NCBI RefSeq assembly: GCF_031769215.1
Contig: NW_026782078.1
Span: forward strand, 496,001 to 560,000
Source of the DNA: Ylistrum balloti
Taxonomy: Eukaryota
Direction of reading: 5' to 3'
Length of the DNA: 64,000 nucleotides
Program-made: the position numbers and the translations under genes
In this document: positions 1 through 64,000 of the stretch, piece by piece
Layout of the letters: every line of letters starts with the position of its first letter
Numbering within the stretch: the stretch's first letter is position 1
Notes under the pieces: model-generated
What the model saw: only the letters and a program-made list of their open reading frames with translations
Databases searched by the model: none
What the model was told of the DNA's origin: nothing

Positions 1-461
1 GTGCATATTAATATTGTTCCAATAGTAATTGACTTTGCCGACGGACTAGATATTGAACCCAGGGACGATCACATCTCTGGTTAGGACGACTATGTATTAT
101 TGATAGCGTTAAGCTTCTATGTCCTATAATGCGTATACTTGTACAATGTTGAATATTTATTTTATAATGTCCTGTATGCAATATAGAGATTATGAAAAGG
201 TAAGTACATATTTTAAAAGAAATTAAATGTTATTGAAGATTTTTATTGTTTATGAAATGCATCAATACAATTGTATTTGAAAGAAAGTATATCGACAGGA
301 TGCTATACGTTATTAAGTTGACAAACACAATGGCTGAAATTGTTGAGATTTGAAATTTACGGTAATGGTTTATCCTAAATCGATTATATCTAAATAAACT
401 GCGTGAATAATGAACTTCTAACGAGTTTCACTCAAATATACTAAAATGACAGACAAACTCG

Positions 462-730
462 TAATACAGGGTTTTCAAGAGATGCCGCTTGATGAAAATT
501 AGTTTTACGACCGTCGTAAGTGTCTCGTTGAGAAATATTCTATTTCTTTGTACGATCTGTAGCTTGCCGTGTTGAATACTTCCCAGTTTGTCTGCTTGTT
601 CCGTTATTGTGTACCTTGTTCTCATTACGTGACATTACTTTCATGGATTGACCAAGAATTGACATGGCGTGTGTCGTCGATGAAGCAGAAGACGCTTACT
701 CTTCTAGAACACTTTGTCTTATTCTCATTG
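462..730 (+). mobile_element. Degenerate Penelope-like retroelement 3' remnant in intron 1 of GST-A
   Basis: 462-545 (atacagggttttcaagagatgccgcttgatgaaaatt...gagaaatatt) resembles 47912-47995, the end of the clearer Penelope-like RT remnant in this window. It is followed by a gtgtcgtcgatgaagcagaagacgcttactcttctagaacac motif that I recognise from memory as typical of such mollusc elements. End point approximate. Confidence 0.4.
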
Positions 731-914
731 TCATTTTTGTTAAAAGTTTGCCTAGTTTTATTGTATTTGAGTTTGAATTACGATTATGTTGACTTGTTGG
801 TATATTCTTTTTTCGTTTTTTTAATAGTCGATTCACATGAATTGTTTTCTTTTAGATACTACAATGATGTTACTTTTCATATTCAAATTACAAACCTCGT
901 TTTCAATATTACAG

Positions 915-1261
915 GTGATAACCACAATAAGGATTTTCGGAAGGTCAGCCCGATTGGTCGTCTCCCAGTCATAGAGGATGGGGGCTTCATTCTTACAGAA
1001 TGGTATAACTTTATCAAATTTTTATTGCAACTCTGATACAAACATATATCGTTTTATGATAATAAGATAAAACAAGTTTAAAGGGGAATAACTNNNNNNN
1101 NNNNNNNNNNNNNNNNNNNNNNNNNNNNNNNNNNNNNNNNNNNNNNNNNNNNNNNNNNNNNNNNNNNNNNNNNNNNNNNNNNNNNNNNNNNNNNNNNNNN
1201 NNNNNNNNNNNNNNNNNNNNNNNNNNNNNNNNNNNNNNNNNNNNTGAAAACAGAAACACAT

Positions 1262-1322
<61 letters not shown>

Positions 1323-2762
1323 ATCAATGTTAACATGGTCTTGAAACTAATGAAAACAGAATATCGCAATGTTTTATCAGAATCATCAGTTATCAAATCG
1401 TAAGTATTTTTGCTATCTGATCATCAGTTATCAATGATCGTAAATATGGTCTCCTCTGCAGTGTTGCTATCTGATCATCAGTTATCAATGATCGTAAGTA
1501 TGGTCTCCTCTGCAGTGTTGCTATCTGATCGTCAGTTATCAATGATCGTAAATATGGTCTCCTCAGCAGTGTTGCTATCTGATCATCAGTTATCAATGAT
1601 CGTAAGTATGGTCTCCTCAGCAGTGTTGCTCTATCTGATCGTCAGTTATCAATGATCGTAAGTATGGTCTCCTCTGCAGTGTTGCTATCTGATCATCAGT
1701 TATCAATGATCGTAAGTATGGTCTCCTCTGCAGTGTTGCTATCTGATCATCAGTTATCAATGATCGTAAGTATGGTCTCCTCTGCAGTGTTGCTATCCTT
1801 AAGTACCTGGCTGTGAAATACAATGTGCCTGACCATTGGTATCCACGGACTGACCTCAAGGCCCAGGCCAGAATTGACGAATACATGAACTACCAACATT
1901 TGAACACAAGAACCAACATGGCTATGCTCTTTCAAAATTTAGTAAGTATTGTAAGATTGCATTCCAGCTTCTGATATGATAATGAAACTGAAGTGAAATT
2001 TCATCATTTCTTTCGCCCGTGATGTAATTAAATTAAGTTATGATTTCGGGATTGATTGCTATCGAATTACTTTCTTTATAAAATGAAATTTAGTTTCAAC
2101 TTATTCAAGATGTCCTATAATTACTTACCATCGGTTGTGAAGTAAATGTTGTTTACAGAAGAGATTAAGAGAAATGCCGATTACATTTGTTTATTCACGT
2201 CTTTTCAACAAACAGTTGTTTTTTCGAGAGTTGAATGAAATAAATTAATATAGATATATACACTGAAGTAATGAAAACAAAAGAGATGTTGAGTGATAGA
2301 GGTACATTGTAACCAAATTTCTATAATTACACTGTTTAGAATCAAAGACATAAACTTCCCAAAATTTCTGAAAATATTCCAAATTATGAAACAAAAGACT
2401 GATTTTCGCTGCAGTGGCTCTTGCCAATGATGTTGAACAGACCGATTGATCGGAAAAAAGTGGACCGATACAGTAACAATGTTGGCGTTGTTATTCACCA
2501 AATAGACGAGTATTTCTTGAAAGACAATCGACCATTTATCGCCGGCGACAACATCTCGTTAGCAGATCTGCTAGGGCTTTGTGAAATGATGCAGCTGTAT
2601 GCCTGCTGCCAGGAGAAGTTTATTGAATCCAATCCAAAAGTGAACGCTTGGGCAGAACGTGTCAAACTAAAACTTGCTCCATATTTTGACGAAGCCAATG
2701 TCGAGGTCAACATCACTAGAGATAAATTCATGAAAAGTGCAGCAACACAACCAAAACTGTAG
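915..2762 (+). CDS. GSTT1: Glutathione S-transferase theta class, copy A (5'-partial; exon 1 upstream of window). Exons 915-1002, 1788-1941, 2415-2762
   Basis: AG/GT-bounded exons of 88, 154 and 348 nt splice in frame (phases 1, 2, 0): (G)DNHNKDFRKVSPIGRLPVIEDGGFILTEC-VAILKYLAVKYNVPDHWYPRTDLKAQARIDEYMNYQHLNTRTNMAMLFQNL-WLLPMMLNRP...ISLADLLGLCEMMQL...SAATQPKL*. Theta-class motifs present: LP cis-Pro, LTE(S/C)VAIL, DHWYP, SxADL N-cap. Symbol indicates class, not proven orthology. Confidence 0.93.
1094..1244. other. Assembly gap (151 N) in GST-A intron 2
   Basis: Run of N. Confidence 1.
1263..1319. repeat. (AC)n microsatellite, ~28 units
   Basis: Perfect AC run. Explains the spurious CVCVCV ORFs at 1014-1396. 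Confidence 0.99.
1418..1797 (+). repeat. 54-bp minisatellite, 7 copies, each containing the GST-A exon-3 splice acceptor
   Basis: Unit tgatcatcagttatcaatgatcgtaagtatggtctcctctgcagtgttgctatc starts at 1418, 1472, 1526, 1580, 1636, 1690 and 1744. The last unit runs directly into exon 3. Confidence 0.97.
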
Positions 2763-3944
2763 ATATTTACTAAGGTGATCTAGTCTCTATCATAACCAGA
2801 CAACAAATATCGAATGATAAAATGCTTGCCTTGTAAGGCAAGATTTTTGGAAACTTCAGTATACAGTTATAATACTCAAGAAAGGATTGATATGTTGAAG
2901 AAATGTGTTAAGCCTTATTTAAGAAATTTGAAATCTTTTAATGTTTTTAATTCTGATGCATTACATGACGTGTTTTGATCTTTACTCTATAATTTAGAGT
3001 TTACCGTTTGAGTATTTACCGGTTAACTTAGTGTTACTGTCGATTTATCTGTTTAAGTGTTATATGACGAAGTAAGCTGTGTAGCGTTCAGTGTTTCAAT
3101 GGTACCCAATTAAATTACGTCAGTGTAGGCCTGATTTGATGCTAATTCTTTGATTAATTTAACGTAATATCTTACAAGTCTAAATGTTTCGAAAATTGAT
3201 AATTATTTCACTTCAGTTTTAGCTGATGTTGGGTACTTTAACCAGACCATTTCTTCTGTCTGGCGATTTTTTAATACAAAGAATAAAATATTCATTACTC
3301 CTTATTAGCCTAGTGCCTTATATACTGTTTCCGCTATTTGCGTGGCTTTTAGAATGTCTTACATGTTTGTTAGATAAGCTGATGCATGTGCTTTTTGGTG
3401 TTTATTTTGAAATAACGTAAACATAGAAATGTTGACGTAAGATATACAAAGTGACGAAACAATAAGATAAATATTTTTAATGCATTTAATTCCAATATAT
3501 ATTAAAGCGTTATTTCATTTTTGCACATAACGTATTTAAAACACTTTATCAAAGCAACAGTAAACAATATGTATCTATCTTTAAGGGAATACAATATTGA
3601 GCTTGTCCCCTCCAATTTTAAAGACGTCATAGCATTATATACATAACTTGAATGTTTAATTATATGACAGTTAACTAACTAATGATACATGTAGATAATG
3701 ATTGTGTGCACATGTGTAGCGTTTGTCAGTCCAGACAATTGAACAAGAGTAAATTTTGATTGTTGAAGTTGAAGGCCAGATACAAGTAAAAAGACGAGTG
3801 ATTTGAATAGAAAAAAGAAAGTAAAATTACCTTTAATTTTCTGCTATATGCAAGTGTTCAGATATTTCATTTAATATATTCGGATTTCAGAGAAACAGGC
3901 TTGATGACTGAAATCCTGAAAATCATTAGTATTGAATTAACAAC

Positions 3945-4565
3945 TTCAGTTACATCAACATCTCAGCGTTACTAAGATGGTGAAAAACTTCGTTTTGTAA
4001 CGTTCCGTAAAAATAAAATAATTACACCAAGATATTATACATTTTAACACAATATAAACATGACTTTACAACACTTTGGTAAACGACTTTTTCACAGAAT
4101 ATAAAACGGTATAATGTAATGTAAAAAGTTCAATTACATCAAGATCTCGTCCTTTTTAATACAATATAAAACTTTACTTTGTAGCACTATGGTAAAAGGT
4201 TAAATTGCATAATATTTTACACACATTATAAAACGATGTCTTTAACACTCTGTCAAGTAGAGTTTTAAAATCACGGTCTCAGCAATATTAACATATTATA
4301 AAACTTGTAAAACTATTAAACTGTTTGATTACATATACGTTAAGCAACTTTTTACACACAATATAAAACTGTATGTTAAACTCGGCTTTCTCACGTAATG
4401 TGAGACTATGCTTTAAGACACTTTAGTAAGCAGTTTAATTACATCAAGATCTCTGCACATTTCACACAATATAAAACGATGTTTTGTAACACTGTTAAAC
4501 AGCGTGATTTCACCACAATCTCAGCAATATCAACACAATACAAAATCACTTTGACGACTGTAAAA
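3945..4565. repeat. Degenerate tandem array, period ~65 bp, ~8-9 copies, between the convergent 3' ends of GST-A and OTOP-like 1
   Basis: Recurring motifs aattacatcaagatctc and acacaatataaaac at mostly 63-68 bp spacing. Confidence 0.7.
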
Positions 4566-4859
4566 CCTCCCCATAATTTGACTTTTTGCACGAAAATCGT
4601 GACAATGGGAGCTGGGTCTTGAATATCACATCAACTTAGACAGGTAAATACCAAAGGTTGAGGATGCACGATTGTTTCTAATCCAGAAATTGAAAATGCA
4701 CAATAAAGAAATGTAAATTATCACCTTTGATACAGCTTGGTGGAAAGCTGTTCATTTTGACTTCGTTGTCAAGAAATATCGAGGTAAGTAAGTACATCCG
4801 TACACTGGTGGCATAATGTACACAATGGAAATACCCCAAGCTACTACAATACCTTGTGG

Positions 4860-6413
4860 TTAGGATGTATACCTCCTAAAGGTCGCAAAATATTCCAAAA
4901 ATGAAGTGAATCTATAGAAAACTGAGACTGGAAGTAACACTGTACCTCCTAGCTTTAACACACCCTTTGAAAACTCCCCTTCTGTCAGTATTTGTGTGAT
5001 CGGATACTGGGATAAAAGAAAAGTGTCATTAACCCACAGAACAAAGTTGTTAATCGTTGTAAATATTAGTACAGACTCGAGAAGACTGAGTCTTGAATGA
5101 GGGTCAGACTTCTTACATCGATTAGCGTGCAAAAGAAATACTACCTGAAGATAGTCTTGGAAAATGCTCAGGATGTTAGTGTAGATAAGAGGTTTAGAGT
5201 TGTTATTTTCACCATGTATAACTTTGCAGATATGTATCATGAATAAACCAAAGACTGACGATAAATAAACATATTCCCGACCACGAAGTGAGTTCATTGG
5301 GATGTCAGGACTGCAGTAGTTGACTAAGCAGAAGAATCCGACAAAGTTCGCGATTAACATCAACACTTTCAAAATTAATTCATACCAATCGGCGATGTAA
5401 CGAAGGGTTGAAGTCTTTTCTGAATGCATTGCCATAGCAGCGTAGACCATGACAAATCCGAAGCCGGTTATCAGACTTACAGCTACAGTCATCATTTGAC
5501 TAAAGTTTCGTCTGTTCCCGTAATATAAAGGCTCAGTGGTTAACACATTGGACAGAAGAGGTGATCGCTCAGAACTTTCTGGTGTGTCCATGTCTGATAA
5601 GTTTGTTTCCTTACTTCGACCGCTCGACACAGAGGGTGACCATATTTCAACAATGACCGTGCTGGACAGAAGTATAAACTCTGTGAACATAGGAGTAAGA
5701 ATACTCTTAGAATTATCCATTAGAGTCTTCATTGTGCTGTTTCTTTGTAGACAAGAAGATGCGTTCATTTCAGGATGGATATCAATAAAAGTATCAAATG
5801 TATTCCCTATTATTGAGACAAATAACTGAATACATACATTTGCAGTTAAAAGCAGGAACATCGACCATTTAACCGATGTACAATGTTTCAATCTGAACGT
5901 TGAAAAGTATGTGACGAAAATCGTTTCCACGAGAAACATGATGACTAGTAAAGCATTGAAACAAATGATAGTGTACCAATAAAGTCCTTCAACATAGTGT
6001 AAGGAACATTCTATCAGCTTGCCGAGAAAGAGAGCTGAAAACAGACTCGCTCCAAGGCCGAAAATCCAGAGGAAAAACACCTGAAGTTTTGATGTATTTG
6101 TACTTCTAGCTCTAACAACATATGCGAGGCCACCCTTCTGTACTAAACACATAAATACAATGCAAACTGCTATAGCACCGGCCATGAGTGCCGACAGGGA
6201 AAGCAAAACAACTCCCAGCCGAGTATCTGCGCCTTCGTGTATGGTCTTGGTAGCGCTGAACACTATGATCAGTGCAAAGAAGCAGAGAAATAGAACACGG
6301 AACGAGATGCTACAGTCGTAATACCAGGACCCATTCCGCCGTCTTCGGTAATTTCCACTTGTCAAGGGTAAGATGACAATTGATGACAGCAGTTTCCCAC
6401 ACCAGGAATCCAT
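4860..6413 (-). CDS. OTOP: Otopetrin-like multi-pass membrane protein, copy 1 (intronless CDS, ~517 aa)
   Basis: Long ORF with ~12 hydrophobic segments. Otopetrin-type motifs: FLWIFGLGASLFSALFLG, LLTANVC, LTPMFTEF...EIW, QDYLQVVFL, INNFVLW, LLPVSVFYRFTS. ATG at 6413; splice acceptor (ttccag) at 6426-6427 just upstream indicates a 5'-UTR intron. The ORF-track start (6422) is a TTG. Confidence 0.88.
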   Translation of the reverse strand: MDSWCGKLLSSIVILPLTSGNYRRRRNGSWYYDCSISFRVLFLCFFALIIVFSATKTIHEGADTRLGVVLLSLSALMAGAIAVCIVFMCLVQKGGLAYVVRARSTNTSKLQVFFLWIFGLGASLFSALFLGKLIECSLHYVEGLYWYTIICFNALLVIMFLVETIFVTYFSTFRLKHCTSVKWSMFLLLTANVCIQLFVSIIGNTFDTFIDIHPEMNASSCLQRNSTMKTLMDNSKSILTPMFTEFILLSSTVIVEIWSPSVSSGRSKETNLSDMDTPESSERSPLLSNVLTTEPLYYGNRRNFSQMMTVAVSLITGFGFVMVYAAMAMHSEKTSTLRYIADWYELILKVLMLIANFVGFFCLVNYCSPDIPMNSLRGREYVYLSSVFGLFMIHICKVIHGENNNSKPLIYTNILSIFQDYLQVVFLLHANRCKKSDPHSRLSLLESVLIFTTINNFVLWVNDTFLLSQYPITQILTEGEFSKGVLKLGGTVLLPVSVFYRFTSFLEYFATFRRYTS

Positions 6414-7569
6414 TGTATACAAAACCTGGAATATAGGATAAACATTTTTGATGGATTATTTATCATTTCAGGATTTATTTTTTATATTGCTGTTTTATGG
6501 ACTGATGAAAGAAAGTGAAGTTTGTGCAAATGAAGTGAACCCCGCCAATTTCACAATTTTAAAGATCGCGCCATCCAAATGCACTTTCAGCTGACCCTGC
6601 AAAACAATGGAGTATCGCCTAAGATTGGCGGGAATGGTAGATTAATAACCACAAATACAGAGAGATTCCGCATAGTGGTAAAATTGTCGAGGAAAATGAA
6701 TGGAAATACTTGATTTACAGCATTTAATTGCTCTGGGAAACATGCAATGTAGTAGAAAAATCGTTTATCTTTCCAACGGTACATGATTTGTAATCTATAT
6801 AAAGCATTGCCTGAATGCCGACCCTTGCAAGGGTCTCTAGTGTTAGGGGTTTTTATACAGGGTGGAGTTCTGACTAACACCCTCTTCCTCAGTCGACTCT
6901 TAGGTTGTAAAGATTTTGAATTTGTATGTAAAGGTGCACTTTGCTTATTGGTTTTTTGCCCAATCGTATTAGAACTATTAGCAGAAATGTTGTCCTGAAA
7001 ATTCATTTTCAGATATATTGACAATGTCTTATAATCAGATACTAAGAATGACAAAACATCGGATATATTTCTACGCGTGTTAAAACCTTTTATTTACATC
7101 TTTGCTTACAACGAAACCAAAAAGGAGATTTTCACGCAGAGTATGATTAACCTGATGATATCATCTATGTATTGTGATTTTTTTTATCTTATCGCAAAGA
7201 AACGTTAGATCCAGAATGACAAATTCATAACGTAGCAATACTGAACCATTATAACATTACAAGAACAGCCGGCAAAGGATCCACAACATAAGATAAACTG
7301 TACACATACCAGTATAGTACCACCTGGACCTGTATCATTGGTGTAAGAAAATACATGATAAACAATGTTAAGATATAGATTACTGACAGGCTATGATGAT
7401 AGGCCGCTATAATAAAATTGCCACCGTTGGTAACTTTGATATGTAAACTTCGCCAGTGGTCGGACAAGGTATACTGTACACCTGTGATGGCCCATTTAAG
7501 GAATATCGTAGGTTTTATAACTGAACAAAAAGATCTAACCAAAATTGGGACAAAAAATGTTCAACATGT

Positions 7570-8930
7570 ACTTCAAACAAGTTTCTTTGTCAACAATCGA
7601 TATCTGGTTCAGATGAAGTAGTTTTCTTATCTTGTGTGATTTATGATAAGATAAAAAACATTTCTACTGCACTATGAAGATAAGAGAAGAAAATATGACC
7701 TTCTGCTTTGATTCAGGAAGAAATATTAACTTCCAGGAGGTAAAATACTTTTCTTACTATTTGTAATGTACACATTTCCCCCGTTCGTTCGGAAGTTTCC
7801 TGTTCAGATAAATTCACATAATCGCTTCGTTATTGATCACAAAGACCAGGGTGTGCAAATGATTACAAAGCTGTACAAAATACACACAAGTAATTAGCGC
7901 CGTTAAATACCAGACAATTAAGTTTACTGGTTCGATAGTAATGTCATGTTCCAAATAGAAAATAAAGTTAACAAGAGCGAGGCATACTAACGCACCGTAC
8001 ATGGAAATAGAGGTAACACCGGGAGTGGTTGAGGGGATATGGTATTTCTTTCACTCGAGAGTTACAAAACAAAGTAACGAACGTGAAAGTAATGACATAT
8101 AGTACAATCACGAGTTAGTGCGACCTGTTTCTACCACGATCAAAAACATTCTGTAGTTGAACTCACCTGTTCTATACCCCCGTGTGTTTTGTGTACATCA
8201 TGTGTTGATGTGACCTTTGATGAAATACCGCTACCTGATATGCAAAACTGACAATGCCAAACTGATATGGGGACTCATTACATGTAATAACTAGAAATTG
8301 TACAAAAGACAGAGTTAAATAAAATATAGTTAGATACAGTAGATCTACACAATGAATTGAACTACATCATACAGCTGTCTTTTCATTCTACGGCTCATCA
8401 GTCGTGCTAAAGACCTAAATTTTGGGGTCTGAGAGGCAACTGAGGAAAATCAAAGGAATCAACAGAAACGTCAAAATCTGAAAAGGGAGGTGCAGCAGCC
8501 CCATACTTAAATATAATTAGTAATTTTCCATGAATTATGATTAAGTATATATTACAACTAGCCAATGAAATCACAGGTTTAGTAACTTATCGAAATATAC
8601 CTTATCCTACCAAAAAAAGGAAGTTTCGACAAGGCAACATATGTTTTTTTCGACAATCGTTATCTGGTGCAACGGAACTATGTGCATTTTAGTCTTGTGT
8701 TATTCGTGAACAGATTAGAAACATTCCTACTTTAGTTAGGAGATAGCAGACACAAATACTACCTGTGATGGTTCAGGAAGGCATGTATACTTCTAGTCGG
8801 TAGAAATTACTTTGTTGTGTTAACAGTGTACAAACTTCCTCATTCGGAAGATTCCTCTCTAGCGTCTCAGGAACCGCGTTGTTTAATATGCTTTCACATT
8901 GTACACACTAGGGTGTACGTAAAATAACTA
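7570..8930. repeat. Old diverged direct duplication (~7570-7870 vs ~8630-8930) upstream of OTOP-like 1
   Basis: Collinear blocks: caacaatcgatatctggttc / cgacaatcgttatctggtgc; ttcaggaag...ttccaggaggtaaaatac / ttcaggaag...ttctagtcggtagaaattac; ttcggaagtttcc / ttcggaagattcc. Confidence 0.7.
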
Positions 8931-11900
8931 AATAACTACAAATATACAGTTCTTACTCATTATATAGTAGTGTACAGAAGAGATATATTTCAGCTTTATC
9001 AATGTATGTAGAACTTAAGCTATGTCAGTCTTATTAATACCACATACCTCATTAATTGATGTTTAAAATTCAGCGAGTAGCATGTCTTACGAAAGCAGCA
9101 TTAAACAAAGAGTTTTAATAGGCTTTTACAACAAACATCTTGCTTATCGTTCTTTCCGTGTGCCAATGACAGAAACAGGATGTGGACGATAGATGCTTCC
9201 GCGGAACAAAAGTCAGTTAACTGTTATGATCTCTTACAAGATTTTCCTTCTGGGATACCCAGCTTCTTAGAGGAACCAAACTTTCAGAATGACACAGATC
9301 TATACATTTGAAATAAACCATTTTTCCGTTACAAGAATGGAAGCGGACACGTATATTGTTTGGTATTGGTATTGTTTCAGTTGCTTTCCATGCAGAGAGA
9401 ATGAAGGACCAGAAATTAGCACTGCTTCGGAATCCTGCGTTTCTAATGATTGCCTCTGATTGATGGTGGTGGTTCCCTCTTGTCATTGTTTATTTTTACA
9501 GTTAATGTATTTTTATATACACAAATTTCTTATCTAATAGTTTTTACATCTACCGTCACAAAGATATATTGTATAACATCCGTCGATTTACGTTGTAAAC
9601 TGCCTATATTCAAATCAAGATGATTGGTTGTTATCTTAATACTGTATGCTTTATCTAGCCTTACAAACTATTCATGGTGGATCAGCATTATGAAAACGTT
9701 TTCCACACATCGCTATAGGGTATCGTTATATCATGACACTTATATTGATTATTTCTATCCGGAGACATCACTGAAAACCGGTGTAGACTATCGATAAGAC
9801 AAACAAACGCCACACTAAAAATGCTCAGATATTATACAGCTATATTGTAAATACACCTCTAGTTATAAAGTAATATTTACATAAAGTAAACTTGATAGAT
9901 TGGATATGTCAAGATACCTTAATGTGTTTTCACCTCATCAATGTTAAAAAAATATAAATCCTTCCTGTTAAATATAAACCTGAAATAATAAAATAGCTAT
10001 TCTTTATATGTTCGTTTCACACCTGCACACTTGTATTTGTTTTACTTAGCAACGTCTCATTCTGCAGTCTTCCATTACTAAAACACTTTAAGATCGACAT
10101 ATGGTCATTGATCAAATCAACCAGTTATCCTTTTTTATTCTATTTTGTTTTCTCTGATAAGTATTTTCAATGAGAATAACGTAATGTTTTCCTATAACAT
10201 TGTTTTACCTTTTCGTCTTTTATTTTGAATTTGAATTTGAATTTTATTAACTATTTGCCATTTTGTTACAGAAAACTTGAACGTTACTGTCGTAGAGAAA
10301 TCGCATACTGGAGCGGACATGCCAGAATATGATATAGTGATCCAGAAACTTGTCATGCCTATGAAAATATCAAAATAATTACAATTACCTTAACCACCAT
10401 TTCCGTTTTAAATCTGTCCAACGATCGAATAATTGAAAGAGCTACCAGGAGACCTTGAAATGTACAATGTTTTAAGCTGTAAACATCTTCTGATCAGTGA
10501 TATCCGACATGTTATTCATGTAAATCATGTGAAATTATCAAAATACAAGCCAGGTAAGTAACAACAAAACTATGAGATCATCTACAAAGTATTCAGCATA
10601 ACAAGATTCAAGATAAATCAGTCTGTTACCATCCCAGTTCTCTTGTTGCATGGTTTCCTTTAGATTTCGAAATTTATTGCCGAATTCATGATATCGGGAA
10701 CACATCATTAAAAATTAATCGACTTCACCATGTCAATATCATAGGTTGGGTAGCAGGAATGGAATTGACTAGAAATGGGTAATTTATTTATAAAAAACGA
10801 ACTATGGTTCTGCTGCTTTTATTTGAAAGTAAATATCAGGATAAACAACTGATACAAAAATAAAACTTTCCTTTTTCAATTCTTATTAAGATCGATGATA
10901 TGAAAATTGGAATATACCTACATTATTTACTTACCATCAATACATTTACATTATTTGCTCACCATCAATATGCCTACATTAATTACCTACCATCTATATA
11001 TTTCATTATTTTTCACAATATTTAATTTAATTAATGCTATTGATCAAATTTAAGGTAAATAAATGTAAATATCGCTCTTTTGTTGCCATAACTTATAAGC
11101 TTCTCATGATTATAGGATTTGAAAACTAATGATAAAACTAAAAGATACATGTAGTTAGTTAGCAATTTGTTACTATAAGATAATCACATATAAATTAATA
11201 TAACTGTATCCCTAGTAATATCAAAACTATATAAAACAAATAAATGAATAGATAAGCACAAATATATCATAGAAATATATCGTCAAATTTTTAACATAAC
11301 TTTAATATATAATTTCTAAATACAAATAAACATGCAGACATGTAAAAAAAGCATGTTCTTACCTGTAGAGTGTCTTTTATACAATCTTCAACAATTCCGG
11401 ATTTTAGATGTAAGGTAGTTGAATCACCGACACACAAAACAATTCTGGGGACATGTCGATAACAGGTTAGATTTTATAATCCGATAAACCCGGAAGTAAT
11501 ATGCGAGAGAGGGGCAAACTTTGGGAGGTTCCTGCTATCTAAAAGAATGTGAATTTCAAGATAAAATTGAATTAATGAACAAATTGATTGTTACATGTTC
11601 ATAAGATAAATTACATATGAAAGGGCATAATCCTTCTGTTACAGTTTATCTTGTCAATATGACGTCAATTTCTATAAAATGTTTCTGACTATCATGACAT
11701 TCGACTTTTTATTCTGTTTATTTTCGTATTAATCCAACTCAGTACACAAAAATAACTGCATACATGTATATCTTTTCATTTATTAAGTGAGACATCTTTT
11801 CAAGGATGAACAGATGGTTTAGAATATATGAAAATGTGTTATACTAAAGAACATTTGACGAAAATATAGCCACGACAAAGATAAAATACGAGAAAGAAAA

Positions 11901-14900
11901 ATTGACAACCTCCAATTGAAAAAAATGGCTGGGTTGATTCTAGCGATTACACTATTTTAAGTGCTTGTTATGTCATACACATTTAAAGAGAAACGGTGTT
12001 GACCAGGTTTATCGTCATAACCCTATGAACTAAACATTAACAATAATACCAACCTTCATCGTTATGCGGAACAAACTTACCTTAACAGCTGATTACAAAG
12101 CTGTCTAATATGCGTGATTCCAATTGGCCATGTTTGACATTATGCTGTTTCTATAGTGATTTCGTTCGGAATAGTTATATTTTCATGTGCGATATGTTGT
12201 TTAACAATTTAGATATTTCTTAGTGTGTGATGTATTTATGTCTGTCATTTGTATCTATTTAAGGATGTGGCAATTATAATCTTTTTCGTGTTTAAAAGAA
12301 ATGTTGATAATGTCATTAATTTTTATAACACAATCATTAGAAGTTTTGAATTTGACATTTTGATGAATACATGGTTACCTTCATCAGACAAATGACCTGT
12401 GTGAAGCGTGCCAGCCCCGACGTGCGTAGGTGCGAGATGGTAAGGAATCGATCTCTTTTTGGGATATAATGAAATAGTGAGACGAGATGGTAAACATGAT
12501 AAAGGAAAAATGACACAAGATGTTAACATTATACTGTAGTCGATTCGGCTACGCTTTGTTTAAGAATATAAAGACGTGTTCATTTCATTGCCTGTATTGA
12601 CAACGTTTGTACTGTCCAGTAAATCATTTAACTTTATTCCAACATATTACATATTCATCAATAACTTTTCATTCAATAGACTTTGACAGTTTGGTGATGA
12701 TGGAGTCACACTGAGGAACTGTCGTTAGGACTACAACAAAGAAGACAGATATAGACTAATACTCCTGTTATTAAAGTCTTTTCCAATAAATCCTAATGCA
12801 TTGAATTATCGTACAGGTGAAACGTGTCTGACTCATCTATTTATCATAAATGAATTTGTCCCTGTCATATTAGGTTTGAATTACAGAGAGAAAAAAGTTC
12901 CTTTTTAAACCTCTATAATAAAAATATTATCTTAATCATGAACCTATGATAAATATACTCGAATTTAACTTTAGAAGTCATATCTGCAAAACCTTAACTC
13001 CCTATTGGGCCTCGCCTTCCTATCCCCCAAAAGCTAATAACATCTTATCTATACAATGCTGAATTGACGGAGCCCCAATAATACACTCTGTCGAATTAGG
13101 CCAAATGCCTCTTACCTGTTCTGGACACCCTTACCTCGTAAGACAGCATATCGATATTTAATTCTGACAAAGTGAAAAACGTTGTCTAAATTTTAGGTGT
13201 AGCCAACAGGATATGCATACATTTACGTTTTACAGGTTGCAAAACATATCCCGTGTTTTAAAATGATAATCTTTCAGAAAGTGTTTGTACCAGTGACAAA
13301 GAATTTTATTTGAAACATATTGTTTTAAAATTCACCTCCATTTTGCAAGCTCAAATATAAAATCTCTGCACACAGGTCAGATTTATGGTTATCCATACTC
13401 CAGTACACCTGTAGTTCTGTCTCAGATAGAAATGCTTCCCCAGTAACACGTAGTTTCCTCCTGCTTCTGTTGAACGAATCTTCTTCCATATAGCTCTGTT
13501 CTGATTGATAAAATTCATGTTTTCTGGATTGAGGTTGATTGTGAAAGATTCTGGAAGACGGCATGTTGCATAAAAGAAGTGGGTAAACAAGACCTTAATT
13601 TATGCATCACCTTACCTTTATAACGAAGAAATGGTGTGTTTCCCTTTCCCAGCCCATTTCTGGCAATTACTTTAAAATTATTGTGTACATATAAAGTTTG
13701 AAGACAGCGTAAAATGGACCAGAAGCAAGTCAATGAGATCAATAGTTTGACCATAATGTATCAACCATACTAAATTAACACCGAAAAAACAAAAACTTGA
13801 CAATAGAATCTTATCAAAACTTACATTCACTAAAACTATGGTTATATATGAACAAAAAATATTCTTCGGAGATTCATGAAAGATAGTATTTAGTTCATGT
13901 TATGGCTCTAATATTTCACATTTATGCGTGCTTTGTTACAATCCTTAGGTCCTCGCTTCACTTATTGAAGATATCTGTGAAAGACATTTTTGTTAAAAGT
14001 TTTGTTTTGGTAGTATATTCCTTGAAATCATCGATATACAGAATCATTATGATGCATGGGTTTATTGAACCTCTCTTTCTAATAAATTTAGGATTTCCTA
14101 TTTGAGTCTTTCCTTATCCCATTTTTGTGGTTCAGCGATAAATTAATTTGTACAAGAACATAAGTAACATTCCGCTAATCCGCACAGAAACCAATGTCGA
14201 TAGCATATATGTTAAATCATAATGACGGGGTATTAACATTTTCTGGTCGCTGTATTCTTGATGGTTCCATTTCAATTAAATTTTGTTGAAATTTATTATT
14301 GTCTTTATTTATAACTCATTCATAGACGTCGTTGACGGTACTTGCAGTGTCCCATATCGTACGCTTATATTGACATAAACACACACTTTGAAAAGATAAA
14401 GTTTGATACAAGGGTACTTTAATTTTTGTGATTGAAGTGACATCACTGTATCAAACAACCTGGATCTGTTGGTCAGCAATAAATAATAATAACATACCAG
14501 CGATAATTATAATTGCAATCCAGAGGTTAAAGTAAATAATTCATAGTTTATCGTTTTCATAATTGTTGTTCGTCTACAAAATGATCCACCATCTTATTCA
14601 CTAAAACCAATATAAAAGGATAATATATGGAGATATTTGACACGTGACTCACTGAGCTGAAATGTGTCCAAGTTTGGTTTACCTTGACGAATTTCAAGAC
14701 GTAGTGATGTAATTTCTTAAAATCTACAAATCACCTTTATGAATCCACATTGCCTTGGGTAAAGACAGTTACATTTAGATCTGAAACTTATTGGAATGAT
14801 GGATGGTCAAACGGACAGGGTCGTCAATCCGGGTTTAATACCTGATAAATAACGACAGTATCGACTGCACAATTCGTGATTCCTTCTGCAATTACTCTTA

Positions 14901-16082
14901 GTCAAGGTTTCATCAGGAGTGGTAATTTATGTTCAATATTTCTGGCAGCCAATTTTTAATTAATCAGTATCAATCCCTTTAAACAGAACAAATACAGCAT
15001 GAATGCATAACATATTTACAGAAGTATTTGTTAATAATATGCATTTTGTTTCAAAAGTAGAAAAAGTGAATTACCTAATTTTAATCTTACCCACTTCCAA
15101 ATGTAAAGGAACTTGAAATTCGATGGAACATGTTAGCATTTATCAATAAATTAATTTATATATAAATTTAGTCTTATGTGAAGACTGCATGAAGTCAAAC
15201 GTAAATATTACGTAAAATAGTTTTATAATCCTAAAATGTGAAAGGTGTCTATAGATTTCAAGGCCATATAATTGTTAACTGCATATTCACAGTCGTAAAA
15301 TCATGAAGTGTGACTTGAAAATTGTACAAAACACGTTCTTTCAACAAAATTTTGGATACAGGAAAGCCAACAAAATGAATTATCATAAATTACTTGTATG
15401 TTCGACGCACAGTGCGTGATTCGGTTCAATGATTAAATAATTTAACTTCCTATAGAACCTACCTCTGCCTGTTACATTGTCATATTATTTCTTCATTAGC
15501 TTACACTATTTCATGGTTCCTTTGTTATAGTACGGATGACATCACGGAAATATCAAAGTTTTCATGGTCTTCGATACTATTTTCTTTTACCCCTTTCCTA
15601 GAGAATGTTACAGAAGAAGGAAGATATGAACAAACACATATGCTTCCAGAACTGGCTATGCTTTTGAAATTCTACTTCAGATGTCTCTTAAGGTATAAAA
15701 TTTAGCTTTTAAAAAAATCATTCTCTTTCCATGTTTCTATTTTCCACATCTTTTTATACATTAAACAAAAATATCTCAATCGATATATGCTTTATTGCTT
15801 TTCAGCGAAATACATACAACTTTAATAGGTAATACAGTAGAAGGTCTTATAGCAATCAAATTGGCGATGAAATTACGTGCACGACTTGGCGGTAGGCAGA
15901 GAAAATCGGTGCTGTTATGGGTACGGGAGGGCGGTGATAGTAACATATAATTCAGTCAATGGATCACTGTAAGCCTTGATATTCAGTAGTGTTTTATTAA
16001 TCAAAATTAGAACATTTTAATCAAATATCCAATTTCATCATAGGCATGTGTATAATTGACATTTTACGATAAGTAAATATTT

Positions 16083-19000
16083 CTACAATTTGTTCTGTTT
16101 TGAAAACTTACTTCTAACTCTGTATGCTATATGATGTGATTCCTGGAATACAAGGTCAGTTCTGTCTCTAACCCTATGTACCCAATCTTTGATCACGGGA
16201 TTCGATTCGTAAAGATCTTCCTCCCAACACGTGACCAGCTGCATCAACTCACAAACGCAAAGTAGATCGGCAACTGAAATCTCGTTCCCACACAAAAATG
16301 TCTTATTGTCCTTAAGAAAGAAAGAGGCCAGACTAGAAACAGCTTTCCGCACCTGGTTTCTTTCGTTCTCTACCAGGTGCCACTGTATTGGAGCTTTGTT
16401 GAGTATCGGCAATCTTATCTATAAAATACGTTAAAAATAATTAGTTAACTATGTTAGTATATGTAATGATCACAGTTTAGAAATAAGACCGTAACTGGGA
16501 AAGATAAGAAGTCAATAGGACATAAATCGCTTACTTCATTTTGTTCACTGAAGTGGCTTCATCTTATCTAAATAAAAACATTTAAATGATTTATATTTAT
16601 TTACCCCATTGTGACCCGCTCCTCCTGCTTCTATATTCAATGACGATTCAGACCAAATATGTACAAAATTCAATCCATGTCACAGGTGTAAGTACGATTT
16701 CAAAGAGTTGGCTCCATTTCCCCCTATTTTGACTTACCGCAACTCCCGCCCCAGGAGACCGTGAGCCAACAGTTTTACAACACTGAGTTACATTCACCCA
16801 AGAATGCAAATTTTGTTCATTATCCCCCAAGTATGCTTTTGAAAAAAATTGGTCGAAATCAGCTCAGTCGTTCATGATAACATGTAGTACAAATTCGTTG
16901 AAAAGTTGACGGATGGACGACGGACATTGCGGTATGTTATAAGATGGCTTTTTCCATCGAGCCAAGTGAGCTAAAACGTTTATTGGCATCGACGCTACAT
17001 GGTGGACATCCGTTCAGCAGGTATCAGTTTGAAATATAACATTATTATCCGATAAGTCACATGAACCAGCTTTTGATCCCCCAGGGTATAGGCTACGTTA
17101 GTGCATTGGAATTCATTTGAGAAAGATCAAATCGACCTCGCTAAAGGTCAGTACAAGCACGATTAAAATGATTAGGTAATGAATTTATAACACATACATC
17201 TCTGTCAAGATGCTTATCAACATTAATTAATACCTAAAAATCTAAGGTAGTAGTCATGGTGACACAGATATGTAAGTTCACGGTTAGGAAAGTCAATTGA
17301 AAGCAATGTCCCGTTTCTAGATAAAACACCACAACTACAACAGTTTTAATAAACTTTAAAAAAAAATGATATTCCAATGTTTCCTTATTGGTACCTCTCC
17401 TTACATAAATACTTACAAGTTCCCGAAATAATGAAGTACAACTGTATCTAGTGTTCAAGTGATGCCAGTTCATGGATTCGTCAACTCTGGCCTGCGCGTT
17501 GAGATCACTACGTGGATACCAGTGGTCAGACACATTGTATTTAATGGCAAGGTATTTCAGGATAGCAACACTATAATGAAACAAATGGTCAGTTCTGTTC
17601 AATATTAGAAGCTCGCAGTAGCAGTAAAGGAAAAATCTATATTGTCTATTAATAGAGATAATACGTTTTCTTGTCTGAAAAGAATAACGAATGTATCACA
17701 ACATTGTGATATGCTGACAAAATACATATCATTATCACGGTAGGCTACAAAAATACCTGACAAAATTGTGATTAACTACCAAAATACCTAACCTAACAAT
17801 ATTGATACAAATTCAACTAAAATTATCATGATGAGCTATAAAATGTCTAACATCTTCGCGACATGACTCAAACATTATCGTAATTGACTGTAATCACTTC
17901 TATGAACTAATACTAGCGAGTGTTTTGTATCCACTGTACATATCATTCGGATGAAGGAATATCATCAGATAAATAGTTACATTCTTCACGCTATACTCAC
18001 CTCTCTGTGAGTATGAATCCGTCATCATCTATAACAGGTACCTGACAGAGAGGGGTGATCTTTCGGAACCAGTCAGTGTAGTGTTCATCTGTAAAATTAC
18101 ATCATAAAAAATAAGACTATACAGAAAATTTTATTTGGCATTTCTGAGTTATCTTTAAGATTTTGCTTTCAGCATAACATGAAAGAGATATATCAGCTGA
18201 ATTTTTGAAGACATTAAACAACTTTAGAAATAATCAGTTTTATAATTGAATACGACTTCAGTCCTAATGGATACGTATTAGTTAAGAACGTTATCCACTG
18301 TTAAAGGGAATAAAAAAGGTATGGAGTATTACCTCCTGATTCCTAAATGAGACCAACAGTAAATTGGAACAAGTGAATGTTCTATTTCGATGAATTTGGA
18401 TAGTTAGACACATTGAGCTTTATCCCAATAGTAACCATGAAAAATATCTTGGATTTATGTTATGTTTTATTTTCTATAAATCTTAAAAATCTACCTTTGG
18501 CAATATACACTAACCATGATGTTTTCCCCGGCTGCAAAAGCATTTTTGACGCACAGCGCACATAACTTTTAGGTAACTAAATTTATCTATTGTGAATTTA
18601 AATCCTAACTTCGAAAGTTGATGCAGCTGTGCGCTGATACCGAAAAACTGAATATGCGTATGCTTTCAACCTTGAACTGTAGCACACACGTCAGTGGAAA
18701 TTTTATGGGGTCGCACGTTTCAACTCATCTACTTGTATCATTAGAATTTTTTTTTAATACACTTTTTGTTAATAAACTACTTCTAGTAGAGAGTGTTGTT
18801 GAACTTCATTATTCATATTCATACGCATTGCGGTAATTCCTGACCGAAATGCGTTCGATGAGTTACATAATAGTGCCAGTGACAAAAGAGTCCTACCTGA
18901 TAATGTTAGAGATATGATAAAATTTCATTTCAATTTTCAATGTAGATTTAGGATAAAAAATATACATTTCCTAGCTTAAATCAAGATAATTTTCCTGTAT

Positions 19001-20340
19001 TTAAACAAGTTATCTAAGATATAATTTAAACATGATATTGCGTGTATGAGACATCTAATTTACTTTGTGTTTTATCTTATATATTATTATGTAATCAAAT
19101 AACAAATTGACACAGAAAATGTTTTCTCCGTGCCTTGATTCGGCAAACAAAGTTTGTCCTAACAATTTTAAAATAAAACATAAACGGTCACTGTAAATAA
19201 GTGTGTGCTCACAATTGTGTATACATCGTATCTGGTGATGACGTCCATTGGGAAGGGACACGCCGCATTTCTGCGCGAACGTGAACGGCCTGTATTGCAT
19301 ATGTAGGTAATACAAGAACACTGAACATGAGTGGTTTGCCCTGGACAGATCAGTATCACATAGATAGGAATGATAGAATAAGACATCTTACATACACATA
19401 AAATATCTCGTCAAATCTATATCTTACAAAGGATTTGAAATAAGATATAAGGGACACTTTACAAACTAAATAAAACATCTGATAAAATATGTTAAATATC
19501 TTTTAAACTTTTAGATTTTTTGCAATAGAGAAAATAAATAAGACGCGATATAGTTTAGCTTGTGATATGACTCCATTGTACCTGATTCTGACTTTGTATT
19601 GAAATGTACTACTAATTGATGTTCATTATGCTTAATGCTGTCATAGAGGATGTCAAGTTCTATAAGTTTTATCGTTATATTGATGCACGTCTTCCTTAAC
19701 CTACGATAAAAGTATTTAAATCGTTCTTTACATTTAAGTGATCACTAATTATCTACATTCATTCAGAAAGAACCAATGGTTGGTCTGGTTTGTGCTAATA
19801 TTTCACTCATTGTAAACCAAGGTATGATATTTGATTGCTTGAGCGGTTTTTCGACCCGCGAACAGCCAAAATAATTTTGAAGAATTAGAAAGTATATGAG
19901 AGTCCTAGTACAACTGGGATAAAGTGTCTTGACCAGGGACACAACAATGAACAGCACAGACCGTACCGTTTCTCAGCATAATTAACTACACCAACAGGTA
20001 ATGAGCCTCATCAAAAACTACTCCTCTCACCTGACGATGCGTAGGCCTACGTTCTATTGGCTGAGCTATAGCCGCGTCCTCGTGTAACATTTGACATCAG
20101 GCAGTATTACGTTATCGGTATACACAGAGTTCAACATATAGAACGCCATGAACCCACGAATGTTTTATCATTTACCTTTAAAACGAAACGTAAATTAAGC
20201 ATTTACATTTACAAACATAGTCCATACTTACCATTTCTTAATGCTACTGGTTTGGCTACAAAAGAAATGTTATTTATCTTCAGAAAGATGTAGACTGCGC
20301 GTGAAGGCTGTGACATCAGATCATAATAAAAGTGTAACAT
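16083..20340 (-). CDS. GSTT1: Glutathione S-transferase theta class, copy B (complete, 228 aa). Exons 20340-20232, 18088-18001, 17570-17417, 16418-16083
   Basis: 109+88+154+336 nt with canonical GT-AG, all in frame: MLHFYYDLMSQPSRAVYIFLKINNISFVAKPVALRND EHYTDWFRKITPLCQVPVIDDDGFILTES VAILKYL...FRE LIRLPILNK...SVADLL...KFSKQNKL*. Catalytic Ser (DLMSQPSRAV) and cis-Pro (QVP) are intact. Confidence 0.95.
16600..16976 (-). mobile_element. Non-autonomous MITE/HINE-like element in GST-B intron 3 (bivalve pearl/DTC84-like type, inferred)
   Basis: Terminal ttttagctcacttgg motif next to a gtccgtcgtccatccgtc microsatellite. A homologous copy sits in GST-C intron 3, so insertion predates the duplication. 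Family name is from memory; left end approximate. Confidence 0.5.
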
Positions 20341-20741
20341 TTTGATCAGGTCTTATACAGGTACAACGATGAGCTGACTGGTATAAAGTCTACTTTATTT
20401 CTCAGCTCAGGTAACGTTGTTCAACACATGGCTAGCTTAATGCTCCATTGACTAGGTGGTGCAACTGGCTGCTGAGCAAGGCATTGAGGGGAACATATCA
20501 ATTGCCAACGAAATGATGATGGAACATTAATGGGCAGCACGAGTAAAGGATATAAAATATTAGACACACGAGAAAAATATATTTGTTATTACTGAAGACA
20601 CTATTAAATATTCTATCTATTACTGGCATATTTTTGGCAGTTATTTAAGAACGAAGCGGATTGTACTTTTCGTTTTAAAACTCAAATCATTAAAAGATAA
20701 AGGACGAAGCTTGCTACACTACTCACTCATTATGACTTTGC

Positions 20742-20944
20742 NNNNNNNNNNNNNNNNNNNNNNNNNNNNNNNNNNNNNNNNNNNNNNNNNNNNNNNNNNN
20801 NNNNNNNNNNNNNNNNNNNNNNNNNNNNNNNNNNNNNNNNNNNNNNNNNNNNNNNNNNNNNNNNNNNNNNNNNNNNNNNNNNNNNNNNNNNNNNNNNNNN
20901 NNNNNNNNNNNNNNNNNNNNNNNNNNNNNNNNNNNNNNNNNNNN
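20742..20944. other. Assembly gap (203 N) in the spacer of the inverted duplication
   Basis: Run of N. Confidence 1.
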
Positions 20945-21384
20945 ATTTGTTTTATATATATAACTCTGCTTTCTAGATGTTCAGTTGCTGATTTGGTGTG
21001 ATCTTTTATAAGGTAATTTGATTTGCACTGTTTGCTGATTTCCATATGGAAATGAAAGTTTACTTGGAGTAGAAGGTCGTATTACTGGTAAACAACCTCT
21101 TAAGGTTTTTAGTTTTCTGTTTTTGAACCGGGCTTTATGATTTGTCGGTTTTATATGATGATTTGTGTTCTCTCTTTTCATTGGGGTAAATTTGCAAAAG
21201 TGTTATTTTTCAATAGTGAAAAGTAAGACTATCAATGAGATATTTATATATTTCACTGGCAAAACTGTAATAAAGAATTATACAATAATACACTGAAAGC
21301 GTGCGCTTACAACCCATTCATGTTACGAAATGCAGAACTGTCCAAAATACAATTTGCATCAATCCTTTAATCTCTAGAGTTTAT

Positions 21385-21650
21385 AAAAAGAGCTGATCAC
21401 TTTTTGTCAAGTCTAGATCATTATCAGATATATATATTTGTTATGTTTTGGTTGTACCTCGGTGATGCGTAATGTTATTTAGTGTCAGTAATTTTCTGTT
21501 TTATCTTGTTTAAATATTGAGTGTCATATAATTTCCATAATCCGCAACCATTTTCAAAATTATTTATATCTAGTTCGAATGTTATTAGTGATTGATCTGT
21601 TATGTATCTGTGTGTTTGTTCTGCTAAATTCATAAGATTATCTAACGTAA
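21385..21650 (-). mobile_element. Inverted 5' fragment of an L1/Tx1-type LINE ORF2 (end of endonuclease plus linker)
   Basis: Minus-strand translation TDQSLITFELDINNFENGCGLWKL...YLNKIKQKITDTK, then with frameshifts SDQLFL*TLEIKG. Matches the SDHS...RGxGxWK and DQLFxETLxxEIRG motifs of L1/Tx1 ORF2. Confidence 0.75.
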
Positions 21651-21899
21651 GTATAACGTTCGCTAGCATTTCTTAAAGGAGGAGTGCCAGTTTGAGGTCA
21701 TGCGGTAATGACATGACATTAATCTAAGGTCAGCTCGAGGCTGTTCAGTTGTTATAGGGGGGACGAGTGGGGAATCAAATTAATAACTATTGCAATAATT
21801 ATCAAACTAAAATATTTTTTCTAGTTTTTTTCTCTTAAATGTCATTTGATGACATATTTCAAAACCTTCATTAGAAAAAAATGACCAAAAAATATGCCA

Positions 21900-24640
21900 T
21901 TGTGAAAAGGTAATAGATATTAAAGAACTTCAAAAAAAAAAAAAAAAAAAAAAAAAATGAGTCAGAAAATATTAGAAAAGAAAAGTTAAAATGAAACATG
22001 ATAAGATCAAGAGCAAAATTTATTGAACAAGGAGAAAAGATAAGTATTTTTTTCCTGTAGTCTTGTATAAAAAAAAAACTATATAATTAAAACTATTTAC
22101 TATGTTGAAAACAATAATGGGGAACTTATCACTAGTGAGGACAAAATATTGAAGGAAATTGAATTATTTTATAAAGATCTATACTCAAAACACTCTGAAA
22201 ATATTGAGGATGTAGACTTGGACGAATTTCTTAAAGATTTTGAACTTAACATACTTAGTGACTATCAAACAAATAACATTGAAGGAGATTTGAAAGAAAA
22301 TGAAGAACTATTTGCTCTAAAAATAGGAAAAATAATTAATCACCAGAATCATATGGGTATACTTCTGAATCTAAAATTATTTTTTTGGCAAGACCTAAAA
22401 CATTTTATTATAAGATCTCTTGATGAAGGATATAGAAATGGTTACCTATCTGTTACATAAAAACAGGGCATCATAATATGTATTCCAAAAGGTAATAAAT
22501 CAGGACAATATTTACAAATCTATTACCCCTCTTAGTATAACTTACAAATTAAAATCAGTCCTTGATTCTATAATTTCTAAAAACAGGGGGTTTTTTTAGT
22601 GGAAGATACATTAGTGAAAATACAATGTTAACTTAAGACGTAATGAACTATACAGAACAATATAATATTCCTGGACAACTTATTGTCATCGCTTTTGAAA
22701 AAGCATTTGATTCCGTGTCCTGGGACTTTGTAACTAAAGTATTAATTTTATTCAACTTTGGAACTAGTATCAGGATAAAGATTCAAGTTTTTAATACAAA
22801 TACTTCTTCTGTTATCATATAGAATGGCTTTTTATCTAACTTTGTTGACATAAAATGAGGTTGTAGACGAGAGGACCCTGTTTTATCTCACCTATTTCTT
22901 TCAGTAGCTGAAATACTAGCCACTATGGTTAAAAATAATAAAAAAAACTTTAAAGGCATACGATTAAATGATAAAAAACACAGGCTATCACAGTCTGCTG
23001 ATTACACTTATTTTAAATGGCTCGAAATCTTCATTCATAGAGGCTATAAACATAACACTAAATATACTAAAGTATCTGGGCTGAAAGTAAATACAGTAAA
23101 AAGAAATGTTATTTGGATAGGGAGTAAAACGTTTAGTGCTGAAGTATACCATCATAGATGGAAACTGAAATGGGGAACAATCAAATTTACCTTAATTTGG
23201 AAGACATGGTTCATTTAGATTTCAATAAAACAATTACTTTTATAAATAGCGAGCTACAACAATGGTCCATTTTTTTTTAAAAAACCTATCGGGAGAATAA
23301 CTGTTGTTAAATCACTTAGCATTGCAAAAATGAACCAGTTGTTTACATCTCTACCTTCTCCTAGTAAGGAGTTTATACAATCTCATACAATCAAATTTAC
23401 CTTAATTTAGAAGACATGGTTCATTTAGATTTCAATAAAACAATTACTGTTATAAATAGCGAGCTACAACAATGGTCTAAAAAAATTATAAAACCTATTG
23501 GGAGAATAACTGTTGTTAAATCACTTAGCATTGCAAAAATGAACCAGTTGTTTACATCTCTACCTTCTCCAAGTAAGGAGTTCACACAATCTCTGAACAA
23601 AAAAAAATCATTAATTTCATTTGGAAAACCCCAATTGATCGAATAAAACGCTCAACAATTATTCATGATTATTGTGAGGGTGGGCTCAAATTGATTGATT
23701 TACAGAATAGTATATATGATCTGAAAATGATAACTGATAATCTGATACCTCCTTTCCAAAGACAGTGAAAGGTCAAACTTGTTGGAAGAAACATATGATC
23801 TAAAAACAAGATAGCAGAATGTATACATTTAAGATATTCAGACACAAGATATGTTCTGGAGAGATGTTTTTAAAGCATGGATTAAATTCTAAGAAATGAT
23901 AGATATTAAAAGTTATGATTATCTTTTAAAACCACCAATTTGGTACAACAGAAATTTTAATATTGGTGAGAATTCTATAATTTTTTTGACTGGTATTTAC
24001 AAAATGTAGTTTTTGGTGGAGATTTGGTTCAAGAGGATGGTTTTTAAGCTATGGTAACTTTAAAAAGAAATATGATAGAACTACTGGAAACTGTCTACAT
24101 TATATAAGTATTTATGAATCAATCAGAACATTTATGAGAGATAATGATATACCTTTTCCACATTAATGTGATATTAAGAAATAGAAATAAAAAGGACATA
24201 TACAATACTCTCATTAACCGCAAAAACACTAACACAACAATAGACAAATATTTATTTACCAATCCTGTTCAAATATCAGTTGGAATGTTTGCTTTCTCTT
24301 TCAAAAATACAAAAGACAGCAGTATTCCATAGTTTATTTTTAGACTTATTTCTAGAATACTTCCACTTAATCATTATCTAAAAATAATTAGAATTACACA
24401 ATGTGATTTATCCAAAGAAACCAAAGAAACCATTGAACACCTTTTTTTATGATTGTCAAATGACAAAAAACTTCTGGCAGGACATATGCAGATGGATACA
24501 CATAAAAACCAACCATTCTCTTGAAATTAAAAAATATATTATTTTATTTGGTAAAACATCTGACTTTCAAAAATCTATTCAAGTCAACACTATTTTTATT
24601 CATGCTAAATTATTTTATCTATTATAGACAAAAAAAAAAG
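21900..24640 (+). mobile_element. Degenerate L1/Tx1-type LINE ORF2 (RT and C-terminal region; many stops and frameshifts)
   Basis: Fragments MIRSRAKFIEQGEK; KEIELFYKDLYSK; FFWQDLKHFIIRSLDEGYRNGYLSV*KQGIIICIPKG; AFEKAFDSVSWDF; GC..EDP; SQSADY (degenerate QFADD); SGLKVN; PIGRITVVKSL; FFYDCQMTKNFW. Confidence 0.9.
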
Positions 24641-24679
24641 GAAAATGTATTCTACTTATGCTTTTTATCAATCATATGT

Positions 24680-25200
24680 TTATATGTATCCTATAAGTAA
24701 TGTGCGGAGAGTTTGAACTTACCAGCATGTACTCTCAATAAATTGGGTTATGTGTTATGAATGTATGTTCCTATGTATAAGCATGCGTGCTTTCGTGTGT
24801 ACCTAGGTGAATTCATGCGTGCACATGTGCATATGTTTTTGTGTAAGTATAAAGTTTGTATGTATGTTTATATGTATGTTTCTTTGTATCATAATTATAC
24901 TCTCAATATATAACAGATATGTGTTCTATATTTTAGTGGATACATATGTATGTGTGTTTGTGTATATGTTTATATAAGTGAGTGTGGGTATGTATGTGTG
25001 TAAGTATGCATGTGAGTACATGTATGTACGTATGCAGGTATGTGTACGTGCCTGCATATGAATGTGTGTTTGCATGCATGTATATGAGGATGCACGCATG
25101 CATCCATGTTTGTATCTATATATTCATAAAAATGTGTATCATTGCCTGTGTTAGTGTGTAAGGATGTGTCAATACATGTTTGTAATATGTAAAAAATTAT
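24680..25200. repeat. (TATG/TG)-rich degenerate microsatellite, probably the LINE 3' tail
   Basis: Low-complexity tatgtatgtgtg tract directly downstream of the LINE ORF2 end. Confidence 0.65.
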
Positions 25201-25448
25201 TCTTAGGCTTTAGTTAAAAAAACAATTACCCATACATAAAAGTAGATAATATGATTATGAAATATAGGATATGTAGTAATGTCTCACAAACTCTCTTATA
25301 TATATATAAGTTAAATGCCATAAGTTTGAAGTTAAAATCGATGTGTGGTACGATAGATCATGTGTTGAACAACGTTACCTGAGCTGAGAAATAAAATAGA
25401 CTTTATACCAGTCAGCTCATCGTTGTACCTGTATACGACCTGATCAAA

Positions 25449-28400
25449 ATGTTACGGTATGAACTGCGTCATGTTGTGTCCCTGGTACCGATAAATCTTG
25501 ATATAACTTGACACACTCTCTGTCACTGCTGTTATATAACTGTGAAGAGTGGACCAACTAAAACTTAATCAGGTAAAAATAGGACAATACGTCACAAACT
25601 TTTGTAGATAATAGCAAGATTGGCATGACGGGTAATGTGTTACATATTTTAATGATTTTTTTTAAAACGAAAAGCATAGTCAGCTTCGTCCTTAAATATC
25701 TACCAAAAGAAAAACTAAGTGAATGATTGACTTAGAGTTTTGATTATGTTTATGTTGACATGTTGGTTTTTGTTTGTTGTTTAACCGTTTTTATGTTTTA
25801 TTAGATATCGTATATAGTATATATTTTTCTCCTTTATGAAATATAGATTAAACAAGATATTTTAGATCAAAGTATGTCATATTCTCTCATTACTACCTGT
25901 GTAATACTGATTGTCTGTCCAGGTAAATACACCAAGGTTGATGTTCTTGTATTAAACAATGACGTATCATATTCAATATAATGTATGCTTATATGTAATA
26001 TATCTTATCCAAATACAGGATCAAAATTACTTCATGATAAATAACTTGACATGCCACAATACTCTTGTGATTGTCTTCAAATGTATGCATGTGGATAATA
26101 TTAAGTTCGTTAACAAATCTCCCATAGGACTGAAGTCGTGTGGAAATGTAGGACAATAACTTGTTGATAGAGTTGTTTCAAAATAACGTCTTCAAAACTC
26201 CAGCTGATGTATATATTTCATGTTATGGAAAATCTTTAGGATAAGTTAGAAATGACAGATAAACTTCTGTATCAGAAGCTGTCTCTGCGCTGATTTCTGC
26301 TCGTTTCGGCGGCGTCCTCTAATTTATGATGTAATTTTACAGATGAACAATACACTGACTGGTTCCGAAAGATCACCCCTCTCTGTCAGGTACTTGTTAT
26401 AGATGATGACGGATTCATACTCACAGAGAGGTGAGTATAGCGTAAAGAACAATGATACGCCTTCATGCAGATGTCATGCACAGCGTGCACAAAATACTCG
26501 CTAGTATCAGTACACAGAGGTGATTACAGTCAATAGCGATGATATTTGAAGCATGTCGCGAAGATATTAGTTATTTTATAGGTTATCACGATATTGTAAT
26601 ATTGATTTTGTTGCATTTCAATATTGTTAGGTTAGGTTTTTTGGTAGGTTATCACAATTTGTGAGGTATTTTTGTAGTTTATCAACATATCACGATGTTG
26701 TGGTACAGACAGTATTGTATTAAGACGATGAAATGTATTTATTCTAATAAGTTACACTATCACTTTTTCTCTCCTGCTACTGCATGCTTTTAATATTGAA
26801 CAAACAAACAAAATTTTCTCTCATTACCGCAGAATTATATAATTGGCCATTGAACATTTGTTTCATTATAGTGTTGCTATCCTGAAATACCTAGCCATTA
26901 AATACAATGTGCCTGACCACTGGTATCCACGCAGTGATCTCAAAGCGCAGGCCAGAGTTGACGAATCCATGAACTGGCATCACTTGAATACTAGATACAG
27001 TTGTACATTATATTTGGAACTCGTAAGTATCTATTTAAGAGCCCTTACAGTGGAACATTAGTAAAACCAGTTGATAAAAACTGTTGCAGTTGTGGCGAGG
27101 TGTTTTATCTATAAAAGGAAGGGAGGTTTGTATCATTTAAAAAAAAAATTATAATCCTTACGGTTAACCTTTAACTTACATAACTGTGTCACCATAACTA
27201 CTACTTCAGATTTTTAGGAATTAACAAGTTGTGATAAGCAGTAAGATCTGGACAGGGATGTATGTGTAATAAATTCATTACGTAATGATATCAATGATGT
27301 CTCTACTGACCTTTAGCGAGGTCGATTTGATCTTTCTCATATGAATTCCAATACACTAACGCAATTATCACCCTTGGGGATCAAACGATGTTTCATGTGA
27401 CATATCGGATAAAAATGTTATATTTGTAACTGATACCTGCTGAACAAAAATGCTCACCATTTACCATCGGTGCCAATATACGTTTTCGCTCACCTGACTC
27501 GATGGAAAAAGCCATCTTATAACATATCGCAGCGTCCGTCGTCCGTCCGTCAACTTTTCCTACAACTCTGTACTATGTGCTATCATGAAAGGCTGAGCGA
27601 ATTTTGACCAAATTCAAGCATCCTTGAGGAAAATGAACACATTTTGCATTTTTGAGTGAATGAGACTTCATTGTTGTATAAATGGGGAGTCTTGGTCCCC
27701 TGAGGCGGGAGATGCGGTGTCTGGTAGGAAAAATAGAACCTTTTTTTTTTATTAGGAATCATACTCCACGGGTAAGAAAGATTGGATTTTTTTTAAAAAT
27801 TTGGTTGGACTCGTCCTTTGCAAAGTGGCAGGAGGGTTGCGTCACAATAGAGTTAATAGATATAAATCTTCTAATGTTTTTATTGAGTTAAGATGAAACA
27901 ATTTCAGCGAACTAAATCAGGTGAGAGATACATGCCCTAAGGGTCTCTTATCTTTCTCTGGTCGTCTATCAAGGAAAACAGACCCAAATAGCAGCATGAC
28001 GATCAGAACATCTATTGAGGTTACACAATTAGCTAAAGCTTGCGGATTTTGTAACTACATAATATAAATAAAAAAAAAAAACATTATTGACTGTTTACGA
28101 ACTTTGGTTGTAGCGCAATAATATTATCTGAAGTAAAATGCCACTTCCAGATTTGTTTTAGACATATTTTGATTAATTTCAACTGATAACAAAAAAATTA
28201 AAAACCATAGTATTTTCAAGTCCATGATACGATAGAAATATTTATGAAAGTTAGATGATAACAAGAATGTTGTAGAACTATTTTATTCCGCATTTGAATT
28301 TCTGTGAGTGCGTGAGGCGCCAATCTGGTCAAAGTTCATTCTGTCAGTCAATCGGAACATGCGAAATTGTTAAGCCACGTGTGGTATAACATAGATGTTT

Positions 28401-28827
28401 ATACAAGAGTTAGAATGAGAGTTGAATAACACCAACCTATTGTGGTAGAAACTATCATAATAAACGAATTACTTTGTATTAAATTTTACAGATGAGTTTG
28501 CCGATACTCAACAAAGCTCCAATACAGTGGCACCTTGTTGAGGAAGAAAGAAACCAGGTGCGGAAAGCTGTTTCTAGTCTGGCCTCTTACTTTCTTAAGG
28601 ACAATAAGCCATTCTTGTGCGGGAACGAGATTTCAGTTGCCGATCTACTTTGTGTTACTGAGATGATGCAGCTGGTCACGTGTTGGGAGGAAGATCTTTA
28701 CGAATCGAATCCCGTGATCAAAGATTGGGTACAGAGGGTTAGAGAGAGAACTGATCCTGTGTTCCAGGAATCACATCATATAGCATACAGAGTTAGAAAT
28801 AAATTTTCAAAACAGAACAAATTGTAG
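25449..28827 (+). pseudogene. GSTT1: GST theta copy C: exon 1 lost. Exons 2-4 intact at 26343-26430, 26872-27022, 28492-28827
   Basis: Homology to GST-B stops after ATG TTA C (25449-25455), so the catalytic-Ser exon is absent. Exon 2 has cis-Pro CCT>CTT (QVP>QVL) and exon 3 has an in-frame 3-nt deletion. Exons 2-4 keep open frames and splice sites. Could instead be a variant coding gene (see findings). Confidence 0.75.
27483..27860 (+). mobile_element. Non-autonomous MITE/HINE-like element in GST-C intron 3 (paralog of 16600-16976)
   Basis: ttttcgctcacctgactcgatggaaaaagcc...gcgtccgtcgtccgtccgtcaacttttcc is the reverse-complement homolog of the GST-B copy. Confidence 0.5.
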
Positions 28828-31800
28828 AAATATTTACTTATTATCGTAAAAATGTCAATGTTACATATACCTATGAAGATATAGGATATTTTAGTAAGAT
28901 ATTCCAATTTTTATTAATAAAACACAGTAGATTTTCAAGACAAACAGTGTTCCCTTGACCGACGTATCCAATACTGTGACCGCTCTCGCGTACCAATGAT
29001 AGAACCAATTTCTCTTCGTATAATTCTTGCATACCACCAGGTTGTGTACGTAATTTCATTTCTAATTTGATTGCTTAAGAATTATCTACCGTATTATTTA
29101 TTGATGTAACATTTACACGTTTTTCAGTGCAAGGCAATAAAACATACATCAATTACAAGAATTTCGTTAAATATATAATCAGATGCGTAAAACCGAAGCT
29201 TGGAAAGAGAAAAGTTAAAAAAAAACTAAATTTGAGATTTTAAGTGGCACCTGAAGTAGAATTCCAGCTCTGCTAGAGTGATGTTAAACCATCACCGACA
29301 GACTATGTTATAATTTTGCTCTAAATGTCGGTACTCCAGGGGGTTACCTTACTATCGCCCACCCCTGAACCAGTCCATGGCAGAATCGAATGTTCTATGT
29401 GCATCACCTTACGGATGAGACAAAAAGACATGTACGTCAAACGAATCCCGAGGCCACATAACGATATTTTGTACTGGCTTTGAGGTTGGGAATCGCTCAT
29501 TTGAATTTTTCAAAGAAAAGTATCAATTTGTAATTGGTCAGTTTTTCCCTTCTGAAATCTGCTGTAGACCAGCAAAGAGGGGGCATAGAGCGATAATTAT
29601 CGTCACCCCTGCAGTATCGAAGACACATGTCGACAGAATGCTTTAATATTTTCCTGCTGTCATCCATTCCATGACATGAAGAAGTGTATACCATAGAACC
29701 GGATCAGCACTGTACATCGGACATACAAGTAGTTTAATTCCATGTCATGATAATTCATTTGTTGGCTTTCATCAACAAGACTGTTTTAATTCTCTATGGT
29801 ATTACAGGTATATAGCAACCAAATCTGGATATCAAGGACGTGTCAGCCGCTATCAGGCGCTAATATCCATCTTTTTACCAACGATAGCTTCGAACTAACC
29901 TGTCCACTAAGTGGGATGATGTCAATTTCCTTCGTGTGAGTTTTCCTATTTCTAGATAGCGACATTCCTGCTTTCCCAAATAATGTTGTAAACATGTCGC
30001 AACATGTACAATTTTCATGATCGTCACCAGGACCTCATTGGGAAATATTCCATTTCTTTGCAGTGATGCAATTAGATGTCTCAAATGCAAAAAAAAAAAT
30101 CTTTGTTAATGTTCTCACTTGAAATCAAAATTTGTACGATGGAGTCATGGATGATAATTTGCATAATCGAGGAAATCGCTCATCATCTTGTATCAAGTTC
30201 CTTTATATCAGGAAGTGGGTAAGATTAAATCAAGGTAATTCCAATTTTTCTACTTTTAAAACAAAATGCAGATTATTAACAACTACTGTAAATATATTAT
30301 GCATTAATACAGCGTTTAAAGGGATTGATTTTGATCAATTTACGATTGGCTGTCAGAAGTATTGAACACAAAATTACCACTCCTGGTAAAATCTTGACTA
30401 AGAGTAATTGCAGCAAGAATCACGGATTGCACAGTCGATACTGTCGTTATTTATCAGGTATAAACCCGGATTGACGACCCTGTCCGTTTGACCATCCATC
30501 ATTCCAACAAGCTTCAGATCTAAATGTAACTGTCTTTACCCAAGGCGATGTGGATCCATAAAGGTGATTTGTAGATTTCAAGAAATTCCATCAATACGTC
30601 TTGAAATTCGTCAAGGTAAACCAAACTTAGAAATATTTCAGCTCAGCGAGTCACGTGTCAAATATCTCCATATATTATTCTCTAATATTGGTGCTATTGA
30701 ATATGACGGTGGAACAAAGAGTTGACACACAATAAAGGACGAAAACGATAAAATATAAATCATAGACTTAAACTTCCGGATTGTAATTAGAAACAGCGTT
30801 GACGTGTTATTATTAGTATTTATTGCTGACCAACAGATCCAGGTTGTTTGATACAGTGATGTCTCGAAGACAAAAGGGTTTCTTCGGTCACAAAAATTGA
30901 AGGACACTTGTATCAAACTTTATCTATTCAAAGTGTGCGTTTTTGTCAATAGAAGCGTGCGATATGGAGCAATGAAAGTACTGTTAACGACGTCTATAAA
31001 TGAGTTATAAATAAAGACAATAATATAATTCAACAATGTTTAATTGAAATGGAATTTGAAAATAATCAAGAATACAGCGACCAGATTATGTGTATGATCT
31101 GCAATTATAATTTAACATATATGCAATCTTTATAGAAGTTAACAATTGTTTCTGTGCGGGTTAGGGGAATTTTACTTATGTTCTTGTACAAATGAATTTA
31201 TTGCTGTTACACAAAAATGGGAAAAGGAAAGACTCAAATAGGAAATCCTAAATTTATTAGAAAGAGAGGTTCAATAAACCCATGCATCATAATGATTCTG
31301 TATATCGATGATTTCAAGGAATATACTACCAAAACAAACAAAAATTAACAAAACTATCTTTGACAGCCGAATGTTACTACTTGATAACATATATCTTCAA
31401 TAAGTGAAGCGAGGACCTAAGGATTGTAACAAAGCACAAAAAAGTGAAATATTAGAGCCACACCAAGTATGTCAGTAAAATATAAAACAAAAAGGAAGAA
31501 GTTCTGAAAACAAAATGTGAATTTTAACAAAAATAAATATTAAGGAATCTATATGCACGTACATGGTTAAACGGTTATCTCATACACATCTTCTAGTCAC
31601 TTTGTGAGCTGTTAAATGGATGAAAATAAAACCATTTTTCAGCTAATGCTGAAGAATTAAAGGCACTTTACAAACCAAACCCAGTATGGTCTGTAGATGA
31701 ATCCTCTAATGAAATAATATCATTAAATCATACACATGTAATTGCAGTGACAAATAAACATTAATTTTTATTTCATGGACGTATAACGTTAGGGTATATA

Positions 31801-34800
31801 TACGTCCCTGAATAATGCTGTTTGATTGATGGATCATCTTCCATTGACTAATAATAAGTGATATTTCGCGATCCCATGGCATTGAATCTCTCACAAAAAT
31901 GACATTTCTAATAAATACTTTATTAGGGATGGTTTAAACTGCGATCCCATTTACAAGAAGTTTTGTGTAACCACAAATACTGTTATTATTATATAAAGTC
32001 TCAATATGTCAAGATTCTCTGCATGTTTAATCATATAATTGTTAGTTAGTTTAATTCAACGTTAAACGTTCCACTCCTAGTGTAATACTGTATAAATATT
32101 ATGATTATACAAAAAAAGTACATATAACTATTCTGAATTATATTCAAGCTTTGTCTTGGTCAATTAAAACTGATATGTCTCTCAAAAAAACACATAAATC
32201 GTTCACCTCAAGTATTCAGATTCACACGAATTGTTTGAAATTTTTTGTACAGCTTGCAAATTTACAGTATGTTAAACATTGTACAGGTTTAAAAGACACT
32301 GTAAGATTTACCATTATGGTACTTGTTTTAATTAATTGATAGAGAGAAAAAAATAAGAAATAAAATTATACATCCTCATGCCAATCTGTGAACTATGAGT
32401 CTTTTTTTTAAACTAAAAATTGTGATAAAAAACAGATATAAAATTCGTTTTCATTTCATGTTATAGATTTTTACAAAAAGTCAATTACATAAAGATTTGT
32501 TTCATAACTGACATGAAATGGAAACTCATGTACAACCTTTTCAACCAATTTGTACAAAAGGCATTCACCAATGAATGACAAGAATGGCATCATTTAATTG
32601 AGATTCGAGTAAGACTCCAACGGCACATCATTATTAATAGTAAAGATTAGAGGTAAACAAATTTCCACAGTAGGAATGTACATTATCTTACAATTATGTT
32701 TACATAATATTTACTGACATGTCTACATAATCATTGACGAATGTAAAACTCTAACATGCAGACTAAGTATCTTTCATCATAACATTAAACTATAAAGGGA
32801 CTTTCATTTGTTCATAAATATGGGACAAAGTTGTAAAGAGATGCTTTAAAATTACAAAAAACTATGTCAATGGTGCATGTCTCTTCATCTTCTGTAAATA
32901 CCAATGAAACATTATTGGCACCACATTAACTCATTATGTTAAATTGCTGTCTTATCATAGACTGTACTTGGACGACAATGCCTTGGTTTTTCGGTGGGTT
33001 TGAAATATCATTTCTTTTGAAAATGGCATGAATAGAAAAATTCATTCAGAAGTATAAAGACTTAGAATTTGTTACACTTTAAAAAACTCAAAAGAAAGTT
33101 GATTGTATAAATAAACTTATTATATGTGCACTACATAAAATGTACAAACCTAACTGTATTTAGGCTCATTTGATTAATAGCAGCACATTTACTTTTTCGT
33201 GTTGGAAACAATACATTCTAGACAGGGATAGAGTAAAACGCAAAATAAAACATCCATGGTCATCAAACTCCAGTTGGTCAAAGTTTGCCTAGAGATGACC
33301 AATGGACAGTGAAAGCAATCAAATAGGAATTACTATAGAAATTGGGAACATTCATTCATCATTTCACAGGTGTATATTTGTTGAGACAGGTCAGACTGAT
33401 ATTAATTGACTAGCAATTTTGCTTTTAAAGTCTTGTCATTCCATTGGCACCAATGAAAACTTCTCACTAACCACTGGTAAACCCTATCCAGGCTTTGAGT
33501 CACTGGTACCAGCATACAGTATATTTGCCATTTCTGATCATTGTGAGAATTTTCTGACCACTTCAGTGTTTTAAATCCTCTGTCACTACATCAAGGATTG
33601 CTATGGAATTTTAAGTAAGGCCCTGACAAAAATAAAATGATGAATGAAAAGATAAATAAAAATTATTAGAAAAAGAGCAAAATAAGAAAGCAAAAAATAA
33701 TGAAAATCGAAGAAACTACCAAAAATCCCATAATAAAATAGGTTCTAATCATGAAATTATAAACAGCTGTTTTTACTACAACCTAATTTTAGGTATATAT
33801 AATAATTAACTTAATAATTAAGACATAATCTCAATTGTTCACAATGTGAAAGAAAGCCAGAATTCAGTCATCACACATGGTGTACTTGAAAAACAGTCTG
33901 TTCTATAAATATTCGATTTTTTCAATTCTGTTATTGCATACCAATAAATACTTGCATTCCATGCAATATATATCAATACTTGGTAATATCATCAACTAAT
34001 CACAATGAGTATCACAATATTTATACTGACCTTATCATCTCATTCAACACTTATGGTCATATTTTCCTATGATTTTTAATATTTGTGACAGGACAAAAAT
34101 TGCATCCAGCAACTCACCACTACAAGCAACTAACACATTTGTATTTGAAAACGTTTCTTAAAATATCCCTTTAAAACTATTATCCTGATAAAGAAAATAT
34201 TCATACAGTGTCCTTACCTCTTTAAACTATTAAATTTCCCTCCTGATAAAGAAAATGTTTAGTGTCTTTACTTAATTAAATAATATGTCTTAAGCAAACA
34301 AAGCTTTAACTTGTTTTACAATAAAAATCCTTTCTAGAACATTTATATCAAATTTAAATGTAATAACATTTCCTGGGCTCAAGGTGCTCACATTAATGAG
34401 AATCAGAATAATGTGAACATCTCAAATCCTTTTTATACACTCAAACTTCATATATTTGTATTAGAAATTATCATTTTTGTAATTGTAATGAGTTAATTAT
34501 GGTTAAGACCTTGGTTTGAATTATTCTGCGAAAAAAGCTTAACTACGAGTTAAATCCATTCATAATGAGATTACCAATTTTATTCTTTAACATGAATTCT
34601 TTAGAGGAGACAGCCAAAATAGATAATGTAAAATGATCACTCCAGAAATAGGTCAAGCAATAAATGGACTATTTCATTAAAATTCAAATCTGCAGAAAAA
34701 GTAGAAAAATACAGTAAATTTTGTCAAATGTTTGCATAGCTTTTATCTGAGAAAGATAAAAGTGCAACCTAAAATGAAATTAACATCATATGAGAATATG

Positions 34801-35166
34801 TAGGCAATCCCATCACAACTTTAGGGGAAATATAAATTCATTCACAAACACATTCTATAGTTGTTGAGTGAAAAACTAGATAGAATTAGTAAATTATTCA
34901 CATTTCTTTCACTTAAGCTAACATTAGGTGATTTCCATTGTTACTGAAATATCCAATAAAATATCATTACAAAGGTATCAGCAAAGTACTTCATAAAAAT
35001 AATGTTATCTGAGGGTTTAATGTGGGGTTTTGTAGTTTTATGGATTGGAGCCAAAGAAGGCTAAAACCAAATGTATAGGCTTTTCATGAGCTGTAAATCA
35101 CACAGTCATACTAACAAATGTTATGAGCTTGATTCCTTGTCTGTTGTTTTTGATTGTCGACCATCA

Positions 35167-38100
35167 CTAGCTCTGTTTGGACTTTTTCTTTGATTTTTGT
35201 GTTGAGCTGTATGCTTTCCATTTCATCACTGCACACCATAATATGAAAGCATTGACGATGTATGTAGAAACACAAACGACACAGAAGTCGTCCAGGATAA
35301 AGTAGAGAATGTAGGCGAGGTAGACTGAACCAAAGTTTGCCATCACACCTGTTACAACTTGTATATTCGTCAGCAAAGGCAGGACACTCGAGGCTGAAAT
35401 GGAAATTAATTGAGTAATAGGTTAAGATATTATATCATTTTGAGTTTGAGCTATGATTTTTTTTATATTTTTAAACCCTTGTGTCTCTGTGTCAGTAGAC
35501 ATTTCAGGTATATTTTCATTACTTTCATCTGACTGAAAGATGTAGGTAAAGGTGACCTAGATAAAAATACAGAGATGTGTATATCTTGAATGGTTTAACA
35601 GCAGACCAACATATTTCTTCCTTAAAGAATTGGTTAGTTGACATTTTGCCTGAGCAAATTCTTCTTTTCAAATGTGGAAAATTATGAATACTACATTAGA
35701 ATTTAAAGGATCAAAGGATAAAACTAGAAAAAAAAAACCTGTGTTCTTACGTTATGAGAAAAATTAATTAAACTTTATTCTACCTTTATTTCAAAATATA
35801 CATTTGTGCAAGCTATTTGCAAACATGTTGTAGATTTATTAAACTGACAAAAAGTAAGTGAAAAGATCAGAAAAAAATGATGCATTTCACTCTTGCAGTC
35901 AGAAATATTTTGTTGAAAATCTGAGAATGGGGAAACAATAAAAGACTGAAAGAAAGAATTGTAAAATAATACATGACTTCTGCAGTGTCAAATTTTCCCA
36001 TCTTTCAATAATGTACTAGAAAAAAAATTAAATTTATGTTTCCCAGAAACAAGACAGGAAGACAGGATTATATTAAACAAAGAGCAAACTTAAGATATCT
36101 ACCCTGAATGATTGATGGGTATGTGGGAAAGGGAGATAACCATAACTAAAATAATGAAGAACCAGTTTTCATCAGGGAAATCTGGAATTTAATAAAATGT
36201 AAAGCACCTTGTTTGAGGCAACATGAATCTGCTGCTATAAACTTGATCATACATATATCATTAGTAATTCACAAATTTATAAATAAGTAATTCATACATA
36301 TATTAATTAGTGATTCATACAAGTAGTATTGATTAGTGATTCATACATGTATTAATATTATTTCATATCAGTATTAAAAAAGTAAACTTGCTATTGTTGT
36401 TATCTATGTCTGAATTATTCTGTAGTTCTAGCGACTTTTTATATCAGAGTTTAGTTGATAAACCTCCTATTCTATAAAATGTTGATAGAATATCACAAAA
36501 ATTTGGACTAACTTACCTTTGCAGAACTATTTCAAAACTTACATTTTACTCAAATCATATCAAAGGATTTGCATTTGTCATTCATAAGCCAAATAGATTA
36601 TTCAGAAAGCATATAGAATGTGTGAACTCCAAGGCCTTAAAAGTTCGATTGGACATACCACAGACAATCTGTATGAGGTAGAACATCACACCAAAAACAC
36701 TGTTGGGTTGGTTCAGGGGACTCTCATGTCCTACAATATACTGGAGAAGTCCAAAGCCTCTCCCATACCTGAAAAAAATATGACATGTATATTATGAGCT
36801 CTGCATTTGTTAGGTATTTCTAAGAAAATAGATAACATAATTAAGTGAAATATAAATACGCAGGCATTTTATACAGATGCTGCTTGTTGATTGCAGATGA
36901 GTTGGCCACAGATACAGGGCTTATCTATGTATACATACGGAAGCCCAAATATTGTAGATCTAATATAAGCATCTATCTAACTGGTTGATTTGATAAAACT
37001 CTTTCTACAAAGAATTCAGCTTGTGTTTACTTTAACCATATTCATCTGTAATTCTTGATGGTGGGCAACCAAACAAACATTTTTTCATGTACTAGTGATT
37101 TGATTTTTTTGTAAGAAATAATAGATAAATTGGTGGAACAACATTGATGGATTGCTAATGGCACTAATGTGCTTCATGTACCAACAATAAGCTCAGCATT
37201 TCTTTAAGGATTTTTTCCTGTTGAGTCAAAAGCATTATTTCCAAACTCTTGATGAGTCAAGTTAAAAAAAGATAAAATGTGTTTTCAAAATTTGAATAAG
37301 TCCCACAGAAAAAGTATACCCAGAACTCAAATATAAGGGCCCCAAACATCACTGACAATTATAAAAGTACAAGACCCAGGTCACAAGTCACCTTCAAAAA
37401 GTATAGTTATAGTTATTTGATAGGAATATCAGAACAGTTAACTCATATTTCTATCTATCCCTCTTCTCCCAATCTCTATACCTCTATACTTTTATTTATT
37501 CTGCATTGTACTCATTTCTAAAATCTATTTCCTCATCTGCTAAAAGGCTTTTACAGTAGATGTAAAACCAGTATATGTAAAAAAATACTTAACAGGGGTC
37601 CGGAAAAGCACTCATCCGGTCGTCATGGACGAGTGAAAATTGTCTCGGACAACCAGATTTATCTCTGTCAGTCGTCCGTCGGACGAGTACTTTTTTCCAA
37701 TGATATTAATGTTACAACTTAAATTTCAATAAAATGTAAAGAAAATTTTAAACAAAGAAATGTGTTTACAGTACTTCCAGTCTGCATTCTAACTTTTGAT
37801 TACACCGGAACTCCCATGATGTCAAATATTCGCTCTCGGGCGGTACCAACATGTACTGGTCTGTATTTAAAAGCACCAAGTCAGTAGGATATAAACAAAC
37901 ACTACGCCTAGGCCTAAGTCGCACACAATGTCTGACCCAAAGCAGTCATCACTGCATAATTTTTCACTAAGTCTTAAAATAAAAATAGAAAAAAGTCACA
38001 TCTCCGTTGATTAAGTTGCCATTTCATAGCTGAATTTGGATGAGTAAATTTTTTCAGCTCACTAGTCCTGTGCCTAGTGGTTTAAGATATTTTTCCAGGC

Positions 38101-38931
38101 CCCTGCTTAAATCTTCTACTAGTTTAAGATTGCCTTTTCTATTCTAGATGTAAAACCAGTAAATATGTTAATGATAATATTGAATTATAGAGCTCAAGTA
38201 TGTAATTGTACAATTTATATTTATGTTCTACACTTCTAAATTTACACTCACTGATGTAGCTAAAGCCGTACTCAAGACAGCCGTAGTACTTCCAAAAGCA
38301 CTCTCCTATTATGTAATTATAAATACAGCACATGTACAGTTACTACAGCCATCATTTTAGTAGTTTCTTAATAGCCAGCACTATCATTTAACATTTTTTC
38401 GAGATAACTTTTTATGGTCTCATAAATTAATTCGACTTTTAATAATACGATGCAAAAGTTACTGTTTAAATTATTTTGGCTATTTCTGGTAACAAATCCA
38501 TACCCCAATGGGAGTATGTTTTTCCCGATCTGATAATACATGTATCCTGATGTGTAGGTATGGTATGTAATTTGCAGTGTCAATGACCGTATCTGTAGTA
38601 CGGTCATCTGTACTTATCAATCTGCGAATGACGTCAGACGACTGACTCAATGTCACCAACTGCATAGTATAATACTATAGCTTATCTTAGTGCATAACGT
38701 TACGTTTTACCTGTCCCGCGTTGTCCAGGTGAATCAGACGAGTCAAACTTACCTGGACGTGAACACTTTAGAACAGCTGACACTTTCGCTGAAATCACAC
38801 ATGGCCTTGAATGACTTGTCCTTTTCTGCAGATGTCTCCACATAATAAGCATATAAGGATAATACAATACCGACAAAACTCAACAAATACGTTGAAAAGA
38901 GTAAAATTCGGGATTTTCCACGAGCACTCAT
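35167..38931 (-). CDS. VKORC1: Vitamin K epoxide reductase (171 aa). Exons 38931-38753, 36768-36659, 35393-35167
   Basis: 179+110+227 nt, GT-AG, in frame. Loop cysteines in [35 protein letters not shown], redox CxxC in FCVVCVSTYIVN, and a C-terminal KxKxx ER-retrieval motif (KSKQS). Confidence 0.96.
37593..38105. mobile_element. 513-bp MITE with 15-bp TIRs and 5-bp target-site duplication in VKORC1 intron 1
   Basis: Left end caggggtccggaaaa; right end ttttccaggcccctg (13/15 inverted match); CTTAA on both flanks; subterminal ggacgagt/ggatgagt repeats. Confidence 0.85.
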
Positions 38932-41546
38932 GCTTTCAAAATATATGACAGCTGGCAATTATCGCTTATGTATTAGCAAATAAAATAGAATTTCACTACA
39001 TCTATAGAGTAAAACCAAATGTCTATTGAATCTATATGTTATATGTAAAACATTTGTCGATAAAAACATTTTAAATACATTTAGATACGTATTTTAGAGT
39101 GATCTATTAAATCTTATTTTTATTTCAAATGATATAAGCGGTTAACAACACGTCATCATTACAAAGGCTGATGGGTTCGACGCTCAGTAAAGACATACCC
39201 AGTCTTCACAGAAGTCAATTCTTATTGCAAGAAGTTTTTATTCGTCTTTGTAATTATTCATTTTCTCAACTGTATATCAAGAATGGCTTACACTTAATAA
39301 CAGACAAAAACACAAGGATTTTTTAGGTTTTATTCAATTACTCTCTGACACACGTCACATACATTTAGTTAACATGATACATGGCGTTCGATAATAAGTA
39401 CAAAATTACGATATCTTCTGTAAAGAATGATAATTCACTTTTGCATAATTACAATGAAAAGGGGCACAACAGGGTACACAAATTAACTCAATAAGTTATC
39501 AAGTTTTTCAATAAATCTACATTTTTTTGTGATATTTTTTACGTTGAATATATCATACAAACCTTGCATTTTAATTTGACTTGGAAAAGTGAAATGGTAT
39601 TTACGCATTTCGTTTTTTGCATATTTTACTGATTCATTTTGGCAATTAAATGAATAGTGAAATTCTTCTCCAATACATAAAGTACGTGTTCTCTCTTGAC
39701 GAGTTCACCATAAACAAAGAAGTTAGCTGTGCTTTTTTAACATTAAGTATGTTTTTACAAAATTACACGTGGATTTTTTCTATAATATTTTTAAACCCCC
39801 ATATTTCTGAGGAATACATGAGAACACATGTATAAAATCGAAATAACAAGGTATGATCATACTGATGTGTGTATAAAATATATACAATATTTATTTTGTT
39901 TTCTAAGATGTCAATCATTCCATATAAATTTAGCGAAAGTGGTTTATCAAGAAAAAAGATGACATGAAGTAAATTTCATCAGAAATCTTTACATGAAATA
40001 TATGCATGTCATTGGTGTATAATAATTTCCGCGCAAAGAATTATATAAAGGAAGTAAAATTATAAATATAATTGCATTTAAAATGTAAAAGCACGCTTTT
40101 AAATGAAATTAAATGCTAGGAAGATAAGAATACAGGAAGTCTTTATTGCCGTTCAGCTGAATCATAAAACAGATTGAAATCACAATATTTCATATTATTG
40201 AATATCATGAACAAGATGTAAAATCCATTTTCACTTTCACTGAACCCGTATCTCAGTTGAAGGTAACTTTCTCTGGAGTGAACGATAATTTGCAGAATGA
40301 TTATACTAAAAGTACTTAATCAAAAACCTGTCACGGGTCATTGAGTTACTTCGAATGAGATCTTCATAATCACATTATCCCTGGTCATATAATGCATGAA
40401 ATATAGAAGAAAGGGAGAAAATACAATGACAAGGCATATTTACTTATTGTATTTGTCAAATTAAAAAGCACTAGCAATTTCCACTGTTGAAGTTTTGAAG
40501 ATTTGAAAAGAATAAATTGGTCAAATACACGTTTATTATTATGTATTATACTGTTAAAAACTCTTTCGTGGAAAAATATGATAATTATACCATATTCATC
40601 GTGATCAATGGCGACAAAGGTAAACACATGATGACTGCAAAGTACCTTGTTCGGTCTTTAAAACAAATCCTCCGATTGTATACGCGTGTGTGTTTATGTT
40701 CTTCCGTTCTATCTAGGACCTCTGAAAGTTTATTAGATAAAATCCGCGAAGATACATAATATTTAAGGTAGTTAGTTTCAATTAAGATATACATGTAAAT
40801 CAGATCAAGAATAAAAATCAAATTGTATGATGCCAACAAGCTAAAATGATCCAACATTTCACAGGAGATTGGTTCTAAGTTTCGATTAACTACTCATCGA
40901 AGATAGTTGACGAATGAACACTGCTTAATGAAGCAGCATTCTTCTGAAAAAGACGATTGGAAAGGTGACGTCATGTAAGCAGTTACGTAATAGCTTCGTG
41001 ATGTATATGTGTAAGACCTCCTACGGAAAATCAAGTCATTGGACTAGGATGATAAACGTATATCTATGAACTTGGGCTGGAAACCGATCGTGGACAAATG
41101 ACTGATCTGTTCGTCGCTCTCATCAAATCTGACCTGCCTAAGGATATGTATATGTATGTATGCGGTAACTTGGCGTGAGAACTTACTACATACTAATACA
41201 CACCTTCCACCAATTAACCAAAGCATCGTTAGCTTTAATGGTCACAGTGCAATTTTTATACACTACAACATTGATTTAAAAAATAGTTTTTCTTCTTATT
41301 TCAATGTTGAAAAGATGGATTACAATGTACAGGTAAAGCGGTTGTCATGGTTACCTAACTCGATACAAAGAGGATTACGTAAATAGAAAATTGCAAAAGT
41401 TGATGTAGCCAGGCAGGTGCATTTCCGACAGTTACTGAAAATGCGTCATTAACACGCATAGTCTGGACTTCCGTTGAAGTCATGAATCACCTGTACTATT
41501 CCTGTACACGGAGAATTTCATTGGTCAGGTCGATCTAGGAAATTCT

Positions 41547-41553
41547 TATAAAT
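41547..41553 (+). promoter_or_regulatory. TATA box of the secreted-protein gene
   Basis: TATAAAT 118 bp upstream of the ATG, with an Inr-like tcagc about 28 bp downstream. Confidence 0.55.
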
Positions 41554-41664
41554 ATATCTTCTGCAATGTCATTATCAGCAGAATTATCTGGCTCATAGCT
41601 CCACTAACTAGTAATCCCACTTCGCCATTTTATTTCTAAACACTATTCATATCACTACAACGAT

Positions 41665-42681
41665 ATGAAGGTCTTTTTGGCTATCGGACTATTTGCCTGT
41701 CTATGCATGGCAGTTTTAGGCGATGGTTATGGTAATGGCGGGAACAAAGCACTTCCGGCGAAACCGTTTTGGCACGACGAACCGTCATTACACCGACATG
41801 GTGCTGTAGGACTTTATCCTAATAACATCCAATTAGCTGGAAACTTTTTCCAGTACCAGCCTCACCAACCAGCCCCATCGTTTCATGGTCCTAAAAAAAC
41901 TATACTTCACAAGTTTGGAGGAAAGGGTTTCAACGGTTATGGAAATAATGGTCCTAAAGTGGGAGCTCCAGGTATTCAGCACCCTCCAGTGATGCCCCTA
42001 CCGTACCACGGATATGGGGAAAGTGCGGTGGGATTTTCCGGAGGATTTGATCCTTACTATGTCGACCCTCGACCTGGTATTCCAGAAACCCTGGACTATC
42101 TTGTAGCTAGAGGAGGAGAATTCGTCAAAAAGAATTGGCAACGTAAGTACACTGTAATTTTGTACTTAATCGACCTGTTCATTTTGTATTTATATAACAT
42201 TATCTAAATATTTATCTTTTTTAATTTTTTTACTGATCCTTTTCTAAATGATAAGAAAAGTAATTTGTTATTATGGTAGCATTCCGAAAAAACAGAATGA
42301 AATAAACAATTGAAATTGATTTAATACAGTGGATGATATTTTAAATTTTGTATATATATCATAATGAATTATTACTAAGGAAAATACGTAAGTTTGATAT
42401 CAATACCTGATTTATTTTTTTGGTTATTTCTACATGGTTCAGAAATCAGTAGAACTGGATTTGAGATATATTTGGCTCCTATTGATCAAAAGTGTTTACT
42501 ATGAGCATTTACTGAAACACTTAATGTTTTGTCGAAAAAAAAGATATCTAGTTACCGATATTTAAGATTTTTGCATTATCATTAAAACTCAATGTATTTT
42601 TTATCTAAATTTAATATTTTGTAACTTTCAGCTCTCGCATTGGCTGGAGCAGGACTGTACCTTCTGAAAAAGAAAGGATAA
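41665..42681 (+). CDS. Secreted Gly/Pro/His/Tyr-rich low-complexity protein, 175 aa (unknown family). Exons 41665-42142 and 42632-42681
   Basis: Signal peptide MKVFLAIGLFACLCMAVLG. Donor C|gtaagt at 42143 and acceptor tttcag at 42630-31 give the in-frame tail P-LALAGAGLYLLKKKG*. Upstream TATA; AATAAA at 42777-42782. Confidence 0.85.
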
Positions 42682-43282
42682 TGTCCTTGTCGTGAAGAAA
42701 TCCTTTCCGATCCGGGCTCCGGGTCAAGCTTTATAATGCCTCTCATGTGTTGTTATTTATTGTCTTGTTTTCCATAAATAAAAGTGCTATTTTTGAAATG
42801 CTGGCTCAATTTTATTGTGTTCATTTAAAGAAACCAACACATACAAAAGAGGCACGATTGAATGCTACCTTTAAATACAAATTCTGAATTAGATACAGAA
42901 CAGCCAAATAATTAATTACATCATGCGATGCCGAGGGCCTAAAATTTTACATTTAGAAGGCAACTAAAAAAAAACCCCGAATTTCAAAATCGAGACCCAT
43001 AAATCAAAGAGAAGTGATAGAACGAAACAACGATCATCAACACGGAATTGCACTTTGTACTGGAAAATTATTCTACAGTCTCGTATATTATGCATCAAAG
43101 CGTACTTACATGGAAAGTAATACTACAAAACCTATTTCAATTTATTTCAATATGGAGGACGTGAGTGGTTATTATTTATTGTCAACAAAGACATACTGAA
43201 GTAAAGTATATATACACAAAGACAAATGCAGTTGGAAAAGAGGCTAAACTTTGTACAGTTACAACAGCACCAAAAAAATCAT

Positions 43283-44914
43283 TCAACGGCAGTGTAAGAC
43301 ATGACGTGTACAATTTTTACTGTACATTTTAAAAGTTGCAAACAGCTCCAGTGCAGATGAAAACCTGAAGAAAATACTAGTTGGTAGGAGAACGTGATAG
43401 TAAAGGTTCATTACAATGTCTCCGAGGATTTGTTTTTCAACGTCTTTGAGAACTGAAAATTGTTCTACAATGAAACTATCACTCATCCATATGTTCAAGT
43501 TGATAACCATAAGGAATATCAGTACACAATCAAGAAGATGAACATTTGTTTGTATGTTAGATATTTTACACCTGTTAGCATGAAGCAGAAATACAACTTG
43601 TAAATAAATCTGTACTATTCCGAGAATGTATGTAATCAAGTTTAGTTGTGCGATAGGACCTTGTGTGTAATAAGCCGAGACAATCTCACACACGTGTATC
43701 ATGAGGATCCCTAATACAGACGACAGATACACATATTCACTAACTTTCAAGGGCTTATTTGCCCTGTCCGGCTTACAATAATGAACTAAACAGTAAAATC
43801 CGACAAAGTTTGCCACAATCATAGCGATAGTAATGATAGTATGATACCTTTCCATCATCATAAGTATCTCAGCATTTTTGGGAAACCATACACAAACTAA
43901 ATAAGAAACATCCAAACCTAAACCGATGACTACAGTCACAAAAAACGTGACGAGTTGCTGGATAGTCCGACCGGGTCTTGCACCAGAGGATCTGTCTTCG
44001 TTGTCAACAGAGATTTCCAAGAGCGTTGATCGGTCGTTTACAGAATAACTCAATCGATTAAGTTCCTGGTATGTCTGTACCTCCTCTTCAGAGCTGTTTT
44101 CTGTCGTAGTAGGAGACCACATCTCTAAAAGCATTGTGACAGATAGTAAGCAGAACTCTAAGAAACAAGGATTAGAAACTGTTTTGAATTTGTTGATAAT
44201 AGTTCCAAACGTACCGTTTTGAATACAGTATAGAATGTTACTACTGTTGCCGAACTGTTTCTCAAGGATATTGTCAGGGAAAAGCTCGTTGTCTATGATA
44301 ACACTATGTAGCCACACTGAAACATTGGCAGACAAAAGTATAAACAACACGTAACGAATGAAGGTAGAGTTTCTAAGGTTATACTGAACAAAATAACTGA
44401 TGAATATTATTTCAGTAAATAAAAATAGCATCGTTATTGAATTGAAAATCAATCTAGAATTCCAGAAAAATCTACCTCCATCTATGATGGAATTGTAAAC
44501 CTCACACACACTTTGCTGTCCTATTAGACTAATTGAAAGCAAGCCGGCCACTATTCCGAAAATCCAGAGGAATATTATCTGTAGCTTGGTGATGTTTCCC
44601 TCTCGCCTCTTCGACACTACCAATGCTAGACCATGCTTTTTGATGATGCAGCCGAGAGTAACACATGCAGCCACTCCCAAGACCATGATTGTCGTTAGTA
44701 ACAAGAACACTACCCCCATACGCTTTTCCTGGTCGTGATCAATATTCTTGCTGATCGTAAATATGATGATGACAGCAAGGAAGATGAGAAAGAAAACTGT
44801 AGACGATATAGTACCGTCGAAATACCTGGAACCATTTTGTCGCCTTTGGTAATTCCCAGCTGTGATCGGCAGAATTACTAATGCCGTGACCAGGTCTTTG
44901 CAAATATTCCCCAT
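43283..44914 (-). CDS. OTOP: Otopetrin-like protein, copy 2 (intronless CDS, ~543 aa)
   Basis: Same motif set as copy 1: FLWIFG, LLSANV, NPCFLEF...EMW, QIYLQVVFL, INLNIW, LLPTSIFFRFSS. ATG at 44914; acceptor ttccacag at 44944-45. Confidence 0.88.
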   Translation of the reverse strand: MGNICKDLVTALVILPITAGNYQRRQNGSRYFDGTISSTVFFLIFLAVIIIFTISKNIDHDQEKRMGVVFLLLTTIMVLGVAACVTLGCIIKKHGLALVVSKRREGNITKLQIIFLWIFGIVAGLLSISLIGQQSVCEVYNSIIDGGRFFWNSRLIFNSITMLFLFTEIIFISYFVQYNLRNSTFIRYVLFILLSANVSVWLHSVIIDNELFPDNILEKQFGNSSNILYCIQNGTFGTIINKFKTVSNPCFLEFCLLSVTMLLEMWSPTTTENSSEEEVQTYQELNRLSYSVNDRSTLLEISVDNEDRSSGARPGRTIQQLVTFFVTVVIGLGLDVSYLVCVWFPKNAEILMMMERYHTIITIAMIVANFVGFYCLVHYCKPDRANKPLKVSEYVYLSSVLGILMIHVCEIVSAYYTQGPIAQLNLITYILGIVQIYLQVVFLLHANRCKISNIQTNVHLLDCVLIFLMVINLNIWMSDSFIVEQFSVLKDVEKQILGDIVMNLYYHVLLPTSIFFRFSSALELFATFKMYSKNCTRHVLHCR

Positions 44915-47609
44915 CACAATGTAAGGTCGTTCCCTTATTTGGCCTGTGGAAAATTATAAAAAAAATATTCAACATTGATTTAGAAAGAGGTAATTTAAGA
45001 TATAACAACCACATCCTGAACAAGCAACAACTTGTGATTTATATTCAAACGAGTACATCCGATTACTATGGTTAAATGTTTTGTTTATCAAGAACCTATT
45101 ATGTCCGTCTTTGATGGCCATAGCTGTTGACATTACATAAAGGGATAGACAACTAAACTGAGCCAATGTGGCCAAGAGGTACCGGTAGACTTCTTTCCTC
45201 GGAGTGTGACGTGCAATTGTTTTCGTTGCGATCACATATACGCTTAGTGTCTAGAGTGTAAAACATACTGAGATTGATATAAAACATTTTTGATATTTCA
45301 ATCACCATCTTACATACAACAACTTGGGATGGTTTCTTGTCCGTTATAAAGGGCATTCGGCGTCCATCGAATTCGAAGGGATTATCGAGACATCCAAATT
45401 TATACCACCACTTTCGATTTAGATTTATAACTCTGTATTTGTTTTATGTTCTATGTATGTGATGTAACTTATATAATATTTGTGTCTTGATAAATGGAGA
45501 GATTGTCTCGCAAATTTGACAATTCACTTATCCGTACTGTTGCTATTACTTCATTATATATCTTCTATCATTTATATTATGATGTCACCTCATTTTGGCG
45601 AAATTAAATAGAACTTAAATAACGAAAAGCTCCTACTTGAACCATTTTTATAGACATTTAGAAGCAACGTAACAAGCACTCCTCGTCAACCTATAGTTTC
45701 AAGAACTTGTGCCAATATGATGATTAATGTTACATATTTTGATGGAGTGCTGACGAAAAAGAAAGTTTTGAGAAAAGAAAACTGTTTAATGTATTTTTAT
45801 CCTCATCAATTTGAAACTTCCTGTTTTGATATTGATGCTTCTGTTTATTCTATATCAGCTATCACTGTCCTCAGTGTGAGGAAGCAACGTTACCTAAATT
45901 TTCATATTTAGACATCCTCGACACACTATTTAAACTGTGTAAATCTGTCTTCTGTTTACATTCCAACTGTTATATATCTTATTTGATACATAGCGAATTC
46001 TTTATTTGGAAACCATGACGTTTATGGCTTGTGAGAAGGTTATCCCAGAGAAGAGCCTATTTCAACATCTGTATGTTACCAATCCCTAATTTAAATATTT
46101 ATCTCCAATTTGAACGACCAAAATCAAGTCATACCTGACTGAACTCGACAATTTTGCAATGTCGATCGTGTACGCAATGACGCCTTCGTTTGAACAGTTG
46201 TGAGTACCATCTACACATTAAAAACAAGCAATGAGTCAATATTCTCACCAATTTTGCAAAACTGATCACAGCTAATTTTGTTAATTGCGTTGATAACAAA
46301 ATTCAAGTAACTTAGTCATTGTAATGGAGAATTGTTTTGCCATTTCTACATATATTTTAAGATAACTCTCTACCCAATGTTACACTGAATATCAAACTCT
46401 GAATACAATACTTCTTTTGAAAAGGTTGTATGAAATCCCCACATATAACTGCATGTATTGAAGAAAAACAAACAACGGTTTGAAAAAGGCTTTAACCGGT
46501 ATTAATTCTCGTTATTTTCAGTTACATATATGTAAATTTAAAAGAGATTTTTCATAGGTAGTAGAAAACATGGCGTTTTGGCGCTTTAATTGTATTGCAA
46601 GAATGAGTTAAAATTGTGTCTTATTATTCTTGATAAAAGTCCTATGACAATGAAATGTTAACACACATTACCAAAATAGAAGCATTGCTGATAAAGCCAG
46701 GAAATAAAACATAGATATACAAACTATGAACAACAATACAAAATGTTTTTTTTTTTTTTTTTTTTTTTTGGTAATTGTTTGAATATATTTTTCAATGTTT
46801 TCTATATTTGATATCAGTAACACTTATCTTTTCTATCATTTTTGTGTGTAAATCGGGCCCACGAATAAGCTTTTCTTACACATATATATTAGAGACAATT
46901 ATCACGGATATAACTACATTACAACTATGATGTATAGCTGTAGCATATCTAACTATTCTCTTATCTCAATCTATAAATGCCCTATATTGATAACGTTCCA
47001 CCTACCTTACACCAAGGTAAGATATATCACTTCCTTGTACCTTTCGGCAGTATAGCAAACAACAGTCTATTTTACATAAAAGGGACAGAATATATAAATG
47101 TGTATCGTAGATTCTGAGCATGCGCTAATTGGTCCTTAATTTAATGCACAATATGTGATTGTTATAAAAGAAATATAATAGGAATGTCACAGATACAAAT
47201 TACATTTGTATGTTGTATGACAAGGAAGTCAATTTTATACAGGAAAACCCGAAATCTGAAGACCTTATTGAACAGCATTTGCTAGCAGAGAGTGGCGCAT
47301 TTGAATCAGTGTCACTTGATACAACTTCCGTGTTTGCAGGTTAAAACATGGATAAAACTTGAATGGGACATTGTTACAATATTTGTTTAAACAGGCTTTA
47401 AAAACTTTTCAATGACAGGACTTGGACAACCAGAGTTTGTTCCAGTTATGGACAAAAGCTCTTGTACAACACGATTTCAATACAATATACTACACCATTC
47501 CCACACGAAGCTGAATTTATTGAAGAGCTTATCAAAATAGGTCACAAAGACATTGCAAATTCGTTAGTTTAATTTCGCTTTAATATGCATCTTTTCTCTA
47601 AATAACAAG

Positions 47610-47995
47610 AAATTTATTGGCCACGTCCATCTTATATACCCACCAGAGTTGGATATCAAAGACAGGACAGACTCATCAATATTAGCCGCTTATCTCGACT
47701 TTTACTACAACGAAACTAACATGGACAGCTTTCCACCAAGCTGTGTGATAAGCGTGACGATTTCAATTTCCCTATTGTGAATTTTCCATTTCTGTATAAC
47801 AACATCTCTGCATCTCCATCTATGGTGCTTACATGTCACATTTAATTTGATATTCAAGCGTCTGCTCCCATAAGTACGATTTTCCTAGTCGCTAACTGAC
47901 GGACCAACCTTTAACACAGGGTTTCAAAAGATGCATGCTGATGAAAATCACGGGGAAGTATTATGGTCGTCATAATGATCTAATTGGGAAATATT
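47610..47995 (+). mobile_element. Degenerate Penelope-like element reverse-transcriptase fragment
   Basis: Translates with stops and shifts to IYPPELDIKDRTDSSILAAYLD...DKRDDFNFPIVNFPFLYNNI...YGAYMSHLI*YS...QGF. This is the C-terminal RT region typical of PLEs. Confidence 0.75.
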
Positions 47996-48669
47996 TTATT
48001 TTTATGCGATATGAATCTGGGCGTGTTTGATGCTCAGTAGTTTGCATATTGGTTCCGTTGTTGTATACCTTGTTCTCATTTGACTGTAAAAGATTTAAAT
48101 GGCGGGCGTCGTCAATGAAGTAAAAGACGCTAACTCTTCCGAAACACATAGTCTTATTCTTCTTGTACTTTTTTCGGATTCTCCGTGTAAATTTTTCTTT
48201 TGTTCATATGTTTTCTTAGTAGGAAGGAATTTGAGTTTGGATAACAATCCTGTTGACATATTGGTTATTTCTTGTGTTGACAATACCACAGAGACATTGG
48301 GAAAGTCATAGATTTAGCTGCTTTCCTGAGTTGTGACATTTCTTTCCACCACAATTGACATTGTCAACTGATGAAGATCGGTACATGTACTGAATGACGG
48401 GTACTTAGTAGTTACTTTTACCTCTATGTGCACTACGATATTGTGAACTGCATCCTGATTTCATTCCGACCATTTGTGTTGATAAAACTGACTCTAGTTA
48501 TTTTATATCCGTGAGTGCCTTCCCTCTACTCCTTAACATTATGTCACAGTACACCAATTTAAAAAAATAATGTAAAAAGGTGTCAATCAATCTGCCGTAT
48601 TTTCTCCAATCCTTTACATCTTAGCTGGTCCACAAGAGGTCATAAACATGATAAAGTCTGTTTATATAG

Positions 48670-48908
48670 ATTGCACATACAATTACTGTCACTATATGAA
48701 GGACGATCCCTAATCGATTTCCTTCGTATGTTAATATTCATTTGCTGGAAGTGAATAGTATCACTATTATGGCGATAATCAAAAACAGGACACGGGACGG
48801 GATGCTACAGTCATAATGCCGCGATCCATTAGGTCCTCTCCGGACATGTCCGGCTGCAAATGGTAAAATAAAGATGGACGTAAACAGCTTGCCGAACAGT
48901 GAATCCAT
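48670..48908 (-). pseudogene. OTOP: Otopetrin-like pseudogene, 5' fragment (copy 5)
   Basis: MDSLFGKLFTSIFILPFAAGHVRRGPNGSRHYDCSIPSRVLFLIIAIIVILFTSSK*ILTYEGNRLGIVL. Clear homolog of the copy 3/4 N-terminus with an acceptor before the ATG, an in-frame TGA at 48740-48738, and loss of homology after ~80 codons. Confidence 0.88.
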
Positions 48909-49466
48909 GACTGAAAAAATGTTGTTACTGAATGTCTCACATTGAGAATTTCCAAAACATTATTTATATGGACTGTATGGTTACTTTGGTTCTTGAGATA
49001 AGATATGTTATAAATCAGCATTTAAATACTTTTGCACTAACAACGGTGTATGTTCATAAAGATTTGATTTTATCCAAATTCTGATCCAAGTAGAAGACAC
49101 AAGAAAGAGCACCTAGGCGGACAACCATGCCTCAGTGAATCATATTATCGGCTTTAAAGCATACGGTAGTAAAATATTTCGACTTAAGATAATAAATGTT
49201 TTGTTGGATATATTGACACTTCATTGGTTAATGCCTACCAGGTCTTGTTACTTTCTCACTATAACGTTGTCTCTTTTCCTATCAGTTAGCGCGAGAATAC
49301 CACAGAATATTGTGTTATGGTAGAAAATATCATTACTACAATATATCAATATTATATAAAAGACATCCAAAAAGATATTTATTACAAACTCAACATGACG
49401 AGCATATTATACTCGATGTCAGCGACTTTGTCTAACTATGATTGTAGAATATTGAAAAGCCGATGT

Positions 49467-50330
49467 GACGAGTTTTGATACGCGGAAGTCTTCTTTAGGT
49501 TTCTGCATGATGCCGACCAGACTTATTTCGCTTTAGTCTGCTTTAGAATATCTGTACGGCGTCGACGAGTCTTACTTCGCTTTAGTCAGCTTTAGAATAT
49601 CTGTATGGTGACGACGAACCTTACTTCGCTTTAGTCTGCTTTAGAATATCTGTATGGTAACGACGAGTCTTACTTCGCTTTAGTCTGCTTTAGAATATCT
49701 GTATGGTGACGACAAGTCTTATTTCGCTTTAGTCTGCTTTAGAATATCTGTATGGTCACGACGAACCTTACTTCGCTTTAGTCTGCTTTAGAATATCTGT
49801 ATGGTGACGACGAGTCTTACTTCGCTTTAGTCTGCTTTAGAATATCTGTATGGTGACGACAAGTCTTACTTCGCTTTAGTCTGCTTTAGAATATCTGTAT
49901 GGTGACGACAAGTCTTACTTCGCTTTAGTCTGCTTTAGAATATCTGTATGGTGACGACAAGTCTTACTCCGCTTAAGTCAGCTTTAGAATATCTGTATGG
50001 TGACGACAAGTCCTACGTCGCTATAGTCTGCTTTAGAATATCTGTACGGCGTCGACGAGTCTTATTTCGCTTTAGTCTGCTTTATATTATCTGTATGGTG
50101 ACGACGAGTCTTACTTCGCTTTAGTCTGCTTTAGAATATCTGTATGGTGACGACGAGTCTTACTTCGCTTTAGTCTGTTTTAGATCATCTTTATGATGAC
50201 AACGAGTCTTACTTCGCGTTAGTCTACTTTAGAATATCTGTATGGTGACGACAAGTCACACAGCAATTTAGATTGCTTTAGTTTTGCTATGAAGCGTCGA
50301 CGAGTATTTCCTCGTTAGAGTCTGTTGTAG
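49467..50330. repeat. 49-bp minisatellite, 15 well-conserved plus ~3 degenerate units
   Basis: Unit gacgagtcttacttcgctttagtctgctttagaatatctgtatggtgac starts at 49515, 49564 ... 50201, with degenerate units at 49467, 50250 and 50299. Confidence 0.97.
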
Positions 50331-52457
50331 AGGCTTAGGTAGAATCTAGATCAAACACATATTTAATGTAGGTGTGTCTATACCTCGTCATTGCTTTTTA
50401 TCGTGCGATAATGTTATAAAGTCTCACTTCAACTACTACACCTGTATGAGGGCGTTTTCAATATTCAGCAAACCACTATATCTGAACGGGAAATAGCTTT
50501 TCATCCAATGGTATCAAGCGACACAATTTGTTTCAATCTTAGAAGGCTGTGTATTCTGTCGATGAGAGCAATTTCAAAATCAACAAAACGAATTCAAACA
50601 CAAATTCGTTGAAACAAAGTAGGAACAAAATACAGAATTACATGGATTCTCTCGAAAAATGAAGACCAGGCGTTCTTTAACGGTACGCATCCATTGCTTC
50701 ATCGACCTGAAGGCCTGCCAGGTTAATCCAATTAAGTATTGTCAAGTTTTCCAACTCAGAACAAGGTAAAGAACAACGGAACCTCCGGATACACTAACAA
50801 GCTTGATATCGGACAAAGAAATACTGAATATCAATGAGATCATCATGATGACATTGTATCGTCTCCAAAATCTTCGTCAACCTGCATTTCTCGAAATCCT
50901 GTCCAGCCTACTTCTTTCATGATAATCGTAATATTTGGAATATGTCTTAGAACATCAGGTCTGCTGCCTCATAATAATACAAACTAGGTGTAATCACAGT
51001 AGGTTGATGATACAGGAATGCTGCTATTACAAATGGAAAATTCAAAGTCAGCGAATTAAAATAAGAACTTTTATTGTACAGCTTTGTATATATGTACAAC
51101 ATTGGAATTGATACCTCTAATACTCTATAGTGGCGCAGATGGCTGGAATAAGCATTAGAAGGATATCTATCAACATTTAATAATAATATCACTGCCTCCT
51201 CGTAATGTAAAGGGTATATCTATGGTAAACAAATTCTACCCAAAACAATACAACTGATTTCTAGATAATAAACAGTGTGATTGCAGTAAAATATGACATG
51301 TCCTTATCATGACTCAACGTTGAATTACGACGAGGTACTTCCTGCTGATTACGCACGATATTTGGTGTCATGTATCCAGTTGATATGGAAAATGTTTTCT
51401 TATCAAGACAGGGTGTACCAGGTACAGATTACGATTCGAAGATATTTTATGTTGAAGGAAAAATGACTGAAACGTTTGCTTTATATTGAATTATACTGTT
51501 ATCACGTACCTTTCCGATTTCCATCAAAACACTTCTTTTGAAAATTTGAAAAAAGCGCCGTAGTGAATTCAGCATCTAGAATTTGACACTTTGAAATCGA
51601 AGCAAAGTTAAGTATTTTCCATCATCGGGTAAATTAGGGTACTTTACGGGTCACATAACAAGATCAAAACAAAAGTGTGAAAATATGTCAATTGATATAC
51701 TATTGTTTTATCAATACCCTACATTTTAGCGGACCTACGAGGAATAAATATGATGAATTCTATATATATAGGAAGTAAAAGACACATCAGTCTGTCTATA
51801 TACTGTGCAAAAAATCAGTAAAATGAGGATTAAAATGGGTAACATACATCTATACATGATGCATTCGATAAGAGAGACAATCCCATGGTACACAACACAA
51901 GCTATAAACTACATTTCTGGTGGCGTTAACTATAGTTTTAAAGTTCGACAATTTTCTTTCATTCATTTCCAAATATATAAATCTCTAAATGTGATTTCGA
52001 CAAAAGCATATGTGATATGATGCAACAACGTACTATTTTTAACAAATGTATGTCATTCTACAGACAATATGAATTTGACGATCAATTAAATGTCTTATGT
52101 CATATACAAGCTGATCTATTGTATTAAACCGTATGAATCATACACATTTAGGATCTTACATTTCTCCATAAGTAAAACCAAGAAAGGCGTTTGTGTCTGT
52201 GGCAGTAACTAAAAGATTTAATCAAGTTCAACTGATACTTTGACAATTTTCAACGTGTGATAGGGTTAAAACAAACAGAGAGATGCCAATTTGATAAAAT
52301 AGAATTAAAAGAGATTCGTTAACACGACAATTACATCTTTCACAGTAGCATTACCTACATATTTCAAGCTGAAAATCGATGAAACAATGCCAAAATATGA
52401 ACAAGAACATTATATGTGTATCCTTGGACAATTCTAATTTTATTTACATGGAGTGTT

Positions 52458-54155
52458 CTAGGAGTTATACTTCCCAAAGGTTGCGTAGTATTCTAAAAAA
52501 GAAGTGAATCGAAAGAACACGGCTACGGACAATAAAAACCCATATACTTGATCCAATAATTCTTTAGAAAAATGAGCATTTTCTAATATGCGGGTACTTG
52601 GAAATTCAGCTATCAGGAAACTATAGGTAAACCAAAAAACTACATTCATGATCATTGTAAATATCAGGACCGATTCCAGTAAATCGACCTTGGATCGACC
52701 TTTCTGACAACGATTTGCCTGCAATAGAAAAACAACCTGTAGGTAATCCTGGAATAAACTTAGGATGCTTTTATAAAAAAAAATACTAGTGGCTGAATCG
52801 GGTAAAATATCACCGCCTAATATCTCGTAAAAATGAAACATAAAAACGCCGAATGCTGACAGCAAATAGACGTAATCGCATGGCCGTAGCGGTTTCGCTG
52901 TTTTATCAGGAACACAATCATTAATTAAACAAAAGAAACCAATAAAGAGCACAAGTGTCATTATAACTGTTAAAGCAAGCTCATACATTTCTGTGGCGTA
53001 ACGGATTTTGTCTAAATTTCCTATATCCATTGCCTGAGTGATATAACATATGACAAGTCCAAGTCCTGTTATTAAACTTCCAGCCAGTGTAAAAATATGT
53101 GATACCTTCTGTCTACTGCTATTGGCTTGTTGATTAACCTCGATTTCGGACATGGGACTACATGACTGGTATGGCATCTTACGTCTACCATCATTGTCTG
53201 GTTGATAGGTCCCGATTTCGGCCTGCCCGCTCCCGGGCTGTGTATCATCGCTAGAGGGAATGAGAGGTAACCGTTCGGAGTCAACTTGGTTAGTCTCATT
53301 TACCATAGTTGTGTGTTCGGAATCCCCCGGGTCATTGTCACGTGATTCGCTCTCAGAATGTGTCGACTGTATCGGTGACCATATTTCAAGAAGAATTGTA
53401 ATTGATAGAAGGGCATATTCAGCAAATGCTGGACCAAGAAAAAGACTTGATTTATGTAGAAGAACAATGATTGTACTGTTCCTTTCTATGCATGCTACGA
53501 GGTTATTATCAGCGCTGATTTTCTTAATCAGCTCAAATGTATCCCTCACGAAATATATGTACAGTATTACAGATATATTCGCTGTTAGAGCTAAAAACAT
53601 CACACAATTCACTGAAGTTGTCTGCCTCAGTTGAAAATGTGAAAAGTAGGAAAGAAAAACCATTTCAACGAATATCGAAAGAATTAACGTGACATTAAAA
53701 CAGAATAATATATTCCAAAAAAGATCTCCGTTAGTTTTTGAAAAACATTCCAGTTGCTTGGCGAGGAAAAAAGCACAATAAAATCCCGATGCTAAGCCGA
53801 AAACCCACAGAAATATCATCTGAAGCTTCATGGTGCTCGTATTTCTTCTGGCAGCAACCACAGAAAGGAGACCATGTCTCTGTACCGAAAATGCTAAGCT
53901 CAATATGCCTAACATTGTACAGACCATGATCACTGTCAGTAGAAACATAACCATCCCCCGTCGAATTCCTGCATGTGTTAATATATTAGGGCTGGAAGTG
54001 AAAACTAACACCGTTGTAGCGATGATCATCAGCAGGACACGGGACGAGATGCTACAGTCATGATACTGCTGTCCATTCCGTCGTCTCCGAACATGTCCGG
54101 CTGCAAACGGTAGAACGATAATTGACATAAACAGTTTACCACACGTGGAATCCAT
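52458..54155 (-). CDS. OTOP: Otopetrin-like protein, copy 3 (intronless CDS, 565 aa)
   Basis: Motifs FLWVFG, LALTANI, GPAFAEY...EIW, QDYLQVVFL, IMNVVFW, VFFRFTS. Acceptor at 54163-64. Confidence 0.9.
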   Translation of the reverse strand: MDSTCGKLFMSIIVLPFAAGHVRRRRNGQQYHDCSISSRVLLMIIATTVLVFTSSPNILTHAGIRRGMVMFLLTVIMVCTMLGILSLAFSVQRHGLLSVVAARRNTSTMKLQMIFLWVFGLASGFYCAFFLAKQLECFSKTNGDLFWNILFCFNVTLILSIFVEMVFLSYFSHFQLRQTTSVNCVMFLALTANISVILYIYFVRDTFELIKKISADNNLVACIERNSTIIVLLHKSSLFLGPAFAEYALLSITILLEIWSPIQSTHSESESRDNDPGDSEHTTMVNETNQVDSERLPLIPSSDDTQPGSGQAEIGTYQPDNDGRRKMPYQSCSPMSEIEVNQQANSSRQKVSHIFTLAGSLITGLGLVICYITQAMDIGNLDKIRYATEMYELALTVIMTLVLFIGFFCLINDCVPDKTAKPLRPCDYVYLLSAFGVFMFHFYEILGGDILPDSATSIFFYKSILSLFQDYLQVVFLLQANRCQKGRSKVDLLESVLIFTMIMNVVFWFTYSFLIAEFPSTRILENAHFSKELLDQVYGFLLSVAVFFRFTSFLEYYATFGKYNS

Positions 54156-54973
54156 GGCGAATCTGAAAAAATTTTTTTAAAAAATCATCTAATTTTGTAA
54201 CGTGTCCATCATTATACATAGCAGCATGTCTGACGTGTAGTGAAGAATTTTGCAGGCATGATTTAAATCAGTTGTTTGCTTAATATAATACCTGAGAGGA
54301 GGTATGTGTCGATAACTATTCAAATACCTTACAACAACATTGTGCCAAAAGCTTGCACGAACAGTTGTGCACGAGTTAGCACAATTTTTACAATTAGCAT
54401 TTAGGTTTTTTTCTAACTTCTAATTTTTTAATTCCTTTCAATTTTTTCTCGATTATTATGGGTCATTCAGGCTTTTTAATCTAAATGTTGAAAATTCTAG
54501 TGTTTAGTTTGGTATGTCACTTACAGTAGCGAAAACTTGGAGAGTTTGAAAGAAGTCCTGGTATGGATGGTTTCTATGGGGAGTGTAACACCAGCTGGAA
54601 TTACATCTTCAGAACCAAATACAAAATCGCCAGTTCATGTCATTAAAACAGAAAGTGTCAATCATATAGAACCGTCTTGTTCCTGATATAGAACAAATGT
54701 CCCTTACTTGGGCGGAAGCTCAACCTTGAGGCTAAAGACGAGGGCAACAAAAGAAATAAGGAAAAAGGCAACATAGGGAAGAAGACAATATCATGTTCAA
54801 TGGCTTTGTTATAGTAGCAAAATATCACGGATATAATATGATAGAAATGTTAATAAAAAAGATAATCATTACAAACTCAAGTGCATAGCATACTATTTTG
54901 CTGTCCATTTGCAAATAGAAGTCATTACTGAATCACTCATAAACTTCGGACAAATAAAAATATATAATCTTAC

Positions 54974-55075
54974 CTTTAGCTTGGTATCAGTGACTTTGTC
55001 TAATTATCGATTGTGGAATTGTACACAAAGTCGACGGGACTTGTCTTTCTACGCATAAGTCTGCTGAAGATTTCT
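54974..55075 (-). other. Putative non-coding first exon of OTOP-like 3 (5'-UTR intron 54163-54973)
   Basis: Donor aaag|gtaaga at 54973. The segment is conserved with 49425-49515 upstream of the OTOP pseudogene. TSS position is a guess. Confidence 0.5.
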
Positions 55076-55399
55076 GTTATCATTTGTTATATCATCCTTC
55101 TCCGCCAATGTCAGTCAGTCTGTCACTGTTAAACACTACTTACACTTCAACTACTACACTCTATGAAAACACTTTTCTCAACGGAAATAGGTTTGTCATG
55201 ATCTGGAGTACGGTGACACAATCTGTGGAGTACGGTGACACAATCTGGTTTAACCTTATACGGCGGAAATGCTTAAAAAACACAGAGTACAGCGATTTGT
55301 CAACAAAATTATAATTCAAACACAATTTCGATAAACTATGGCAAAGTATGAACAAAGTTAAGATTTACACGGTGAATCCTGAAAAGGCACTTGGAGAAT

Positions 55400-55572
55400 C
55401 AGACCTGGAGTCCCGGAAGTGTAAGGGTCTCCTACGTCATTGTCGACACTTGTCATGCCAATTCTGATCAATACGAGTAACTAACGTCACGTTCCCAAAC
55501 GAACTCAATGTGACCAACAACGGAACAACCCCTGGCTTACTTGTCGGACGCTCAACCAATCGAGCTAAAGAG
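55400..55572 (-). mobile_element. tRNA-derived SINE remnant
   Basis: Minus strand ctctttagctcgattggttgagcgtccgacaagtaagccagggg gives an A-box/D-arm and an AGT anticodon-like arm (tRNA-Thr-like). The T-arm/B-box is degenerate, so this is not a functional tRNA. Confidence 0.45.
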
Positions 55573-56676
55573 AAAATTTCTCTAGACGAGTGGTATATTG
55601 CGGCTAGTATTTTACCAGGGTTACACTATTGAAGGAAACTGAAATCATAACACATATCATATAACTTATTGGGCAGCATGTCATATTTGATCTGTTGTAA
55701 GAAAAGATCGAGGTAAATGGCTGATTTAGATGAGTCCGTAGTATCGTTGATTTCAATTCTGTTGGTTAGAAACGATGGTCATAGTGATTATATTTCTTGT
55801 TTTTTAGGTAAGACGGCACCAATATATATAAAAATGAAATTGAAAACAAGTGAGACAAGGGAGGGGGCAGATGGTTTCCTTAGGTGTGCCAATAGTCTGT
55901 TAGAAAGTAACAAAGGGGCAACTTTTTTGAAATATGAAAATCATCAGCAAATGGTAAGCTTTTTTTTTAAAAAACCAAAAAAAAAAAAAAAAAAGAAAAA
56001 AAAAATTCGGCTTGGTTGATATAAAATAGAGCACCAGTCGTCCAAGCCATTATTAGTTTGTTGAAGAAATAAATTTTTGAAGTCTCACTAGGTACGATAT
56101 CTAGAGTAACGAAAATTTTCCATTGTCTTTGGAAATTGTGCACAACTAATTTTTTTTTCAACTTTAGAAAACGTACTTCTTAAAAGTCTATAACTGCACA
56201 AATAGTTGGGATCATCCTCTTTATAAACATAGAAGAATGTTTTCATAAGTGTTACCCTCGCCCTCCCCAGCCCCTCTTCCACTACCAAACAAATTGTTAT
56301 GGATACCTTACAATAAATGGCTGTTGACATTATATATAGTAACATCCTGTAAGTGTACATGTTATCTGGGTAATGATTAGATAGTAAATATTATAACTGG
56401 AGTAAGATCTGATACGTCATTATCACGACTAAAAACTTCCTGCTAATTTCTAACGCTGTATTATTCATATAAGGAAATGTCTGTGTCATGTTTCCGGATC
56501 ACGTTGAAATTGTTTAACCCAGGAAATACCGGGTCCTTAGGTTTGAAAATCGTTTATATATGAAGAGAAAAATGTCCGCGTTATATTGAAAAAGCTGTTT
56601 TCACCTATTTTCATCTTTTTTTTTTATAAAAGATGTCTCATAATTTAAAAAAAAATCTAGCTTCTGACATTTCCTT

Positions 56677-56960
56677 CTGGACCTTCATGGTTCTTCGGTA
56701 ACCTAACAAGACTTTAACTATTTTGACCTTCATGGTGCTTAGGTAACCTTACTAGACTCAAAACTAAAATGCCTTTATCCATCGAGACCTATGTGCTAAG
56801 GTAACCTAACAAGACTTTAACAATCTGGACCTTTCATGGCGCTTATGAAACCTGACGAAACTTTAATCATTTGGACCTTTCATAGTGCTTAGGTAACCTA
56901 ACAAGACGTTAACCATCGGGGCCTTGGTGCAGAAAACACCTTACCAAGGCCGTAACCATG
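56677..56960. repeat. Degenerate 45-46-bp minisatellite, ~6 copies
   Basis: Recurring ggaccttcatggtgcttaggtaacctaacaagactttaac; ggtaacct cores at 56697, 56742, 56800, (56846) and 56892. Confidence 0.85.
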
Positions 56961-57299
56961 TTGTTTGAACAACTGGATCCTGGTGATAGGCCAAAATTTG
57001 AACCAATGACAAATAAGATCAATTGTTCAAAAAAGGAAAGCGTATTTTTTCCTTCATCGGCTTCATTAGAATCTCGGTCAATCTACGTAAATATTGTTAC
57101 GATCCAAGATACTAATAAGACTTTACAATAAAAGGAAAAACCATGCCAACAAGCAACACTTTAGGACGATTAAAATGACGTCATCGAAAGTTGCCAGCAA
57201 TAAAAAAGACTTTATATAGCATAAGAGTGTTTTAATGTTGGAATTGAATTATGTAAATTTGCAAGTGTTAGTTCTGGAAGTGTACCAACAATTTTCACG

Positions 57300-60200
57300 C
57301 CAAATACCACACAAATATAACACCAAATACTACATAAAAATTGCACCAATTATCACACAATAATAACGTCACATATCACATAAATGTAACACCACATATC
57401 ACACCCATAGAACATCAAATATCACACAAATGTAACTCCAAATATCATTCAAAGGTAACACCACATATCACACAAATGTAACACCACATATTACATAAAT
57501 ATAACACCAAATATTACACAAATATCACACAAATATAACACCATATATCACACAAATATGACACCACATATCACACAAATATAACACCACATATCACACA
57601 AATGTAACACCACATATCACACAAATACAACACCGAATATCACACAAATATAACACCACATATCACACAAATGTAACATATCACACAAATATAACAGCAA
57701 ATATCACACAAATGTAACATCATATATCACACAAATGTAACATATCACACAAATATAACACCAAATACCACACAAATATTACACCAAATATCACACAAAT
57801 ATAACACCACATATCACACAAATGTAACACCACATATTACACAAATATAACACCACATATCACACAAATGTAACACCAAATATCACACAAATATTACACC
57901 ACATATCACACAAATATAACACCAAATATCACACAAATATTACACCACATATCACACAAATGTAACATCATATATCACACAAATGTAACACCACATATTA
58001 CACCAATATAAGAGCAAATATCACACAAATGTAACACCACATATCACATAAATGTAACATCACATATCACACAAATATAACACCAAATATCACACAAATA
58101 TTACACCACATATCACACAAATGTAACATCATATATCACACAAATGTAACACCACATATTACACCAATATAACAGCAAATATCACACAAATGTAACACCA
58201 CATATCACATAAATGTAACATCACATATCACACAAATATAACACCACATATCACACAAATGTAACACCACATATCACACAAATATAACACCACATATCAC
58301 ACAAATATGACACCACATATCACACAAATATTACATCAGATATCGCATTCATGTAACACCAAATACCACACAAATATAACACCAAATATCACACAAATAT
58401 TACACCAGATATCGCATTCATGTAACACCAAATACCACACAAATATAACACCAAATATCACACAAATATTACACCAAATATCACACAAATGTAACATCAC
58501 ATATCACCCAAATATAACACCAAATATCACACAAATATTACATCAGATATCGCATTCATGTAACACCAAATACCACACAAATATAACACCAAATATCACA
58601 CAAATATTACACCAGATATCGCATTCATGTAACACCAAATACCACACAAATATAACACCAAATATCACACAAATATTACACCAAATATCACACAAATATA
58701 ACACCACATATCACACAAATGTAACACCACATATTACACAAATATAACACCACATATCACACAAATGTAACACCAAATATCACACAAATATTACACCACA
58801 TATCACACAAATATAACACCAAATATCACACAAATATTACACCACATATCACACAAATGTAACATCATATATCACACAAATATAACACCACATATCACAC
58901 AAATATGACATATCACACAAATATAACACCAAATATCACACAAATATTACACCACATATCACACAAATGTAACATCATATATCACACAAATGTAACACCA
59001 CATATTACACCAATATAAGAGCAAATATCACACAAATGTAACACCACATATCACATAAATGTAACATCACATATCACACAAATATAACACTAAATATCAC
59101 ACAAATATAACACCACATATCACACAAATGTAACACTAAATATCACACAAATATAACACCAAATATCACACAAATATTACACCACATATCACACAAATGT
59201 AACATCATATATCACACAAATGTAACACCACATATTACACCAATATAAGAGCAAATATCACACAAATGTAACACCACATATCACATAAATATAACACCAC
59301 ATATCACACAAATATAACACCACATATCACACAAATGTAACACTAAATATCACACAAATATAACACCACATATCACACAAATATAACACCACATATCACA
59401 CAAATGTAACACTAAATATCACACAAATATAACACCAAATATCACACAAATATTACACCACATATCACACAAATGTAACATCATATATCACACAAATGTA
59501 ACACCACATATTACACCAATATAAGAGCAAATATCACACAAATGTAACACCACATATCACATAAATGTAACATCACATATCACACAAATATAACACTAAA
59601 TATCACACAAATATAACACCACATATCACACAAATGTAACACTAAATATCACACAAATGTAACACCACATATCACACAAATACAACACCGAATATCACAC
59701 AAATATAACACCACATATCACACAAATATAACACTAAATATCACACAAATGTAACACCACATATCACACAAATATAACACTAAATATCACACAAATGTAA
59801 CACCACATATCACACAAATACAACACCGAATATCACACAAATATAACACCACATATCACACAAATATAACACTAAATATCACACAAATGTAACACCACAT
59901 ATCACACAAATATAACACTAAATATCACACAAATGTAACACTAAATATCACACAAATGTAACACCAAATATCACACAAATATAACACCAAATATCACACA
60001 AATATAACACTAAATATCACACAAATATAACACCACATATCACACAAATACAACACCGAATATCACACAAATATAACACTAAATATCACACAAATATAAC
60101 ACTAAATATCACACAAATATAACACCACATATCACACAAATGTAACACCACATATCACACAAATATAACACCACATATCACACAAATGTAACACCACATA

Positions 60201-61872
60201 TCACACAAATGTAACATCACATATCACCCAAATACAACACCGAATATCACACAAATATAACACTAAATATCACACAAATATAACACTAAATATCACACAA
60301 ATATAACACCACATATCACACAAATACAACACCGAATATCACACAAATATAACACCACATATCACACAAATATAACACTAAATATCACACAAATGTAACA
60401 TCACATATCACCCAAATACAACACCGAATATCACACAAATATAACACTAAATATCACACAAATGTAACACTAAATATCACACAAATATAACACTAAATAT
60501 CACACAAATGTAACACCAAATATCACACAAATATAACACCACATATCACACAAATATAACACCAAATATCACACAAATATAACACCACATATCACACAAA
60601 TATAACATCAAATATCACACAAATATAACACCACATATCACACAAATATAACACCACATATCACACAAATATAACATCAAATATCACACAAATATAACAT
60701 CAAATATCACACAAATATAACACCAAATATCACACAAATATAACACCACATATCACACAAATATAACATCAAATATCACACAAATATAACATCAAATATC
60801 ACACAAATATAACACCAAATATCACACAAATATTACACCACATATCACACAAATATAACACTAAATATCACACAAATTTAACATCACATATCACACAAAT
60901 ATAACACCACATATCACACAAATATAACACTAAATATCACACAAATTTAACATCACATATCACATAAATGTAACATCACATATCACCCAAATATAACACC
61001 AAATATCACACAAATATTACATCAGATATCGCATTCATGTAACACCAAATACCTCACAAATATAACATCAAATATCACACAAATATAACACCATATATCA
61101 CACAAATATAACACCACATATCACACAAATATAACACCAAATATCACACAAATTTAACATCACATATCACATAAATGTAACATCACATATCACACAAATA
61201 TAACACCACATATCACACATATAACATCAAATATCACACAAATGTAACATCAAATATCACACAAATATAACACCACATATCACACAAATGTAACATTACA
61301 TATCACACAAATGTAACACCACATATCACACATATAACATCAAATATCACACAAATGTAACTCCAAATATCATTCAAAGGTAACACCACATATCACACAA
61401 ATGTAACACCACATATTACACCAATATAACACCACATATCACATAAATATAACATCAAATATCATACAAATGTAACATCAAATATCACACAAATGTAACA
61501 CCACATATCACATAAATATAACATCAAATATCATACAAATGTAACATCAAATATCACACAAATGTAACACCACATATTACACCAATATAACAGCAAATAT
61601 CACACAAATATAACACCACATATTACACCAATATAACAGCAAATATCACACAAATATAACACCACATATTACACCAATATAACAGCAAATATCACACAAA
61701 TATAACACCACATATTACACCAATATAACAGCAAATATCACACAAATGTAACACCACATGTTACACCAATATAACAGCAAATATCACACAAAGGTAACAC
61801 CACATATTACACCAATATAACACCAAATATCACAAATATTACACCAAATATCACACACATATAACACCAAAT
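57300..61872. repeat. 4.6-kb satellite, 23-bp monomer (atatcacacaaat[ag]taacacc[ac]), ~200 copies
   Basis: Continuous A/C-rich, nearly G-free array on the + strand, with variant blocks spaced at multiples of 23 bp. Confidence 0.99.
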
Positions 61873-62523
61873 AACTGAATGACATATTCGTTACTTCATT
61901 TTTAAAACTCAAAATGCAAGTTATATGTGGTGACAAAATTTCAAGAACATTAATGAACTGAAAAATAAACAACAAAAAAGCTGTAGGAAACATGTGGTAT
62001 ACATTGCTGTAGCTAAACATTGTTTTCGTAAGGCACAATATTTAATGATCTGTTTAATAATCATAGACACAGTAAAAAGATTTTTTTGTCTCGATTCGTA
62101 ATTAAATGGTAAACATATATATTTTATAATGATAATGGCGAGGAAAAGTAATGAAAAGGCAGAAGTAAAATGTACAATGTAAATAAATGTATATTGAAAA
62201 GCGAATACTAAACGAAGTAAAAGTATATCGAGTCTTTTTAGTCTCAAATATAATTTCTTTTTCTAAAGAACCTGTTACAAAAAGCTGTGAAAAAAATGTC
62301 ATTGGGAAACAAAAGACAATATACTGCCGAATTTGTCACCCGTCAACAGAAAAAATACAGTTAGAAATGTCGATAAAAGGGAGAGGGTAGTATGAAAGAT
62401 ATGTGCTGTTTCACAACAAAAATGTTGCTTTTAGGGAAAACTTGTTTTGGTGTTAAATCCTATGGCAGGGTTACATTATACATTTATGATTTTTCTATTA
62501 CGTATGATTATGTAAAGAATGGT

Positions 62524-64000
62524 CTACGTGGTAAGCTTGTTGAAGGTTGTATGGAATTCTATAAAAGATGTAAATCTGAAGAAGACAGACATCGGTAGAA
62601 ATATGTCATACAACAGAGAACTTATATCTTCTGGAAGTTCATCTTGTGTCATTATCCGGGTCCTTGGAAATTCAGATAACAGAAAACTGTCGTTTAACCA
62701 CAGGATAAAGTTACTGACCATGATAAAAATCAGAACTGATTCGAGCAAATTCAGGTTTGATCGAGGATCAAACTTCCTACATCGATTAGCACAGAGTAAA
62801 AAGACAACTTGAAGATAATCTTGAAACATACCAAAGGCGCTTCTATACAAATGTAGTGGCGCTAAGTAATCGGACGACATGTCACCGGCGATTCCTTCAG
62901 ATATATGAGTGATAAAAATTCCAAAAGCCGACAACAGATACACATATTCTCTAAGCTTCAAACCAGTTGGTGAACCATTGGGACAGCAGTAACTGATTAA
63001 ACAAAAGAATCCGGAAAAAAGAGCAAGCGTCATGATACATTTCAAAATAAGTTCATACATTCCGGCGACATATCTAACAATTTCGATGTTTCCTATATCC
63101 ACAGCCATGGTTACGTAACAAATAACCAGTCCAATTCCCGTCGTTAAACTTACTGCCAATGTTACCATCTGACACAATGTCCTTTTACTTCTGTTTTCGG
63201 AATGTGGAGGACTAGTGCTGGCGACATTATCAAGCAGTGGTATCGTCTCAACCGTGTCCATGTCACTACTCTCCACATATACAAGATCACTTGAATCACT
63301 TTCTGGATTGTGTTTCGTTATGGGCGACCATATTTCAAGAATGATCGTGCAGGACAGAAGAGAATATTCCACACACGTTTGGTTTAAAAGTTGTCTCGCG
63401 TTTGCCTTAAAAGATGTTATGGTGCTGTTGTTTTGTAAACAGGAAACAAATTGGTCTTCAGAGCTGATTTCTTTAAAATATGACAGAGTATTATGCATAA
63501 TGTAAATGTAGATAATAACAGATATATTTGCAGTTAAAAGCATAAACATTACATAATTCACCAAGAGAGTCTGTTTCAATTTGAATGACGAAAAGTACGT
63601 TATTAAAATCATCTCTGAGAATAAAGACAAAATCAATAGTAAATTGAAACAAAATAAAGCCCTCCAATAAAATCCATCTGTTGATGTAACAAAACACTCG
63701 ATCTGTTTGCCGACGAATAATGCACAATACAATCCAGATGCCAGGCCAAATCCCCAAAGGAAAATAACCTGAAGTTTTGTGGAACCGCCATTTCGTCTTG
63801 AAGTTACCACGGATTGAACACCATTCCTCTGTACGAAACAGCCAAGGACGTAAATGCCAGTCAACCCAGAGACCATTGATAAGGACAACAGTATAACGAC
63901 GATTCCTAATCGATCTTCCGCGTGCGTGTGTATTCCTTTGCTGGAGGTAAAGACTATCACAATGGCAAGAACGATCAGGAACAAAACACGCGATGTAATG
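62524..64000 (-). CDS. OTOP: Otopetrin-like protein, copy 4 (5'-partial; frame open to the window edge)
   Basis: Reads ...ITSRVLFLIVLAIV at the edge. Motifs FLWGFG, LLTANI, NQTCVEY...EIW, QDYLQVVFL, VSNFILW, LPMSVFFRFTS. About 40 N-terminal residues lie beyond 64000. Confidence 0.9.
   Translation of the reverse strand, partial: ITSRVLFLIVLAIVIVFTSSKGIHTHAEDRLGIVVILLSLSMVSGLTGIYVLGCFVQRNGVQSVVTSRRNGGSTKLQVIFLWGFGLASGLYCALFVGKQIECFVTSTDGFYWRALFCFNLLLILSLFSEMILITYFSSFKLKQTLLVNYVMFMLLTANISVIIYIYIMHNTLSYFKEISSEDQFVSCLQNNSTITSFKANARQLLNQTCVEYSLLSCTIILEIWSPITKHNPESDSSDLVYVESSDMDTVETIPLLDNVASTSPPHSENRSKRTLCQMVTLAVSLTTGIGLVICYVTMAVDIGNIEIVRYVAGMYELILKCIMTLALFSGFFCLISYCCPNGSPTGLKLREYVYLLSAFGIFITHISEGIAGDMSSDYLAPLHLYRSAFGMFQDYLQVVFLLCANRCRKFDPRSNLNLLESVLIFIMVSNFILWLNDSFLLSEFPRTRIMTQDELPEDISSLLYDIFLPMSVFFRFTSFIEFHTTFNKLTT

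Follow-up and report, generated by a model that had tools for sequence, protein, structure and literature searches.

Does a run of otopetrin-like genes in the genome of the scallop Ylistrum balloti encode proteins that are destined for intracellular vesicles rather than for the cell surface? The question is raised by a window of 64,000 nucleotides (the whole stretch of DNA analysed here; assembly GCF_031769215.1, contig NW_026782078.1, positions 496,001 to 560,000), in which an initial annotation had noticed four paralogues sharing an acidic dileucine motif, [DE]xxxL[LI], and had proposed that they form a clade of organellar proton channels.

According to the translation and the list of open reading frames, the window contains four otopetrin-family ORFs, named c1 to c4 here, which are all intact, intronless and carried by the minus strand, as are all features located below apart from the assembly gap. 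They are c1 (4860..6413, stop codon included, 517 aa), c2 (43283..44914, 543 aa, the same sequence as database protein P0016), c3 (52458..54155, 565 aa) and c4 (62524..64000), which exceeds the window end, its start lying about 105-110 bases outside, and which was completed to 528 aa from the full ORF in locus L003. The full-length identity of c3 to c1 and c4 is 40-46%. The c1 ORF is also intact in a genomic contig from a second individual, which differs by 8 SNPs, of which 4 are synonymous and 4 conservative; the motif contains none of them. The one sequencing run that turned up holds genomic DNA. Between c2 and c3, some 80 codons of an otopetrin N-terminus (48669..48908), 60% identical to c3 and with an in-frame TGA, are a pseudogene relic (L016). 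An assembly gap in AT-rich DNA (20742..20944) is separated from c1 by over 14 kb and from c2 by over 22 kb, is crossed by no reading frame considered here and has no otopetrin-like sequence beside it; it lies between the genes, leaving only the joining of c1 to c2-c4 on one scaffold unproven and the motif finding unaffected. The four copies are tandem intronless genes from an otopetrin branch that has expanded in bivalves, and this genome holds at least 15 full-length otopetrin-like copies.

Family membership was examined with the Pfam Otopetrin profile (PF03189, gathering cut-off 27.8 bits), which matches c1 (60.2 bits, E 2.3e-16), c2 (67.1 bits, E 1.8e-18) and c4 (58.0 bits, E 1e-15); the whole c3 protein has no Pfam match, while its C-terminal half, taken by itself, reaches 29.7 bits with PF03189. 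A profile of the clade, searched against solved structures, matches OTOP3 and OTOP1, at about 15% identity to the solved otopetrins. The AlphaFold2 model of c1 has 12 long helices (pLDDT 76, pTM 0.73) and, in structural comparison, ranks the solved otopetrin entries first (12/12, VIA Z 17-22 over 308-373 aligned residues), against Z of at most 11 for the next-best family or unrelated chains; its global superposition on the solved structures is nevertheless poor (rmsd about 15 A, TM-score at most 0.43), the two barrels fitting badly. The copies have in common with the known otopetrin proton channels (vertebrate OTOP1-3 and C. elegans OTOP8; PF03189) the 12-TM double-barrel fold and the Pfam domain, together with the TM6 Pro-x-x-x-Glu, the TM9 acidic residue, the TM12 Pro and the F-[FY]-R "FYR box", and differ from them in being intronless and expanded and in having a long TM6-TM7 linker (48-94 aa, the longest in c3) with ExxPLL. 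P-x-x-x-E is the TM6 hallmark of otopetrins, and its Glu carries protons (PMC11343839). This Glu is retained in c1 as Glu245 (5679..5681), four residues past the Pro and in an invariant alignment column, with counterparts at 44156-44158 in c2, 53418-53420 in c3 and 63367-63369 in c4. Across the scallop alignment this Glu never varies and the Pro hardly does: c1-c3 have both, whereas c4 has Gln for Pro and keeps the Glu.

Translation of the minus strand places a [DE]xxxL[LI] motif in the loop after TM6 of every copy, exactly where the initial annotation had put it, and this loop is the TM6-TM7 linker in all four. The motif reads ERSPLL in c1 (5553..5570, residues 282-287), DRSTLL in c2 (44018..44035, residues 294-299), ERLPLI in c3 (53259..53276, residues 294-299) and ETIPLL in c4 (63232..63249), and lies 24-35 residues past the invariant Trp that closes TM6. 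The general pattern fits 4/4 copies, whereas the strict ExxPLL form fits c1, c3 (with LI) and c4 but not c2, which is the weakest fit by the rules of PMC3418312 (Asp at -4, Thr at -1). The acidic and Ser residues said to precede each motif are clearest in c1, c3 and c4, and less evident in c2. The description of the loop as otherwise unalignable is nearly right, with 11-23% identity outside the motif compared with 36-52% in the rest of the protein, except that SDMDT, upstream of the motif, is common to c1 and c4. The probability of finding the motif in a given loop by chance was estimated from 20,000 shuffles at about 1.7-6.5%; as c1-c4 are paralogues, they are not independent trials, and an alignment of scallop homologues and a family-wide count are stronger tests.

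In the scallop alignment, the motif is kept in 20 of the 22 homologues, and the two sequences that have lost it are sister Mizuhopecten genes, one of them truncated. Column entropy over these 22 sequences is 0.7 bits for E/D, 0.0 for L and 0.7 for L/I, against 2-3.3 bits in adjacent loop columns; these three columns form the sole conserved island in the loop. Each copy in the window belongs to its own starred orthogroup, together with Mizuhopecten or Argopecten genes; since these separate orthogroups are shared across scallop genera, the motif must predate the split of the genera, whereas the rest of the loop has fallen to 11-23% identity. In the wider family, it is present in 59 of 124 other representative loops when 7.8 are expected from shuffles (none of 200,000 simulations gave more than 21), and the form [DE]xxPL[LIVMF] in 36 of the 124 against 0.83 expected. 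Control loops of the same proteins are nearly devoid of it (1 of 133 TM5-6 loops and 3 of 130 TM11-12 loops). The motif is real, homologous between the copies and conserved far beyond chance, and the observation is stronger than the initial annotation put it. That it has no function, as a chance match or through mere common descent of the paralogues, is a reading to which we give almost no credence: the pattern is short, with a per-loop chance of about 2-7%, and EYVYLL inside TM9, which cannot be a signal, matches it too, but persistence in separate orthogroups amid the decay of the loop, the scallop conservation, the family-wide excess and the near-absence from control loops all contradict it.

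What did not hold is the idea that the motif marks one expanded clade. Within the same genome, 14 of 15 full-length paralogues carry it, so that it is not peculiar to the cluster, and roughly half of a far larger otopetrin-like set has it, the named carriers being pteriomorph bivalves (scallops, oysters, mussels and an ark clam) with the exception of one hemichordate match, which we read as chance. The other half or so of the wider family is without the strict motif, which is also absent from a canonical-type otopetrin fragment of the same genome (WKNIGR...VDCS) and from the insect representatives. The family also conserves near-variants whose last residue is V, M or F, such as TPLV, TPLM and TPLF.

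For an adaptor to read the motif, the linker must face the cytosol. Solved otopetrins have 12 TM helices, and a protease-protection assay puts their two termini in the cytosol (PMC6483595); provided that this topology holds here, homology places the TM6-TM7 linker on the cytosolic side. In c1, this linker of 48 aa (5496..5639), predicted to be disordered and cytosolic from pLDDT and homology, comes after the P-x-x-x-E...W helix that corresponds in the alignment to TM6 of chicken OTOP3 and zebrafish OTOP1. AlphaFold2 gives pLDDT below 50 at model residues 260-297, and no structure or contact for the motif segment; such predicted disorder suits a short linear motif. A different topology of this divergent clade, with the linker luminal or outside and the motif beyond the reach of adaptors, seems very unlikely to us. 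It could draw on the low identity to solved otopetrins (about 15%), on the poor superposition of the whole model and on an N-x-S sequon inside the c1 loop. Against it, the twelve helices of the c1 model follow the order of the solved structures, with the TM6 P-x-x-x-E and TM12 P...F.R landmarks conserved; an invariant N-x-T sequon is found in the scallop alignment in the TM5-6 loop, preceding TM6 and on the predicted opposite side of the membrane; and Lys and Arg in c1 favour the predicted inner side (16 of 119 residues, against 3 of 60 on the other side).

[DE]xxxL[LI] signals are read by AP hemicomplexes (PMC2173715), and ExxPLL is a restricted signal common to OCA2, tyrosinase (TYR) and TYRP1; in OCA2, Glu at -4 and Pro at -1 are needed for AP-3 and AP-1 binding, and Asp at -4 abolished AP-3 binding (PMC3418312). 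Among 84 family motifs, Glu occupies -4 in 79, Pro -1 in 42 and Thr or Ser -2 in 48, and the residues that OCA2 did not tolerate are all but missing (a single Gly at -2, no Asp at -1). The resulting consensus, (acidic/Ser)-E-x-[T/S]-P-L-L, corresponds to the restricted ExxPLL signal found in cargo of melanosomes and lysosomes. Judged by the mutagenesis of OCA2, whose rules are those of a mammalian code, the DRSTLL of c2 would bind AP-3 and AP-1 more weakly. Compared with OCA2 LL1, tyrosinase EKQPLL, LIMP-2 DERAPLI and mucolipin-1 ETERLL, the scallop motifs have the same [DE]xxxL[LI] pattern, and most copies combine ExxPLL with acidic or Ser residues upstream and a predicted unstructured cytosolic setting; unlike in that multi-pass cargo, the motif sits in an internal linker between the protein halves and not in a terminal tail. 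Classical dileucine signals are mostly found in N- or C-terminal tails, and those in internal loops are rarer but known (PMC5297682).

We give roughly even credence to the proposal that an adaptor-read motif would send these otopetrin-family proteins to intracellular vesicles, both adaptor binding and destination being inferred from the mammalian motif code. The exposed motif would be bound by the large-subunit/sigma hemicomplexes of the clathrin adaptors AP-1 and AP-3, with AP-2 doing so at the surface. By sorting at the TGN or in endosomes, or by retrieval from the plasma membrane, the proteins would reach vesicles of endosomal, lysosomal or lysosome-related type, which may include calcifying ones, rather than remain at the cell surface. 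Against this proposal, the code is taken from mammalian adaptors, c2 would by that code be a poor ligand of AP-3 and AP-1, the strict motif is missing from about half of the wider family, and a dileucine signal names no destination, as it serves endocytosis and basolateral sorting as well as lysosomal delivery. The motif could thus be a genuine adaptor signal in what are plasma-membrane channels, ExxPLL serving AP-2 endocytosis or polarised (AP-1B-type) sorting and tuning surface abundance or passive carriage into endocytic seawater-derived vesicles, with no organelle-resident clade. The sea-urchin Otop2l, found at the plasma membrane and proposed by its authors to enter vesicles by endocytosis (PMC13000164), the EEHSLL of mucolipin-1, an AP-2 internalisation signal (PMC5297682), and the Asp at -4 of c2, which abolished AP-3 binding in OCA2, would all suit such channels; we nevertheless hold this to be improbable, as the consensus Glu at -4 and Pro at -1 is the AP-3/AP-1-binding form and is stricter than AP-2 alone needs.

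It is also conceivable, although we doubt it, that E-x-x-P-L-L is a short linear motif for a partner other than an adaptor, either as a regulatory or scaffold docking site or as an intramolecular plug gating the protein from its cytosolic face. There is a parallel in CeOTOP8, whose short, cytosolic N-terminal loop silences the channel via a single Trp contact (PMC11343839). Moreover, the Ser, Thr and acidic residues beside the motif might serve as sites of phosphorylation, and the variants ending in V, M or F suit hydrophobic docking as well as a dileucine signal. On the other hand, the motif segment makes no contact in the AlphaFold2 model, and the residue preferences at -4, -2, -1 and +1 follow the adaptor code position by position. 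We know of no alternative ligand for the E-x-x-P-L-L pattern.

Returning to delivery into vesicles, the initial annotation had remarked that characterised otopetrins are mainly studied as plasma-membrane proton channels, and the vesicular case is no longer unprecedented, since sea-urchin Otop2l is present both at the plasma membrane and on calcifying vesicles (PMC13000164). Otop2l is likewise an invertebrate otopetrin of a calcifying animal; it differs in having been placed on intracellular calcifying vesicles by experiment and in being a proven H+ channel for which no sorting signal is described (PMC13000164), whereas for the scallop proteins that function is putative. A more far-reaching and rather speculative possibility is that pteriomorph bivalves possess a large intronless otopetrin-like radiation dedicated to intracellular membranes, which an ExxPLL signal read by AP-1/AP-3 would deliver to lysosome-related or calcifying vesicles, and that the scallop branch, without the TM12 His, would use a different proton relay or perform another ion or pH task. 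If true, the otopetrins of this radiation would be the first to reside in an organelle and would give direct access to the control of vesicle pH during shell formation.

The TM12 His bears on the label of proton channel, which had been assumed for the four copies. This residue has been called absolutely conserved and is the proton acceptor, and its change to Ala or Gln abolishes the currents of XtOTOP3 and zebrafish OTOP1 (PMC11343839). The copies differ from both channels in that this essential His is replaced by Thr in c1 (codon 4905-4907, within the FYR box FYRFTS at 4902..4919, located by profile alignment and column survey), c3 (52503-52505) and c4 (62569-62571), and by Ser in c2 (43358-43360), and by Thr or Ser in their whole clade; given this replacement, they are candidate proton channels at most. 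Profile alignment to 6nf6 and 6nf4 sets the Thr of the clade opposite the H of RMHSV, and the column survey gives T, S or A at this position in every representative above 240 bits, and His in 50 of the more distant ones.

The four otopetrin-family ORFs of the window all lie on the minus strand: c1 (4860-6413, 517 aa), c2 (43283-44914, 543 aa), c3 (52458-54155, 565 aa) and c4, which extends from 62524 to the window end and comes to 528 aa once completed from locus L003 of the window's own assembly, a search of which places its start approximately 105-110 bases past the window end. As no ORF is interrupted, the coding parts of c1-c4 are intronless. The Pfam Otopetrin model matches c1, c2 and c4 (E-values 1e-15 to 1e-18) and gives no match with the whole of c3 because of its 94-residue linker; the C-terminal half of c3 alone passes the gathering score (29.7 bits versus 27.8), and full-length c3 shares 40-46% identity with c1 and c4. 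The only window copy with an identical public protein is c2 (P0016), the closest public proteins to c1, c3 and c4 being 62%, 60% and 79% identical, respectively; these three intact genes may therefore be absent from the public gene set of the species.

Translation of the minus strand reproduces, at exactly the same coordinates, the four acidic dileucine motifs ([DE]xxxL[LI]) reported in the initial annotation: ERSPLL (5553-5570) in c1, DRSTLL (44018-44035) in c2, ERLPLI (53259-53276) in c3 and ETIPLL (63232-63249) in c4. They are found in the TM6-TM7 linker, 24-35 residues past an invariant Trp at the end of the sixth hydrophobic helix, and those of c1, c3 and c4 fit the strict ExxPLL form, which that of c2 does not. 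The description of the surrounding loops as divergent also holds, since they are 11-23% identical outside the motif, versus 36-52% for the rest of the proteins. The pattern appears in 1.7-6.5% of shuffles of each of these loops and, as c1-c4 are related copies, the comparative tests are the informative ones. Other matches to the pattern, such as EYVYLL in TM9, were disregarded as embedded in the membrane or unconserved. A possible tyrosine signal of the YxxPhi type, Y-x-E-[IL], also precedes the motif by about 20 residues in many scallop paralogues (columns 359-362 of A1, our 22-sequence scallop alignment); it was rejected as a shared feature, c2 (YQEL) being the only window copy that fits.

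The closest public homologues of the window copies all belong to the Pectinidae (Argopecten, Mizuhopecten, Pecten and Ylistrum), and two ORFs from other parts of the genome match Y. balloti RefSeq proteins at 100% identity, which points to that species or a very close one. In A1 the motif columns are aligned in register across the 22 sequences, with an invariant first Leu, an acidic residue in 21 and Leu or Ile in 20, and their entropies (E/D 0.7, L 0.0 and L/I 0.7 bits) compare with 2-3.3 bits for adjoining loop columns; the two exceptions are sister Mizuhopecten genes, one of them truncated. In the maximum-likelihood tree each window copy falls in a separate, well-supported orthogroup together with other scallop genera. 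The duplications are therefore older than the split of these genera, and each line has kept the motif independently even as the remainder of the loop changed to the low identities observed.

Using a profile of the scallop set against 1.84 billion cluster representatives, we recovered 574 relatives, and the TM6-TM7 loops of the best 150 were mapped with the profile. Among these best 150, conservation of the motif in the loop beyond chance, for which a test was initially proposed, was borne out outside the scallops as well: the pattern is present in 59 of 124 non-scallop representatives, where shuffling gives an expectation of 7.8 (at most 21 carriers in any simulation), and [DE]xxPL[LIVMF] in 36, versus 0.83 expected. 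Control loops of the same proteins carry the pattern in 1 of 133 cases (TM5-6) and 3 of 130 cases (TM11-12). The carriers named by 30 cluster look-ups, which cover part of the motif-bearing representatives, are all pteriomorph bivalves (scallops, Tegillarca, Ostrea, Crassostrea and several Mytilus), with the single exception of a hemichordate. The latter, a Ptychodera protein with two pattern matches in a 180-aa loop, was read as a chance case because no match occurs in its Saccoglossus relative P0094 (46% identical). Word-index protein searches yielded five proteins with the profile of distant hits and two with the Ptychodera protein. Insect representatives have no motif in the TM6-TM7 loop.

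Within the genome of Y. balloti itself, 14 of 15 full-length paralogues carry the strict motif, the fifteenth reading QRTPLL, and a fragment of canonical type (WKNIGR...VDCS) is without it. The motif is thus no peculiarity of the window cluster, and this distribution, taken with that among bivalves, indicates that it is old and widespread in the bivalve otopetrin-like radiation. A second cluster, on contig C607 of the same assembly, holds seven close paralogues, all with the motif: L001 and L002, a pair 5.7 kb apart, L004, L010, and L005-L007, three nearly identical copies spaced by about 9.5 kb.

The initial annotation took the loop to be cytosolic, and we retain this as a prediction. For otopetrins, whose TM helices number 12, a protease-protection assay confirmed that both termini are cytosolic (PMC6483595); this would place the TM6-TM7 linker in the cytosol. 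By profile, the helix before the motif aligns with TM6 of chicken OTOP3 and zebrafish OTOP1, and it contains the Pro-x-x-x-Glu known from TM6 in mOTOP2 and CeOTOP8 (PMC11343839). Two further features agree with this orientation: the TM5-6 loop contains an invariant N-x-T sequon, and Lys and Arg are more frequent on the side predicted to face inwards (16/119 versus 3/60). In the AlphaFold2 model of c1 (pLDDT 76, pTM 0.73), 12 long helices are present and the linker is unstructured, residues 260-297 having a pLDDT below 50; in a VIA structure comparison all twelve solved otopetrin entries came on top (Z 17-22, versus 11 or less for unrelated helical proteins). Global superposition is poor (Foldseek E 2e-6, TM-scores of 0.43 or less), so that the topology argument is one by homology and not a proof, and how the model positions its two barrels relative to each other should not be relied on. 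We leave little room for an inverted topology, and little for a chance match.

Otopetrins have been studied as plasma-membrane proton channels (sour taste, otoconia formation, acid extrusion). The adaptors AP-1, AP-2 and AP-3 recognise signals of the [DE]xxxL[LI] type through their large-subunit/sigma hemicomplexes (PMC2173715), and a narrower ExxPLL form, common to melanosome cargo, has been defined by mutagenesis of OCA2, in which -4 Glu to Asp loses AP-3 binding, -1 Pro is required by AP-1 but may be Ser or Ala for AP-3, binding is abolished by Gly at -2 or by Asp at -1, and membrane distance is immaterial (PMC3418312). The 84 bivalve motifs follow this code at the level of sequence: position -4 is Glu in 79, position -1 is Pro in 42 and next most often Ser or Ala, position -2 is Thr or Ser in 48, and residues non-permissive in OCA2 are nearly missing. 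The explanation we favour, at roughly even confidence, is that the motif is an adaptor-binding signal on the TM6-TM7 linker that would send or retrieve these proteins to endosomal, lysosomal or lysosome-related vesicles. The same adaptor code could also serve pure endocytosis or polarity of a surface channel; we consider this improbable. Equally doubtful, in our judgement, is that the conserved residues of the unstructured linker bind a non-adaptor partner or form an autoinhibitory dock, set against their agreement with the OCA2 code.

Sorting to vesicles, if true, would mean that the principal shell-building molluscs have a family of otopetrins working inside the cell, and the finding bears on how pH is set in the mineral-forming vesicles of calcifying animals. 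A 2026 study places sea-urchin Otop2l in calcifying vesicles and at the plasma membrane and names no sorting signal (PMC13000164), and we found no link between otopetrins and dileucine signals in the literature searched. The protein family and the motif class are both already known; what is new is the combination of a bivalve-wide intronless expansion, a conserved ExxPLL in the inter-domain linker and scallop members without the TM12 His. A bivalve-conserved motif matching the lysosome/melanosome sorting code offers a simple entry point.

Absolute conservation has been reported for the TM12 His, together with an essential role in proton transfer, and XtOTOP3 and zebrafish OTOP1 are silenced when it is mutated (PMC11343839). 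At this position c1 (4905-4907), c3 (52503-52505) and c4 (62569-62571) encode Thr and c2 (43358-43360) Ser, all on the minus strand, and the closest clade has T, S or A throughout. The designation of these proteins as proton channels is consequently a presumption: the clade retains Glu in TM6, the acidic residue of TM9 and the remainder of the "FYR box", but not the His, and it tests whether the Glu/His relay is universal in otopetrins. Since 21 motif-bearing relatives have the TM12 His and others do not, the motif is not tied to its loss. At this position K, E, Q or N is present in other bivalve subclades; one reads FYHFEC, its His lying two residues earlier.

Between c2 and c3 lies an otopetrin pseudogene relic (48669-48908, minus strand) that spans about 80 codons of the N-terminal part, is 60% identical to c3 and contains an in-frame TGA. 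Glutathione S-transferase exons (GST_N, GST_C) occur on both strands before c1 and between c1 and c2 (about 900-1036, plus; 16083-16412, minus; 28492-28827, plus), so the otopetrin cluster is interleaved with these genes. An assembly gap (20742-20944) falls in AT-rich non-coding DNA between such exons, at distances of over 14 kb from c1 and over 22 kb from c2, with no otopetrin-like sequence found beside it; it touches solely the assumption that c1 shares a scaffold with c2-c4, and two ORFs across it are artefacts of N translated as X. Between c3 and c4, a 4.6-kb minisatellite (57300-61873; a 23-bp unit repeated about 199 times, 85% match) has an extreme C-over-G skew, and the ORFs and Pfam matches within it were dismissed as low-complexity artefacts.

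Sequencing run X1, the one run found to contain c1, from another individual, was rejected as expression evidence: its 6.2-kb contig covers the gene and both flanks and is genomic DNA, and thus says nothing for or against c1 transcription. Compared with window positions 3000-8500, the flanks differ more than the ORF and have several indels, including a 26-base deletion at 3983. The c1 ORF itself is intact in X1, with 8 differences in 1551 bases (4 synonymous and 4 conservative changes), no indels and an unchanged motif.

Follow-up and report, generated by a model that had tools for sequence, protein, structure and literature searches.

A tandem cluster of four otopetrin-like genes in the scallop Ylistrum balloti, contained in a 64,000-nucleotide stretch of DNA (hereafter the window), raises the question of whether members of this proton channel family can dispense with the histidine of the canonical proton relay. 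Conduction and desensitisation depend, in the leading mechanism, on a single Glu and a single His that are said to be "absolutely conserved" (PMC11343839). In this 2024 structural model the TM12 His is the obligatory proton acceptor, a Glu325–His567 proton-transfer bridge is seen in the structure of C. elegans OTOP8, and a His–Asp bridge is linked to desensitisation (PMC11343839). In Xenopus OTOP3, both H669A and H669Q abolish the current (PMC6483595).

The four genes lie in tandem on the minus strand with intronless coding regions, and their products share 32–46% pairwise identity. The first, c1 (4860..6413, minus strand), is a single coding exon with its ATG at 6413; it spans 517 aa, stop included, within an enclosing ORF at 4860–6422. 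It is followed by c2 (43283..44914, minus strand; 543 aa from the ATG, ORF to 44917) and c3 (52458..54155, minus strand; 565 aa, with a long TM6–TM7 loop). The fourth gene, c4 (62524..64000, minus strand), is partial because about 38 N-terminal codons fall past the window end. The preliminary description counted four intact copies, which is correct for the full ORFs of c1, c2 and c3 but not for c4. Some 80 codons from the N-terminal end survive in a truncated pseudogene fragment (48669..48911, minus strand), which shows 60% identity to c3 and is interrupted by an in-frame stop after ~57 codons. An assembly gap of N (20742..20944) lies in no otopetrin copy, the nearest being 14 kb and 22 kb away. 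As the tblastn search was negative for otopetrin-like sequence from 6422 to 43316, the gap leaves the finding untouched.

Membership in the family was established with profiles. Pfam PF03189 matched c1, c2 and c4 with E-values of 2.5e-16, 1.8e-18 and 6.4e-16, respectively (59–67 bits at a cut-off of 27.8). No Pfam match at E ≤ 0.01 was obtained for c3, but its full-length identity to c1 and c4 amounts to 40–46%. A broad family profile retrieved the solved structures of mouse OTOP2 (E 6e-45), chicken OTOP3 (4e-42), Xenopus OTOP3 (5e-41), zebrafish OTOP1 (9e-35) and C. elegans OTOP8 (6e-30). Profiles were required here, as identity to vertebrate otopetrins is only 12–16% and a single-sequence search with c2 against solved structures gave a marginal match (E 0.6). 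The AF2 model of c1 (pLDDT 90.2, pTM 0.89) contains 12 long helices, and its VIA comparison over residues 38–517 placed all twelve solved OTOP entries on top (Z 18–23), the next match scoring 10.7. A low TM-score and an rmsd of ~15–16 Å against the solved OTOPs (Foldseek) might be read as a different barrel arrangement. This reading was rejected, since a canonical, His-containing oyster control model gave the same numbers; the high rmsd is regarded as a method effect and is not specific to the clade. The profile alignments and the c1 model together show the four window proteins to have the predicted fold of an otopetrin.

Homology of individual positions was assigned from HMMER profile alignments to the solved OTOP1, OTOP2 and OTOP3 structures. 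The TM12 strings quoted in the preliminary description are all present (FYRFTS in c1, FFRFSS in c2, FFRFTS in c3 and c4), and its central claim, replacement of the TM12 His by Thr or Ser, is borne out at a homologous, ungapped position. The clade pattern F-[YF]-R-F-[TS]-S pairs position by position with F-Y-R-M-H-[SA] of the solved OTOPs, and the motif P-x3-F-[YF]-R-F-x-S is ungapped in three independent alignments. The column corresponds to H574 of zebrafish OTOP1, H669 of Xenopus OTOP3, H551 of mouse OTOP2 and H567 of C. elegans OTOP8. In the window it is occupied by T503 of c1 (codon 4905..4907), a Ser in c2 (43358–43360) and a Thr in both c3 (52503–52505) and c4 (62569–62571), all read from the minus strand. 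Across the scallop clade, with pairwise identities of 32–60%, the residue is Thr in 22/27 and Ser in 5/27 sequences, i.e. a hydroxyl residue is strictly conserved in place of the TM12 His. Relocation of the His within TM12 was rejected, as no His is conserved in this helix across the copies.

The other two substitutions proposed for this locus fared less well. The TM5 strings (SMFLLL, VLFILL, VMFLAL and VMFMLL) are present, but the Phe taken as the replacement of a lost TM5 His is one residue out of register: zebrafish OTOP1 G-V-I-H-A-V-F-T-N aligns to S-M-F-L-L-L-T-A-N of the clade, with the His opposite the residue after this Phe. The His column holds Phe in mouse OTOP2 and Leu in chicken and Xenopus OTOP3, so that the His is found in OTOP1 only among the solved structures whose alignments were compared. 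Judged from these alignments, a TM5 His is no general feature of the family, and its loss cannot be claimed here. The TM4 strings (VETIF, TEIIF, VEMVF and SEMIL) are likewise present, and their Glu (E163 of c1, codon 5925..5927, minus strand) aligns to the N-barrel triad Gln (Q174 in zebrafish OTOP1, Q175 in chicken OTOP3). The exchange of Gln for Glu is therefore real in the window copies. Still, it is not a trait of the clade, as the column varies among scallop paralogues (Glu in 15, Gln in 7–9, Asp in 3), and Glu occurs in 21/128 other representatives among the best 150.

The residues said to be retained, namely the TM5 Asn (N192 in c1), the TM6 Glu (E245; codon 5679..5681, minus strand), the TM10 Gln (Q423) and the TM11 Asn (N456), were confirmed by alignment, and the TM12 Arg (R501, next to Y500) is kept in the window copies as well. 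All 27 scallop-clade sequences carry the TM6 Glu, a TM9 Glu or Asp, the TM12 Arg, the TM10 Gln, the TM11 Asn and an acidic residue at E256; counting two fragments that lack TM12, the TM6 Glu is found in 29/29. The acid at the start of TM9 (E380 in c1) is Glu in 16 and Asp in 11 sequences, and its match to the vertebrate TM9 Asp that pairs with the His is uncertain by one residue: one profile places it at this Asp, the other directly after it. His394 in TM9 is present in 25/27. The same fraction has a Glu four residues after the TM12 His position (E507 in c1); an acid at +4 was rejected as a clade-specific compensation because 29/52 His-containing relatives share it. The triads are less uniform. 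None of the window copies has the canonical Q-N-Y triad in both barrels: the N-barrel triad reads E-N-F or E-N-Y, with Tyr exchanged for Phe in two of the four, and the C-barrel triad is Q-N-Y in c1 and Q-N-F in c2, c3 and c4. Xenopus OTOP3 is sensitive to mutation of the C-barrel triad Tyr, a position occupied by Phe in 20/27 members of the scallop clade.

The distribution of the His loss was addressed with a census of the best 150 representatives from 672 family matches, the TM12 column being aligned in 130. The His was present in 52 and absent in 78 of these 130 nearest representatives, and at least 12–13 changes at this position are needed on the trees. Rewiring specific to the four-gene cluster is thus not upheld, TM12 His loss being common among the nearest relatives. 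This outcome largely amounts to the refutation that the preliminary description had itself set out. The scallop genes fall within a His-free clade of 38 representatives (IQ-TREE, SH-aLRT 99). A larger His-free group of 59 rows seen with FastTree was discarded, as IQ-TREE did not recover it as a single clade and only the 38-row clade is robust. Names, obtained by exact-cluster look-up for about one third of the 30 representatives tried, place His-less relatives in mussels, pearl oysters, oysters and ark clams. A word-index homologue search with a profile of 32 His-less sequences at a strict cut-off of 1e-10 returned two proteins, and one with P0028 as query added one new protein. Some outgroup members of the His-free clade have Gln at the TM6 Glu position (P0038, P0044, P0046 and P0066), and a His-less ark-clam protein, P0173, has Ala. 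Mussel-type relatives have His in the TM9 acid column and a Glu in TM12; within the census, His at the TM9 acid column occurs in 14/78 His-less and 0/52 His-containing representatives. The distinctive unit is a large bivalve subfamily and not the four-gene cluster. The literature searched contained nothing relevant on bivalve, scallop or oyster otopetrins, and no description of His-less otopetrins was found there.

The genes are maintained. Each window copy groups in the tree with proteins of other scallop genera, and c1 is 61% identical to Argopecten and Mizuhopecten proteins over the full length. Comparison of c4 with a Ylistrum balloti protein (78–79% identity) gave dN 0.126 and dS 0.340. 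The genes are under purifying selection, as measured on c4 by the resulting dN/dS of 0.37. It should be noted that this value is relaxed for an ion channel. The ORFs extend over 486–565 codons in DNA of 32–36% G+C. Among RNA-recorded sequencing runs, none with the locus was found; the one run containing it is genomic and stems from another individual, in which c1 is intact with four synonymous and four conservative changes and no indel.

Set beside the vertebrate channels (6NF4, zebrafish OTOP1; 6NF6, chicken OTOP3; 6O84, Xenopus OTOP3; 8UG6, mouse OTOP2), the scallop proteins share the Pfam domain, 12 helices in two six-helix halves, the TM6 Glu, TM5 Asn, TM10 Gln, TM11 Asn, TM12 Arg and TM12 Pro, and structural similarity at Z 18–23. 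They resemble OTOP3 in that the residue partnering the TM12 Arg is Gln. Conversely, the window copies differ in TM12 Thr/Ser for His, TM4 Glu for Gln, a triad Tyr that is often Phe, an identity of 12–16%, and intronless coding regions in tandem arrays. E245 of c1 is equivalent to E267 of zebrafish OTOP1, E321 of Xenopus OTOP3 and E325 of C. elegans OTOP8. The latter (8UG4/8UG5) is an invertebrate otopetrin that shares the buried TM6 Glu (profile E 6e-30, model Z 19), but its bridging state cannot form in the scallop proteins, which lack an equivalent of His567. The closest functional comparison is provided by H669A and H669Q of Xenopus OTOP3, where the same site is non-titratable while the TM6 Glu and the TM9 acid are present. 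These are single laboratory mutations and dead, whereas the scallop proteins occur in nature, are kept by selection and combine the TM12 change with others (E256, H394, D420 and Phe at triad Tyr positions). Canonical otopetrin-like proteins of bivalves, i.e. from the same animal class and with the same domain and similar length, keep Q-N-Y and the His and are not part of the 38-representative His-free clade, among them the Crassostrea virginica "proton channel OtopLc-like" P0037 and proteins of Saccostrea (P0040), Ostrea edulis (P0060) and Tegillarca (P0039).

We tentatively favour, with a confidence just short of even, the view that these are old, selectively maintained His-less paralogues with the otopetrin fold that likely still handle protons by a route other than His. 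The subfamily would have expanded in scallops into arrays of intronless tandem genes, and the canonical Glu-to-His hand-off would be unable to operate in its members. Invariance of the buried TM6 Glu makes continued proton handling the most likely case. On the inner part of their route, protons could then pass by way of the TM12 hydroxyl, water and carboxylates close by, as placed from helix positions; candidates are E507 one turn below, the TM9 acid (E/D380) and E256, which is specific to the clade and lies where TM6 ends on the inner side. Since the TM12 change affects the obligatory proton acceptor of the model, altered conduction can fairly be inferred. With the His–Asp latch, responsible for fast desensitisation in canonical channels, absent, weakly or non-desensitising currents are expected; kinetics and pH dependence would differ, and conductance may be lower. 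Against this view, the triad Tyr is exchanged for Phe in 20/27 sequences and the dN/dS is relaxed for a channel. The stronger claim that the bivalve-expanded branch conducts protons without the TM12 His, specifically from E245 via the T503 hydroxyl to E507, E380 or E256, is considered somewhat unlikely. If true, it would imply constitutive or non-desensitising proton permeation, e.g. for acid–base handling in calcifying or sensory tissues, and the Glu–His bridge would be one of several solutions and not the mechanism of the family, the mussel swap of TM9 His and TM12 Glu representing a third. The channel family has links to acid sensing and to the mineralisation of calcium carbonate. As the absence of His is common to a large uncharacterised bivalve branch, this branch constitutes a natural test of the relay model: most His-less representatives still keep the TM6 Glu, which points either to His-free proton movement in otopetrins or to a large unrecognised functional shift, and the natural variants suggest candidate compensating residues.

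Such a shift is the substance of the strongest alternative, a sizeable possibility albeit on balance a doubtful one, in which the proteins, having lost the His and often the triad Tyr residues too, are neofunctionalised non-channels that conduct no protons and act as a sensor or receptor, pass another species, or serve as modulatory dimer partners of canonical otopetrins. Exchange of the His for Ala or Gln kills Xenopus OTOP3 (PMC6483595), which makes plain loss of conduction a serious contender, and the TM6 Glu has also gone from the five proteins named above (Gln in four outgroup members of the His-free clade, Ala in P0173). The intronless tandem arrays, the dN/dS of 0.37 and lineage-specific multiplication further resemble fast-evolving receptor families. 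Conversely, invariance of the TM6 Glu, TM12 Arg, TM10 Gln and TM11 Asn in the scallop clade is hard to square with an obsolete proton path, and the hydroxyl at the TM12 His position is strictly conserved.

A titratable His may instead have moved, so that TM9 His394 serves as proton acceptor or gate in an otherwise canonical relay. The column is His not only in 25/27 of the scallop clade but also in several of the nearest outgroups and in 4/52 His-containing representatives, and mussel-type relatives show a similar relocation (14/78 against 0/52). The gain of His394 is phylogenetically clustered, however, and the association hence has no statistical weight. Moreover, His394 lies in the outer half of TM9, 14 residues (~21 Å) further out than the acid of this helix, and aligns to S397 of zebrafish OTOP1, between W394 and W398, which are dimer-interface tryptophans (bioRxiv 10.1101/542308). 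This location makes an inner cavity site unlikely, and we regard the moved His as improbable. An alignment artefact or decaying gene copies, to which the 12–16% identity to vertebrate otopetrins, the missing Pfam match of c3 and the one truncated fragment could point, is scarcely credible and is already contradicted by the ungapped TM12 motif in three independent alignments, ORFs of 486–565 codons at 32–36% G+C, cross-genus conservation, the dN/dS of 0.37 and an intact c1 in a second individual.

Affiliation of c1–c4, the four intronless minus-strand genes, was assessed at the level of sequence, topology and fold. All are long open reading frames, located at 4860–6422 (c1), 43283–44917 (c2), 52458–54155 (c3) and 62524–63984 (c4). 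The latter is in frame up to the final base of the window and, as it runs off the end, lacks ~38 N-terminal residues relative to c1–c3. Pairwise identity is 32–46% over full length. The Pfam Otopetrin family (PF03189) matched c1, c2 and c4 at E values of 1e-16 to 1e-18, confined to the C-terminal two-thirds, while c3, which carries a long TM6–TM7 loop, gave no match at E ≤ 0.01. A profile of 81 family members matched mouse OTOP2 (E 6e-45) and C. elegans OTOP8 (E 6e-30), as well as chicken OTOP3, Xenopus OTOP3 and zebrafish OTOP1. The AlphaFold2 model of c1 (m73b20c90427c; pLDDT 90.2) displays twelve long helices, and its top twelve structural matches are all otopetrins (VIA Z 18–23 over residues 38–517; next match 10.7). 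The rmsd to solved otopetrins was oddly high (~15–17 Å; Foldseek TM 0.3–0.45). As a control model of the His-containing oyster protein P0037 (Crassostrea virginica; mfbc0c88802b0) gave equal figures, this is attributed to the method or the models rather than to the clade. Both models are confident (pTM 0.88–0.89; 0.89 for c1), yet each may place the two barrels relative to one another otherwise than the solved structures do. Thus, c1–c4 belong to the otopetrin domain family by all three measures.

The preliminary description held that two conserved histidines, in TM12 and TM5, had been lost and that a triad Gln in TM4 had become Glu. In TM12, F-[YF]-R-F-[TS]-S of the clade and F-Y-R-M-H-[SA] of all four vertebrate structures compared can be paired with no gap, hence the exchange of His for Thr or Ser is real. 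Likewise, the TM4 Glu coincides with the triad Gln of zebrafish OTOP1 (triads Q174/N204/Y268 and Q433/N528/Y571, with E267 and H574; bioRxiv 10.1101/542308), chicken OTOP3 (Q175/N205/Y266 and Q429/N503/Y546; bioRxiv 10.1101/542308), Xenopus OTOP3 (Q232/D262/Y322 and Q585/N623/Y666, with H669 and D509; PMC6483595) and mouse OTOP2. Conversely, the second histidine loss is an alignment error. Comparing G-V-I-H-A-V-F-T-N of zebrafish OTOP1 with S-M-F-L-L-L-T-A-N of the clade pairs the His with the residue following the Phe originally singled out, and this His is specific to OTOP1: the same column holds Phe in mouse OTOP2 and Leu in both chicken and Xenopus OTOP3, and His in just 10 of ~130 representatives. 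E245 (TM6), N192 (TM5), Q423 (TM10) and N456 (TM11) are retained in c1 as described, and so is R501. Two further changes had not been made explicit, namely Tyr to Phe in the C-barrel triad (c2, c3, c4 and 20 of 27 clade members) and in the N-barrel triad (c1 and c2). The scallop proteins differ from the canonical Glu/His relay in two defining features, the TM12 His and intact Q–N–Y triads.

An exhaustive search of representative proteins with the clade profile yielded 672 hits at E ≤ 1e-3, the best 150 of which were aligned to the clade HMM; being nearest to the query, these 150 sample the family with a bias. The TM12 column is Thr (22) or Ser (5) in all 27 scallop-clade sequences, and His in 52 of 130 other representatives among these best 150, the remainder holding Gln (13), Lys (13), Asn (12), Glu (11), Thr (6) and others. 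At the TM4 triad position, 15 Glu, 9 Gln and 3 Asp in the clade compare with 99 Gln and 21 Glu elsewhere. The TM6 Glu occurs in 119 of 136 other representatives and in 29 of 29 clade members when two fragments are counted. Among the named relatives, the His is missing in Mizuhopecten (Thr), Mytilus species (Lys or Glu), Pinctada (Gln), Ostrea (Phe) and Tegillarca (Gln, in a protein devoid of the TM6 Glu as well); it is found in oysters, Tegillarca and the hemichordate Saccoglossus. In an IQ-TREE quick tree built after removal of the trait columns, a His-free clade of 38 rows (SH-aLRT 99) comprises 26 scallop-clade rows and 12 further representatives, Mizuhopecten included. This tree implies at least 13 His/non-His changes and at least 11 Gln/acid changes at TM4; FastTree gave 12 and 11. 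The outcome that the preliminary description named as refuting it, namely that such substitutions are common among invertebrate otopetrins, thus largely holds for these nearest relatives; the distinctive object is a subfamily and not the window cluster. The changes at TM12 and TM4 hold, but the specific picture drawn in the preliminary description is partly wrong and not particular to the cluster. In a mussel-type group (P0073, P0074, P0076, P0077 [Mytilus californianus] and others), TM12 reads Y-H-F-E or Y-R-F-K/E and the normally acidic TM9 column holds His, as in 14 of 78 His-less versus none of 52 His-containing representatives; the His/acid pair looks swapped across TM9 and TM12.

In the 2024 model, a buried TM6 Glu takes up the proton and hands it to the TM12 His, which flips to release it into the inner cavity, and a bridge from His to the TM9 Asp slows release, giving rise to desensitisation (E250/H551/D369 in mouse OTOP2, E325/H567/D439 in C. 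elegans OTOP8; PMC11343839). The same study terms Glu and His "absolutely conserved". The literature search retrieved no paper on bivalve otopetrins or natural His-less otopetrins. Taken at the level of the subfamily, the observation usefully challenges the current mechanism, in a way that can be tested. In the scallop clade, the TM6 Glu and a TM9 acid, the latter aligned to within one residue, are present in 27/27 sequences, the TM12 Arg is kept, and a hydroxyl residue is strictly conserved at the hand-off position. E256 (inner end of TM6), H394 (TM9, outer half) and D420 (preceding the TM10 Gln by a turn) are conserved in the clade and rare in His-containing relatives; E507, which lies a turn beneath T503, is retained and also common in canonical invertebrate members. 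We tentatively favour, at slightly under even chances, persistent proton handling in which hydroxyl, water and carboxylates would replace the TM12 His along the inner leg, and desensitisation dependent on His would be absent. The main rival, loss of conduction and gain of a new role, is possible but somewhat unlikely. It draws on the dead channels obtained with Xenopus OTOP3 H669A and H669Q (PMC6483595) and on outgroup members in which Gln additionally replaces the TM6 Glu (P0038, P0044, P0046, P0066). The His-less P0173 from Tegillarca granosa has Ala there; parts of the subfamily have thus lost both relay residues.

A word-index search gave 24 homologues. Of these, 20 are named proteins of the scallops Argopecten, Mizuhopecten, Pecten and Ylistrum, three come from other assemblies and one is c2 itself; public annotations read "uncharacterized", "Otopetrin-2" or "OtopLc-like". 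The closest share 61% identity over full length, identifying the window ORFs as complete single coding exons, and shared contigs with adjacent locus numbers, seen for several of the proteins, indicate tandem clusters conserved among scallops. Each copy groups with proteins of other scallop genera, hence the duplications predate these genera. Comparison of c4 with a Ylistrum balloti counterpart (78% amino-acid identity, dN 0.126, dS 0.340, ratio 0.37) indicates purifying yet fairly relaxed selection. In a genomic run from another individual, c1 carries eight substitutions (four synonymous, four conservative) and no indel; its flanks contain indels. This was the one sequencing run on record in which the locus was found, and no RNA run contained it. 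A truncated N-terminal fragment (48669–48911, minus strand) covers the first ~80 residues at 60% identity to c3, with an in-frame stop after ~57 codons and similarity ending at ~80 codons.

The window has a G+C content of 29–37%. Its assembly gap (20742–20944) is distant from c1–c4, and tblastn with all four proteins found no otopetrin similarity between 6422 and 43316; continuity across the gap is therefore irrelevant to the otopetrin finding. Exon-sized ORFs matching glutathione S-transferase N-/C-terminal domains (569–1033, 2421–2759 and 28492–28824, plus strand; 16086–16412, minus strand) flank c1 on both sides and occupy the c1–c2 interval, so that GST genes are interleaved with the otopetrin copies. 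Convergent with c2 and ~1.1 kb from its stop codon, a plus-strand ORF of 180 residues (41665–42207) combines a signal-peptide-like start with a Gly/Pro/Tyr-rich body and has no Pfam match. Strong GC and AT skew at 57300–61873, between c3 and c4, is due to a 4.6 kb satellite in which a 23-bp unit recurs ~199 times with 85% matching.
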